A stretch of 64,000 nt of DNA from Mobula hypostoma (Eukaryota). The translations under genes were made by a program, and so were the position numbers. The stretch is taken from positions 2,046,001 to 2,110,000 of the forward strand of contig NC_086109.1 in the NCBI RefSeq assembly GCF_963921235.1, in the 5' to 3' direction. Positions 1-64,000 of this stretch are shown here, in pieces (the first letter of the stretch is position 1; every line of letters begins with the position of its first letter). The notes beneath the pieces were generated by a model. That model did not search any database and was not told the origin of the DNA. It was given only the letters and a program-made list of their open reading frames with translations.

Positions 1-595
1 TTAGCTTTCTTTTTGAGTTTATGTTTGAATTATCACCTGTTTGCTAACTTTTAGTAAATGCAGTATCGTGGGTTCTCGCTTCCTGTGGGGGGAGAGGAAG
101 GAGAACTGGCTCGAAGATGGTGGGTGGGGAAAGGTAAAGATGAGAAAATCTGCAGATGCTGGAAATCTGAGCAACACACACAAAATGCTGGAGGAACTCA
201 GCAGACCAGGCAGCATCTATGGAAAAGAGTGGACAGTTGACATTGCAGGCTGAGACCCTTCATCAGAGAAAGGAAAGGGGCTGGAGAAGAAGGTATCTGA
301 TAGGAGAGAACAGAGGGTAATGGGAGAAAGGGAAGAGGAGGGGCATTTATTTTTCAATGGGACATCATTGTGTTTTGAGTCTATGCCCTGTGGTCGAAGA
401 CACCTCACCCTGCCCATATGAAACATCCTCTCCAAGTCCATTGGTTTAAGTCTTTCAATATTCAGAATCAGAATCAGGTTTATTATCACTGGCATGGGTC
501 GTGAAATTTGTTAATTTTGAGGTAGCAGGACAATGCGATGCATGATGACAGAGAGAAAGAAACTGAATTGCAGTAAATATACGTATCGAATGTAT
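1..595. repeat. Paralogous block (third copy of the segment upstream of the V exons), continuing at ~3535-3670 after a CR1 insertion
   Basis: Position 1 aligns with 7556 and 11078 (ttagc...tttgagttt...gaattatcacctgtttg). After the CR1, 3535-3670 resumes the match to ~11670-11810. Confidence 0.9.
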
Positions 596-597
596 AA

Positions 598-3533
598 TTT
601 TCTAATCATTGGGACCTTGTTTTGGGGAGGTGTGACCTGTACAAAAAGGATGGGTTGCACTTGAATCCCAGGGGGACCAATATCCTGGTGGGGAGGTTTG
701 CTAAGGCTGCTGGGAGGAGTTCAAACTAGAATTGTTGGGGAGTGGGAACCGAACTAAAGAGACTGGGGAAGAGACGGTTGGCTCACAAATAGAGAAAGCT
801 TGCAGACAGTGTGTGAGGGAGGATTGGCAGGTGATAGAGAAGGGACACCCTCAGACCGACGGTTTCAGATGTGTCTATTTCAACGTAAGGAGTATTGTGA
901 ACAAAGCGGATGAGCTTCGAGCATGGATCAGTACTTGGAGATATGAAGTTGTGGCCATTACAGAGACTTGGATGGCTCAGGGACAGGAATGACTACTTCA
1001 AGTGCCAGGTTTTAGATGTTTCAGAAAGGACAGGAAGGGAGGCAAAAGAATTGGGGGCATAGCACTGTTGATCAGAGATCGTGTCACGGCTGCAGAAAAT
1101 GTGGACGCCATGGAGGGATTGTCTACGGAGTCTCTGTGGAACAGAGACCCTGAGAACAGAGGTTAGGAACAGGAAGGGGTCAATAACTTTACTGGGTGTT
1201 TCTTATAGGTTGCCCAATAGTAACAGGGATATTGAGGAACAGATGAGGAAACAGATCCTGGAAAGGTGCAATAATAACAGATTTGTCTTGATGGGAGATT
1301 TTAATTTCCCAAATATTGATTGACATTTCCCCAGAGCAAGGAGTTTAGATGGGAGAGAGTTTGTTAGGTGTGTTCAGGAAGGTTTCTTGACACAATATGT
1401 AGATTAGCCTACAAAAGAGACTGTACTTGATTTGGTATTGGGAAATGAACCTGGTCAGGTGTCAGGTCTCTCAGTGGGAGAGCATTTTGGAGATAGTGAT
1501 CATAATTCTATTTCCTTTACAATAGCATTGGAGAGGCATAGGAACAGACAACTCAGAAAAGCATTTAATTGGACTATGGCGAATTATGAGGCTATCAGGC
1601 AGGAAATTAGAAGCTTAAATTGGAAACAGATGTTCTCAGGGAAAAGGACAGAACAAATGTGGCAAATACTCAGCGGATATTTGTGTGGAGTTCTGCACAG
1701 GTAGGTTCCAATGAGACAGGGAAATTATGGTAGGGTACAGGAACCATGGTGTACAAAGGCTGCAATAAATCTAGTCAAGAGGAAAAGCTTGCAAAAGTTT
1801 CAGAGAGCGAAGTAATGTTGGAGATCTAGAAGATTATAAAGCTAACAGGAAGGAGGTTAAGAAGGAAATTAGGACAGCCAGAAGGGGCCATGAGAAGGCA
1901 TTGGTGAGCAGGATTAAGGAAAACCCCAAGATACTCTGCAAGTATGTGAAGAGTGTCACGTACCCTGTGATGGGTTAAAGAACCATCAGAAATGGAAAAC
2001 ACTTTGGAGTCCAGTATTGCTATTAACTAATGGTATTTGTTAGTAACTACACAATATGGTAATGTAAATGCTGATAAATCAAGCAGGTTAGCATTGATTA
2101 TATATAAGTAAGTGTGGAAATATGTGAGAACCAAGCTTCTTCAAGTCTGGGGGTAAACAGATTAGTCTTACAATGATGAGTAATGTTCAGTTCAGTTCGT
2201 GGTATTGCGTTGAGTAGCATTGGAGAGAGAGAGAGATTTGAGTCTTCAGGTGATCTGACGCCGTCAATCTTCCCAATGTCCTCTGAAATCCTTTAGAAGT
2301 CACTGATTGTGACCATAACAAAGGAGACCGTTCTTCTCTGCTGGAATTATCTACCCAGGCGAGGGTGGACTCACGAATAACTCCCCACAGGTCACACCCT
2401 TTTCACACTGCGAGAGCCACCAATCAATCCACCTTATTAACCCTCCAAAACCCACCTCTTCTGTGGGCACAACAAAGCTCATTCAGTGTCCAAAACCATG
2501 TGTCTGTAGGTCTAACAGTTGACCTTCTATTTATCTCACCGTGCTGAATACCAACTGTCCATCAAGCAGCTCCTCCCTTCTCTCGCTGTAAGAACTTGGA
2601 AGCTGCTAGCGTCCTTGCAGAACGTATAAACAAACTGTAAGCAGTCATCACCTCTCTCTCTCTTTCTTTCTCTCTCTTTTTAACAAGGTATCTGGTCTCT
2701 CTCTCTCTCTCCTTTCAAAAGTAAAGTTCATAGAGTTAATTCAGGACCCCCAGGGGTACATAACACGAGCAAGAGGATAAGACGTGAAAAAATAGAACCT
2801 ATCAAGTGTGACAATGGGAAAGTGTGTATGGAACCAGAGGAAATAGCAGAGGTACTTAATGAATACTTTACTTCAGTATTCACTATGGAAAAGGATCTTT
2901 GCGATTGTAGTCATGACTTGCAGCAAACTTTAAAACTTGAGCATGTAGATATTAAGAAAGAGGATGTGCTGGAGCTTTTGGAAAGCATCAAGTTGGGTAA
3001 GTCGCCAGAACCAGAGGAGGTGTACCCCAGACTACTGTGGGAGGCGAGGAAGGAGATTGCTGAGCCTCTGGTGATGATCATTGCATCATCAATGTGGACG
3101 GGAGAGGGTCCGGATGATTGGAAGGTTGCGGAAGTTGTTCCCTTATTCAAGAAAGGGAGTAGAGATAGCCCAGGAAATTATAGACCAGTCATTCTTACTT
3201 CAGTGGTTGATAAGTTGATGGAGAAGATTCTCAGAGGCAGGATTTATGAACATTTGGAGAAGTATAATATGATTAGGAATGGTCAGCATGGCTTTGTCAA
3301 AGGCAGGTCATGCCTTATGAGCCTGATTGAATTTTTTGAGGATGTGACTAAACACATTGATGAAGGAAGAGCAGTAGATGTAGTGTATATGGAATTTAGC
3401 AAGGCATTTGATAAGGTAACCCATGCAAGGTTTATTGAGAAAGTAAGGAGGCATAGTATCCAAGGGATCATTGCTTTGTGGATCCAGAAAAGGTCTGTGT
3501 TGTGCTGTAGATTTGCGACGTTTCTATGTTTCT
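598..3533 (+). mobile_element. CR1 LINE, 5'-truncated and internally deleted: end of ORF1 esterase, APE endonuclease, partial RT, 3' tail
   Basis: GLHLNPRGTNIL (SGNH esterase motif) near 650-700; CVYFNVRSIVNK..VAITETW and FVLMGDFNFPNID (APE); RT ORF 2822-3535 with NYRPV.LTS and QHGFVKGRSCL; jumps from mid-RT at ~3490 to the tttctatgtttct tail. Confidence 0.92.
1954..2765. mobile_element. Solo LTR inserted in the CR1
   Basis: TGTCACG...CATAACA termini; interrupts CR1 gtgaagag|caagagg with a near-TSD (agag/cgag); start resembles the LTR at 17422. Confidence 0.75.
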
Positions 3534-4221
3534 GATATGTATAGGAAGCTACCCATGGGACATCTGTAGAAATTTTCAACTCTTTTCACAGACAAAACAA
3601 ATCTCCTCAAACTCCTAATGAAATATAGCTGCTGTTCATGATAGCGGTGTCAATATTTTGTGCCCAGGTTTGGTCCAAGGTGGAGGTTGCCCTGAGGTGC
3701 AGGAACCATGTGGTGGGGAAGTTGACTTCTTCAGGGTGCCAAGGACCACACTGTGTGGCGGGAGTTGACTACGGGAGGGTGCCACCTTCTTCCCCTGTCA
3801 TAGCCACAGTCCAAAAGAGGACACAATCCTGCAGAGAAGGGACTGGGGAGACTCCCGGGATACAAACTCCTCTGTAGATCAGGGTGATGCAACCATGACT
3901 CATTTGCAAAGCGACCACTCTTTTCATCTCCATCGACGACGGCAATTATCTCATCGTGTGGGGGAATTTCAGCTCCACCACTGGGGTACACAGTGGCCGC
4001 TGTGTGTACCTGTCAATGTCACTGCAGATACTCAGACAGGCTACTCCAACAAACCCTCCCAAACTCTCCACCGCAAACCTCAAGAATGAATGTCTTGGAC
4101 ACGGACAAACAGGCAGTGGGGTTCAGTAAAGAGTGGAATGGCCAGGATCTGCCGTCACCCATTAATCGGGGGTGTTTCAGGAACTGGTGAAACCTGGGCC
4201 CCTCTGCAGTGTCTCACTCAC

Positions 4222-4524
4222 CGCACACCTCCAGTCGTATTCTGTTCTGAGTCTGTGCTCCTGAACTTGATGTAACAGTCACCTCATAATCACCAGTGTC
4301 TTCTCTCCGTAGATCACGGATTTCCAGACTGAAGTTCCCGGGATGAAAAGTTATCCGTCGCTTGTACTCCTCAGGACCGAAGAAGGAAATGTGTCCATTT
4401 GCATATTCTACTATTGTGGTTCCTTTTGATCTCCACACCACCTGAGAAATGTCCAGCCCGGCTGTAATCCCAGCAGGTAGGTAGACCAACTGTCCCCGTG
4501 CTCCTTTCACGGTTCCCATCCATT
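4222..4524 (-). CDS. Ig V-set exon V1, cysteine-less CD2/SLAM/CEACAM-N type (internal exon)
   Basis: Acceptor ttgtctcctcag, donor GTGAGT, 303 nt, phase 1-1; WMGTVKGARGQLVYLPAG...VVWRSK...RRITFHPGNFSLEIRDLRREDTGDYEVTV; no B/F-strand Cys pair. Confidence 0.9.
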
Positions 4525-5580
4525 CTGAGGAGACAAGAGGAGGCAGTCAGTAGGTGAGTTCAGTGACTGGAGCAGGAATCAGAGTGAGGGGGGTGTTGGG
4601 AGGGTGTTTCCCCCTCCTGTGGGATCTAGAACAAGGGCACAGTTTCAGAATAACTGACCATAATTTCTGACAGAGCTGAGGAATGATTTCCCCTCTCCAA
4701 GGATCAGGAGCCTATGGAATTTTCTCCCCCAGAGAGGTGCTGAGTCACTGTATTCAAAACTGAGACCGAATTTTAATCTGAAGAGGAGTCGGGAATAGGG
4801 GGGTTGTTGCTCGCCACCGCTTACACACTGGAAGAGGGAGCTGGAGGGGGGGATCTTAGTGGTTCTCACGTTTAACTGTCATTCATTCTTTGGGGTACTT
4901 CTCTGTTCTTGTGGATGTTTTGTGAAGAAAAAGCATTTCAGGATGTATATTGTATACATTTCTTTGGCATTAAAATGAAACTCTGAACCTTTTAAAGAGG
5001 CAGGGAAGTGGAGCTGAGATCAGGGTCAGACCAACCCCGAATTCAGTGAATGGGGAGTCAGCTCAAGGTGGGTGAAAGGCCACTCACTGTTCCTTGGATA
5101 AAAATACAGATGGGAGGGTTAGCATGTTTGCAGATGAGATAAAGATTGCTGGTGTTGTGGATGGTGCAGGGGAGTGCCAGTAGATGCAATTGGATGGATC
5201 AGATGCCGACATGGGTGGGGAAACGTGGCTGCATGTTCATCAGGTGGTAAAGAAGGGACTTTACATGCTTGTCCTCATCAGTCGAGGCACTCAGTTCAAA
5301 ATTCAGGAAGTTATGCTCCTTCTTTAAAAACTCTGATTAGGCTGATCTGGAGTGTTGCATTCATTTCCAGCCATCCCGTTAAAGGAACAACGTGGAGGCT
5401 TTGGAGAGGGAACAGACATTTACCATCTGGGTGCCTGGACTACAAGGCATGCTGGAAGAAAAAGTTGGACAAATTTTGGTCGTTTAATCACAGTGTTGGA
5501 GTTTGCAGAGAGACCTGATAGAAGTGTTTAATATTTTTAAGAATACAGATAAAGTAATCAGATAGTATTCTTTCCCCAGA

Positions 5581-5860
5581 GGTGGCACTATAGCGTAATG
5601 GTTAGCACAACGCTTTACAATACCAGTGAACCAGGTTGAATTCCCACTGCCCATAAGGAGTTTGTACATTCTCCCCGTGTCCACGTGGATTCCCCTGCGT
5701 GCTCTGGTTTCCTCCCACAGTCCAAGGACATACCAATTGCATGGTTAATTGGTCATTATAAATTGTCCTGTGATTAGGCTGGGTTACAATCGTGGGATTG
5801 CTGGGCAGTGTGGTTCAAATCTCGGAAGGGACTATTCCCTGCTGTATCTCGATAAAATTT
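5581..5860 (+). mobile_element. tRNA-derived V-SINE (HE1-like)
   Basis: Box A/B-like TAGCGTAATGG and GGTTGAATTCC, followed by the V-SINE core gagtttgtacattctccccgtg...ggtttcctcccacagtccaaggac. Confidence 0.75.
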
Positions 5861-6701
5861 TTTAAAAAATCAAATAAGAGGAGTCCAATACCAGAGATTG
5901 TGCACTTACAGTGACAGGGGTAAATTCAAAGGAGATGTGTGGGGCAAGATTTTCTTTACACACAGAGTGGTGGGAGCCTGAAATGGGCTGTCGGGAGTGG
6001 TGGTAGAGGCAAAGGCAAACCCGTTAAACCTGGGGTGGAGGAGATTTCTCCGGCAGACGTTGCTGAGTGAGATTATTGTGAATGTGATATTACTGTTAGA
6101 GTGAGTCAGGAACCATATTGATGTGTGTGAGTGTACTGTTGTGTCTGTGTACTGTGTCACTCACTGGGACACTATATTCAGTGTAATGAACACACAGGGT
6201 CTCACTCAGCACAGCACAGCATGAAGGCTGAGGAATAAACACCTTGCTGAGCTCAGACCTCAGTCTGGGCAATTAACAAGCAGTGCCTTCTGAAAATGGG
6301 ATCCCTGAACATGACAGACCAGGCCTTTGACCTGGGGATACGGAGGGATCTGTTTAACTGACCCACAGATATAGACCGTTCAGCCCATCCACAAGTCCCT
6401 TCCACCATATTAGCCTATCTCCCGTTCCCTGTTCCCCATCTGCTCATCTCCTCCAGCCTCGGAGTCACGAGGTTCCCCATTGACAGTTTGATGCTTCACA
6501 GCCTCTGGTCCAGTCTCCGGGGATGTGGTGAGTGTGTCCTCCAGACTCACACTGACTCAGCCTCACTACGCTGGGACCGTGAGCCCAGCTCTGGACACGG
6601 GCACTCAGTGGGGCTCAGTAAACAGGGGAATACACAGGATCATTAATTGGGGTGCTTCAGGAACTGATGAAACCCGGGCCCCTCCGCAGCATCTCACTCA
6701 C

Positions 6702-7022
6702 CGTACACATCCAGTTGCATTTTGTTCTGAGTCTGTGCTCCTGAACTTGCTGTAACAGTCACCTCATAATCACCAGTGTCCTCTCTCTGCAGATCACGGA
6801 TTTCCAGACTGAAGTTCCTGGGATGAAGAGTTATCCGTCGCTTGTACTCCTCAGATCCGTAATAGTCACTGATCTTGTTTGAATATGTCACTATCTTCAC
6901 CCTGGGTGACAACCGTCTCCACACAAGCTCAACAACGTCCGGTCCGACTGGGATCCCAGGATGTAAGGACATCGACTGTCCCTGTGTTCCGTTCACAGTG
7001 TTCAGGGAATCCCCAGTCCCAG
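6702..7022 (-). CDS. Ig V-set exon V2, cysteine-less CD2/SLAM/CEACAM-N type
   Basis: Acceptor ctcttgtctcctcag, donor GTGAGT, 321 nt, phase 1-1, open; GTGDSLNTVNGTQGQSMSLHPG...LVWRR...RNFSLEIRDLQREDTGDYEVTV; NGT and NFS sequons. Confidence 0.92.
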
Positions 7023-8839
7023 CTGAGGAGACAAGAGGAGACAGTCAGCAGGTGAATACAGTAACTGTAGAATCAGAGCCGGGAGGATCACAGTTACAGG
7101 AGCAGGCCATGTGGCCCATCATCTGACTCCTGACCCTGAGAGAGACCCTGCACACAGTTCCTACATCACACAGTGAGCCCACCGGGGGAACAGAGTGAAG
7201 ACTCTCCACACCCGGCCCTGAGGAAGGGAGTTGCAGCCTGCAGCCAGATATCGATGGTCATGACAGCAGAGCACAGACATGGCAAATGGGCTCCAGTCTG
7301 GAGAAAAGGTTTGTAGTGTTTGGAGAGAGTGAACACAATGAGGGAATACGGGAAATCACCGTCTACACTGTCCCTTCACCCACTCCCAGTGCACAGGTCA
7401 TGTACAGAATGAAGCTCGTCCACCCTGTCCTTCTGCAGAGGTCGACCGGGGGGCACTGGTCCTCTCGGCTGATCCTGACAACTGGTTCTTCACAGTGACG
7501 TTGTCGGATTAAGGTCTACAATCCTTATTTTTTAATTGTCCTTTTTCTTGTGGTTTTAGCTTTGTTTGTTTGAGTTTATATTTGAATTATCACCTGTTTG
7601 TCAACTTTTAGAAAATGGGGTATCTTTGGTTCTAGCTTCCTGTCGGGGGAGAGGAAGGAGAACTGGCTGGAAGATGGTGGGTGGGGAAAGATAAAGATGA
7701 GAAAATCTGAAGATGCTGGAAATCCGAACAACACTCACAAAATGCTGGAGGAACTCAGAATGCCAGGCAGTATCGATGGAAAAGAGTGAACAGTCGATGT
7801 TTCGGGCCGAGACCCTTCATCAGAGAAAGGAAAGGGGCTGGAGAAGAAGGTATCTGATAGGAGAGAACAGAGGGTAATGGGAGAAGGGGAAGAGGAGGGG
7901 CATTTCTGTTTCAAAGGGACATCATTGTGTTTTGAGGCTGTACCCTGTGGTCAAAGGCACACCCCCCATTTGAAGCATCCTCTCCAAGTCCATCTGTTTC
8001 GGTCTTTCAATATTCAGAATCAGAATCAGGTTTATTATCACCGGCATGGGTCGTAAAATTAGTTAACTTAGCAGCAGCAGTTCAATGCAGTACGTAATAT
8101 AGAAGGAGAAGAAAAACAAATAAAATAATAATAATAAATAAGTGAATTAATTTACGTATATCGATATAGAATAGATTTAAATAGTGCAAAAACAGAAATA
8201 AATATATTTTAAAAAGTAAGGTAGTGCTCACTGGTTCAATGTCCATTTAGAAATCAGACGGCAGAAGGGAAGAAGCTGTTCTTGAATCACTGAGTGTGTG
8301 CCTTCAGGCGTCTGTACCTCCTGCCTGATGGTAACAGCGAGAAAAGGGCATGCCCTTGGTGCTGGAGGGCCTTAATACTGGACGCTGCCTTTCTGAGACC
8401 CCGCTCCTTGAAGATGTCCTGGGTACTTTGTAGGCTAGTACCCAAGACAGAGCTGACTAAATTTACAATTTACAATCCTTTGCAGCCTCTTTCAATGGGT
8501 TTCAATGATATTCCACCACACAACCCCTTGTCATTCTCCAAATCTACAGGCCCAGAGCAATCAATTATTAACTCTTTCATCTTCTTGGGCCCTTACCTCG
8601 CAAAGAAGCATAGGCTATCAATGAACTCCCATCTCCATCACCCTCTATGCTGAGCCAGATCTCGAGGTTGGACCAGGCGTGTCCGCATCATCTAATTTCA
8701 GCCTCAACATCTCTCCCCTATGTGTTTCCCAAATAAAGCTTCCAAAGAAAGGTGAGTTTTGAACCTTTGAGAACAATGGAATATTTCTCTCTATGTCAAC
8801 TTCATCACTACAACAAAACCTTCGATACTTAGACACAAA

Positions 8840-9250
8840 CACCGTATGGAAACTGATGAAACATTATGGAATATCACAGAAATTTGTCAATATCTTTAGG
8901 AACTCTACAACATGTCATGCAAAGTCATACATGTGGGAAAACTGGCAGAAAGCTTCAATGTCAACACTGGGGTGGAGCTGGAATGTTTGGGTCCTTTCCT
9001 GTTCCTGTTGGCAACAAACTAGATAACGAAACAGACAACAAGTGAAAAATGAAATGGATCCAGTGGACTATGTGGCAGCAACTTGATCACTAAGAGTTTG
9101 CAGACAACATCACCCTGCTGTTTAGTTCGAACCAACAGATGGAAGAGAAATCAACACTCTTGACCGCTAACTCCACCACGTTGGCTCTGAGACCAAACGG
9201 AGATGAAACAGAAGAGATAAAGATAAACTGCACCAGCAACAGACCCATAG
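8840..9250 (+). mobile_element. RTE-clade LINE RT fragment, degraded
   Basis: VWKLMKHYGISQKFVNIF and a later frameshifted FADNITLL-like motif. Confidence 0.55.
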
Positions 9251-10206
9251 AGATGAGAGATACAACCCTGGAAGAACCCTTTCATTGCCGAGATGATTCT
9301 CATGGCTAGGGTTAAATTCAGGGATTTCTGGGTTGCATGGCTCAAAGTCCCGGAAGGGACTATTCCCTGCTGTATCTCAAATAAAAAGTCTCTAATACCA
9401 GAGATGGTTCCTTTAAAGTGACAGGGGTAAATTCAAAGGAGATGTGCAGGGCAAGATTTTCTTTACACACAGAGTGGTGGGAGCCTGAAATGGGCTGCCG
9501 GGAGTGGTGGTAGAGGCAAAGCAAACCCATTAAACCTGGGGTGGAGGAGATTTCTCCGGCAGACGCTGCTGAGTGAGATTATTGTGAATGTAATATTACT
9601 GTGAGAATGAGTCAGGAACCATATTGCTGTGTGTGAGTGTACTGTTGTGTCTGTGTACTGTGTCACTCACTGGGACACTATATTCAGTGCAATGAACACA
9701 CAGGGTCTCACTCAGCACAGCACAGCATGAAGGCTGAGGAATAAACACCTTGCTGAGCTCAGACCTCAGTCTGGGCCATTACCAAGCAGTGCCTCTGAAA
9801 ATGGGATCTCTGAACATGACAGACCAGGCCTTTGACCTGGGGATACGGAGGGATCTGTTTAACTGCCCCACAGATATAGACCGTTCAGCCCATCCACAAG
9901 TCCCTTCCACCATATTAGCCTATCTCCCGTTCCCTGTTCCCCATCTGCTCATCTCCTCCAACCTCGGAGTCACGAGGTTCCCCATTGACAGTTTGATGCT
10001 TCACAGCCTCTGGTCCAGTCTCCGGGGATGTGGTGAGTGTGTCCTCCAGACTCACACTGACTCAACCTCACTACACTGGGACCGTGAGCCCAGCTCTGGA
10101 CACGGGCACTCAGTGGGGTTCAGTAAACAGGGGAACACACAGGATCATTAATTGGGGTGCTTCAGGAACTGATGAAACCCGGGCCCCTCCGCAGCATCTC
10201 ACTCAC

Positions 10207-10527
10207 CGTACACATCCAGTCGCATTTTGTTCTGAGTCTGTGCTCCTGAACTTGCTGTGACAGTCACCTCATAATCACCAGTGTCCTCTCTCTGCAGATC
10301 ACGGATTTCCAGACTGAAGTTCCCGGGATGAAGAGTTATCCGTCGCTTGTACTCCTCAGATCCGTAATAGTCACTGATCTTGTTTGAATATGTCACTATC
10401 TTCATCCTGGGTGACAACCGTCTCCACACAAGCTCAACAACGTCCAGTCCGACTGGGATCCCAGGATGTAAGGAGACCGACTGTCCCCGTGTTCCATTCA
10501 CAGTGGTCGGGGAATCCCCAGTCCCAG
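10207..10527 (-). CDS. Ig V-set exon V3, cysteine-less CD2/SLAM/CEACAM-N type
   Basis: Same splice signals as V2, 321 nt, phase 1-1, open; 8 amino-acid differences from V2. Confidence 0.92.
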
Positions 10528-11589
10528 CTGAGGAGACAAGAGGAGACAGTCAGCAGGTGAATACAGTAACTGTAGAATCAGAGCCGGGTGGATCATAGTT
10601 ACAGGAGCAGGCCATGTGGCCCATCATCTGACTTCTGACCCTGAGAGAGACCCGGCACACAGTTCCTCCATCACACAGTGAGCCCACCGGGGGAACAGAG
10701 TGAAGACTCTCCACACCCGGCCCTGAGGAAGGGAGTTGCAGCCTGCAGCCAGATATCGATGGTCATGACAGGGAGGCAGAGACATGGCAAATGGGCTCCA
10801 GTCTGGAGAAAAGGTTTGTAGTGTTTGGAGAGAGTGAACACAATGAGGGAATACGGGAAATCACCGTCTACACTGTCCCTTCACCCACTCCCAGTGCACA
10901 GGTCATGTACAGAATGAAGCTCGTCCACCCTGTCCTTCTGCAGAGGTCGACCGTGGCACTGGTCCTCTCGGCTGACCCTGACCACTGGTTCTTCACAGTG
11001 ACGTTGTCGGATTAACATGACATTGTTGGATTAAGGTCTACAATTTTTGTTTTTTAATTGTCCTTTTCCTTGTTGCTTTAGCTTTCTTTTTGAGTTTATA
11101 TTTGAATTATCACCTGTTTGTTAACTTTTAGTAAGTGTGGTATCTTTGGTTCTAGCCTTCTGCGGGGGGAGAGGAAGGAGAACTGGCTGGAAGATGGTGG
11201 GTGGTCAGGTGGGTGGGGAAAGGTAAAGACGAGAAAATCTGAAGGTGCTGGAAATCCGAGCAACACACACAAAATGCCAGGCAGTATCGATGGGAAAGAG
11301 TGAACAGTTGACATTTCAGGCCGGGACCCTTCATCAGAGAAAGGAAAGGGGCTGGGGAAGAAGGTATCTGATAGGAGTGAACAGAGGGCAATGGGAGAAA
11401 GGGAAGATGAGAGGCATTTCTGTTTCAATGGGACATCATTGTTTTCTGAGGCTGTGCCCTGTGGTCGAAGACACCCCACCATGCACATATGAAACATCCT
11501 CTCCAAGTCCATCAGTTTCGGTCTTTCAGTATTCAGAATCAGAATCAGGTTTATTATCACCAGGATGGGTCGTGAAATTTGCTAATTTT

Positions 11590-13150
11590 GAGTTAGCAGG
11601 ACAATGCGATACATGACGATAGAGCGAAAGAAACAGAACTGCAGTAAATATATGTATAGAATGTATAATATGTATTGGAAGCTTCCTACTGGACATCTGT
11701 AGAAATTTTCAATGCTTTTCGCAGGCGAAACAAATCTCCTCAAACTCATAATGAAATGTCGTGGCTGTTCCTTATAGCTGTGTCAATATTTTATGACTAG
11801 GTTCAGTCCTCAGAGATATTGACACCCAGGAACTTGAAATTACTCACTGTCTTCACTTGTGATCACTCCCTGAGGAGTGTTTGTTCCCTCGCCTTGCCAT
11901 TGCTAAGGTCTACAATCAGTTCTTTGGTCTTACTGATGTTCAGTGCAAGTGAGTTACGGCAACACCACTCAACTAGCTGCTCCTGTACGCCCTCTCATCA
12001 CCATCTGAGACTCTGCTAACAATGGTTGTATCATCAGCAAATTGATAGATGACAGTTGAGCTGTGCCTAGCCACATGGTCATGGGTGTGCAGTAAGCACG
12101 CATCGCTGAGATGTGCCAGTGTTGATTGTCAGCGAAGTAGAGATGTTATTTCCAATCTGCACAGATTATGTCTTCTGGTTAGAAAGTTGAGGATCCAGCT
12201 ACAGATGGAGGTACAGAGACCCAGGGTGTGGAGCTTCCCAGATTTTGCAACTCAACCTGTTGACTACAATTTTGTCCAGTCATCAGCCTCTCCTTGCTAG
12301 TAGTCTCACTACTCGCTGCCTCCATTTGTAAACCCACCTCCCCATCCTCAGTGCTATCACTGGCTCCCATCCCCCTGCCAAATTAGCTTAATTCCCAGAC
12401 AACAGACCTGAAAAGATATTGGTCCCCTTCAGCTTCAGGTGTAACCCATACCTTTTGTACATGTCATACCTTCTCCGTAGGAGAGATCCCAAATAAAACA
12501 CGAGTCGCCTCTTTACCATTCTGTGGTGTGTGGAAGTAGATTTGGTACGGTCTGCTCCTACAGACTCTACCATTCCTTATCCTTGTCTGCAAACCATTCC
12601 TGCCTGATGATCTGCTGTGCCATCTGGTGGGAGATGAGACTCTCAGTGAAGGTCTCTCTGTGGAGAGACCTCGGGTGGAGAGTGGTGCACACTGTGGTCA
12701 GAATCAAATTCAGGTTTATTCATTCATTCATTATGTTCTGTTTCGTCTAACGTGGACGATCATGGTCTTGACCATGATTGCTCTAGACAAATTTTCTACT
12801 AAAGTTGTTTGCCATTGCCACCTTTTGGCAGTGTCTTTACAAGATTGGTCACCCAACTATTATTAATCCTCTTTAGAGATTGTCTGCCTTGTGTCAGTGG
12901 TTCCATAAGCAGGATTTGTGATGTGCACCAGCTGCTCAATTGAACATCCGCCACCAATCCGGTTTATTATCACTGACCAATGCTGTGAAATCTGTTGTCC
13001 AGTGCAAGGCTGCCACGAAACAACAATTACACTAAATGACAAACAATAAACCATGACAAAGAGGAATAGCAAGGTATTGTTACTGGGTCCATGGTTCAGA
13101 AATCTGATGGCGGACGGGAAGAAACTGTTCCTCAATCAGAGTGTGGCTGT
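11590..13150 (-). mobile_element. Rex1/L2-like LINE fragments
   Basis: (cagaat)n ggtttattatcac tails in reverse orientation and degraded RT-like text. Similar pieces at 8030-8460, 31750-32450, 35000-35400, 37020-37330 and 44340-44730. Clade assignment uncertain. Confidence 0.5.
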
Positions 13151-13834
13151 TCAGGTATCGAAAGGAAAGCAGACAGGCAGAGGGGTGGTGCAGCTCTGTT
13201 GGTAAAAAATGAAATCAAATCATTAGAAAGAGATGACGTAGGATCAGAATGTGTAAAATCGTTTTGGGTTGAATTAAGGAACTACAAGGGTAAAAAGATC
13301 GTGATGGGAGTTATCGACAGAATCCCAAACAGAAGTAAAGATGTTGTTGACAAAGTACAACAGCAGCCAGAAAATGCATGTCAAAAGGGCAGCATTACAA
13401 TTGTCATGGAGGGTTTCAATGTGCAGGTAGATTGGGAAAATCAAGTTGCTGCTGGATCCCAAGAGGGGGAGTTTCTGGAATACGTATGAGATCTGGTTTT
13501 AGGGCAGCTCACGGTTGAGCCCACGAGGGGATCAGCTATCCTGGATTGGATGCTGTGCAATGAACCAGTACTGAAAAGAGGGCTTAAGGTAAAGGAACAC
13601 TTTGGGACAAGTGACCATATATGATAGAATTCACCATGTAATTTGAGCAGGAAGAGCTAAAGTTTGCTGTATTGTCATCACAGTGGAGTAAAGGGAATTA
13701 CGGGGGCATAGGAAAAGAGCTGACCAAAATTGAATGCTACCAGGGATTATTGTAGAGCAGCAATGACTGGAATTTCTGGAGCAATTCATAAGGTGCAGGA
13801 TATATACATCCCAATGAAGAAGAAAAGATTATAA

Positions 13835-15972
13835 TGTCACAATGGTGGGGGATTGGGAGCAAGGGTGGACCCAAATGCAAGACACATCTTGTGAGGTTAC
13901 TTAGATTTAGTTTATTGTTCGATACCAGGAGAGCAAAGTAGAAGCAGGAGTAGCAATCTGGACAAGGACTCAGGATTACGACTAGGCTGGGACTAGGGGT
14001 CTGGGCTTGGACTCGGAATTGGATCCCAGAACTAGAGGAAACATGAAGAGGCTAGGGTATGGACTCCGAGCCCGAGACTGGGCAAGGACCCAGTAACTGG
14101 GTCTTGCCTCGGGCTCACACCCCAGAACCAGGCAAGGACATGACATGGGCTAGGCAGAGGATGAACATGGAAAACAGAGCCTCGGTCTTGGGGGAGTACG
14201 TACATGGAACCATGGACACATACACAGAACAGAGAGCCGGGACCCCTCCTTGGGTACAGGACATAGCGCCAGGACTAATGACCCTCCGCGGGGCAATGGC
14301 AAGACGGCCTGACTTACCCCACGGATGCGAGGACAAGATAAGACAAGAAATGACCCCCGCGGGGCAACGGCAAGACGGCCTGATTTACCCCACGGAGGCG
14401 AGGACAAGACAAGACCAACACGAATGAACACCAGGCAGTACCTATATAGCTCCGGCGATGGAACTAGACTGAAGTGCAGGCGGGGGCTGCATACGAGGGC
14501 TAGAGGCGAGAGGGGCACAGAAGGGATTCAGACAAGGGGTAGGACAGGAATCACAGACCGCCAGGGACAGGACTTGACTTGGTGCTTGAATGCCGCCGGA
14601 GCCAGGACTTGACTTGGTGCTTGAATGCCGCGAGGACCAGGACTTGACTTGGAACTTGAATGCTGCCAGAGCCAGGACTTGACTTGGAGCTTCCGGGTAG
14701 TGGCGAACTCTCGACTCCACCCGGGAACAGTAGACAACGGTTCTTGATTCCCTCTGGCGGGTCAACTGACAGACCCACCTCGGTGAGGAAACTTTGCAGG
14801 CTTGCTTTGGCGAGGTAACTGGACAGGGTTGCTCCAGTGAGGAGAGGCAAATTACCAGCACTCGCTTTTGCAGAGACTAGGCTTGCTCCAGCCAGATGAC
14901 ATCGGCAGATCGTACCCCGGATGACATTGCAGACGCACCCGCACCAAACGGCTGAAATCCAGAGACTATAAACTACCAGTTCAGCCGAGTGTTAATTGCC
15001 TCTGTGACGAGAATACACATAAAATTAAGATGTTTGCTGGCTTAGGTTAGCATCAGTGACATCAGCAAGTGGTCTGCCACCTGCCCTCAGGGGAAGGAGA
15101 GATAAGGAACAATGGAGCAGCGTCTGGAGATGTGTAATGAGGGGACGTGGGAGAGAGAGAGCTGTCTGGAGCGGCTCCCCCTTTGAACCCTGAACTGTTT
15201 GAAGTGATGGACAGGCGATACCCCAGCAGGGGGATAAAAAGGGACAGGTTCGCTAAGGCAAGAGACACACGCCACCCGAGGTAACGAGACCCTGGAAGTG
15301 GTACGCTTCTCACGAGTCGGTGGGAAGTACCAGACAACGGCCAGGGTGGAAAGGTACGATCAGCGGAAACCCGGTGTGTGTCCGCCCTTGCCTGGGTGCC
15401 GGGTTCACTGCAGAGGATCGACCGCATCTGGAGGAGGGGTCACAGTCGGTGACCTCAGGTGACATTACCAAGGACCTGCCCAAAAGCTGCTTGTGAGCCA
15501 TATTGTCGGTCTGTGAGTGAAGCCGTGTCTGAATGATCAGTTGTTCCTGTTCCCTCTCTCTCTTCCCCCACGTTGTCCATCGCCAAGGCAACGATTACTG
15601 CGAACTGAACTACTAAACTGGACTGAACTTTGAGTCACTTTGAAATTTGGTCATTTACCCCTAGACAACGATAGAGCTTGATTGATGCTGTTATCTTAGA
15701 TTCTGTGCACATGTGTGTTTATCATCGCTGAACTGTTGCATTTATTATCCTTTCGATTACTGTGTTGCTTGTTTCTTTAATAAAACTTTCTTAGTTCTAG
15801 TACTCCAGACTCCAACTAAGTGATCCATTTCTGCTGGTTTGGCAACCCAGTTACGGGGTACGTAACACCTCTAATCACCAAAGTCGAGGGACACGGGAAA
15901 ACAGGGAACCAATGGTCTGGATCGTAACATAAACAAACTAAATTTAAAGGGACCCTGATCCGGACCATGACA
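13835..15972. mobile_element. Solo LTR, family B (~1.27 kb without the nested insert), with internal 35-bp and ~70-bp repeats
   Basis: TGTCA...TGACA termini; 5-bp TSD TATAA (13830-13834 / 15973-15977); ggacttgacttgg repeats at ~14570-14690. Confidence 0.8.
15003..15867 (+). mobile_element. Solo LTR of the same family as the 17422-22333 element, opposite orientation
   Basis: Reverse complement of LTR 17422-18278; TGTGACG...CGTAACA termini; 4-bp TSD CCTC (14999-15002 / 15868-15871). Confidence 0.95.
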
Positions 15973-18278
15973 TATAAAGAGTTAGAGGATTGGGAAGATT
16001 TTTAAAACTAACAGAAGGCAAACAAAAAGTCATAAAGAAGGAAAAGAGGGAATACGAATGTAAACCAGCCAACAATATTAAAGAAGACCAAAAGTTTCTT
16101 CAGATATTCAAAGGGCAAAATTGAGGTGCGAGTAGAAATTGGACCACTGCAAAATAATGAGGGAGAGGTAGTAATGTGTTGACAAGGAAATGGCAGATGA
16201 ATTGAATAACTATTTTGCATCAGCCTTTACTGTGGAATACACTAGCAGAATGCTGGCAGTTCAAGAATGTTGGGAAGCTGTACTGTATGAAGTTGCCATT
16301 CCTAAGGACAAGGTTCTTGGGAAACTGAAAGGTTTGAAGATTGGTAAGTCACCTGGATTGTGAAGATGTTGGTAACAATCTTTCAAGAATCAAGAGATTC
16401 TGGCATTGTTCAGGGGGACTGGAAAATTGCAAATGTCACTCCACTCTTCAAGAAGGGAGGGAGGTAGTAGAAAGGAAATTATGGGCTAGTTAGTCTGACC
16501 TCAGTGGCTGGGAAGATGTTTGAGTTGATTGTTAAGGATGTCATTTTGGGGTGTTTGGAGGGACATGATAAAATAGGCAGCAGTCAGCATGGTTTCCTCA
16601 AGGGGAAATCTTTTCTAACAATTGTTAAAGAGTTCTTTGAAGAAATAACAAGCAAAATAGATAAAAGTAAAGAAGAATCGGGCGCTGTTGTGTACTTGGA
16701 ATTTCAGACGGTGTCACACGTGAGGCTGCTTAACAAGCCCATAGTATTACAGGGAAATGGTTGTCTGGCAGGAGGCAAAGACTGGGAATAAAAGGAGCCT
16801 TTTCTGGTTGGTTGCCAGTGACTGGTGATGTTCTACAGGGGTCTATGTTGAGACTAATTCTTTTCCGTTATATGTCAATGATTTGGATGATGGAATTGAA
16901 GGCTTTGTTGCAAAGTTTGCAGACGATATGAAGATAGGTTGAAGGGCGGGTAGTTTAGGGGAAGCAGAGAAGCTACAGAGCGACAGACAGATTATGAGAA
17001 TGGGTAAAGGAGTGGCAAATGGAATACAGTGTTGGAAAATGTATGGTTATGCACTTTGGTACAAAAAATAAAAGTGCAGATTATTTTCTGAATGGAGAGT
17101 AAATTTGAAAATTCTGAGGTGCAAAGGGACTTGAGAGTGCATTCGCAGGTTAATTTGCAGGTTGAATCAGTGGGTGAGGAAGGCAAGTGTAATGTTAGCA
17201 CTCATTGCCGAGGACTCAAATATAAAAACAAGGCTATAATGTTGAGGCTTTATAAAACACTGCTGAGGCCTCATTTGGAGTATTGTGAGCAGTTTTGAAG
17301 CGCTTGTCGTAACTGAAGTGTTTGATGGCTCTGGGCCTCCACTCACTGGAATTCAGCTGAAATGCTCTGTCCTCTGGTTTTAGACTCCCCAACCACAGGA
17401 TGTGGAGAGGATGCTTCCTAGTGTTACGTACCCCGTAACTGGGTTGCCAAACCAGCAGAAATGGATCACTCAGTTGGAGTCTGGAGTACTAGAACTAAGA
17501 AAGTTTTATTAAAGAAACAAGCAACACAGTAATCGAAAGGATAATAAATGCAACAGTTCAGCGATGATAAACACACATGTGCACAGAATTAAGATAACAG
17601 CATCAATCAAGCTCTATCGTTGTCTAGGGGTAAATGACCAAATTTCAAAATGACTCAAAGTTCAGTCCAGTTCAGTTCGCAGTAATCGTTGCCATGGCGA
17701 TGGACAACGTGGGGGAAGAGAGAGATAGAACAGGAACAACTGATCATTCAGAACGCTGCTTCACTCACAGACCGGCGAGATGACTCACAAGCAACTTTTG
17801 GGCGGGTCCTTGGTGATGTCACCTGAGGTCACCGACTGTGACCCCTCCTCCAGATGTGGTCGATCCTCTGCAGTGAACCCGGCACCCAGGCAAGGGCGGA
17901 CACACACCGGGTTCCCGCTGATCGTACCTTTCCACCCTGGTCGTTGTCTGATACTTCTCACCCACTCGAGAGAGGCGCACCGCTTCCAGGGTCTCGTTAC
18001 CTCGGGTGGCGTGTGTGTCTGTCTTAGCAAACCTGTCCCTTTTTATCCCCCTGCTGGGGTATCGCCTGTCCATCACTTCAAACAGTTCAGGGTTCAAAGG
18101 GGGGAGCCGCTCCAGACAGCTCTCTCTCTCCCACGTCCCTTCATTACACATCTCCAGACACTGCTCCATTGTTCCTTATCTCTCCTTCCCCTGAGGGCAG
18201 GTGGCAGACCAACTGCTGATGCCACTGATGCTAGCCCAGGCCAGCAAACACCTTAATTTTATGTGCATTCTCGTAACA

Positions 18279-18291
18279 CTTCCCCCCTTTT
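18279..18291 (-). other. Polypurine tract of the LTR element
   Basis: AAAAGGGGGGAAG on the minus strand, abutting the 3' LTR. Confidence 0.85.
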
Positions 18292-18452
18292 AAGGATTTT
18301 TACCGGGAGGTAAAAATTACAAACATGACTACATTATTGGATACACACACAAATATGCATCTTTATCAGTTATTTGGCTAATACAGAGAATTTGAAGCTG
18401 TCAACACCTTGACAGACAGTCATCACATTTTCTGTTCCTTTTACACGTGTTA

Positions 18453-21379
18453 TTAATAATCCCTTAGACCAGGCTCCAACTCAGCAAACTTCATAGTGGC
18501 CAAAAACACTGATGAATTGCGACCAATGTAACCTCTCATTTGGTTTTGTCCCGGACCACAACAACAAGGGTCGTCCCATTCCGACTCAATTTTCTCTCGC
18601 AAGGGCTTAGTAGGAGGGGGAGGGGTGGTAACCGCAGAGTTATTGCAAAACTTCCTGCAGTACCCCACCATCTCCAAGAGCCTTCTGAGGGCCCTCTTGT
18701 CTGTCGGGGTTGGGAGGTCAGCGATAGCCTGCACTGTAGCTTGCATCACTGCCAGCTGCCCCTGTGTCACCACAATTCCCAGGTAAGTGACCCTCGTGTG
18801 GCCGAATTCATTTTTTTCAAGGTTCACTATCAAACTGGCTTCAGACAGCCGTATTAAATTGCCAATACACACCTCTGTGTTCATCAGCCCTTTAGTCACT
18901 GAATTACTCAAAAAATATGGGTGTTGTTTACTTGGCTGCCCTATTGTAACCACAATCACCCAACGTCCCAGTTCTTTGCATTTCCTCGGGACAATCAAAC
19001 ACATGGGTGCGAGTCGTTTAATTACTCCTTCTAAAGATTCGCTTTGTTCGGGGATTAAGGGAGAGACCTTATCAGTAGACCTGGCCAAAACAATAGCCTT
19101 CTCCCATCTGACCGATCCCATCCTAATCTTTTCAAAATGGTTTTTTCCTCTTAGCAGGGGGCCCCTAGCTTCATTGATTTCCACGCTAACACCGACTAGG
19201 TTTGTTAGCATATCAAAAGCCGGTGTCCATCTCAGTTCGCGTCGGTCATGATCAATAACATTTTTCCCCCTGGGCAGCCGGTAAATCTCTTTCATGATTC
19301 CACCAACTGTTTCCTCCAGCACCGCAAAATGTCCACTGGGGGGTACCTCGTGGGCCATGTTAAAAACCTCACCCCCATAACTCTTTTGCACCACCCCCCA
19401 CTCCTCATCTGCGGATACTGTACTTGAATTCCCTTTCTTCCTTAGCACTTCCTCATCCGCACAATAGCCTACTAGTTCCCTTGTTAAAGCTGTGTCAGAG
19501 AGAGCTGTCTCTGCCAAAACCATCAGCCCCTCGTCTCGCTCCTGCGTCTGCACAAATTCTTTCCTGGCTACTGCTACGTCTGTCCCAGCTCCCTCACTAC
19601 CTCTTATCTCACTACACCCCGTCTCATACAAGGTTGGCAGAAATGTTTCAGCTAAATTCATGTCGGCCTCTGCAGCTTTCGCCATCCGCCGAGTTACTGC
19701 GCGAACGGGATAAACCTGCGAGTCCACGGGCGTGGCCTCCATGCTGGCAGGCTGACTTGTCAGCCTCACGGCGGGGAACACAATTCCTCCGGCGATGTCA
19801 TTACCGAGCAAGACTTCCACGTCTTTCATCGGTAATTCGGACCTCACCCCGATCGTGACTAGTCCAGAGACCAGGTTGCTCTGTAAGTGTATCTGGTGCA
19901 AAGGGACTGACTCTGTCCCTTCCCCAACACCTTTGACCTCTACCTCCCCAGTCTGGGTCTCTGAGCTAAACTCTAATACACTCTTCAGTATTAGTGACTG
20001 ACACGCTCCCGTGTCTCTCCAGATCCGCACTGGAACTGGTTTTAACCTCTCCTTCACTGACACCAGTCCGGCCGAGATAAACCTCTCGCGCCCTTCCTGG
20101 ACTTTTTCAGACCTGTCCTTCCCTAGCGTTTCGCTTAACAGCTCGATACAGCCATTCAAAATTTCCGCTTTTCCTTTCCCCGTCTCCTTCCTTGGGGCAA
20201 AGCACCTGGACGCAAAGTGTCCGGCTTTCCCACAATTATAACAGACGACCCCAGGAGACTTCCTACCAGACTGCTCCCGGTCTACCTTATCCTTTTCACT
20301 AGTCCCCGGCTTACTTTCTGACTTTTCCGGCGGACTCTCCCCGCCGTCCTGACTACCCTTCTGGTAGCCTTTACTCGGGGCAAACTTCACTTTATGCGTC
20401 AACGCGTACTCATCCGCTAACTTAGCAGTTGCGGCTAACGTGGCTGCCTCTTTCTCATCGAGGTAGGGTCTCATACTCTCAGGGACACAACCTTTAAACT
20501 GCTCAATCAGAATCAGCTGCAGCAGTCTGTCATAATCCCCCTCTACCCCTTTCGAGGCGCACCAACGCTCACAATATGTTTGCATCTCACGGGCAAACTC
20601 CAAATACGTGCGGTCCCACTGCTTCCTCGCATTCCGGAACCTCTGCCGGTATGCCTCCGGGACCAACTCATAAATCCTGAGGATGGCCTCTTTCACCACC
20701 TCATACCTCTGGGCATCTTCCGCGGACAAAGCTGAGTAAGCTTCTTGGGCCTTCCCTTTCAGTACACTCTGAAGTAAAACAACCCACTTATCCCTCGGCC
20801 AGTCCTGACTTATAGCCACTTTTTCGAAGTGGAGAAAGTACCGATCCACGTCGGTATCGTCAAATGGGGGAACCAGCCTAACCTCCTGGGTCACCCGGAA
20901 CCCTCCACCTTGGTTCGGCACGAGCCCCTGCTCGGCCCTTATCTTTAACTTCTCCAGCTCAAATTCCCTTTCCCTCTGTTTTGCTCTCTCTTCTCGCTCC
21001 CATTGCCTCTCTTTCTCCTCTCTCTCTGTCTTTCTCTCTCTTGCCTTTCTACCTCTTTCTCTCTCTCCCGCCTTTCTAACTGCTTCTCTTTGTGTTCTAA
21101 CTGCCGTACCCGGAACTCGTGCTCGAGTCTCAGTTTTTCAAGCTGTACCTGTACCGCGTCTTCAGCAGGTTTTTCAATAGACACCACCCCCAGCTCACCT
21201 TGGGGAAACACACCTTTAGATACATAGTGCTCTACAATAGCTCTGTGTATCTCCTCTCTCCTCATTGTCGACTTCACCTTAGCAAGATTCAACCATTTTG
21301 CCACAGCTATCAATTCCGATTTCCTGGCATCCTCTAATGCCTCCAAGGTCAGCGCCTTTATAAATTCCTCAGCCTCCAT
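18453..21379 (-). CDS. Gag (coiled coil, SCAN-like capsid, CCHC knuckle), protease, then in-frame integrase/RT relics; one frameshift near 21020
   Basis: ORFs 20945-21379 and 18453-20921 join if a 2-nt slip in a (GA)n run is corrected. LVPPFDDTDVDRYFLHFEK, CYNCGKAGHFASRC, RDTGACQS, AHEVPPSGH, PTPTDKRALRRLLEMVGYCRKF. Confidence 0.88.
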
Positions 21380-21455
21380 TTCTGCTGTTTGTCTTTTCTT
21401 TCTTTCGGGAATTTTAACCCAATCAATTTACTCCGTCCCAAATTTAGCGTTCAAA

Positions 21456-21474
21456 ATCGCGGACGAGAACCCCA
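21456..21474 (-). other. Primer-binding site, degenerate tRNA-Pro type
   Basis: TGGGGTTCTCGTCCGCGAT, 4 nt inside the 5' LTR, versus canonical tRNA-Pro PBS TGGGGGCTCGTCCGGGAT. Confidence 0.75.
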
Positions 21475-22359
21475 CTTATGTTACGTAACCCGTAACTGGG
21501 TTGCCAAACCAGCAGAAATGGATCACTCAGTTGGAGTCTGGAGTACTAGAACTAAGAAAGTTTTATTAAAGAAACAAGCAACACAGTAATCGAAAGGATA
21601 ATAAATGCAACAGTTCAGCGATGATAAACACACATGTGCACAGAATTAAGATAACAGCATCAATCAAGCTCTATCATTGTCTAGGGGTAAATGACCAAAT
21701 TTCAAAATGACTCAAAGTTCAGTCCAGTTCAGTTCGCAGTAATCGTTGCCATGGCGATGGACAACGTGGGGGAAGAGAGAGATAGAACAGGAACAACTGA
21801 TCATTCAGAACGCTGCTTCACTCACAGACCGGCGAGATGACTCACAAGCAACTTTTGGGCGGGTCCTTGGTGATGTCACCTGAGGTCACCGACTGTGACC
21901 CCTCCTCCAGATGTGGTCGATCCTCTGCAGTGAACCCGGCACCCAGGCAAGGGCGGACACACACCGGGTTCCCGCTGATCGTACCTTTCCACCCTGGTCG
22001 TTGTCTGATACTTCTCACCCACTCGTGAGAGGCGCACCGCTTCCAGGGTCTCGTTACCTCGGGTGGTGTGTGTGTCTGTCTTAGCGAACCTGTCCCTTTT
22101 TATCTCCCTGCTGGGTTATCGCCTGTCCATCACTTCAAACAGTTCAGGGTTCAAAGGGGGGAGCCGCTCCAGACAGCTCTCTCTCCCACATCCCTTCATT
22201 ACACATCTCCAGACGCTGCTCCATTGTTCCTTATCTCTCCTTCCCCTGAGGGCAGGTGGCAGACCAACTGCTGATGCCACTGATGCTAGCCCAGGCCAGC
22301 AAACATCTTAATTTTATGTGTATTCTCGTAACACTAGGGTGAGGGAGTCACGTAATTTA

Positions 22360-23690
22360 AGAAAGGCTCTAAAAATCAACCAGGAAATTATAGGCTGATG
22401 AGTCTGACATCAGTGGGAAAGTGACTGGAAGGTATTCTAAGGGACTGGATATATGAGTATTTGGAAAGACATGAACAATTTAAGGATAGACTGCTTTGTC
22501 TCTTGCATGGCAGGTCATGTCGAAAAAAATCTTATAGGGTTTTTTGAGGAAGTTGCCAGGAACGTGGATGAAGGCAAGGCAGTGGATGTTCTCCACATGG
22601 ACTTCAGCAAAGCATTTGACAAGGTCCCACATGGCAGCATGGTCAAGAAGGTTCGGTTTTTAAGCATCAATTTGAGGTAGTAAATTGGATTAGACATCGG
22701 CTTTGCCAAAGAAGCCAGATAGTGGTAGCAGATAGTTGGGTCTCTGACTGGAGACCAGTGACGAGTGGAGTACCACAGAGAACAGTGCTGGGTCCATGGA
22801 TAACAATGTGCTTAACTGGATCAGCAGATTTACAGATGACACCAAGATTGGGGGTGTTGCGGACAGCGAGAAAGACTATCATGGCTTTCAGTGAGATCTG
22901 GACCAGCTGGAAAAATAGGATGAAAAACGGCTGATGGAAATTAATGCAGACAAGATCGAGGTGTTGCATTTTAGTAGGAGCAACCAGGGTAGCTCTTACA
23001 CTGTGAACAGTTGGGCGCTGAGGAGTGTGGTAGAACCAAGGGATCTGGGGATACAGGCCCATAATTCATTGAAAGTGGCCTCACACATTGATAGGATCAT
23101 GAAGAAAGCTTTTGGCACATTGGCCTTCATAAATCAAAGTATTAAGTACAGGAGATGAGATGTTATGTTGAAGTTGTATAGGACGTTGCTGAGGCCTAAT
23201 TTGGAGTATAGTGCGCAGTTCTGGTCACTAACCTACAGGAAAGATGAAAGAGGCTGAGAGAGTACAGAGAAAATTTACAAGGTTGTTGCCAGTTCTGGAG
23301 GATCTGAGTTACATGGAAAGATCAAATAAAATTAGGAATTTATTCCTTGGAATGCAGATGATGCCAAGGAAATTTGATCAAGGTAAACAGAGTTATAAGG
23401 GATAGAGTAAATGAAAGCAGGTGTTTTCCACTGAGTTTGGGTGGGACCACAACTAGAGGTCATAGGTTAAGGGGGAAAGGTGGAAAGTTTATGGTGAACA
23501 TGAGGGGAAACTTCTTCATTCAGAGGGTTGTGAGAGTCTTGAATGAGCTGGTGTGTGCAAGTTCGATTTCAATATTTAAATGAAGTTTGGAAGGGAGTGG
23601 TAAGGAGGTCTCTGATCCCAGAACAGATTGATGGGAGCAGGCAGTTTAAATCGTGCAATCGAGTAGATGGGCCAAAGGGCCGATTTCTGT
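22360..23690 (+). mobile_element. Degraded CR1 RT and 3' region
   Basis: AVDVLHMDFSKAFDKVPH, WRPVTSGVPQ and HIDRIMKKAFGTLAFI fragments with frameshifts. Confidence 0.8.
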
Positions 23691-26458
23691 GCAGTATTTC
23701 TCTATGACTCCATGCCCTTTTGCACTCCTAATCAGCTTTGTAAGTGTACTCCTACATGCCCTGTAGTCCTCAAGGCATATTCCAGGTTCAGGAGACTCAG
23801 GACCCACACAGCCAGGTTCAGGTAAAGTTATTACCTTCAACCACCAGGCTCTTGAAACAGAGCTGATAACTTCACTGAAATTTACTCGCTCCATCACTGA
23901 ACTTGTCCCACAAACTAAGGGCTCACTTTCAAGGACTCTTCACCTTGTACTTCTGATATTTATTGCTATTTCTTTGTTTATTATTTTATTTCATTTTTTG
24001 CACTTTGTTGTCTTTTGCACATTTATTGTTTGTCCATCCTGTTGAGTGTGATCTTTCATTGATTCTGTTATGTTTCTTGGATTTACTGAGCTTTCACACA
24101 TGAAAACAAATCTCAGGATTGTGTCTGGTGACATATATGTACTGAGATGATAAATTTACTTTGAACCTTGAGGATCATCTGCATATTTCTTCAGAGGGCC
24201 TTACTGGACACACCCAACTAATTCCATCCCATTCAATACCCTGGCTATCTCAGGATATTTAGCCTTGACTTTGATCCAGGATGCTGGCACAGATGTTATG
24301 TCAAACATACTTTTCAGCCCGCCGTCATTTGCAAGCTCGAGGAGTTGATCTCCTTCCAGCGCTGACTTGGTGATGCGCGGGTAATGACCTCGAGTGCGTT
24401 CAAGTTCAACAGTGGGTGTGACAGGGAATGAGGAAAGGTGCAGCTCACTCCTATCGTTTCATATCGCCAAATCATATCGTTGCCTCGCGGCCCAGAGCAC
24501 ATGCTTTGTGGCTTGGTGGTTGGGGACTGCTGATCTATATATTTCTTCAGAAGGCTTTACTGGACACACTAAACTAATTCCATCCCATTCAATACCCTGG
24601 TACCGTGGCAGTCCCAGTCTCCATCAGGGACCTGTAATAACCCTATTATTCCTACAGCTATCTGTAACTTCTCTAATTCCCACTGATTACTGGCACCTAC
24701 AGCACAGTACATCCCTCAAAGTGATCATCCACTATTATTTCTAAATTGTACATGTACAGCCTCACTGGCTGACCCTCCAGAAATGGACTCTCCAAGTATT
24801 ACCATGATCAAAACTGGTGGCTACGAGCTTGTGGGCACTATGGAGATGTGGCTGAAAGAGGGTCAGAGCTGGGAGCTAAACATCCAACGATATTCATCTC
24901 ATCAAAAAGGCAGGTTGCTGGGCAGAGGGGTGATTTGGTAAAAAGAATGAAATAAACCCATAAAACAGATTGATGAGAGGATCAATAGATTAAGAACGTT
25001 TGTGGATGGAGTTGATGAACTTCAAAGGTCACAAGACCCTGAAGGGACATGTACAGGCTGCAGAATAGCAGTCAGGATGAGGGTACAAAAGGCATGTGAG
25101 AAACGCTGCCTTTCTCATGTGCTTTTTCTCCCAGGAGATAGAAAAGGAACGTGCGAAAGGCAATGTTACAATGATCATGGAGGACTCCCACAAGAATGGA
25201 CTGGGGAAAATCAGGCTGAGAGTGAACTCCATGCAAAAGAACTGGTGGCTTTCCAGAGCAACATAAGGTAGATCACACAAGGGAAGAGGCATGTCTAGGT
25301 CTGGACATTGTATAAAGAGGTAGACTTGATCAGGGAGCTTAAGGAGATAGAATCCCTTGCAGGCAGTGACCACAATCTAGTAAACTTCACCATGCAGTTT
25401 GAAGGAAACTGAAATCTAATGTAATGGTATTAGTTATCGAATCATTCAGCACAGACACAGGTAGTTTGATTTGACTGGTCCAAGCCAAATGAAATTACCC
25501 ATCTCAATCGTCAGTGTTTGGCCCTCAACCTTTCAAGCTTTTCTGATCTATGCACTTGTCCTACTGACATTTAGAAGTTGCTATTTTATCTGCCTTATCC
25601 CTTTCTCTGGCAGCTGATTCTACATAAGTATTTCCCAGTGTGTATTAAAGTTGTCTCCTCAAGTCCCTCAAATCTTAAATGTTGCCTCTCAAGTGCCTCT
25701 TCAATAATTCCCCTCAGATCTTAAACTTATGTCTCAAGTCTCAATTCTCCAGAAGTGGGGAAAAAGGCAGAGTATATTCACCCAATCAATGCTCCACGAT
25801 TTCATATCTCTCTAAAAGATCATGTCTCAGTCTCCTATGATCTGAATAAAGTTCTAACTTGTCCAACATCTCCTGGTGATGACCAAGGATAACTACAGAA
25901 GCATGAGAGAGGAGCTGGCCAGAGCTGATTGGAAGGAATTGATGATACAAAGATAGGTGGAGGAGCGGGTAGTGTTGAGGAAACAGGGAGCCTGCAGAGA
26001 GACTTAGATAATTTTGGAGAATGGGCAAAGAATTGGCAAATGAACTACAATCTTGGAAAGTGTATGGTCATGCACATTGGTGGAATAAATCAACAGGCAG
26101 ACTATTACTGTGTTTAGATGGGGAGAGAATTCAAAATGCAGAGATGCAAAGAGACTTGGGATTCCTTGAGCAGGACACCCTGAGGTAATTGAAGGCAGAT
26201 CGGTTCTTGGTTAGCCAGGACATCAAATGTATGAGGAGATGGCAGGGGAATATGGAAGCTGGAGGAATTGGATCAGCCCATGATTGAGTGGCAGAGCTAA
26301 ATGGCCTCCTTCTGCTTCTATAGTTATTGAATTATTCAGCACAGACACAGGTGATCCAATCCAAATGAAATGACCCATCCCAATTGGCAGTTTTTGGCCG
26401 TTAACCTATTAAGTTTTTCTGATCCATGCACTTGTCCAACTGACTTTTAGAAGTTGCT

Positions 26459-29400
26459 GACATGAGGAAATCTGCAGATGCTGGAATTTCAAGCAACACA
26501 CACAAAAAAACACTGGTGAACGCAGCAGGCCAGGCAGCATCTCTAGAAAGAGGTGCAGTCGAAGTTTCGGGCCGAGACCCTTCGTCAGGACTAACTGAAA
26601 GAAGAGATAGTAAGAGATTTGAAAGTGGGAGGGGGAGGGGAGATCTGAAATGATAGGAGAAGACAGGAGGGGAGGGGTGGATCTAAGAGCTGGTGAAGGG
26701 AGTGGATCATGGGACGGGAAGCCTGGGGAGAAAGAGAATGGGGAAGGGGAGCCCAGAGGGTGGAGAGCAGGCAAGGAGTTATACTGAGATGGACAGATGG
26801 AGAAAAAAGAGAGAAAAAAAATGGGGGAAAAATAAAAAATATATTTTAAAAAATATATTAGATAAATAAATAAGGAATGAGGTGTGAAGGGGAGGAGGGG
26901 CATTAACGGAAGTTAGAGAAGTCAATATTCATGCCATCAGGTTGGAGGCTACCCAGACGGAATATAAGGTGCTGTTCCTCCAACCTGAGTGTGGCTTCAT
27001 CTTTACAGTAGAGGAGGCCGTGGATAGACATATCAGAATGGCAATGGGACGTGGAATTAAAATGTGTGGCCACTGGGAGGTCCTGCTTTCTCTGGCAGGC
27101 AGAGTGTAGGTGTTTAGCGAAATGGTCTCCCAGCCTGCGTCGCGTCTCGCCAGTATATAGAAGGCCGCATCGGGAGCACCGGACGCAGTATATCACCCCA
27201 GCCAACTCACAGGTGAAGTGTCGCCTCACCTGGAAGGACTGTCTGGGCCCCTGAATGGTGGTGAGGGAGGAAGTGTAAGGGCATGTGTAGCACTTGTTCC
27301 GCCTACAAGGATAAGTGCCGGGAGGGAGATCAGTGGGGAGGGATCGGGGGGGGGGAAACGAATGGACAAGGGAGTTGCATAGGGAGCGATCCCAGCGGAA
27401 AGCAGAAAGTGGGGGGAGGGAAAGATGTGCTTAGTGGTGGGATCCCATTGGAGGTGGTGGAAGTTACGGAGAATTATATGTTGGACCCAGAGGCTGGTGG
27501 GGTTGTAGGTTAGGACAAGGGGAACCCTATTTCTAGTGGGGTGATGGGAGGATGGAGTGAGAGCAGATGTGCGTGAAATGGGAGAGATGCGTTTGAGAGC
27601 AGAGTTGATGGGGGAGGAAGGGAAGCCTCTTTCTTTAAAAAAGGAAGACATCTCCTTCGTCCTGGAATGAAAAGCCTCATCCTGAGAGCAGATGCAGCAG
27701 AGTTGTGAGAAGGGGATGGCATTTTTGCAAGAGACAAGGTGGGAAGAGGAATAGTCCAGGTAGCTGTGAGAGTCCGTAGGCTTTTATAGCAGACATCAGT
27801 GGATAAGCTGTCCCCAGAGATAGAGACAGAAAGATCAAGAAAGGGGAGGGAGGTGTCAGAAATGGACCAAGTAAACTCGAAGGCAGGGTGGAAGTTGGAG
27901 GCAAAGTTAATTAAGTCAACGAGCTCAGCATACGTGCAGGAAGCAGTGCCAATGCAGTCGTCAAAGTAGCAAAGGAAAATTGGGGGAGACAGATACCAGT
28001 ATAAGCTTGGAACATGGAGTATGCTTGGAACATGGATTTTTCCACAAAGCCAACGAAAAGGCAGGCATAGCTGGGATGCATACGGGTGCCCATGGCTACA
28101 CCTTTAGTTTGGAGGAAGTGGGAGGAGCCAAAGGAGAGATTGTTAAGAGTAAGAACTAATTCCACTAGACAGAGGAGAGTGGTGGTAGAGTGGAACTGGT
28201 TAGGTCTGGAATCCAAAAAGAAGTGGAAAGCTTTGAGACCTTCCTAGTGGTGGATGGAAGTATATAGGGACTGAACATCCATGGTGAAAATAAAGCGGGA
28301 GGTGGGCGCGGACAGGGAACTTAAAATCATTGAAAAGATTCAGAGCGTGAGAAGTGTCATGAGCATAGGTGGGAAGGGATTGAACAAGGGGGGATAAAAC
28401 AGTGTCGAGGTAGGCAGAAATAAGTTCAGTGGGGTAGGAGCAAGCTGAAACAATGGGTCTACCTGGACAGGCAGGTTTTTGGATCTAGGGTAGGAGGTAG
28501 AAACGGGAAGTGCGGGGTGTGGGAACTATTAGGTTGGTAGCTGTGGATGGGAGTTCCCCTGAGCTGATAAAGTTGGTGATGGTGTGGGAGACAATGGCCT
28601 GTAGCTCCTTAGTGGGGTCTTGATCGAGGGGTAAATAAGAGGAGGTATCCGTGAGTTAACGCTGTGCCTTGGCAAGGTAGAGGTCAGTACGCCAGACTAC
28701 AACAGCAGCCCCCTTATCGGCGAGTTTAATAGTAAGGTTAGGATTAGTGCAGAGGGAGTGGAGAGCAGAGCGATCGGAAGGAATGAAGTTGGAATGGGAA
28801 CAAGGATGGTGAAGTCGAGATGATTGATGTCCCGTCGGCAGTTAGCGACAAAGAGATTCGGAGCAGGCAGAAGACCAGAGCGGGGTGTCCATGAAGAGGA
28901 GGAGGGTTGAAGACAGGAGAAGGGGTCATCGGTAGGGGTGGGAGAGTCCTTGCCGAAGAAGTGGGCTCGAAGACGGAGCTGGTGGAAGAAGAGTTCAGCA
29001 TCATGGCGCATGCGGAACTTGCTGAGGTGTGGGCGAAGGGGGACAAAGGTGAGGCCCTTAGTGAGGACAGAGAGCTCTGCCTCAGAGAGTTCAAGGTCAG
29101 AGAGGATGGTAAAGACCCGGCACGGATGACAGTTGGGATCAGAGGGGTGAGGAGGAGGGAGGCTGGGGGTGTCAGTGGAGAGGGGAGGGTAGGGATGAGA
29201 GAAAGATGGAGCCTCTGAGGGCGCAGAAGCTGACAGTGGGATCTAGGGGAGACGGGGTTGTGGAGTGGTAGAGGGGGAAGGGGAGACAGGAGTCACAATA
29301 GCAGCACATAAAGACGCGGCCTGGAGTTCAAGGCTGGAGTAGCAGTTGGTGGCTGCAGAAGGTGTCCATGGTCGTTCCTGGAGTCCAGGTTTTGAATATG

Positions 29401-29605
29401 CCCTGGGGAGCAGGAGCTGCTGAGATTGATTTCATGCCTGCTAGCATCGGAGCCAGCAGGCTCTGGGGTCTGCAGATGTAAGATCTTGCGATCCTTGCCT
29501 AACATGACAAAGTCCAAGAAACAGCGATTGCACTTACAGATCCGACGGAGGATGAAATAACAGGTTGGACCATTACGAACAGCGAAGAAAGTGTCCCTGA
29601 GACGA
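26459..29605 (-). mobile_element. Penelope-like element (RT plus GIY-YIG endonuclease), 5'-truncated and frameshifted
   Basis: GIY-YIG ORF 26903-27229 (VIYCVRCSRCGLLYTGETRRRLGDHF); RT pieces (FLQTKGVAMGTRM; LFFHQLRLRAHFF); 10-bp TSD AGAAGTTGCT (26449-26458 / 29606-29615). Confidence 0.92.
26557..26592 (-). ncRNA. Minimal type I hammerhead ribozyme motif of the Penelope element (probably impaired)
   Basis: AGUC-CUGACGA-A-GGG(UCUCGG)CCC-GAAACUUC-GACU: core and stems I/II intact; the ACGU palindrome of stem III is changed to ACUU. Confidence 0.75.
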
Positions 29606-30344
29606 AGAAGTTGCTATTTTATCTGCCTTAATCCTTTCTCTAGCAGCTGATTCTACATAGGTATTTCCCATTGTGTATTAAAGTTGTCTCAAGTCCCTCA
29701 AATCTTAAATAAGTTGCCTCTCGAGTACCTCTTCAATAATTCCCCTCACATCTTAAACTTGTGCCTCAAGTTCTCAATTCTCCAGAAATGGGGTAAAAAG
29801 CAGAGTATATTCACCCTATCAGTGCTCCACGATTTCATAGCTCTCTAAAAGATCATGTCTCAGTCTCCTATGATCTGAATAAAGTTCTAACCTGGCCAAC
29901 ATCTCCTTGTGATGACCAAGGATAACTACAGAAGCATGAGAGAGGAGCTGGCCAGAGTCAATTGGAAGGAATTGATGATACAAAGATAGATGGAGGAGCG
30001 GGTAATATTGAGGAAACAGAGAGCCTGCAGAGAGACTTAGATAATTTAGGGGAATGGGCAAAGAAGTGGCAAATGAAATACAATCTTGGAAAGTGTATGG
30101 TCATGCACTTTGGTGGAAGAAATAAACAGGGAGACTATTATTTAAATGGGAAGAGAACTCTAAATGCAGAGATGCAAAGGGACTTGGGAGTCCTTGTGTA
30201 GGATACCCTAAAGGTTAACCTCCAGGTTGATTCAGTGGTGAAGAAGGCGAATGCAATGTTGACATTCATTTCTAGAGTTATAGAATATAAGAGCAGGGAT
30301 GTGATGTTGAAGCTCCATAAGGCACTCATGAGACCACACTTGAA

Positions 30345-30590
30345 GTATTCACTCACAACACGCTGGAGGAACTCAGCAGGTCAGGCAGCATCCATGGAAA
30401 TGATCAGTCAATGTTTCGGGCCGGAACCCTTCGTCAGGGCTGAAGAGGGAAGGAGCAGAGGCCCTATAAAGAAGGTGGGGGGGGGGGGAGGGTGGGAAGG
30501 AGAAGGCTGGTAGGTTCCAGGTGAAAAACCAGTAAGGGAAAAGATAAAGGGGTGGGGGAGGGGAAGCAGGGAATGATAGGCAGGAAAGGA
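30345..30590 (-). mobile_element. Penelope terminal fragment with degenerate hammerhead motif
   Basis: AGCC-CUGACGA-A-GGG(UUCCGG)CCC-GAAACAUU-GACU at ~30405-30441. Related fragments at ~140-270, 7700-7830, 11230-11340 and 55975-56060. Confidence 0.7.
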
Positions 30591-32459
30591 CTTGGAGTAT
30601 TGGTTGCAGTTTTGCGCTCCATATTTTAGGAAGGATATACTGACATTGGAGAGGGTTCAGAGAAGGTTCACAAGAATGATTCCAGGAATGAGAGTGTTAT
30701 TGTATGAGAAACATCTGGCAGCTCTTGGGCTGTATTCTCTGGAGTTCAGGAGAATGAGGGGGGGATCTCATAGAAACATTTTGAATGTTAAAAGGCCTGA
30801 ACAGATCAGACATGATTTCCCATGGTAGGGGAGTCCAGGAAAAGATTGCATGACTTCAGGACTAAAGGACACCCATTTAAAACAGAGGTGTGGAGAAAGA
30901 ACTTTAGTCAGAGGGTGGTAAATCTTTGGAATTTGTTGCCACAAGTGGCTGTGGAGGCCAAGTCATTGGGTGCATTGAAGGCAGAGACAGATAGGGTCTT
31001 GATTAGCCAGGGCATCAAAGGGTATGGGGAGAAGGTAAGGGAATGCAGAAACTGGAGGAATTGGATCAGCCCATGATTGAATGGCAGAACAGACTCAATG
31101 GGCCGAATGGCCTCCTTCTGCTTCTATATCTTATGGTCTGATGGGTCCCAGCATGAAAGAGAACGAAGCAGCAAAGGCAGGAGTTTCTGGGAGAAAGCAG
31201 AATTTCATCCCAAGTAAGAAGAAGGACACAAAGGGGAGGATGAAAAAATGGTGGCTGACAAGGAAGTCACAGGCAGCATAACAGCAAAAGAGAAGACATT
31301 ACAATATGGCAAAGATTTGTGTGAAGCCAAAGGTTTGGGAAAAGGATAAAACCCAACAGTCAACAACCTAAATAGCTGTACGAGAGGAGAAGATGAAATA
31401 CCACAGTAGACAATAAAAGAAGATTCCAAATGTTTTATGGGGCATGAAAAGGTTAAGAACTAGGCAAGAGAGGTTATTGGGCTACTGGAATATGACACGA
31501 GAAAAGAAGCAAAGGAGAATGAGGAAATGATGGACGAATCTCCTTATTCACAGATGGTGGTCAATCTGTGGAATTTGTTGCCAGGGAGCTCTGTGATGGT
31601 GAAGTTATTGGGTGTATTTAAGTGAGAGATCAATTGGTTCTTGATTGGTAAGGGGTTACGAGTTTCAGTGTGAAGACAGGAGAAATGTGATTGAATGACA
31701 GAGCAGACTCAACAGACCAAATGGCCTAATTCTGCTCCCGAAGCTTATGCAGTTTTGTGATGTTCTCCCTAATCGATATTACATCTCTCGTTCGTCTCTT
31801 ACCTCAACCATGGTCATACCAGTAGCATCTGTACCCCAGAACACTGAGCTGCCAGTCAGCCAGGTAGCCGTAATATCACAATCCTGTGCAGTGTGCACTA
31901 TCTGCAAAATCTGCTGTAGTCACTCACCCAAGCTACTGTGACAGGACCTTGCAAACCTGTCACCTCTCCCAACAGGAAGGATAAGAGCAGCAGTACAGGA
32001 CAACACCACCACCTGCAGGTTCCCCTCCATATCCCACAGCCTCCCTGGCCAGCTGGACAAACCACCTCCAGCCAGCTGGACAGATCATCTCCTTCTCACT
32101 GTGGCATGGAGTTCTCCACCTCACTGCAGTACACAGAAACAATGTTTGTACCATCCAGAGGGAGTCTTCACCCTGTCCCCACAGTGGCCTCCACGTGTAG
32201 TAAAGACACCTACCTTAGGCTATTGTTTAACAAACACAGATCCATCCTCTATTCCACAATTCCAAGGAAAATCATCTCCAAACTCCTAGAAATGAGACAC
32301 AACACATCCGTCTGCAACTGTATGCTTGGCCTCTTGACAACACAATCAGGAAGGAAGCACTGTGACATCCACAGCACAATTATTCTCACAGCGTTTGCAC
32401 CATGAGGAAAACCTCTCTCCAACTCTAGAGTTTGATCGAAATCATTTCTGTCTGCATGG

Positions 32460-34270
32460 ACGAAGGGAGAGAGAGCGAAAGGTAAAGGTAGTCTCTGAGT
32501 TATGAAGAGAGGTAGACAGAGCTCTGAACACTGGGAACAGGGAGCAGGATAAACAGAGCTCTGACCAGAGGGGACGGGGAAGAGGGGGTGTGGAGGGGGA
32601 CAGTGGGATTGTAGGGGAAGGAGGAGAGGAGAGGGGAAGGGGAGAGAGGTAGGGTAGTGGGAGTGGGAGAGAGGGGGAAGGGAGAGTGAAAAGGGGAGTG
32701 GGGGTGGGGGTAGAGGGGAGGGTGAGAAGGGGAGGGGGAAGGGAGAAGAGGGGAGGGGAGGGGAGAGGGGAGGGTGAGAAGGGGAGGGGGAAGGGAGAAG
32801 AGGGGAGGGGAGAGGGGAAGGGGAGGGGGAAGCATGGGAAGAAGTTGGGGAAGAGGGAGAGGGGGAGGGAGAGGTGGTATGGAGGGGGAAAGGGGGTTGG
32901 AGATGGGGAGGAGGAGAGGAGAGGGGAAGGGGAGAGAGGTGGGGTAGTGGGGGAGGGGAGAGGGGAGGGGAGAGTGAAAGGGGAGTGGGGGTGGGGGTAG
33001 AGGGGAGGGGGAAGAGGGGAGGGGGAGGGGAGAAGAGTGGAGGGGAGGGGGAAGGGGAGGGGGAAGGAGAGGGGAGGGGAAGGGGAGAGAGAAAGAGTGG
33101 GAAGAAGTTGGGGAAGAGGGAGAGGGGAGGGAGAGGTGGTATGGAGGGGGAAAGGGGGTTGGAGATGGGGAGGAGGAGAGGAGAGGGGAAGGGGAGAGAG
33201 GTGGGGTAGTGGGGGAGGGGGAGAGGGGGAGAGGAGAGTGAAAAGGGGAGTGGGGGTGGGGGTAGAGGGGAGGGGGAGAAGGGGAGANNNNNNNNNNNNN
33301 NNNNNNNNNNNNNNNNNNNNNNNNNNNNNNNNNNNNNNNNNNNNNNNNNNNNNNNNNNNNNNNNNNNNNNNNNNNNNNNNNNNNNNNNNNNNNNNNNNNN
33401 NNNNNNNNNNNNNNNNNNNNNNNNNNNNNNNNNNNNNNNNNNNNNNNNNNNNNNNNNNNNNNNNNNNNNNNNNNNNNNNNNNNNNNNNNNNNNNNNNNNN
33501 NNNNNNNNNNNNNNNNNNNNNNNNNNNNNNNNNNNNNNNNNNNNNNNNNNNNNNNNNNNNNNNNNNNNNNNNNNNNNNNNNNNNNNNNNNNNNNNNNNNN
33601 NNNNNNNNNNNNNNNNNNNNNNNNNNNNNNNNNNNNNNNNNNNNNNNNNNNNNNNNNNNNNNNNNNNNNNNNNNNNNNNNNNNNNNNNNNNNNNNNNNNN
33701 NNNNNNNNNNNNNNNNNNNNNNNNNNNNNNNNNNNNNNNNNNNNNNNNNNNNNNNNNNNNNNNNNNNNNNNNNNNNNNNNNNNNNNNNNNNNNNNNNNNN
33801 NNNNNNNNNNNNNNNNNNNNNNNNNNNNNNNNNNNNNNNNNNNNNNNNNCAGGAGAGAAGGAGATGGATAGATGGAGTACTGAACACTGGGGAGAGGGAG
33901 AAGGGTGAGAGCAGAGGGCAGAGCGGTGAGTAATAAGAGCTCTGAACACAGGGCAGAGAGCAGAGGGGCGAGGGCAGCGGGGAGAGGGGCGAGGGGCGAG
34001 GGGCAAGGGGAAAGTGATAGAGCTCTGAACACAGAGGAGAAGGGAGAGGAGAGCGGTGAGTGGAGCGGGATAGGCAGAGCTAAGAATAGAGGGGAGAGGG
34101 GAGAAGGGAGAGGCGAGAGGGGAAAGGGATAGACAGAGTTCTTAACACAGAGGGAGAGAAGAGAGGGAGAGACAGAACTCTGAACACAGGGGAGAGAGGA
34201 CAGGGAGAGACAGAACTCTGAACACAGGGAAGAGAGGACAGGGAGAGACAGAACTCTGAACACACGGGAG
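32460..34270. repeat. Polypurine (GA/GGA) low-complexity tract with internal repeats, spanning assembly gap 33288-33849
   Basis: Almost pure G/A on the + strand; 562 Ns; acagaactctgaacacaggg units at ~34150-34270. Confidence 0.95.
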
Positions 34271-34334
34271 AAGGGCGAAGCTGGAAGATCTCCCTGTTCT
34301 CTAATAACTATCGATCACCACAATCTGACCTTAC

Positions 34335-34386
34335 CCACACGGGCGACCCAGGCGGCAACACATAGCAGGGACGAGACCATCCACAT
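34335..34386 (-). CDS. Signal-peptide (leader) exon, probable first coding exon of the V-set gene
   Basis: acgATG TGG ATG GTC TCG TCC CTG CTA TGT GTT GCC GCC TGG GTC GCC CGT GTG G|GTAAGG = MWMVSSLLCVAAWVARV with a phase 1 donor, matching the phase 1 acceptors of V1-V3. Linkage to the V exons is inferred. Confidence 0.72.
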
Positions 34387-34399
34387 CGTGAAGGCGTTT

Positions 34400-34480
34400 T
34401 GTCGATCTGGAGTTTCGGAGAATCTCGGGGAAAAACAGGAAGGGACTTCCGGTTACACCCGGCCCGCCACTTCCGAAGGG
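34400..34480 (-). promoter_or_regulatory. CpG-rich TATA-less promoter with two ETS sites and a GC box
   Basis: ACTTCCGG 34445-34452, CCCGCC 34463-34468 and ACTTCCG 34469-34475, 60-90 bp upstream of the leader ATG. Confidence 0.62.
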
Positions 34481-34943
34481 AAAATGCAGGAATTCTGTGA
34501 GACGACACTTGTCTGTTTAACACATCGACCCGTTGTATCTTTACCCACAGACTTTTTAAATCTCTCTACCCGACTGTTTCCTCAAACTATTTCCACCCGC
34601 TTTGTTGCCCTCACTTCTATCTCAACCCTCACTCCACCACAATCGTCGTCCAGCAGTCTGAGGACCAGCCCCGTGTGGCGGTCGGGTTTGCAGGAAATCC
34701 GCGGTCAGGGACCGGACCTACACACACACAATCAGAATCAGGTTTAATATCATTGCGTAATTTGTAGTTTTGCGGCAGCAGTGCAATGCAATACATAATA
34801 AAACTATAAATTACAATAATGATTAAATCACTCGTGAAAAAGAGGGGAAAATAGTGAGTTCCTGGATTTTAAAACGCAAACAACAACACATCAAAGTTGC
34901 TGGTGAACACAGCAGGCCAGGCAGCATCTCTAGGAAGAGGTGC

Positions 34944-34979
34944 AGTCGACGTTTCAGGCCGAGACCCTTCGTCAGGTCT
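34944..34979 (-). ncRNA. Minimal hammerhead ribozyme motif in a Penelope terminal fragment (34880-35000)
   Basis: AGAC-CUGACGA-A-GGG(UCUCGG)CCU-GAAACGUC-GACU; keeps the ACGU palindrome, with one stem I mismatch and a G-U pair in stem II. Confidence 0.7.
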
Positions 34980-35401
34980 AACTGAAGGAAGAGTTCGTAA
35001 GATTCTTGTCCAGTCAGAAATCTGATGGCGGAGGGTAAGTATCTGTTCCTGAAACGTTGAGAGCGTGTCTTCAGACCCCTGCACGTCCTGCTTCATGGTA
35101 GCAACGAGAAGAGGGTATGTCCCGAGTGGAGGGGTCGTCAATAATGGACGCTGCCTTTGCCAGGTGTCGTGGATGCTGTGGAGGTGAGTGTCCATAATGG
35201 AGCTGGATGAGTTCACAACTCGCCGCCGCTTTTTCCCATCCTGTGCAGCGGAATCTCCATATCAGATGGTGATGTAACCAGTTAAAATGCTTTCCGAGGT
35301 ACGTCTGCAGAAATTGGCAGGTGTCTTTGCTGGTATACCAAATTTCCTCAAACTCAAAGGTTTCAAAGGTACATTAAATGTCAGAGAAATGTATACAATA
35401 C

Positions 35402-36846
35402 GTAACCCCACTTTTTAAAAAAGGAGGGAGAGAGAAACCGGGGAATTATAGGCCGGTTAGCCTAACGTCGGTGGTGGGGAAACTGCTGGAGTCAGTTATC
35501 AAGGATGTGATAACAGCACATTTGGAAAGCGGTGAAATGATTGGACAAAGTCAGCATGGATTTGTGAAAGGAAAATCATGTCTGACGAATCTCATAGAAT
35601 TTTTTGAGGATGTAACTAGTAGAGTGGATAGGGGAGAACCAGTGGATGTGGTATATTTGGATTTTCAAAAGGTTTTGACAAGGTCCCACACAGGAGATTA
35701 GTGTGCAAACTTAAAGCACACGGTATTGGGGGTAAGGTATTGGTGTGGGTGGAGAATTGGTTAGCAGACAGGAAGCAAAGAGTGGGAATAAACGGGACCT
35801 TTTCAGAATGGCAGGCGGTGACTAGTGGGGTACCGCAAGGCTCAGTGCTGGGACCCCAGTTGTTTACAATATATATTAATGACTTGGATGAGGGAATTAA
35901 ATGCAGCATCTCCAAGTTTGCGGATGACACGAAGCTGGGTGGCAGTGTTAGCAGTGAGGAGGATGCTAAGAGGATGCAGGGTGACTTGGATAGGTTGGGT
36001 GAGTGGGCAAACTCATGGCAGATGCAATTTAATGTGGATAAATGTGAAGTTATCCACTTTGGTGGCAAAAATAGGAAAACAGATTATTATCTGAATGGTG
36101 GCCGATTAGGAAAAGGGGAGGTGCAACGAGACCTGGGTGTCATTATACACCAGTCATTGAAAGTGGGCATGCAGGTACAGCAGGCGGTGAAAAAGGCGAA
36201 CGGTATGCTGGCATTTATAGCGAGAGGATTCGAGTACAGGAGCAGGGAGGTACTACTGCAGTTGTACAAGGCCTTGGTGAGACCACACCTGGAGTATTGT
36301 GTGCAGTTTTGGTCCCCTAATCTGAGGAAAGACATCTTTGCCATAGAGGGAGTACAAAGAAGGTTCACCAGATTGATTCCTGGGATGGCAGGTCTTTCAT
36401 ATGAAGAAAGACTGGATGAACTGGGCTTGTACTCGTTGGAATTTAGAAGATTGAGAGGGGATCTGATTGAAACGTATAAGATCCTAAAGGGATTGGACAG
36501 GCTGGATGCGGGAAGATTGTTCCCGATGTTGGGGAGGTCCAGAACGAGGGGTCACAGTTTGAGGATAGAGGGGAAGCCTTTTAGGACTGAGATTAGGAAA
36601 AACTTCTTCACACAGAGAGTGGTGAATCTGTGGAATTCTCTGCCACAGCAAACTGTTGAGGCCAGTTCATTAGCTATGTTTAAAAGGAAGTTAGATATGG
36701 CCCTTGTGGCTACAGGGGTCAGGGGGTATGGAGGGAAGGCTGGGTTCTGAGTTGGATGATCAGCCATGATCATAATAAATGGCGGTGCAGGCTCGAAGGG
36801 CTGAATGGCCTACTCCTGCACCTATTTTCTATGTTTCTATGTTTCT
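35402..36846 (+). mobile_element. Young CR1 (HER1-like) copy 1, 5'-truncated, 3' tail intact
   Basis: RT ORFs 35378-35701 and 35701-36750 (SKFADDTKLGG); (tttctatg)n tail; near-identical to three other copies in the window. Confidence 0.95.
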
Positions 36847-37899
36847 AATATACATCCTGAAACACTTTTTCTTTGGAACCATCCACAAAAGCACAGCAAT
36901 GCCCCAAAGAATGAATGACGGTTAAATGTTGGAACCCCAAAGCCTCCCCCCAGCTCCCCCTCCCGTGTGTACGCCACAGCAAAGCATCTCCTGATGAAAT
37001 AAAGCCGCCGTCATGCCTTCTTTGTAATTGCATCAATATTTTGGGCCTCAGAGAGGTTGCCGCTCAGGAACCTGAAACTGCTCACTCTTCCCACTGCTAA
37101 TCCCTCGATGAGAATGGTATGTGTTCCCCTTTCTGAATTCCACTATCAAGTCCTTGGTCTTATTGAAGTGGAGTGCGAGGTTATTTCTGTGACACCACTC
37201 AACCTGCGGATGTCTTGCTCCTGTACACCTCCTCGTCACCATCTGAAATTTACCTACAATAGCTGTGTTGTCGGCAAATTTATAGATGTCGTTTGAGTTG
37301 TGCCTACCCACAGAGTCATGGCGGGTAGTGTAATGGCTAAGCACACATGCTTGCGGTGCAGCAGGGTTGATTATCTGCAAGGTTTAGGTGCTCAACACTT
37401 CCCCGGAGCCAGCTCGGCCTTGGACCACCTGATGAAGATTGGACAGGGTAGGAGAACATAGGAACAGCATAAATAGGAACTGCAGTAGACCAGCTGGCCT
37501 GTGGAGCTTGCTCCACCATTCAATAAGATGATGGCTGATCTGGCCATGGACTCCTCTCCACCTACCTGCCTTTTCCCCAAAACCTTTAATTCCCCTACTA
37601 TCCAAAAATGTCTTCAGCCTTGTCTTAAGTATATTTACTGAGGCAGCCCCCACTGCTTCATTGGGCAGAGAATTCCACAGATTCACCACCTTCTGGGAAA
37701 AGCAGTTCCTCCTGAACTCCATCCTAAATCTACTTCCCCCCGCCCGGAACCTTGAGGCTATATTCCCTAGTTCTAGTCTCACCTACCAGTGAAAACAACT
37801 TTCTGGCCTCTAAGCTTACCTACCCCTTTCATAATTCTGTATGTTTCTATAAGATCTCCTCTCATTCTTCTGAATTCCAGCGAGTACAGTCCCAGGCGG

Positions 37900-39165
37900 C
37901 CTAATCTCAACAGCTCAGCAGGCGATTGAATTTCGGACCTTGGCCCAAGGGAGAGGCTGGAACGGGAAGGCCTTGACCACGCTGTACCGACACGGACTCC
38001 GAGATGAACTGATGGATGCCCTCGCCGTGGGAGAACCAGTCCAGGACTTAGAGATTCGAATCGAGCAATTCAATCGTCTGGCAGAGCGTAAGTGGGAGAA
38101 CATCAGCAGTTCGAGGAGGGCGAGCTCAAGCCCGGACTCAATGCATCGTTGTTCCATCCCCCGATCTCGGAGCGTTACCAGCCCGTCTCCTGCTCAGGAT
38201 CCAGTCCAGCTCATCCAAATCGGCCGCATAATAATCTCCGCCGAAGAGACGTTCCGGTGATGGAGTCAAGACTGCTGCCATTACTGAGGGGAAGCAGATC
38301 GCTTGCGGGCCGAATGTCGGAGACTGCAGCTGTTAGAAGAGCTGTTCAGACCGCCCAATGTCGGGAGGACGGGGGCAGTACCAGCCACTATCTGCCAACT
38401 CACCGATTTTGGAGTCACGCTGACGGCTGAGATCTCCTGGGGTATGAACCAACGAGAGGTGAATGTTTTATTTTGGACTCTGGAGCAGCAGAAAATTTCC
38501 TGGACTTGGGCATAGCCCATCGGCTCAGCGTACAGCTGCTTGTGTTGAGTCAGCCCATGATCGCAACTGTCTTGGATGACAGCCGCTTCGTTCCGGGCAG
38601 ATCCGGCAGATCGGCAGCAGACTTGCAGATGGTCTTGCGGATGAAGATAGCGGATCATGCGGAGGACATTAGTTTCTCTATCATTGAGATCTCTAGTTCA
38701 GGAGCAAACAATGAGTTGCCCAAGCAGTATGGAACTCTATCGGTTAAGCCAAAGGCCTCCAGTTGCCAGGTCCCGTCTAAGGGGAAGGCTTCAAAACGGA
38801 GACCCTTGGAGCCCAGTCCCAGGAGCGCAAGGACCATTTGTCGCGCCTCGCTGCCGATGTCTGAGGAGATGGAAGAGGATTTAGAAGGTGCTTTGGCCGC
38901 TATTTTCACTAGAGACTTGTGAACCTATGGGTGAAACCCTGGGGTCTGGCAAATCACCCTCAAAGAGTCTCAGGAGTCACCTTCGGAGGAAGGTTCGAGG
39001 GTAATTGCAGCTCCCAAACTGGCAGAAATCCCTTTGGGCTACAAGGATTTGGCAGAGGTCTTCATTAAGGGAAAGGCCTCAATTCTTCCACTGCTGCCAG
39101 CCTACCACTGTGCTACAGATCTACTGCCTGGTACTTGTCCTTCGCGGGGCCGATTATCTCTCCCC
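37900..39165 (+). mobile_element. Ty3/Gypsy (sushi-like) gag-protease-pol relic without LTRs
   Basis: AIEFRTLAQGRGWNGKALTTLYRHGL; broken CCHC; DSGAAENFLD; YKDLAEVFIKGKASILP..AYHCATDLLPG. Confidence 0.85.
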
Positions 39166-39426
39166 TCCCCTCCTCCTCCCAGCGCTCACAGCCTCTCCCT
39201 CCCTGCTCCCTCAGCCCCTCCTCCCTCTCCATTCCCACTGCCCCTTCCCTCCTCCTCCCTATCACCATATGTATCCCTTCTTGATGCCTTTCCGCAGATT
39301 ATACGGTGAAGATGTATATACAGCACAAGGCACACAACGATCAGACTGAGTGTCACAACGGCAATTGTACAGCCAGTGTGTGACAATACGTAATCTGTTT
39401 CTGGGGGTGTGGGGAGACACCGACCG

Positions 39427-39563
39427 TCAGATGTACACGTTCCGGAATTCTTTCCCTTGTATTTGTCCCAGCTTTTGCGAATATAGAATATATAGGAAAG
39501 GGAACACACTGAGTATCCCGATGGCAATCATCCAAAGCTTGGGTGATGATTTCTGATCTGGAT
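39427..39563 (-). CDS. Candidate transmembrane exon of an unidentified gene
   Basis: Acceptor tcgtttctcctcctcag; phase 1 frame gives (D)PDQKSSPKLWMIAIGILSVFPFLYILYSQKLGQIQGKEFRNVYI*. No partner exons identified. Confidence 0.45.
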
Positions 39564-41715
39564 CTGAGGAGGAGAAACGATTCTGTGATTAATCCCATCC
39601 TCATACACCCAGTGACAAGGAATCGATGGATCCACTCCCTCTCACCACAGGCCAGATAAAACTCCCCATCATGAAGGGGGAGGGGGATGGAGAGAAAGGA
39701 TTACAGAATTAATCCCATTCCCACACTCCCAGTTCCAATCATCCTCACATCACTCCCCTTAAATCACTGCCAACAATGTCACCAACTGTATCTCCACTGA
39801 TGTTAAACAAGTTCCTTCACACTGTCACTTGGTAACCACACTCCCACAGTGCCCTGTATCGCTGACTGTATCTCAATTGATGTTAATCCAACTCCCTCAC
39901 ACCTTCCCACAGAAACCCCTCTCCATCACCCTGTATCCCTGACTCTATCCCCAATTAAAGTTCAAAGTACAAAGTACAGTTTATCAAAATGTGCATACAT
40001 TATAGAACCTCCAGATTCATCTCCTGACAGGCAGCCACGAGACAAAGAAACACAAAAACAAACACACCGATATGAAAAAAGACCGTCGAATACTCAATGT
40101 GCAATAGAAACAATCCATCATGTAAACAGTAACTGCAAGCCAGTCGTGTTTCTGAACTGAGGTCTGCAAGAGAGTCCCATACTTTAGTGTAGAGCTATGT
40201 AAACATTGTGGAGCAGCGATCTTAATCAGCCCGAACCTCACCTCGGTCCCCGTCACCCAGACCTTTCTGACACCCTGACGTTTCCAATCTGGCTCGGAGC
40301 GTAACTCTCCATCCCAACATCGGGTTCTGCTGCTTTGAGCAGCGATCTGAGGCAGCCCAAGCCTTGCCTCCGGCCTCAACAACCTGACCTTTTCTATCTG
40401 GCCCTGTGGTTAAATCTCCATCCGAACAACAGGCTCTGCTGTTTGGATACGCTGGACTTCGCCACTTCAATTCTCCTGTAAATCTCCATCCAAAGATCAT
40501 GCTTAGTTGTGTCTGGTGCCTGACCCCACGGCATTGATTTGGTCTGTAAATCTCCGTCCGCAGATCGTGCTCAGTCATGTCTGGTGCCTGGACCACGCAG
40601 TTTCGATTCGGCCCGTGCCTGATCTTTCTTGATTTCCCACGCTGTCGGCAACGGGTCCACCGCCTCGCCTCGCCTCGGCTCCGCCGCATCGAATTGCCTC
40701 CAACCCCAAAGGGAAGTTACAGACGATTGTGATGATCGTTTGCCAGAAGTGTGGTTAACAAAGTATTTAGTTGCTGTCCTTGTTTTGTTAGCTGCCAGCC
40801 AGAGATCACAGAGGTTCAGCAGCACCATCTTAACCGGAAGAAGTTACGAGTAAAACACAGAATCCTTGTTCATTCCGCGCTGTTCCACACACTCCTGAGA
40901 TCGGACACAGAGAGGAGCTGTCTTGTTGAGCTGGGATTATGAGAGGAAAAGTCGAAAAGAACAGCTGAAGGCAAAACTGGAAAATGGGGCAGAGGAAATT
41001 TTGAGGGTTAATGAAAATGTGTGACCGCTGAATGTTCTGGTAGAAAAAGGAAAGGTAAGTCGCATCCGGAGTTTCTCCGGTTAGCGAACGACTTCCCTCC
41101 ACGCCTCTCTGAGGTAGTGCGGAACCGCGTACGAGGCAAGTTACAGCAGTGGTTTGCCACTGCCTTCTGCCGGGTGAGTTTCCAAAGAGATCACCAGCTC
41201 GTAGCCCAGCACGGATGGAAAGCGTGCAGCGGAGCCGGCTGGAGCTGGGTCCCCAAGTCCGACGCTGCTGCCACTACGTCACCAGCTGGGTCGTGCTGGT
41301 AGAAGGGAACAGAAAATGTGGAAAAGATAAAAGGGAGTGTGGAAAACCAATTATTATTAAAACATAACAGCAAGACGCGAGCAAATTGCTAACCACCCTC
41401 CTCCAGCCGCAGGGCTTGTTGTGAAAAGGTACTTTTATTCAGTCCTATTTACGGTAGTTTTATACCGTATTCAAATTACGGTATTGCTTTGCACTGTTGT
41501 AACTACATGTTATAATTATCTGGTTTTTGTCAGTTTTAGTCTTGGTCTGCCTTGTGTTTCTGTGATATCATACTGGAGGAACATTGTATCGTTTCTTAAT
41601 GCATGCATTTCTAAATGACAATGAACGAGGACTGAGTGTCCGCATAATCTAATCTAATCTAATTTAATCGCTCCTGAGAACAGTGCCTCAGAAGTGATGC
41701 CTGAGTGGTCCTAAA

Positions 41716-42240
41716 ATGAAAATACCAGTAAATGACACCACAATGCAGAAAATCGAAAAGTACAAGAAGACAAAGAAATTGCTGGGTGACCGCTGGTTCC
41801 CCCTGGGATCACCCGCAAATAAGGTTTTGTTGGAAACAGTGGACAGCAGGGACTCGGTTACATTTTCCAGTGATTTGTACGATTGGAATTAGGGGGATTG
41901 GCTTTATGGAGGTTCTTTTGACCAGAAAAAGATAAAATACTGGAAGGAGACGACTGATTCAGGTAGCGGAGATCCTACATGGTACCTCGATTATGTGATG
42001 TGGTGTTTTAATAAATGGGAGCAAGTGGCCAAACAGCACCAACAACCTAAGAAAAAACGTAAGAAAGAAACTACTTCTAACAAAAAACCCAGGACACCGA
42101 CGGCCGCGCCTCCAGGACCCGCCAACAGTCTGCACCCACAGTTACCGGCTGCTTCTGCTCCTCCCCCTCCTCCGTGTGATCCACCTCAGGACCTCTCAGG
42201 TCATTGAAGTAGCTGCAACCACCCACCTATTCTGCGTTCT
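41716..42240 (+). pseudogene. Endogenous retrovirus gag relic, matrix and proline-rich region
   Basis: One frame with a single TAG (41890): ...LYDWN*GDWLYGGSFDQKKIKYW...WCFNKW...ASAPPPPPC; PPTY in an adjacent frame; candidate leader splice donors AG|GTAAGT (~41055) and GG|GTGAGT (~41173). Confidence 0.6.
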
Positions 42241-42244
42241 GCGT

Positions 42245-44156
42245 CCAACATCGGGAACAATCTTCCTGCATCTAGCCTGTCCAATCCCTTTAGGATCTTA
42301 TACGTTTCAATCAGATCCCCACTCAATCTTCTAAATTCCAACGAGTACAAGCCCAGTTCATCCAGTCTTTCTTCATATGAAAGTCCTGCCATCCCAGGAA
42401 TCAATCTGGTGAACCTTCTTTGTACTCCCTCTATGGCAAGGATGTCTTTCCTCAGATTAGGGGACCAAAACTGCACACAATACTCCAGGTGTGGTCTCAC
42501 CAAGGCCTTGTACAACTGCAGTAGTACCTCCCTGCTCCTGTACTCGAATCATCTCGCTATAAATGCCAGCATACCGTTCGCCTTTTTCACCGCCTGCTGT
42601 ACCTGCATGCCCACTTTCAATGACTGGTGTATAATGACACCCAGGTCTCGTTGCACCTCCCCTTTTCCTAATCGGCCACCATTCAGATAATAATCTGTTT
42701 TCCTATTTTTGCCACCAAAGTGGATAACTTCACATTTATCCACATTAAATTGCATCTGCCATGAATTTGCCCACTCACCCAACCTATCCAAGTCACCCTG
42801 CATCCTCTTAGCATCCTCCTCACAGCTAACACTGCCACCAAGGTTCGTGTCATCCGCAAATTTGGAGATGCAGCATTTAATTCCCTCATCCAAGTCATAA
42901 TATATATTGTAAACAACTGGGGTCCCAGCACTGAGCCTTGCGGTACCCCACTAGTCACCGCCTGCCATTCTGAAAAGGTCCCGTTTATTCCCACTCTTTG
43001 CTTCCTGTCTGCTAACCAATTCTCCACCCACACCAATTCCTTACCCCCAACACCGTGAGCTTTAAGTTTGCACACTAATCTCCTGTGTGGGACCTTGTCA
43101 AAAGCCTTTTGAAAATCCAAATATACCACATCCACTGGTTCTCCCCTATCCACTCTACTAGTTACATCCTCAAAAAATTCTATGAGATTCGTCAGACCTG
43201 ATTTTCCTTTCACAAATCCATGCTGACTTTGCCCGATGATTTCACCACTTTCCAAATGTGCTGTTATCACATCTTTGATAACTGACTCCAGCAGTTTCCC
43301 CACCACCGACGTTAGGCTAATCGGTCTATAATTCCCCGGTTTCTCTCTCCCTCCTTTTTTAAAAAGTGGGGTTACATTAGCCACCCTCCAATCCTCAGGA
43401 ACTAGTCCAGAATCTAACGAGTTTTGAAAAATTATCACTAATGCATCCACTATTTCTTGGGCTACTTCCTTAAGCACTCTGGGATGTAGACCATCTGGCC
43501 CTGGGGATTTATCTGCCTTCAATCCCTTCAATTTACCTAACACCACTTCCCTACTAACATGTATTTCGCTCAGTTCCTCCATCTCACGGGACCCTCTGTC
43601 CCCTACTATTTCTGGAAGATTATTTATGTCCTCCTTAGTGAAGACAGAACCAAAGTAATTATTCAATTGGTCTGCCATGTCCTTGCTCCCCATAATCAAT
43701 TCACCTGTTTCTGTCTGCAGGGGACCTACATTTGTCTTTACCAGTCTTTTCCTTTTTACATATCTATAAAAGTTTTTACAGTCCGTTTTTATGTTCCCTG
43801 CCAGTTTTCTCTCATAATCTTTTTTCGCCTTCCTAATTAAGCCCTTTGTCCTCCTCTGCTGAACCCTGAATTTCTCCCAGTCCTCAGGTGAGCCACTTTC
43901 TCCTGGCTAATTTGTATGCTTCTTCTTTGGAATTGATACTATCCCTAATTTCTCTTGTCAGCCACGGGTGCACTACCTTACTTGATTTATTCTTTTGCCA
44001 AATTTGGATGAACAATTGTTGTAGTTCATCCATGCAACCTTTAAATGCTTGCCATTGCATATCCACCGTCAATCCTTTAAGTGTCATTTGCCAGTCTATC
44101 TTAGCTAATTCACGTCTCATACCTTCAAAGTTACCCCTCTTTAAGTTCAGAACCTT
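42245..44156 (-). mobile_element. Young CR1 copy 2, truncated at both ends
   Basis: ORFs 43884-44267, 42683-43699 and 42201-42515; stops at ccgatgttgg with no 3' tail. Confidence 0.95.
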
Positions 44157-44158
44157 TG

Positions 44159-44335
44159 AATATCGGTCCATTTCCCCGAACAATGGTGGGAGAAACCCCA
44201 ATTCTAAAGCCCTGGACCTCAGCTGAGGTACGGAATATGGTTTGTGCTGACTCTGACCCGCTAACAAAACCAGTGACGTTCCATAATTGGCTCACACGGT
44301 CTTGCCAAATTTTCCAGCCCCCGGCAATCCTTTGA
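44159..44335 (+). pseudogene. Endogenous retrovirus gag relic, start of capsid
   Basis: NIGPFPRTMVGETPILKPWTSAEVRNMVCADSDPLTKPVTFHNWLTRSCQIFQP fits the class I/epsilon-like capsid N-terminal pattern PW(T/S)xxE....DP..P..F..L....Y/FxP. Confidence 0.6.
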
Positions 44336-45372
44336 TATCTGTCTCGGAAGCTGATGTCAGAACATCTTTGCTGTACCTGGTAGGGCACCCAAAATCTGTG
44401 TCAACCAACAGGTGGGAGTGTCAAGGACATCTTCAATCTCTCACTGCTGTAATCAGAGGTATCCAACCGCTTCAAAAAGGCCTCATTCATACTGGTGCCC
44501 AAGAATAAAAGAGTGAACCGCCTCAACGACCATCACCCACTTTCACTCGCATCTACTCTGGTGAATAGCTTGGAATGGTTAATGATGACTAGAATTGACT
44601 CCTGCCTCAGCAAAGACCTGGTCCTGCTGCAATTTGCCCACACATGTATAGAAGATGCTATCTCACTGGCTCTCCATTCAGGATTGGACCACCTGGACGT
44701 CAGTGATACCCATGCCAGGTTGTCTATTGATTAGAGGGAGAGGATTACTGATCACCTGGAAAAGCGTGGACTGATCAGAAATAACCAATAGACCTTTGTC
44801 AGGTTTAAGATTTGCCCTGCACAATCAAATAGATCATTTGGAGAAGGCAATAAAGTATTGATCGTGTCACTGCATTCTGCAAAAAGCAGTGTGATCCATC
44901 TTGACCAGGACAACTTGCATATTGTATATAATCATTGCTTCAAAATAAGAGGAGGATCCAGGTTTTCGTGATTGGTTGCCAGTAATCAGTATTACTACAT
45001 GCAGACTTTATCATTTGCAATGATTTGGATGTGGATGTAGGGGTAAAATCAGTAAATTCGGAGATATCGTGAAGGGTGTTGGAGTTGTTGATTGCGACGT
45101 GGAAGGGGCTCTTGTGTTACAGCCTGATCTTTGGGGAAATGGAATGAGAAATGGGTGATAGGATTAGAAGAAGACACTTTGCATTTTGGAATATTACAGA
45201 GGTTAGAGAAGATATTTTTAATTGTAGGGTTTTAGGAAATTGTAGGAAAGACGAGGACAATGCGTGCAAGTGCAAAGATTCTTGGAGGTGTTTGCTCAGG
45301 TAGACACATTGTTAAAGTAGCCAATCGGTTGTTAAATGTTAGAACAAAATGGTTATGCACTAAATTTATCAA

Positions 45373-46013
45373 TGTAATGTCCTGGTTAAGATCTCTACTG
45401 TTATGCACAGGTATTTCATTTTAGCGGTTTTCTGCAAAAGCAGTGTTTCTTGCAGGTGGAATGTTTAGATTTCTGCTAAAGATAAGATGCCATGGTGTTC
45501 AACTTAGGAATGTTCTGTCAGCCGATCAGGATGGTGGGATCTGCAGAGGTTCTGGACAGGCTGGGTCGGAGAGAGATTTGTGACTGACAGTAGTCTGGTT
45601 TAGGGTCTTTTGGCTGAAGCTGCGGAGCGGGAGAGAAGAGGAGATTCCAAAGAATTCCGAGGGCAGGAGTGTACTCTTTGTAAGAGGTGCTTTGTGCAGA
45701 TGAAGGGCTCAAAGGAGAAGGGCCAAGGAGAGAGAGCTAGTTTGTTCGAGATGGTCTTCGAAAGAAATTCGGAATGTAGTGGGTGCTTCCAGGCAGAACG
45801 TAGGTTCGGTGCCGAGAGAAATCGTTATGCCCAGCTTTGGAAGAGACGAGCTCCAATGGTAATGTGCACATTTAGACTGGTCTAACTATAATGGGACCCT
45901 TTACTTTTTTTTTCTTTGTTTCCTTTCTTTTAAATATTGTTTGATAAAGTTGAAATTAGTAAATGTACTTCCTTTATAATTTCATTCATTGTACGGTCTG
46001 TTATTTCTTCACA
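45373..46013. mobile_element. Possible solo LTR
   Basis: TGTAAT...TTCACA termini and LTR-like composition, interrupting CR1 debris; no TSD found. Confidence 0.35.
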
Positions 46014-46500
46014 GCCTATATTTGTTTATGGATGAGTCGCCCCTGATTGACCCTGTCAATCGCCACATATCCACAGTTCTTCCTTCACCAATCACCCTCG
46101 TCACCTCCTTAGAAAACACAATCAGATTAGAGAGACACGATTTCTCCCGTACAGAGACATACCGGCTACATCTCATCAGTCTATGGTTTTCCGAATTGTC
46201 ATAAATCCTGTCTATAAAAACCTTCTCCAGCAAGTTTCCTACCACTATCATGAGGGTCAAGGATCTATCCTTTCCACGTTTAGCTAATGTTTATCCATGG
46301 CTCCATTCTTGAATAATGGAGCAATATTAGCTACTCACTAGTCCTCTGATTCTTCCACCACCTTGTACATGTTGATCTGTCATCTCCCATGGTGTCATCA
46401 ACTCCACGTGTCAACTGTGTGATTTGCTGAAAAGGCAACATAGTTGACAGAATTTAGTTGCCATAACAGGGGTTCAATTTGTATCTGACTTAATATGTTG

Positions 46501-48550
46501 TCTTTTCTTTTCAAATCTTTTTATATATTATACAGAAATAATAACATGAGTACATTGAAGTAACAACACTTACAATGTCTCAACAAAGACATTATCTTAA
46601 AGATTGAAAAAACATTTTGTGATAACAAAAATAGCATACTAAGCAGAATAGTGAGAGAAAAAGAGAACCCATTAGCTGTATAATCCCGCAGTTATGCGTC
46701 ATACAAAAAGCTTCTAAAAATAAACATCACACCGCCAGCAAGAAAAGAAAATATACTAAAAAATTTACAATTAGATAGTGGAAAAATTATATCAATTAAC
46801 TCAAATGATAATAACGAGCAAATGAGCCCCATCTTTTCTCAAAATCAAATAAAGGTTCAAAGGTCCGACTTCTAATTTTCTCCACACTAAGACATAGCAT
46901 CACTTGAGAGAACCATTGTGACAAAGTGGGAGCTGATGTATCCTTCCACTTCAACAAAATGGCCCTCCTAGCTATCAATGTAACAAATGTAATAACATGC
47001 TGGTCAGACACAGAAATACCATGAATATTTTGAGGAATTATTCCAAAATGCACAGTTAATTTATTAGATTGTAGATTAATTTTAAGTGCTTCAGAAATTG
47101 TTGAAAAAAAACGACTTCCAGAACTGTTCCAATATAGAACAAGACCAAAACATGTGTCAGTGTAGCTATCTCAGTTTTACATCTATCACAATAACTATCA
47201 ACATTAGAAAAGATTTTAGAAAGTCTCTCCTTCGTCAAATGATAACGATGTACAATTTTAAATGGAATCAATGAATGGCTAGCACAAATTGAAGAAGAGT
47301 TAACCAACTTCAAAATCCGCATCCAATCCTCCGTCATAAAAGTCAAATTAACTTCCTTTTCCCAATCCTGTTTAATCTTAGATAAAGGACGCTTATCCCA
47401 TTGTAATAATAAATTATAAATTCTTCCAATAGAACCCTTGATCGAAGGTTTCATACTCATAATAGTATCTAACAGGTCAGCCTCCAATATGTAAGGAAAA
47501 TTACAACTATTTTTGTAAAAAATGTCTAACGAAGGTATTGCAGAAAGTGTGAGTATGAAAGAGAATATTTATCAATTAATTGTTCAAAAGACATCAATCT
47601 ATCTTCTTTAAATAAATCCAAAAAAGAATTAATACCTTTATTTCTCCAAAGTAAAAAAAAATTGGATCACTCAAAGAAGGCTTAAAAAGTAATTTCGATA
47701 AATTAATCCACAAAGTTTAAATTTTTTAAGATTAAAAAAATTGCGGAACTGGAGCCAAATTTGTAAAGAATACTTAATCCCAGGATATAGGTTTAAATTA
47801 ACAACTTTAACTAATTGCATAGGTAAAGCAGCTCCCAATAACGAGGTTAAATAAAACTGTTTGACAACTTTCATTTCCAGGTTTACCCAAACTGGCCGAT
47901 CACTCTTATCAACCCAGTATAACCAAAAAGACATGTATCGCATATTAACAGCCCAATAATACATTCTTAGATTAGGCAAAGCAAGACCTCCATCCTTTTT
48001 CAATCTCTGTAAGTGATATTTACTAATTCTTGGTCTTTTATTATTCCAAATAAAAGATAAAATAATAGAATCAATCCAATCAAAAAACTTCCTAGTCAAA
48101 AAATAACAGGAATATTCTCAAACAAATATAAAAATTTTGGTAAAATCATCATTTTAACTATATGAATAGAACCAACAAGTGAAAAGGTAAGTGGACTCCA
48201 TCTACTAAATAAATAGTTCATAGAGTCTACTAAAGGAACAAAATTGACTTTATAAAGATCCCCTTGATTAGAACCCCTTGCTATTGCTCTTCGTGAGGCT
48301 AAAAATATCCATGGGATTTTTGTGAATGAGACTATGCATAAGATCTCTCTTTATGCTTTATTCGTTTATGTATCTAACCCTGACGAATCTATTCCTGCCT
48401 TGCTAAAATTATTTAATGAATTGGGAGGTTTTTCAGGATATAAAATAAATTTTAGTAAAAGTGAATTGTTTCCTTTAAATGATTATATCTCTATATATGA
48501 TAATACTCCTTTTAAAGTCACAGACTCTTTTAGATATTTAGGTATTATAA
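46501..48550 (-). mobile_element. L1-clade LINE, 5'-truncated with a 5' inversion
   Basis: ORF2 C-terminus on the - strand (MILPKFLY, SFIWNNKRPRI, CDRC..ATLTH); RT segment 48262-48550 on the + strand; 15-bp TSD TGACTTAATATGTTG (46486-46500 / 48551-48565). Confidence 0.92.
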
Positions 48551-49082
48551 TGACTTAATATGTTGAAATTCAGCCCAACTCTCTTATTTGGGATGTGCCC
48601 CTTCCCTGAATCATTTATCAATCTTTTCCTGTTCAGGCAGTTGATGAAAAAAAACATCTGTATCTTTTCATACTCACTACCTTTACTACCTCACTACTGT
48701 TTATGTATATTTATTTTACAATACTTATTTACTTTAACTATTTAGTCATTGTAACCGACAGTTTTTTTCTCTATTATTGTCTATTGCATTGTACTGCTGC
48801 TGCAAAGACAACAAATTTTATGACATATGCTGTTGCTATTAAACCAGATTCTGCTTCAGATTCATAGCTTCAATCTCCACATCCCTGGTCTTTATTGGGG
48901 CAAGTCGTGACATGGCAGTTAAACCTTTTGATTCGTCGTTGTCATCCCAACCTGAGTCGCCAGGGCTCGCTGAGAGACAATGTTGTGTCCATCAGTAACT
49001 GCACGGAGTTTGGATGGTGGCGCCGTCTTGGAGGACTGTCCCATAGAGGGGTGTTTCCCAAGGAGCAGCGTCACTGGCAGCA

Positions 49083-49101
49083 CCGCCACTAGAGGGCGCT
49101 G
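49083..49101 (+). promoter_or_regulatory. CTCF-binding motif
   Basis: CCGCCACTAGAGGGCGCTG, close to the CTCF consensus; binding not shown. Confidence 0.65.
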
Positions 49102-49544
49102 TTCAGTTTTCTGCTAATGCTTCACATATCTTGAATCTCCATGAAATGTACTTTAATTCAATTAAACTTATTACTGTACATACTTTTTTTTCAGTCGGTT
49201 CACTTCAGTTAATGCAAAGACTTGGTCTTTAGACATTTTACCGTCTCCCCATATTGTTTTTGTATTTTGTATTTGTTTTCTTTCTACACTTCTTCGGTGA
49301 ACTTTTCCGTTTGCTCTGTTAAATTACATATTCAATTTTCCAACTCAACACGTATATGTTTCTTCAACCGTAATAAGACCGCTGCCTGCAAAAGTCCATC
49401 CAGATTTCCTCTTTCGGTCAGGCAAACGCCGAATTTTACTCCTTGTCACTTTAATATGATCTAGCTGTCACATTTCATTAGATGCAATGTTGATAGTATA
49501 TTTTATCCGAATTTCTTTATATTTATTGTGACATTTTAATATTT

Positions 49545-51345
49545 TGTTCAGGTTGAGTGAACTCGGACTTTTCTCCTTGGAGCGACGGAGGATGAGAGGT
49601 GACCTGGTAAGAGGTGTATCAGATGATGAGAGACATTGACCATATGGATAGTCAAAGGCTTTTCCCCAGGGCTGAAATGGTTGCCACAAGAGGACACAGG
49701 TTTAAGGTGCTGGGGAGTCGGTACAGAGGAGATATCAGGGGTAAGTTTTTTACTCAAAGAGTGGTGAGTGCGTGGAATGGGCCGCCAGCAGCGGTGGGGG
49801 AGGCAGATACGATAGGGTCATTTAAGAGACTTTTGCATAGGTACAAGGAGCTTAGAAAAACAGAGGGCTATGGATAAACCTAGTAATTTCTAAGGTCGGG
49901 ACATGTTCGACACAACTTTGTGGGCCGAAGGGCCTGTATTGTGCTGTAGGTTTTCTATGTTTCTGTTTCTTGGTTGTTGATCAATGAGTCTTACTTCAGT
50001 GGTTGGTAAGCTGACGGAGAAGATCCTGAGAGGCAGGATTTATGAACATTTGGGGAGGTATAATATGATTAGGAATGGTCAACATGGCTTTGTCAAAGGC
50101 AGATCATGCCTTACGAGCCTGATATAATTTTTTGAGGATGTGACAAGCATATTGATGAAGGTAGAGCAGTAGATGTAGTGTATATGGATTTCAGTGAGGC
50201 ATTTGATAAGGTACCCTATGCAAGGCTTATTCAGAAAGTAAGGAAGCTTGGGATGCAAGGGGACCTTGCTTTGTGGATCCAGAAATGGCTTGCCCACAGA
50301 AGGCAAAGAGTGGTTGTAGACGGGTCATATTCTGCATGGAGGCTGGTCATCAGTGGTGTGCCTCAGGGATCTGTTCTGGAACCCTTACTCTTTCTTACTT
50401 TTATAAATTACCTGGATGAAGAAGAGGGGGATGGGTTAGTAAATTTGCTGATGACACAAAGATTGGGGGTGTTGTGGATAGTGTGGAGGGCTGTCAGAGG
50501 TTACAACGGGACATCGATAGGATGCAAAACTGGCCTGAGAAATGGCAGATGCAGTTCAACCTAGATAAGTGTGAGGTGGTTCATTTCGGTGGGTCAAATA
50601 TGATGGCAGAATATAGCATTAATGACAAAACTCTTGGTAGTGTGGAGGATCAGAGGGATCTTGTGGTCCGAGTGCATAGGACACTCACAGCTGCTCCGCA
50701 GCTTGACTCTGTGGTTAAGAAGGCATACGGTACATTGGACTTCATCAATCGTGGGATTGAATTTAGAGGCTGAGAGGTAATGTTGCAGCTATATAGGAAC
50801 TTGGTTCGACTCCACTTGGAGTACTGTGCTCAGTTCTGGTTGCCTCACTACAGGAAAGATGTGGAAACCATAGAAAGGGTGCAGGGGAGATTTAAAAGGA
50901 TATTGCCAGGATTGGGGAGCGTGCGTTATGAGAATAGTTTGAGTGAATTTGGCCTTTTCTCCTTGGAGTGATGGAGGATGAGAGGTGACCCGATAGAGGT
51001 GTACAAGATAATGAGAGGCATTGATCGTGTGGATTGTCAGAGGCTTTTTCCCAGGGCTGAAATGGTTAGCACGAGAGGGCATAGTTTTAGGGTGCTTGGA
51101 AGTAGGTACAGAGGAGATGTCAGGGATAAGATTTTACGCAGAGAGTGGTGAGTGCGTGGAATGGGCTGCCGGCGGTGGTGGAGATGGAAACGATAGGGTC
51201 TTTTAAGAGACTCCTGGATGGATACATGGAGCTTAGAAAAACAGAGTATGGGTAACCCTAGATAGTTCTAAGGTAAGGACATGTTTGGCACAGCTTTGTG
51301 GGTCGAAGAGCCTGTATTGTGCTGTAGGTTTTCTATGTTTCTATG
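49545..51345 (+). mobile_element. Two head-to-tail CR1 3' fragments (same family as 598-3533)
   Basis: Both end gcctgtattgtgctgtaggttttctatgtttct (~49965 and ~51345); RT pieces 50178-50971. Confidence 0.85.
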
Positions 51346-51349
51346 TATG

Positions 51350-51870
51350 AACTCAAACCTCAGTCATCCGTTCCGACATGACAACTGGAGTTTCAGTTCC
51401 CCCGTTGTCTGTAGTGTAGCCTCTACTGCCAAGGATGAAGCCACACGCAGGTCGGAGGAGCAACATTTTGATATTCTGTCTGGGTATCCTTCAATCAGAT
51501 GCATGAATATCGGTTTTTCCAATGCAGTAATTGCCGCCTCCTCCTCTCCTTCACTACTCCCCATTCTTGTTTCCCTCTCACACCTTCTCATCCAACCTGC
51601 AGATCATCATTAGATTGCAAACTTCTCCAGCCCTTTATCTCTTTCAGCAATCACCTTCCCAGCTCTTCCTCACTACACCCGCTCCCCTTCCCCTTCCAGT
51701 TTCACCTTTCACCTCTCCCCACCTTCTTATTCTAAATTTTGCCCTTCTGTGCAATACCGATGAAGGGCTGGGCCCGTAACGTCGACTGTTTACACTTTTC
51801 TATAGATGCTGAGTTCTGTCAGCATTTTGTGTGCTGCTTTGGATCTCCAGTATCTGCAAGTTTTCCCGTG
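51350..51870 (+). mobile_element. Penelope-like 3' fragment with a decayed hammerhead motif
   Basis: AKDEATRRSEEQH resembles the GIY-YIG C-terminus at 26903; ccgatgaagggctgggcccgtaacgtcgac at ~51757-51786. Confidence 0.7.
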
Positions 51871-52299
51871 TTTCTCTTGTTTTGAAGATTCCCTTAACTC
51901 TGTCCTGCGTAACACAGTAAACAAGCCGATAGTCTTTCCTTCAACACACATTTCCTGAGTATACACAGGAGCTGCAGTATTACAGTAAGGAAAATTACTG
52001 TACAGAAATACGCATTGTGTTTCTAAAAAGGCAACACCCCCCTTCCCAATAATATATGCATATATGCATATATACATATATATATATTGTGTTTAAGAGA
52101 GGCAGCGGTTCTCGTCTACGTCTCCCACTAACATGGGCATAACAATATTAGTTTAATTCCTCCGTTACTTTATTATTCCCCTGCCTTCGCTCAGTTATTT
52201 TCCGCCTGTTGACAGATGAAGAATGTAACAGTCTGGGTGGGGGTGGAGGGATTGTGGGGAAGGCCCGGTCTGAGAGGAACGGGTGCGCCCACAGACCAG

Positions 52300-52697
52300 A
52301 GGAAGGGTGTCCCGGCATTACACACTCTTCCCCGGACCCCTTCACCCGCGAAGACGGCAAACCGAAGAGTCGGCGTCAGCTCCACGGTGTCGCTTTGCGG
52401 CCACCGTCACCGTCACATCAGCGAACCGGTCCGGCGGCTCCTGATCCGTCCGGTCAGCGGCGTGTTGCGCTGCCTCCAGCCGACCCAATCAGGGAGTGCG
52501 GTATTCCAGCAGCCAATCAGTAAACACGGCAGCCAGGCGACGGACAATCAGATGTGCGGTAATTACGGTGTTCAATTGGATTGTTCCGCTACCACTTCGG
52601 CCAATCCTAGAGCGCTGGTCCATGGGCTGTCCAATCAGATCACAGAACGCCATGAGCTAACGTTCGCCGCTGCGCGTCTCAGATCCACGAGGGAGAC
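52300..52697. promoter_or_regulatory. CpG-rich promoter with phased CCAAT (NF-Y) boxes, direction unresolved
   Basis: CCAAT at 52485, 52513, 52601 and 52631, ACAAT at 52544, ATTGG at 52575; spacing 26-31 bp; high CpG density in non-repeat DNA. Confidence 0.7.
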
Positions 52698-53912
52698 AGA
52701 AACATAGAAAATAGGTGCAGGAGTAGGCCATTCGGCCCTTCGAGCCTGCACCGCCATTTATTATGATCATGGCTGATCATCCAACTCAGAACCCAGCCTT
52801 CCCTCCATACCCCCTGACCCCTGTAGCCACAAGGGCCATATCTAACTTCCTTTTAAACATAGCTAATGAACTGGCCTCAACAGTTTCCTGTGGCAGAGAA
52901 TTCCACAGATTCACCACTCTCTGTGTGAAGAAGTTTTTCCTAATCTCGGTCCTAAAAGGCTTCCCCTTTATCCTCAAACTGTGACCCCTCGTTCTGGACC
53001 TCCCCAACATCGGGAACAATCTTCCCGCATCTAGCCTTTCCAATCCCTTTAGGATCTTATACGTTTCAATCAGATCCCCTCTCAATCTTCTAAATTCCAA
53101 CGAGTACAAGCCCAGTTCATCCAGTCTTTCTTCATATGAAAGACCTGCCATCCCAGGAATCAATCTGGTGAACCTTCTTTGTACTCCCTCTATGGCAAAG
53201 ATGTCTTTCCTCAGATTAGGGGACCAAAACTGCACACAATACTCCAGGTGTGGTCTCACCAAGGCCTTGTACAACTGCAATAGTACCTCCCTGCTCCTGT
53301 ACTCGAATCCTCTCGCTATAAATGCCAGCATACCATTCGCCTTTTTCACCGCCTGCTGTACCTGCATGCCCACTTTCAATGACTGGTGTATAATGACACC
53401 CAGGTCTCGTTGCACCTCCCCTTTTCCTAATCGGCCACCATTCAGATAATAATCTGTTTTCCTATTTTTGCCACCAAAGTGGATAACTTCACATTTATCC
53501 ACATTAAATTGCATCTGCCATGAGTTTGCCCACTCACTCAACCTATCCAAGTCACCCTGCATCCTCTTAGCATCCTCCTCACTGCTAACACTGCCACCCT
53601 GCTTCGTGTCATCCGCAAACTTGGAGATGCTGCATTTAATTCCCTCATCCAAGTCATTAATATATATTGTAAACAACTGGGGTCCCAGCACTGAGCCTTG
53701 CGGTACCCCACTAGTCACCGCCTGCCATTCTGAAAAGGTCCCGTTTATTCCCACTCTTTGCTTCCTGTCTGCTAACCAATTCTCCACCCACACCAATACC
53801 TTACCCCCAATACCATGTGCTTTAAGTTTGCACACTAATCTCCTGTGTGGGACCTTGTCAAAAGCCTTTTGAAAATCCAAATATACCACATCCACTGGTT
53901 CTCCTCTATCCA
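52698..53912 (-). mobile_element. Young CR1 copy 3, 5'-truncated, 3' tail intact
   Basis: ORF 52786-54030 contains the same RT C-terminus as the other copies; agaaacatagaaa tail at 52698. Confidence 0.95.
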
Positions 53913-54219
53913 TGGGGAGCGAGGAGTTGAGGGCACCACAGGGAGTGAAATGGGGGAAGGAAAGTGGAAGCAATGGAACAGGGTGAGAGAAGGAGGACAA
54001 CACAGGACAACGGGTGCTGCTGTGGGTCAATATCTGTCCTCAGTCTCTCCTCCCCAACCCTGAAGTCACCCAGTAATCTCAGCCGCCTCTCAGGGGTGGG
54101 GGTGGGAGGCAGGGAGTGCCATATGGGTGTTGGTCAGTGAAAGGGTGGGATGTGAGGAGCTTCACAGAGCGTCAGAGTTCAGTGTTCAATTCCAGTGTCC
54201 TTCCCGTGGATCCCAACCA

Positions 54220-54660
54220 TCTCCCTGTAATCCCCTCCAGACCCTACACCCACTCATCTCTCCGCGACCTCTTCCAGCCCCTACACCCACCCATCTCTCT
54301 GCAACCCCCTCCAGCCCCTACACCCATTCATCTTTCTGTAACACCTTCTGGCCCCTATACCTATAACCCCCTGTAACCCCCTCCAGACCCTACACTCACC
54401 CGTTTCTCTGCCACCTCTCACAACACACTGGAGGAATCTTCTCTTCAACCTCTTTCTGCCCCTACACCCATCCATCTCCCTGTAATCCCTTCCGGCCCTG
54501 TACCCATCTTATCTCTTGGTCATACCCTATGGCCCCAACACCCATCACGTCTCTGTGAAACCCCTTCTGGCTCCTATACCTATCCACCTCTCTGTAAAAA
54601 CCCCTACAGGCCTTCCACCCATCCATCTCTCTAACACCCTCTGGCCCTGCACCCATCCAT
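54220..54660. repeat. Degenerate ~35-bp minisatellite
   Basis: Recurring cccctacacccatccatctctctgtaa-like units. Confidence 0.65.
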
Positions 54661-55299
54661 ATCCGAGTAAACCTGCTGCAGCCCAACAAACTCCAACAAC
54701 AGAATGGTCTGGGAAAATATTGTATAAGAATTTATTATAAAGTAGACAATCTCAAGCAGTAAATATAAAGCAATTGTACAAGCTGGAAATCTCTAGGAAA
54801 ATCAGGAACTGCTGGAAGCCTGAGGCAAGTCAGGCAGCACCTGTGGAGAGAGACGTGTGTGACCTGAAACATTAACTCTCCACAGATGCTGGCCAAGCTA
54901 TTAAATTTGACAGTGCACAGATAAAAAATGTGCCCTCTGCCCAATACCTCATCACCAGTCTCTCGGGCTGAAAGACTGAGCGTGATTTCACTGGTGAAAC
55001 CTTCACTGGTTCATGTTGGCAGGGAGCACACAATATTAACAATAAACCTCTTGCAGTGTGTGGCCGTCCACAGCCCCAGAATCTTGGGAGAGGCTTCACA
55101 GGATCCTCCACAACATCCGACATCCTGGGTTTTGCCCAGGCTCCACCCTCGGCTCCAACCTCTGGGACTGTCCTTCAGGATGTCAATGGTTAATCAGGCA
55201 ATGAGAATTGGAAGGGATGTCCCGGGAGGGGTTGTGGGATGGGGAACAGGAAGTTACAGTGTGGGGCTGCAGTACATTGTGAAGCTCAGGGTGACTGAT

Positions 55300-56638
55300 C
55301 AGCTGGGGATGACAAGTTTATCAAAGGGAAAACAGCTAACTGAAGGTGTTATATTTGAATGCACGCTGCATGCAAAATAAGATAGACGGTCTTGTAGCAT
55401 AGGTAGAGATTGACAGGTATGATGTTGTGGGCATCACTGAGTCATAACTGAAAGAAAGTTATTGTTAGGAGCTTAACATCCATGGACACAGATTGTATTG
55501 AAATGACAGGCAGGTAGGCAGAGGGTGAAGCATGGCCCTGTTGATAAAAAATAAATCATATCCTTGGAAAGAGGTGACATAGGATTGCAAGATCATTGGA
55601 TAATTAGGAGACAAAATGTAGGAATACAGTGAACATTTTTGATTGGCTGCAGCTGGCAAATTGTGTTCCACAGGTAGTGATGTTGGGACTTACTCTTTTC
55701 ACGTTGTATATCAATGATTTGGATGATGGAAATGATGGCTTTGTGGGCAAGTTTGTGGATGATATGAAGGTAGTTAGAGGGGCAGATAGTGTTGCAGAGG
55801 CAGAGGGGCTGCAGAAAGACGGACAGATGAGGAGACCGGGCAAAGAAGTGCCAGATGGAACATCGTGTCGGGAACTAAATGGTCATGCACTTTGGGAGGA
55901 GGAATAAAACAGTAGACTATTTTCTAAATGGGGAGAAAATTCATAAATGCAAAGTGCAAAGGGAATACAACTACAAACAAGAGTAACTCTGCAGATGCTG
56001 GAGATCCAAGCAACTCATCTATGGAAACGAGTACAATTGATGTTTCAGGCCAAAACCCTAGAGACATGCGATTCCTTGTGCAGGATTCTCTAAAGGTTAA
56101 CTAGCAGTTTAAGTTAGTGGTGAGGAAGGCATCTGCAATGTTAACATTGATTTTCAGAGAACTAGAAAATAAAAACAAGGATGTAAAGCTGAGGCTGGTT
56201 TGCCTCATTTCCAGTATCGTCAACAGTTGGAGGCACTTTTCTATGAAAAGATGTGCTGACATTGGAGAGGGTTCAGAGGAGGCTCAGAAAATGTTTCTGG
56301 ACTTGAGAGTCTTATCATATGAACAGCATTCGATAGCTCTGGACTAGTACCACTGAAATTTGGAAGAATGAGGGAGGACCTCATTCTAACCTATTGAATG
56401 TTGAAGGTACTAGATAGACTGGATGTGGAGAGGATGTTTCTGATTGTGGGAGAGTACAGGACTAGAGGTCACAATGTCAGAATAGAGAGATGTCTATTTG
56501 AAAAGGAGATGAGGAGGAATTTCTTTAGCCAGAGGGTATTCCATCTGTGGAATTTGTTACCACTGGTGGCTTTGGAGGCCAGATCACTGAGTGTATTTAA
56601 GACTGAGGTTGATGGATTCTTGATAAATCAGGGCATGG
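55300..56638 (+). mobile_element. Old CR1 debris with an embedded Penelope terminal fragment
   Basis: LFTLYINDLDDG..GKFVDD; 3' region continues at ~58862 after CR1 copy 4. Confidence 0.7.
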
Positions 56639-58860
56639 AAGGTTCTGAACTTAAAGAGGGGTAACTTTGAAGGTATGAGACGTGAATTAGCTAAGATAGA
56701 CTGGCAAATGACACTTAAAGGATTGACGGTGGATATGCAATGGCAGGCATTTAAAGGTTGCATGGATGAACTACAACAATTGTTCATCCCAGTTTGGCAA
56801 AAGAATAAATCAAGGAAGGTAGTGCACCCGTGGCTGACAAGAGAAATTAGGGATAGTATCAATTCCAAAGAAGTAGCATACAAATTAGCCAGAGAAAGTG
56901 GCTCACCTGAGGACTGGGAGAAATTCAGAGTTCAGCAGAGGAGGACAAAGGGCTTAATTAGGAAGGCGAAAAAAGATTATGAGAGAAAATTGGCGGGGAA
57001 CATAAAAACGGACTGTAAAAGCTTTTATAGATATGTAAAAAGGAAAAGACTGGTAAAGACAAATGTAGGTCCCCTGCAGACAGAAACAGGTGAATTGATT
57101 ATGGGGAGCAAGGACATGGCAGACCAATTGAATAATTACTTTGGTTCTGTCTTCACTAAGGAGGACATAAATAATCTTCCAGAAATAGTAAGGGACAGAG
57201 GGTTCAGTGAGATGGAGGAACTGAGTGAAATACATGTTAGTAGGGAAGTCGTGTTAGGTAAATTGAAGGGATTGAAGGCAGATAAATCCCCAGGGCCAGA
57301 TGGTCTGCATCCTAGAGTGCTTAAGGAAGTAGCCCAAGAAATAGTGGATGCATTAGTGATAATTTTTCAAAACTCGTTAGATTCTGGACTAGTTCCTGAG
57401 GATTGGAGGGTGGCTAATGTAACCCCACTTTTTAAAAAAGGAGGGAGAGAGAAACCGGGGAATTATAGACCGGTTAGCCTAACGTTGGCGGTGGGGAAAC
57501 TGCTGGAGTCAGTTATCAAGGATGTGATAACAGCACATTTGGAAAGCGGTGAAATCATCGGACAAAGTCAGCATGGATTTGTGAAAGGAAAATCATGTCT
57601 GATGAATCTCAGAATTTTTTGAGGATGTAACTAGTAGAGTGGATAGGGGAGAACCAGTGGATGTGGTATATTTGGATTTTCAAAAGGATTTTGACAAGGT
57701 CCCACACAGGAGATTAGTGTGCAAACTTAAAGCACACGGTATTGGGGGTAAGGTATTGGTGTGGGTGGAGAATTGGTTAGCAGACAGGAAGCAAAGAGTG
57801 GGAATAAACGGTACCTTTTCAGAATGGCAGGCGGTGACTAGTGGGGTACCGCAAGGCTCAGTGCTGGGACCCCAGTTGTTTACAATATATATTAATGACT
57901 TGGATGAGGGAATTAAATGCAGCATCTCCAAGTTTGCGGATGACACGAAGCTGGGTGGCAGTGTTAGCAGTGAGGAGGATGCTGAGAGGATGCAGGGTGA
58001 CTTGGATAGGTTGGGTGAGTGGGCAAACTCATGGCAGATGCAATTTAATGTGGATAAATGTGAAGTTATCCACTTTGGTGGCAAAAATAGGAAAACAGAT
58101 TATTATCTGAATGGTGGCCGATTAGGAAAAGGGGAGGTGCAACGAGACCTGGGTGTCATTATACACCAGTCATTGAAAGTGGGCATGCAGGTACAGCAGG
58201 CGGTGAAAAAGGCGAATGGTATGCTGGCATTTATAGCGAGAGGATTCGAGTACAGGAGCTGGGAGGTACTACTGCAGTTGTACAAGGCCTTGGTGAGACC
58301 ACACCTGGAGTATTGTGTGCAGTTTTGGTCCCCTAATCTGAGGAAAGACATCCTTGCCATAGAGAGAGTACAAAGAAGGTTCACCAGATTGATTCCTGGG
58401 ATGGCAGGACTTTCATATGAAGAAAGACTGGATGAACTGGGCTTGTACTCGTTGGAATTTAGAAGATTGAGGGGGGATCTGATTGAAACGTATAAGATCC
58501 TAAAGGGATTGGACAGGCTAGATGCAGGAAGATTGTTCCCGATGTTGGGGAAGTCCAGAACGAGGGGTCACAGTTTGAGGATAGAGGGGAAGCCTTTTAG
58601 GACCGAAATTAGGAAAAACTTCTTCACACAGAGAGTGGTGAATCTGTGGAATTCTCTGCCACAGGAAACTGTTGAGGCCAGTTCATTGGCTATGTTTAAG
58701 AGGGAGTTAGATATGGCCCTTGTGGCTACAGGGGTCAGGGGGTATGGAGGGAAGGCTGGGGCGGGGTTCTGAGTTGGATGATCAGCCATGATCATAATAA
58801 ACAGCGGTGCAGGCTCGAAGGGCCGAATGGCCTACTCCTGCACCTATTTTCTATGTTTCT
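56639..58860 (+). mobile_element. Young CR1 copy 4, 2.2 kb, 3' tail intact
   Basis: ORFs 56675-57622 and 57639-58772 separated by one 2-nt deletion; inserted into an older CR1 3' end. Confidence 0.95.
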
Positions 58861-60251
58861 ATTATGTGGAGAAGGCAGAAGAATGGGATTGAGAGGCAAA
58901 TGGACCAACCTTGATCAAATATTGGAGCTGACTTGATGGGCTGAATGGCCTAATTCTGCACCAATGTCTTGTGGTCTGATGGACTTTACCCAGGTAGGTT
59001 AGAGGAAGAGAAAAAAGGTGAGAACATGAACGGAGTATTCTGTGATGACAGAGTGTGGGGACTACCTGGAGATGTGTGGGGATGCTGGGGAATGATGTAG
59101 GCACAGGGCTTTGGGTGGGGACACAGGAGAGGATACTGAGAGAGGGCAAGAAAGTGGTAGATTCTGAGGATAAGAGTCAGGAGGAAAGGTGGGCAGTGTT
59201 GGATCTGAGCAGCAGGGAGGAAAAGGAGGGAGAGTCAGGTGGACGAGTAGTGGACATGGGCCTGTGTGCAGTAGAAAGGATCCCAGATCCGGGAGTGGGG
59301 TTACCAGCTTTCACTGCAGAACCCACAGTATATAAGGCAATTTGGGATTGTTGAACAAAGGCAAGGGTTCTAGTAGAGGGGAGGACCACCCCCTACACAC
59401 ACCCTCTGTGCTTGTGGAGCCAGGAGGGGCTGGCCATCATTTCCCAGTGATTGGGTTTGGAGAGGTGCTCGCTGTCCCGATGGAGAGGGTATCTGTGAGC
59501 TGGGTTCTATTCCGAGGCATTGGTTGCAGCCTTCTTCTCATGATTCTTCAAAGCCTGGCCCTCCCCTTGGCCTGTGGGATAGAGAGCAGAGTTCAGGGCT
59601 TCCAGTCGTGATACTGATACCTGGCCTTCCCTCCACAGAATCTCCCAGTGACCCTCAACCTAAGATATGTTCATCTGGTCCCTACTCATCCTCTGCAATG
59701 TCACCTCCACTGTCACAAATCACAACACCCTGACTCCCTTCCTCATTCCCATCTCCACTGACATGTCCCATAAACTTCACTTTAGTTGCTCTGCTTCTAT
59801 CTCTCACACTGGTCAATATCCTACAAAACATCACACCCACACAAGTCAAAGTCTCCCCACCTCATCTCACAATTGGGTGTGTGGAGGACAGTAAATCCCA
59901 GTGAGTGGGTGTGTAGGGAATATTGTACACCAGTAACCAGTTATGAGGGGTACAGGGTCCTCCAGTAACCCAGTACTCCAACCAAGACCTCAACGGTGGA
60001 ACAGGCAGACGAAGTTACTTCGAACTGAACGGCTGTGAAGGCGGATGAAGGCTGCAACAAATCCATCAGCTCCAGTCGTCGTGGTTTCCATGCCATTGGA
60101 ATTAGTTGGTTGATTTGTGAAGTATCGTGTGCTTCTTGGAGTGCAACACCAAGTACACGTTAAACAAATACACGCACAGGCGTCTTCACTCTTTACAGAA
60201 CGAAGACCATCATCCTCGACCTTGAGAGATAGTGACGACGACGAAGAACCA

Positions 60252-62625
60252 TGTGTGTGGGGACAGTGTGACCCAGTGACTGGATGTGTGGGGACAGTGT
60301 GACCCAGTGACTGGGTGTGTGGGGACAGTGTGACCCAGTGACTGGGTGTGTGGAGACAGTGACACCTAGTAACTGGGTGTGTGGGGACAGTGTGACCCAG
60401 TGACTGACTGGGTGTGTGGAGACAGTGACACCTAGTAACTGGGTGTGTGGGGACAGTGTGACCCAGTGACTGACTGGGTGTGTGGGGACAGTGTGACCCA
60501 GTGACTGGGTGTGTGGGGACAGTGTGACCCAGTGACTGACTGGGTGTGTGGAGACAGTGACACCTAGTAACTGGGTGTGTGGGGACAGTGTGACCCAGTG
60601 ACTGACTGGGTGTGTGGGGACAGTGTGACCCAGTGACTGGGTGTGTGGGGACAGTGTGACCCAGTGACTGACTGGGTGTGTGGGGACAGTGACACCTAGT
60701 TACTGGGTGTGTGGGGACAGTGTGACCCAGTGACTGACTGGGTGTGTGGGGACAGTGACACCTAGTTACTGGGTGTGTGGGGACAGTGTGACCCAGTGAC
60801 TGACTGGGTGTGTGGGGACAGTGTGACCCAGTGACTGGGTGTGTGGGGACAGTGTGACACAGTGACTGACTGGGTGTGTGGGGACAGTGTGACCCAGTGA
60901 CTGGGTGTGTGGGGACAGTGCGACTTAGTGACTGACTGGGTGTGTGGGGACAGTGTGACCCAGTGACTGGGTGTGTGGGGACAGTGTGACCCAGTGACTG
61001 ACTGGGTGTGTGGGGACAGTGCAACTTAGTAACTGGGTGTGTGTGGGGACAGTGTGACCCAGTGACTGACTGGGTGTGTGGGGACAGTGTGACCCAGTGA
61101 CTGACTGGGTGTGTGGGGACAGTGACACCTAGTAACTGGGTGTGTGGGGACAGTGTGACCCAGTGACTGACTGGGTGTGTGGGGACAGTGTGACCCAGTG
61201 ACTGGGTGGGTGGGGACAGTGTGACACAGTGACTGACTGGGTGTGTGGGGACAGTGTGACCCAGTGACTGACTGGGTGTGTGGGGACAGTGTGATCCAGT
61301 GACTGGGTGTGTGGGGACAGTGCGACTTAGTGACTGGGTGTGTGGGGACAGTGCGACTTAGTGACTGACTGGGTGTGTGGGGACAGTGTGACCCAGTGAC
61401 TGACTGGGTGTGTGGGGACAGTGTGACCCAGTGACTGACTGGGTGTGTGGGGACAGTGTGACCCAGTGACTGGGTGTGTGGGGACAGTGTGACCCAGTGA
61501 ATGGGTGTGTGGGGACAGTGTGACCCAGTGACTGGGTGTGTGGGGACAGTGCAACTTAGTGACTGGGTGTGTGGGGACAGTGTGACCCAGTGACTGACTG
61601 GGTGTGTGGAGACAGTGACACCTAGTAACTGGGTGTGTGGGGACAGTGTGACCCAGTGACTGACTGGGTGTGTGGGGACAGTGACACCTGGTTACTGGGT
61701 GTGTGGGGACAGTGTGACCCAGTGACTGACTGGGTGTGTGGGGACAGTGTGACCCAGTGACTGGGTGTGTGGGGACAGTGTGACCCAGTGACTGGGTGGG
61801 TGGGGACAGTGTGACACAGTGACTGACTGGGTGTGTGGGGACAGTGTGACCCAGTGACTGGGTGTGTGGGGACAGTGCGACTTAGTGACTGACTGGGTGT
61901 GTGGGGACAGTGTGACCCAGTGACTGGGTGTGTGGGGACAGTGTGACCCAGTGACTGACTGGGTGTGTGGGGACAGTGCAACTTAGTAACTGGGTGTGTG
62001 TGGGGACAGTGTGACCCAGTGACTGACTGGGTGTGTGGGGACAGTGTGACCCAGTGACTGACTGGGTGTGTGGGGACAGTGACACCTAGTAACTGGGTGT
62101 GTGGGGACAGTGTGACCCAGTGACTGACTGGGTGTGTGGGGACAGTGTGACCCAGTGACTGAGTGGGTGGGGACAGTGTGACACAGTGACTGACTGGGTG
62201 TGTGGGGACAGTGTGACCCAGTGACTGACTGGGTGTGTGGGGACAGTGTGATCCAGTGACTGGGTGTGTGGGGACAGTGCGACTTAGTGACTGGGTGTGT
62301 GGGGACAGTGCGACCCAGTGACTGACTGGGTGTGTGGGGACAGTGTGACCCAGTGACTGACTGGGTGTGTGGGGACAGTGTGACCCAGTGAATGGGTGTG
62401 TGGGGACAGTGTGACCAAGTGACTGGGTGTGTGGGACAGTGCGACCTGGTGACTGGGTGGGTGGGGATAGTGTGACCCAGTGATTTGGTGTGGCGTGGGT
62501 GCAGTGTACCCCAGCAACTGGGTGTGCAGGGACAGTGTACCCCAGTGATGGACTGTGCGGGAGGATAGGGTACCCCAGTGACTGGGAGTGTGAGGGCAGT
62601 GTACCCCAGTGACCAGGTGTGTGCA
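60252..62625. repeat. 31/35-bp minisatellite (~70 units) with a palindromic core and 957-bp higher-order repeat
   Basis: gggacagtgtgACCCAGTgACTGGGTgtgtg with an optional extra gact; ORFs 60925-61128 and 61882-62085 have identical translations. Confidence 0.95.
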
Positions 62626-62689
62626 GGATAAGGAACAGGAAATGGAGAGTCAAAGATCGAGTAGTGTGGTCAGCGCAATTTACTGCAGA

Positions 62690-64000
62690 TCCGTAAGACC
62701 ATAAAATATAGGAGGAAATTTAAGACATTTAGCCCTTTGAGCCTGTTCCATCATTTAATTATTGTTGGTTCCTTATGCAGCCGCATTCTCCTGCCTTTTC
62801 TCTGTAACTCTGAACTACTCTCCCAATTGAAAACCTTTCAATCTCATCCTTAAATTCCAGATTCCTGGCCTCTGGCTGAAAAAATTCCTTCTCACCGCAG
62901 TTCCAAAAGCACATTTCTTTATTCCGAGTCTGTGCCCTTGTGTCCTGGACTCTCCCACTGACATAAACATCCTCTGCACCTTCATGTCATCCAGGCGTTT
63001 CAGTATCTGTTATGATTTAGTGAATCCTTTCCATCACCCTTCTGAAGTCCATCCCTTTCAGGCCCAAAGCTGCCAAACACTCATACCTGAAGACTTCCAC
63101 TCCCGTAATTATTCTTGTGAACATTATCTGGACCCTCTCCAGAGGCAGCACATATTTCCTTAGATACAGTACCCAAATTGTTCACAACATTCCATATGGG
63201 GTCTAAGCAACTTCTTATAAAGCCTCAGCAGTTCGTTCTTGCTATTATATCCACACCCTTTCCAAACTAAATACTAACAATGCATTCCCCTTCTTTAATA
63301 CTGACTCAACATGAATTGTCTGTCCATTTCATTCCAGGCTACAACATTATTCTTCCTCTCGGAGTGCACAAACTCTCATTTCTAAAAATTGTCTTCTTTG
63401 CCCATTCTCCCAACCTCTCCAAGTCCTGCAGCAGACTCGACCCTGTGCCTCTGTGACACCAACTGTACGTCCAGCTATCTTGATCCTGATATATCCACAA
63501 TGCCATCTGCTCCTTCATCGAGACCATTCATGTGTAATGTGAAAAGGTGCCGTGCCAGCCCAGAACCCTTTGATACTCCATTGGTCTGCGGCAGGTGTTC
63601 GAAAAAGAACATTTATATCCCCCTCTCTCTAACTTCTGCCAGTCAGACAATCTTCTATCCATGCTGTACCTTACCAACGATGCCATAGGCTCTTAAAAAC
63701 ATAAGAACATAAGAAATAGGAGCAGGAGTAGGCCATCCAGCCCATCGAACCTGCCCCACCATTCAATAAGATCATGGCTGATCCGTATGTAAACTCATCG
63801 CCATCTACCTGCCTTTTCCCCATAACCCTTAATTCCCTTACTATGTAAAAACCTATTTAACTGTTTCTTAACTATATCTTGTGAGGAAGCCTCAACTGCT
63901 TCCCTGGGCAGAGAATTCCACAGATTCACCACTCTCTGGGAAAAACATTTTCTCCTCATCTCCATCCTAAATTTTCTCCCCTGAATCTTGAGGTAATATC
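62690..64000 (-). mobile_element. CR1 3'-end fragments
   Basis: Reverse-oriented CR1 3' text, e.g. acataagaacataagaaataggagcaggagtaggcc at ~63700. Confidence 0.75.

Follow-up and report, generated by a model that had tools for sequence, protein, structure and literature searches.

A devil-ray gene of CD2/SLAM type with one remote leader exon and tandem V-set exons, probably encoding a V-only receptor

One leader exon and three V-set exons in a 64,000-nucleotide stretch of Mobula hypostoma DNA (the whole of which is referred to here as the window) belong to LOC134355363, an already annotated devil-ray gene whose 5′ two-thirds the window contains. The gene is uncharacterised and is a lineage-specific variant of the SLAM family. 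We consider it likely (probability about 0.7) that LOC134355363 encodes a CD2/SLAM-type receptor with only V domains, arranged in series, and not a set of V exons among which a shared leader chooses. The puzzle of one leader serving many V exons, raised by the initial annotation, is thus reduced to an ordinary gene structure, and no new diversification mechanism is revealed. For comparative immunology the locus is a modest example of how the loss of exons and their in-frame duplication have altered domain architecture in a cluster of immune receptors. It belongs to a SLAM/CD2-type receptor subfamily without C2 domains that is conserved in stingrays and devil rays.

Leader exon, V exons and the first intron

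The three V exons (Table 1) have AG acceptors and GTGAGT donors and are all open in phase 1-1. Each starts at its acceptor in phase 1, with neither an ATG nor a signal peptide of its own, and tblastn of the 64-kb window detected no V copies other than these three. The initial annotation had called the exons cysteine-less; this holds for V3 and V2, which encode no cysteine, and not for V1, which encodes one as its last residue. Its remark that no C2 exon lies between the V exons stands: the C2 domains of seven related proteins found no match in the window, and no C2 or transmembrane (TM) exon of LOC134355363 was located within it.

Table 1. Features of the window (positions counted from its first letter)
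Feature	Position	Strand	Description
V3	10527-10207	minus	321 nt, phase 1-1; A-type (N-terminal type); protein domain 1
V2	7022-6702	minus	321 nt, phase 1-1; A-type, V3 duplicate; domain 2
V1	4524-4222	minus	303 nt, phase 1-1; B-type (internal type); domain 3
Leader (signal-peptide) exon, coding part	34386-34335	minus	52 nt, phase 1
Putative 5′UTR/promoter	34387-34570	minus	motifs read by eye
Intron 1	10528-34334	minus	repeat-filled; 23,807 nt as assembled
Purine-rich satellites in intron 1	32581-33287 and 33950-34271		
Assembly gap (N) in intron 1	33288-33849		
LTR-element gag/pol remnant in intron 1	18453-21379		
GIY-YIG (Penelope-like) piece in intron 1	26903-27229		
Duplication unit around V3	9304-11633	minus	91% identity over 2377 nt with 5777-8114
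Duplication unit around V2	5777-8114	minus	period 3527 nt
Third flank copy	1-598	minus	86-89% identical to 7556-8088 and 11078-11669
Terminal exon	59578-59510		identical to LOC134355366/LOC134355367 type

The leader exon runs from its ATG to a phase-1 donor (G followed by GTAAGG) and translates as MWMVSSLLCVAAWVARV plus one base. This peptide is 100% identical to residues 1-17 of the LOC134355363 models (P0164/P0209/P0208) and also to residues 1-17 of P0168, the product of the neighbouring gene LOC134355361, while the leader of Hemitrygon akajei P0003 shares 87% identity with it. The exon is single-copy in the window by tblastn. A calibrated scan of the interval 4.5-36 kb for exons combining an ATG, a hydrophobic segment and a phase-1 donor found no second leader of the family type, and searches for separate V2 or V1 leaders, using tblastn with the leaders of relatives and a six-frame family-motif regex, returned only the exon at 34386. 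Other leader-like positions (32030, 28081, 26540 and 8246) were rejected as transposon-derived or low-complexity and without the family motif.

With the estimated length of the assembly gap taken at face value, 23,807 nt separate V3 from the leader upstream, whose remoteness from the V exons is due solely to the transposons that fill intron 1. The gap falls inside a purine-rich tandem repeat that reaches its left edge, 486 nt from the leader donor; it touches no exon and crosses no coding frame, and the leader and V3 are assumed to be continuous across it. The exon coordinates, tblastn and the leader scan confirm the earlier description of three open phase 1-1 V exons with one remote leader some 24 kb upstream, and the translation given there for the leader and V3 reads exactly as stated. 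The promoter that the same annotation placed at the leader is only plausible: by eye, the sequence upstream of the leader shows the ETS-core motif CGGAAGT twice, at 34475-34469 and at 34452-34445, and TTTAAAA once, at 34560-34554.

Identity, fold and predicted product of LOC134355363

In-silico splicing of the leader, V3, V2 and V1 at the boundaries in Table 1 reproduced exactly residues 1-332 of XP_062921208/09/10 (P0209, P0164, P0208). These are all three RefSeq isoforms of M. hypostoma LOC134355363, and every one of them co-includes V3, V2 and V1; as RefSeq XP_ proteins they are computational models. Past the left edge of the window the models carry another one or two V domains, then a TM segment and a short ITSM-less tail, and so need one or two further V exons and TM exons off-window, where the tail is encoded. 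The gene spans 54,360 nt, so that its 3′ end would fall some 20 kb beyond that edge. LOC134355365 has an almost identical TM segment and tail. The fourth V domain is cut at ‘RREDA’ (77 aa), where isoform X3 meets a stop, indicating that the off-window exon is damaged and that the models may be forced. Protein searches returned no Logan-derived fragment of LOC134355363.

The V domains of the window are of CD2/SLAM type, as the initial annotation had assigned them, according to Pfam, to profile searching against solved structures and to Foldseek matching of an AlphaFold model. V3, V2 and V1 each exceeded the V-set gathering threshold of Pfam, with E values from 1e-7 to 6e-11, and V2 and V3 also passed the Pfam cut-off for Receptor_2B4. 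The profile search against the PDB returned CD48 (3e-14), SLAMF5 (1e-11) and CD2 (3e-9). Consistent with this, an AlphaFold model of V3 (pLDDT 89.4) had its best Foldseek matches in 2B4, CD48 and CD84, and all of its ten best were 2B4, CD48, CD84, NTB-A or a CD48 construct. The protein thus has the N-terminal V-set domain without a B-F disulfide, with its nearest sequence and fold matches inside the family; it departs from the family in that no membrane-proximal C2-set domain follows, the annotated LOC134355363 protein being V-only. The ITSM, searched for as TxYxx[VIL] after the TM segment, was found neither in P0164/P0209 nor in any relative of the A-B-B′ form described below.

These results suggest how the gene may work. 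LOC134355363 would be one of the units in a cluster of CD2/SLAM-family genes arranged in tandem; in this unit one promoter-proximal leader would be spliced over a 23.8-kb transposon-filled intron to V3. V3, V2, V1 and the one or two off-window V exons would then be joined serially and co-included in the mRNA, as symmetric phase 1-1 exons allow, followed by a TM exon and a short tail without ITSM. The predicted product is a type I surface glycoprotein with an ectodomain consisting of a chain of disulfide-less V domains without C2. As with its cell type, ligand binding is something we infer: by analogy with CD2, CD48, 2B4 and the SLAM receptors, the membrane-distal A-type domain may contact a ligand on another cell in trans, and the inner V domains may form a stalk that replaces C2. 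The V-only multi-domain receptor, one of the two readings proposed by the initial annotation, is supported both by the agreement of the serial splice with RefSeq residues 1-332 and by the architecture of related ray genes.

Ray relatives, exon duplication and competing readings

The arrangement leader-A-B-B′-TM without C2 was found in M. hypostoma, M. birostris, Hemitrygon akajei and Hypanus sabinus, with the three V domains kept in 9/9 Hypanus sabinus isoforms. A domain tree resolved three position-specific clades, each containing mobulid and dasyatid members. Judged by these comparisons, mobulid and dasyatid rays share a conserved leader-V-V-V-TM architecture whose domains are orthologous position by position, and leader-A-B-B′-TM would be the ancestral form in these rays. 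The order A-A-B occurs in no other ray model, both A exons together being unique to the LOC134355363 model. Automated annotation of the ray V-only genes is inconsistent (‘Ly-9-like’, ‘unc-89-like’, ‘uncharacterized’), and a search of one library of papers found none on SLAM/CD2 genes of cartilaginous fish or on ray V-only genes.

Other ray relatives have the form V-C2-V(-C2), and two of them (P0003 and P0174) carry the same leader type as the window gene; the B-type V domains group loosely, with weak support in the domain tree, with the second V of such proteins. LOC134355366 and LOC134355367 (V-C2-V) share the 98-Mb chromosome of the window gene and have consecutive gene numbers, and a terminal exon identical to their type is present in the window (Table 1); they may therefore be part of the same cluster. 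The only TM-like sequence in the window is a frameshifted relic at 39.3-39.6 kb, about 5 kb upstream of the leader.

V2 is, from the repeat structure, an extra A-type exon that LOC134355363 gained through a 3.5-kb intragenic tandem duplication, and an extra, damaged B-type exon would have been gained as well. The spacer between the two units (8115-9303) lies outside the duplicated repeat. The third flank copy matches the flank 0.5-1.1 kb upstream of V2 and V3, and the array runs on past the left edge of the window. V2 and V3 differ at 8/106 residues and have identical acceptor and donor contexts, and V2 has kept an open frame and both N-glycosylation sequons. The exon is less diverged between the copies than the flanks are (3.4% versus 6.4%; Fisher p=0.04). 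The V2-V3 dN/dS is ~1, a value resting on only 11 substitutions, so that selection on V2 is not demonstrated.

That ratio is one of several observations that would also fit a real mRNA of the conserved three-V form. One A-type exon, V3 or V2, would then be skipped or be a decaying pseudo-exon, as would the damaged fourth V exon, and the RefSeq models of four to five V domains would over-include exons of a recently rearranged locus. All other ray genes of the subfamily are A-B-B′, the fourth V is truncated or runs into a stop in the LOC134355363 models, and skipping of a V exon is modelled in M. birostris (P0210, L-B-B; P0169, L-A-B). However, the intact frame, splice contexts and sequons of V2, its conservation relative to the flanks and its presence in 3/3 annotated isoforms argue against this reading, which we regard as unlikely.

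It is conceivable, though we would give the idea only slender credence, that myliobatiform rays possess an undescribed SLAM/CD2 subfamily that has lost every C2 and uses V chains instead, and that the in-frame duplication of the A-type exon in LOC134355363 either displays two tandem binding domains or permits a choice between V3 and V2 by exon skipping. If true, the latter choice would amount to receptor diversification by exon duplication and cassette splicing, comparable with the way N domains have expanded in the pregnancy-specific glycoproteins (PSGs) of rodents.

The second reading of the initial annotation, in which the single leader is spliced alternatively to V3, V2 or V1 to yield receptor variants, is unsupported and seems very improbable. 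The joins L-V2, L-V1 and L-V3-V1 are all in frame, the duplicated units have no leader of their own, and the M. birostris model P0210 joins its leader straight to a B-type exon. Nevertheless, the V exons are never alternatives in the annotated LOC134355363 isoforms, and each domain keeps its position from one ray family to the other, as expected of a fixed multi-domain protein. Moreover, in family members, including A-type and single-V relatives, the signal peptide is followed by an N-terminal ‘AGTGxSPTT’ extension, which is missing from B-type exons such as V1, and the other gene units of the cluster possess their own leaders. A variable-first-exon cluster of the protocadherin or UGT1A type was rejected, as the V exons have no start of their own and the models join them serially. 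Least probable of all is a non-functional birth-and-death remnant making no stable protein. The damaged fourth V, the relic frameshifted TM exons and the heavy transposon load do show decay under way in the cluster, but none of the four window exons (leader, V3, V2 and V1) is damaged and their splice sites are canonical; LOC134355361 has the identical leader, and LOC134355365 a nearly identical TM and tail.

Comparison with known V-domain receptors

Like CD48, 2B4 (CD244), CD84 (SLAMF5), NTB-A (SLAMF6) and CD2, the LOC134355363 protein has a V-set fold without the canonical B-F disulfide, is predicted to be a type I membrane protein and has phase-1 coding exons, in what is probably a tandem cluster of genes. 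Whereas those receptors are V-C2, LOC134355363 has four to five V domains in a row, no C2 and a tail without ITSM. Ly-9 (SLAMF3; V-C2-V-C2), whose name RefSeq gives to the Hemitrygon and Hypanus orthologues, likewise has its V domain repeated within one SLAM-family chain. However, the V domains of LOC134355363 are not separated by C2 and there is no ITSM; Ly-9 identity, with its V-C2-V-C2 ectodomain and ITSMs, was therefore rejected, and in architecture the gene is not an orthologue of mammalian Ly-9.

Rodent PSGs, which belong to the CEACAM family, have the form N1-N2-N3-A, a run of disulfide-less N domains that arose when exons were duplicated in frame within a fast-evolving cluster. The parallel drawn to them in the initial annotation holds for architecture only, namely the run of disulfide-less V-type domains. 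PSGs are secreted proteins whose last domain is an IgC2 A domain, whereas the LOC134355363 model has a TM segment and no C2. Membership of the CEACAM/PSG group was rejected: CEACAM matches were weaker than those to CD2/SLAM and partial, covering only the C-terminal half of the domain (positions ~58-105).

A V-type-only ectodomain followed by a TM segment is likewise found in the polymeric immunoglobulin receptor, with five V-like domains; this receptor keeps its disulfides, gave partial profile matches only and belongs to an unrelated family. Chains of 5-17 Cys-poor V domains, broadly of this type and with no C2, occur in uncharacterised teleost multi-V models (P0022, P0034, P0048, P0043) and in P0020. 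Their identity with the ray domains is ~30%, and they are independent expansions. P0020 provides a precedent for a V-only chain as real mRNA, as two transcript-like contigs from separate sequencing runs (L001/L002) have a single unbroken ORF that encodes a signal peptide, five V domains and a TM segment.

Identity of the V exons and their leader

Three V-set exons (V3, V2 and V1, encoding protein domains 1, 2 and 3) are flanked by ctcctcag on the acceptor side and gtgagtga on the donor side. Each scored above the Pfam gathering threshold for V-set, as did V2 and V3 for Receptor_2B4. V3 and V2 contain no cysteine and the single cysteine of V1 is its last residue. Searching the whole 64-kb window with tblastn detected no further V copy, and the leader exon is single-copy in the window. 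Exon reads, frames and copy number all agree with the three open V exons and single leader of the initial annotation, and the leader-V3 join gives exactly the peptide written there; its observation is correct wherever it could be checked.

Coordinates of exons, duplicated units and other features
Feature	Position	Strand	Description
V3 exon	10527-10207	minus	321 nt; canonical splice signals; open phase 1-1
V2 exon	7022-6702	minus	321 nt; canonical splice signals; open phase 1-1
V1 exon	4524-4222	minus	303 nt; canonical splice signals; open phase 1-1
V1 end	4222-4227	minus	EVC
Leader exon	34386 (ATG) to 34335 (G/GTAAGG)	minus	52 nt; encodes MWMVSSLLCVAAWVARV; phase 1
V3 unit	9304-11633
V2 unit	5777-8114
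Third flank copy	1-598
Match to LOC134355364 X3, V3 side	10627-10803	minus	95% identity
Match to LOC134355364 X3, V2 side	7122-7298	minus	86% identity, with stop
LTR-element ORF	18453-21379	minus	gag-pol-like; open; 822 aa; SCAN and zinc-knuckle
Purine-rich tandem array	32581-33287		262-nt period
Assembly gap	33288-33849		562 N
Short repeats	33950-34271
Relic TM exon pair	39567-39315	minus	frameshifted
Terminal coding exon	59578-59510	minus	GQGEGQALKNHEKKAATNASE and stop; matches LOC134355367 and LOC134355361 C-termini
P0020 ORF	L001 282-2126; L002 209-2053		separate Logan runs SRR6291289/90

Two protein searches, first an exhaustive one with V3 and then a length-matched one, returned many ray proteins, XP_062921209.1 among them. 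In-silico splicing of the four window exons gave a product identical to residues 1-332 of LOC134355363 isoforms X1 (P0209), X2 (P0164, XP_062921209.1) and X3 (P0208), establishing that these exons form the 5' portion of a gene already present in the annotation of the Atlantic pygmy devil ray. The structure is not in itself novel, as this gene model is publicly available. With a gene span of 54,360 nt, the 3' end falls ~20 kb left of the window. Beyond the window's left edge the XP_ proteins, which are computational models, continue with a fourth V domain that ends after 77 aa at "RREDA" and in X3 reads into a stop, so this off-window exon is damaged; X1 alone adds a fifth, which matches exactly the final V domain of the neighbouring LOC134355365. 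The models finish with a transmembrane (TM) segment without a charged residue and a 40-residue tail, both encoded left of the window.

The terminal cysteine of V1 is unpaired and lies at an interdomain junction, at a position occupied by Tyr in nearly all relatives (codon change TAC to TGC). KVC likewise ends domain 1 of the LOC134355365 protein.

Domain type and V-only architecture

A family profile built from 50 ray V domains gave matches spanning the whole domain to CD48 (3e-14), SLAMF5/CD84 (1e-11), CD2 (3e-9), SLAMF6, CD58 and 2B4. The AlphaFold model of V3 was confident (pLDDT 89.4), and its best ten Foldseek matches in the PDB were all 2B4, CD48, CD84, NTB-A or a CD48 construct. The V exons encode CD2/SLAM-type V domains, in line with the placement first suggested. 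Matches of the profile to CEACAM were partial, and the parallel with pregnancy-specific glycoproteins raised as speculation at that stage is only architectural; matches to pIgR were partial too.

A second hallmark of the CD2/SLAM family is a membrane-proximal C2 domain, which LOC134355363 lacks. C2 domains of seven relatives matched nothing in the window, confirming that no C2 exon lies between the V exons, and domain parsing found no C2 domain in the annotated protein. No ITSM was found in its tail, a likeness to SLAMF8/9 and a difference from the SAP-coupled members; the tail common to Mobula and Hemitrygon reads ...LRSxWDKxMGKKSGTS.... Each A domain (the N-terminal type, here V3 and V2) carries N-glycosylation sequons at positions 11 and 70. 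A glycosylated type I surface protein of leukocytes is the predicted product; its distal A domain would bind a trans ligand in the manner of CD2/SLAM receptors, with the inner V domains as putative spacers in place of C2.

Parsing of 48 relatives and isoforms identified leader-A-B-B'-TM proteins, which have three V domains but lack C2, in M. hypostoma (LOC134355361, LOC134355364 and LOC134355365), M. birostris, Hemitrygon akajei and Hypanus sabinus, where 9/9 isoforms retain three V domains. A domains (106-107 aa) start AGTGxSPTTVNG, as in single-V relatives, and B domains (the internal type, including V1; 100-101 aa) start EWMGTVKG. In a tree of 58 domains, three clades corresponded to domain position, and both mobulid and dasyatid members were present in each. 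The V-only chain is therefore older than the separation of these ray families and its domain order is fixed, as predicted for a serial multi-domain protein. Among the parsed relatives, the A-A-B-B(-B') arrangement occurs in LOC134355363 alone. Sawfish and skate models read A-A-C2 and shark models V-C2-V-C2, and the ray V-C2-V proteins P0003 (from H. akajei) and P0174 have the leader type of the V-only proteins. A Ly-9-like ancestor that lost its C2 exons would be a reasonable, if weakly supported, origin.

The C2-less multi-V subfamily appears to be undescribed, a literature search having found no account of it, and RefSeq names its genes inconsistently. Within a known family it is a variant specific to this lineage, and it is not unique in kind; teleost models contain 7-17 tandem Cys-poor V domains of the same type. 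On two contigs the uninterrupted P0020 ORF, ~33% identical to V3, encodes five Cys-poor V-set domains between a signal peptide and a TM segment with a short tail, transcript-like evidence pointing to expression of V-only chains of this domain type in another species.

Serial inclusion or alternative use of the V exons

Judging from the computational models, both A-type exons are probably co-included in the mRNA (probability roughly 0.7). The main rival is a three-V transcript in which V2 or V3 is skipped. All exons are phase 1-1, so any skipping stays in frame, and two M. birostris isoform models omit a V exon; some cassette skipping is therefore likely. Every annotated LOC134355363 isoform includes V3, V2 and V1, which speaks against the cassette of alternative V exons offered by the initial annotation, whereas its other proposal, a V-only receptor, is upheld by the match of the in-series splice to the RefSeq models. 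A scan of the window found no family-type leader within or between the V units, in agreement with the original observation; the V exons lack leaders because they are internal, and not as alternatives sharing one.

Duplication, intron 1 and the gene cluster

The V2 unit (2.4 kb) shares 91% identity with the V3 unit, and the two repeat at a period of 3527 nt. The exons differ at 11/321 nt and 8/106 residues, versus 4.8-7.8% divergence in the flanks (Fisher p = 0.04), and their splice-site contexts are identical; dN/dS is ~1.1, resting on very few changes. At the window's left edge the flank upstream of the unit recurs a third time (86-89% identity), which indicates that the array continues leftward. 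Another A-type unit probably lies just past this edge; RefSeq models place a B-type exon next on that side, and an A-type exon there may be unannotated or skipped. Separately, stretches 100-280 nt upstream of the A-type exons match the C-terminal 59 residues of LOC134355364 X3, so the paralogous unit has this intronic piece modelled as an alternative terminal exon.

The leader is remote because intron 1 (23.8 kb) holds transposon remnants and satellites: an LTR-element gag/pol remnant (SCAN, zinc-knuckle), a GIY-YIG fragment of the kind characteristic of Penelope-like elements, and LINE fragments. Related genes are similarly stretched (LOC134355365, 44.8 kb for 378 aa; the H. akajei relative, 47 kb for 392 aa). 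The LTR-element ORF inside this intron is preceded upstream by a coiled-coil ORF. The assembly gap, also in intron 1, begins 486 nt downstream of the leader donor; the purine-rich array abuts its left edge and short repeats of similar kind lie on its other side. No exon or reading frame of LOC134355363 crosses the gap, and its two sides are assumed to be contiguous. The long "ORFs" that span it are translated low-complexity DNA.

Upstream of the leader, at 5 kb, lies the relic TM exon pair. Its first exon is of LOC134355363/365 type, with a frameshift separating its TM and "YIRKSWDKYKGKNSGT" parts, and is followed after ~40 nt by a LOC134355361/367-type TM-like stretch. The terminal coding exon is identical to the LOC134355367 C-terminus and, but for one mismatch at the junction, to the LOC134355361 C-terminus; it probably belongs to the neighbouring gene upstream, as its final exon. 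Given these relics and the terminal exon, the leader is the first family exon found past the previous unit's 3' end, an arrangement consistent with whole gene units, each having a leader of its own, repeated in tandem under birth-and-death evolution.
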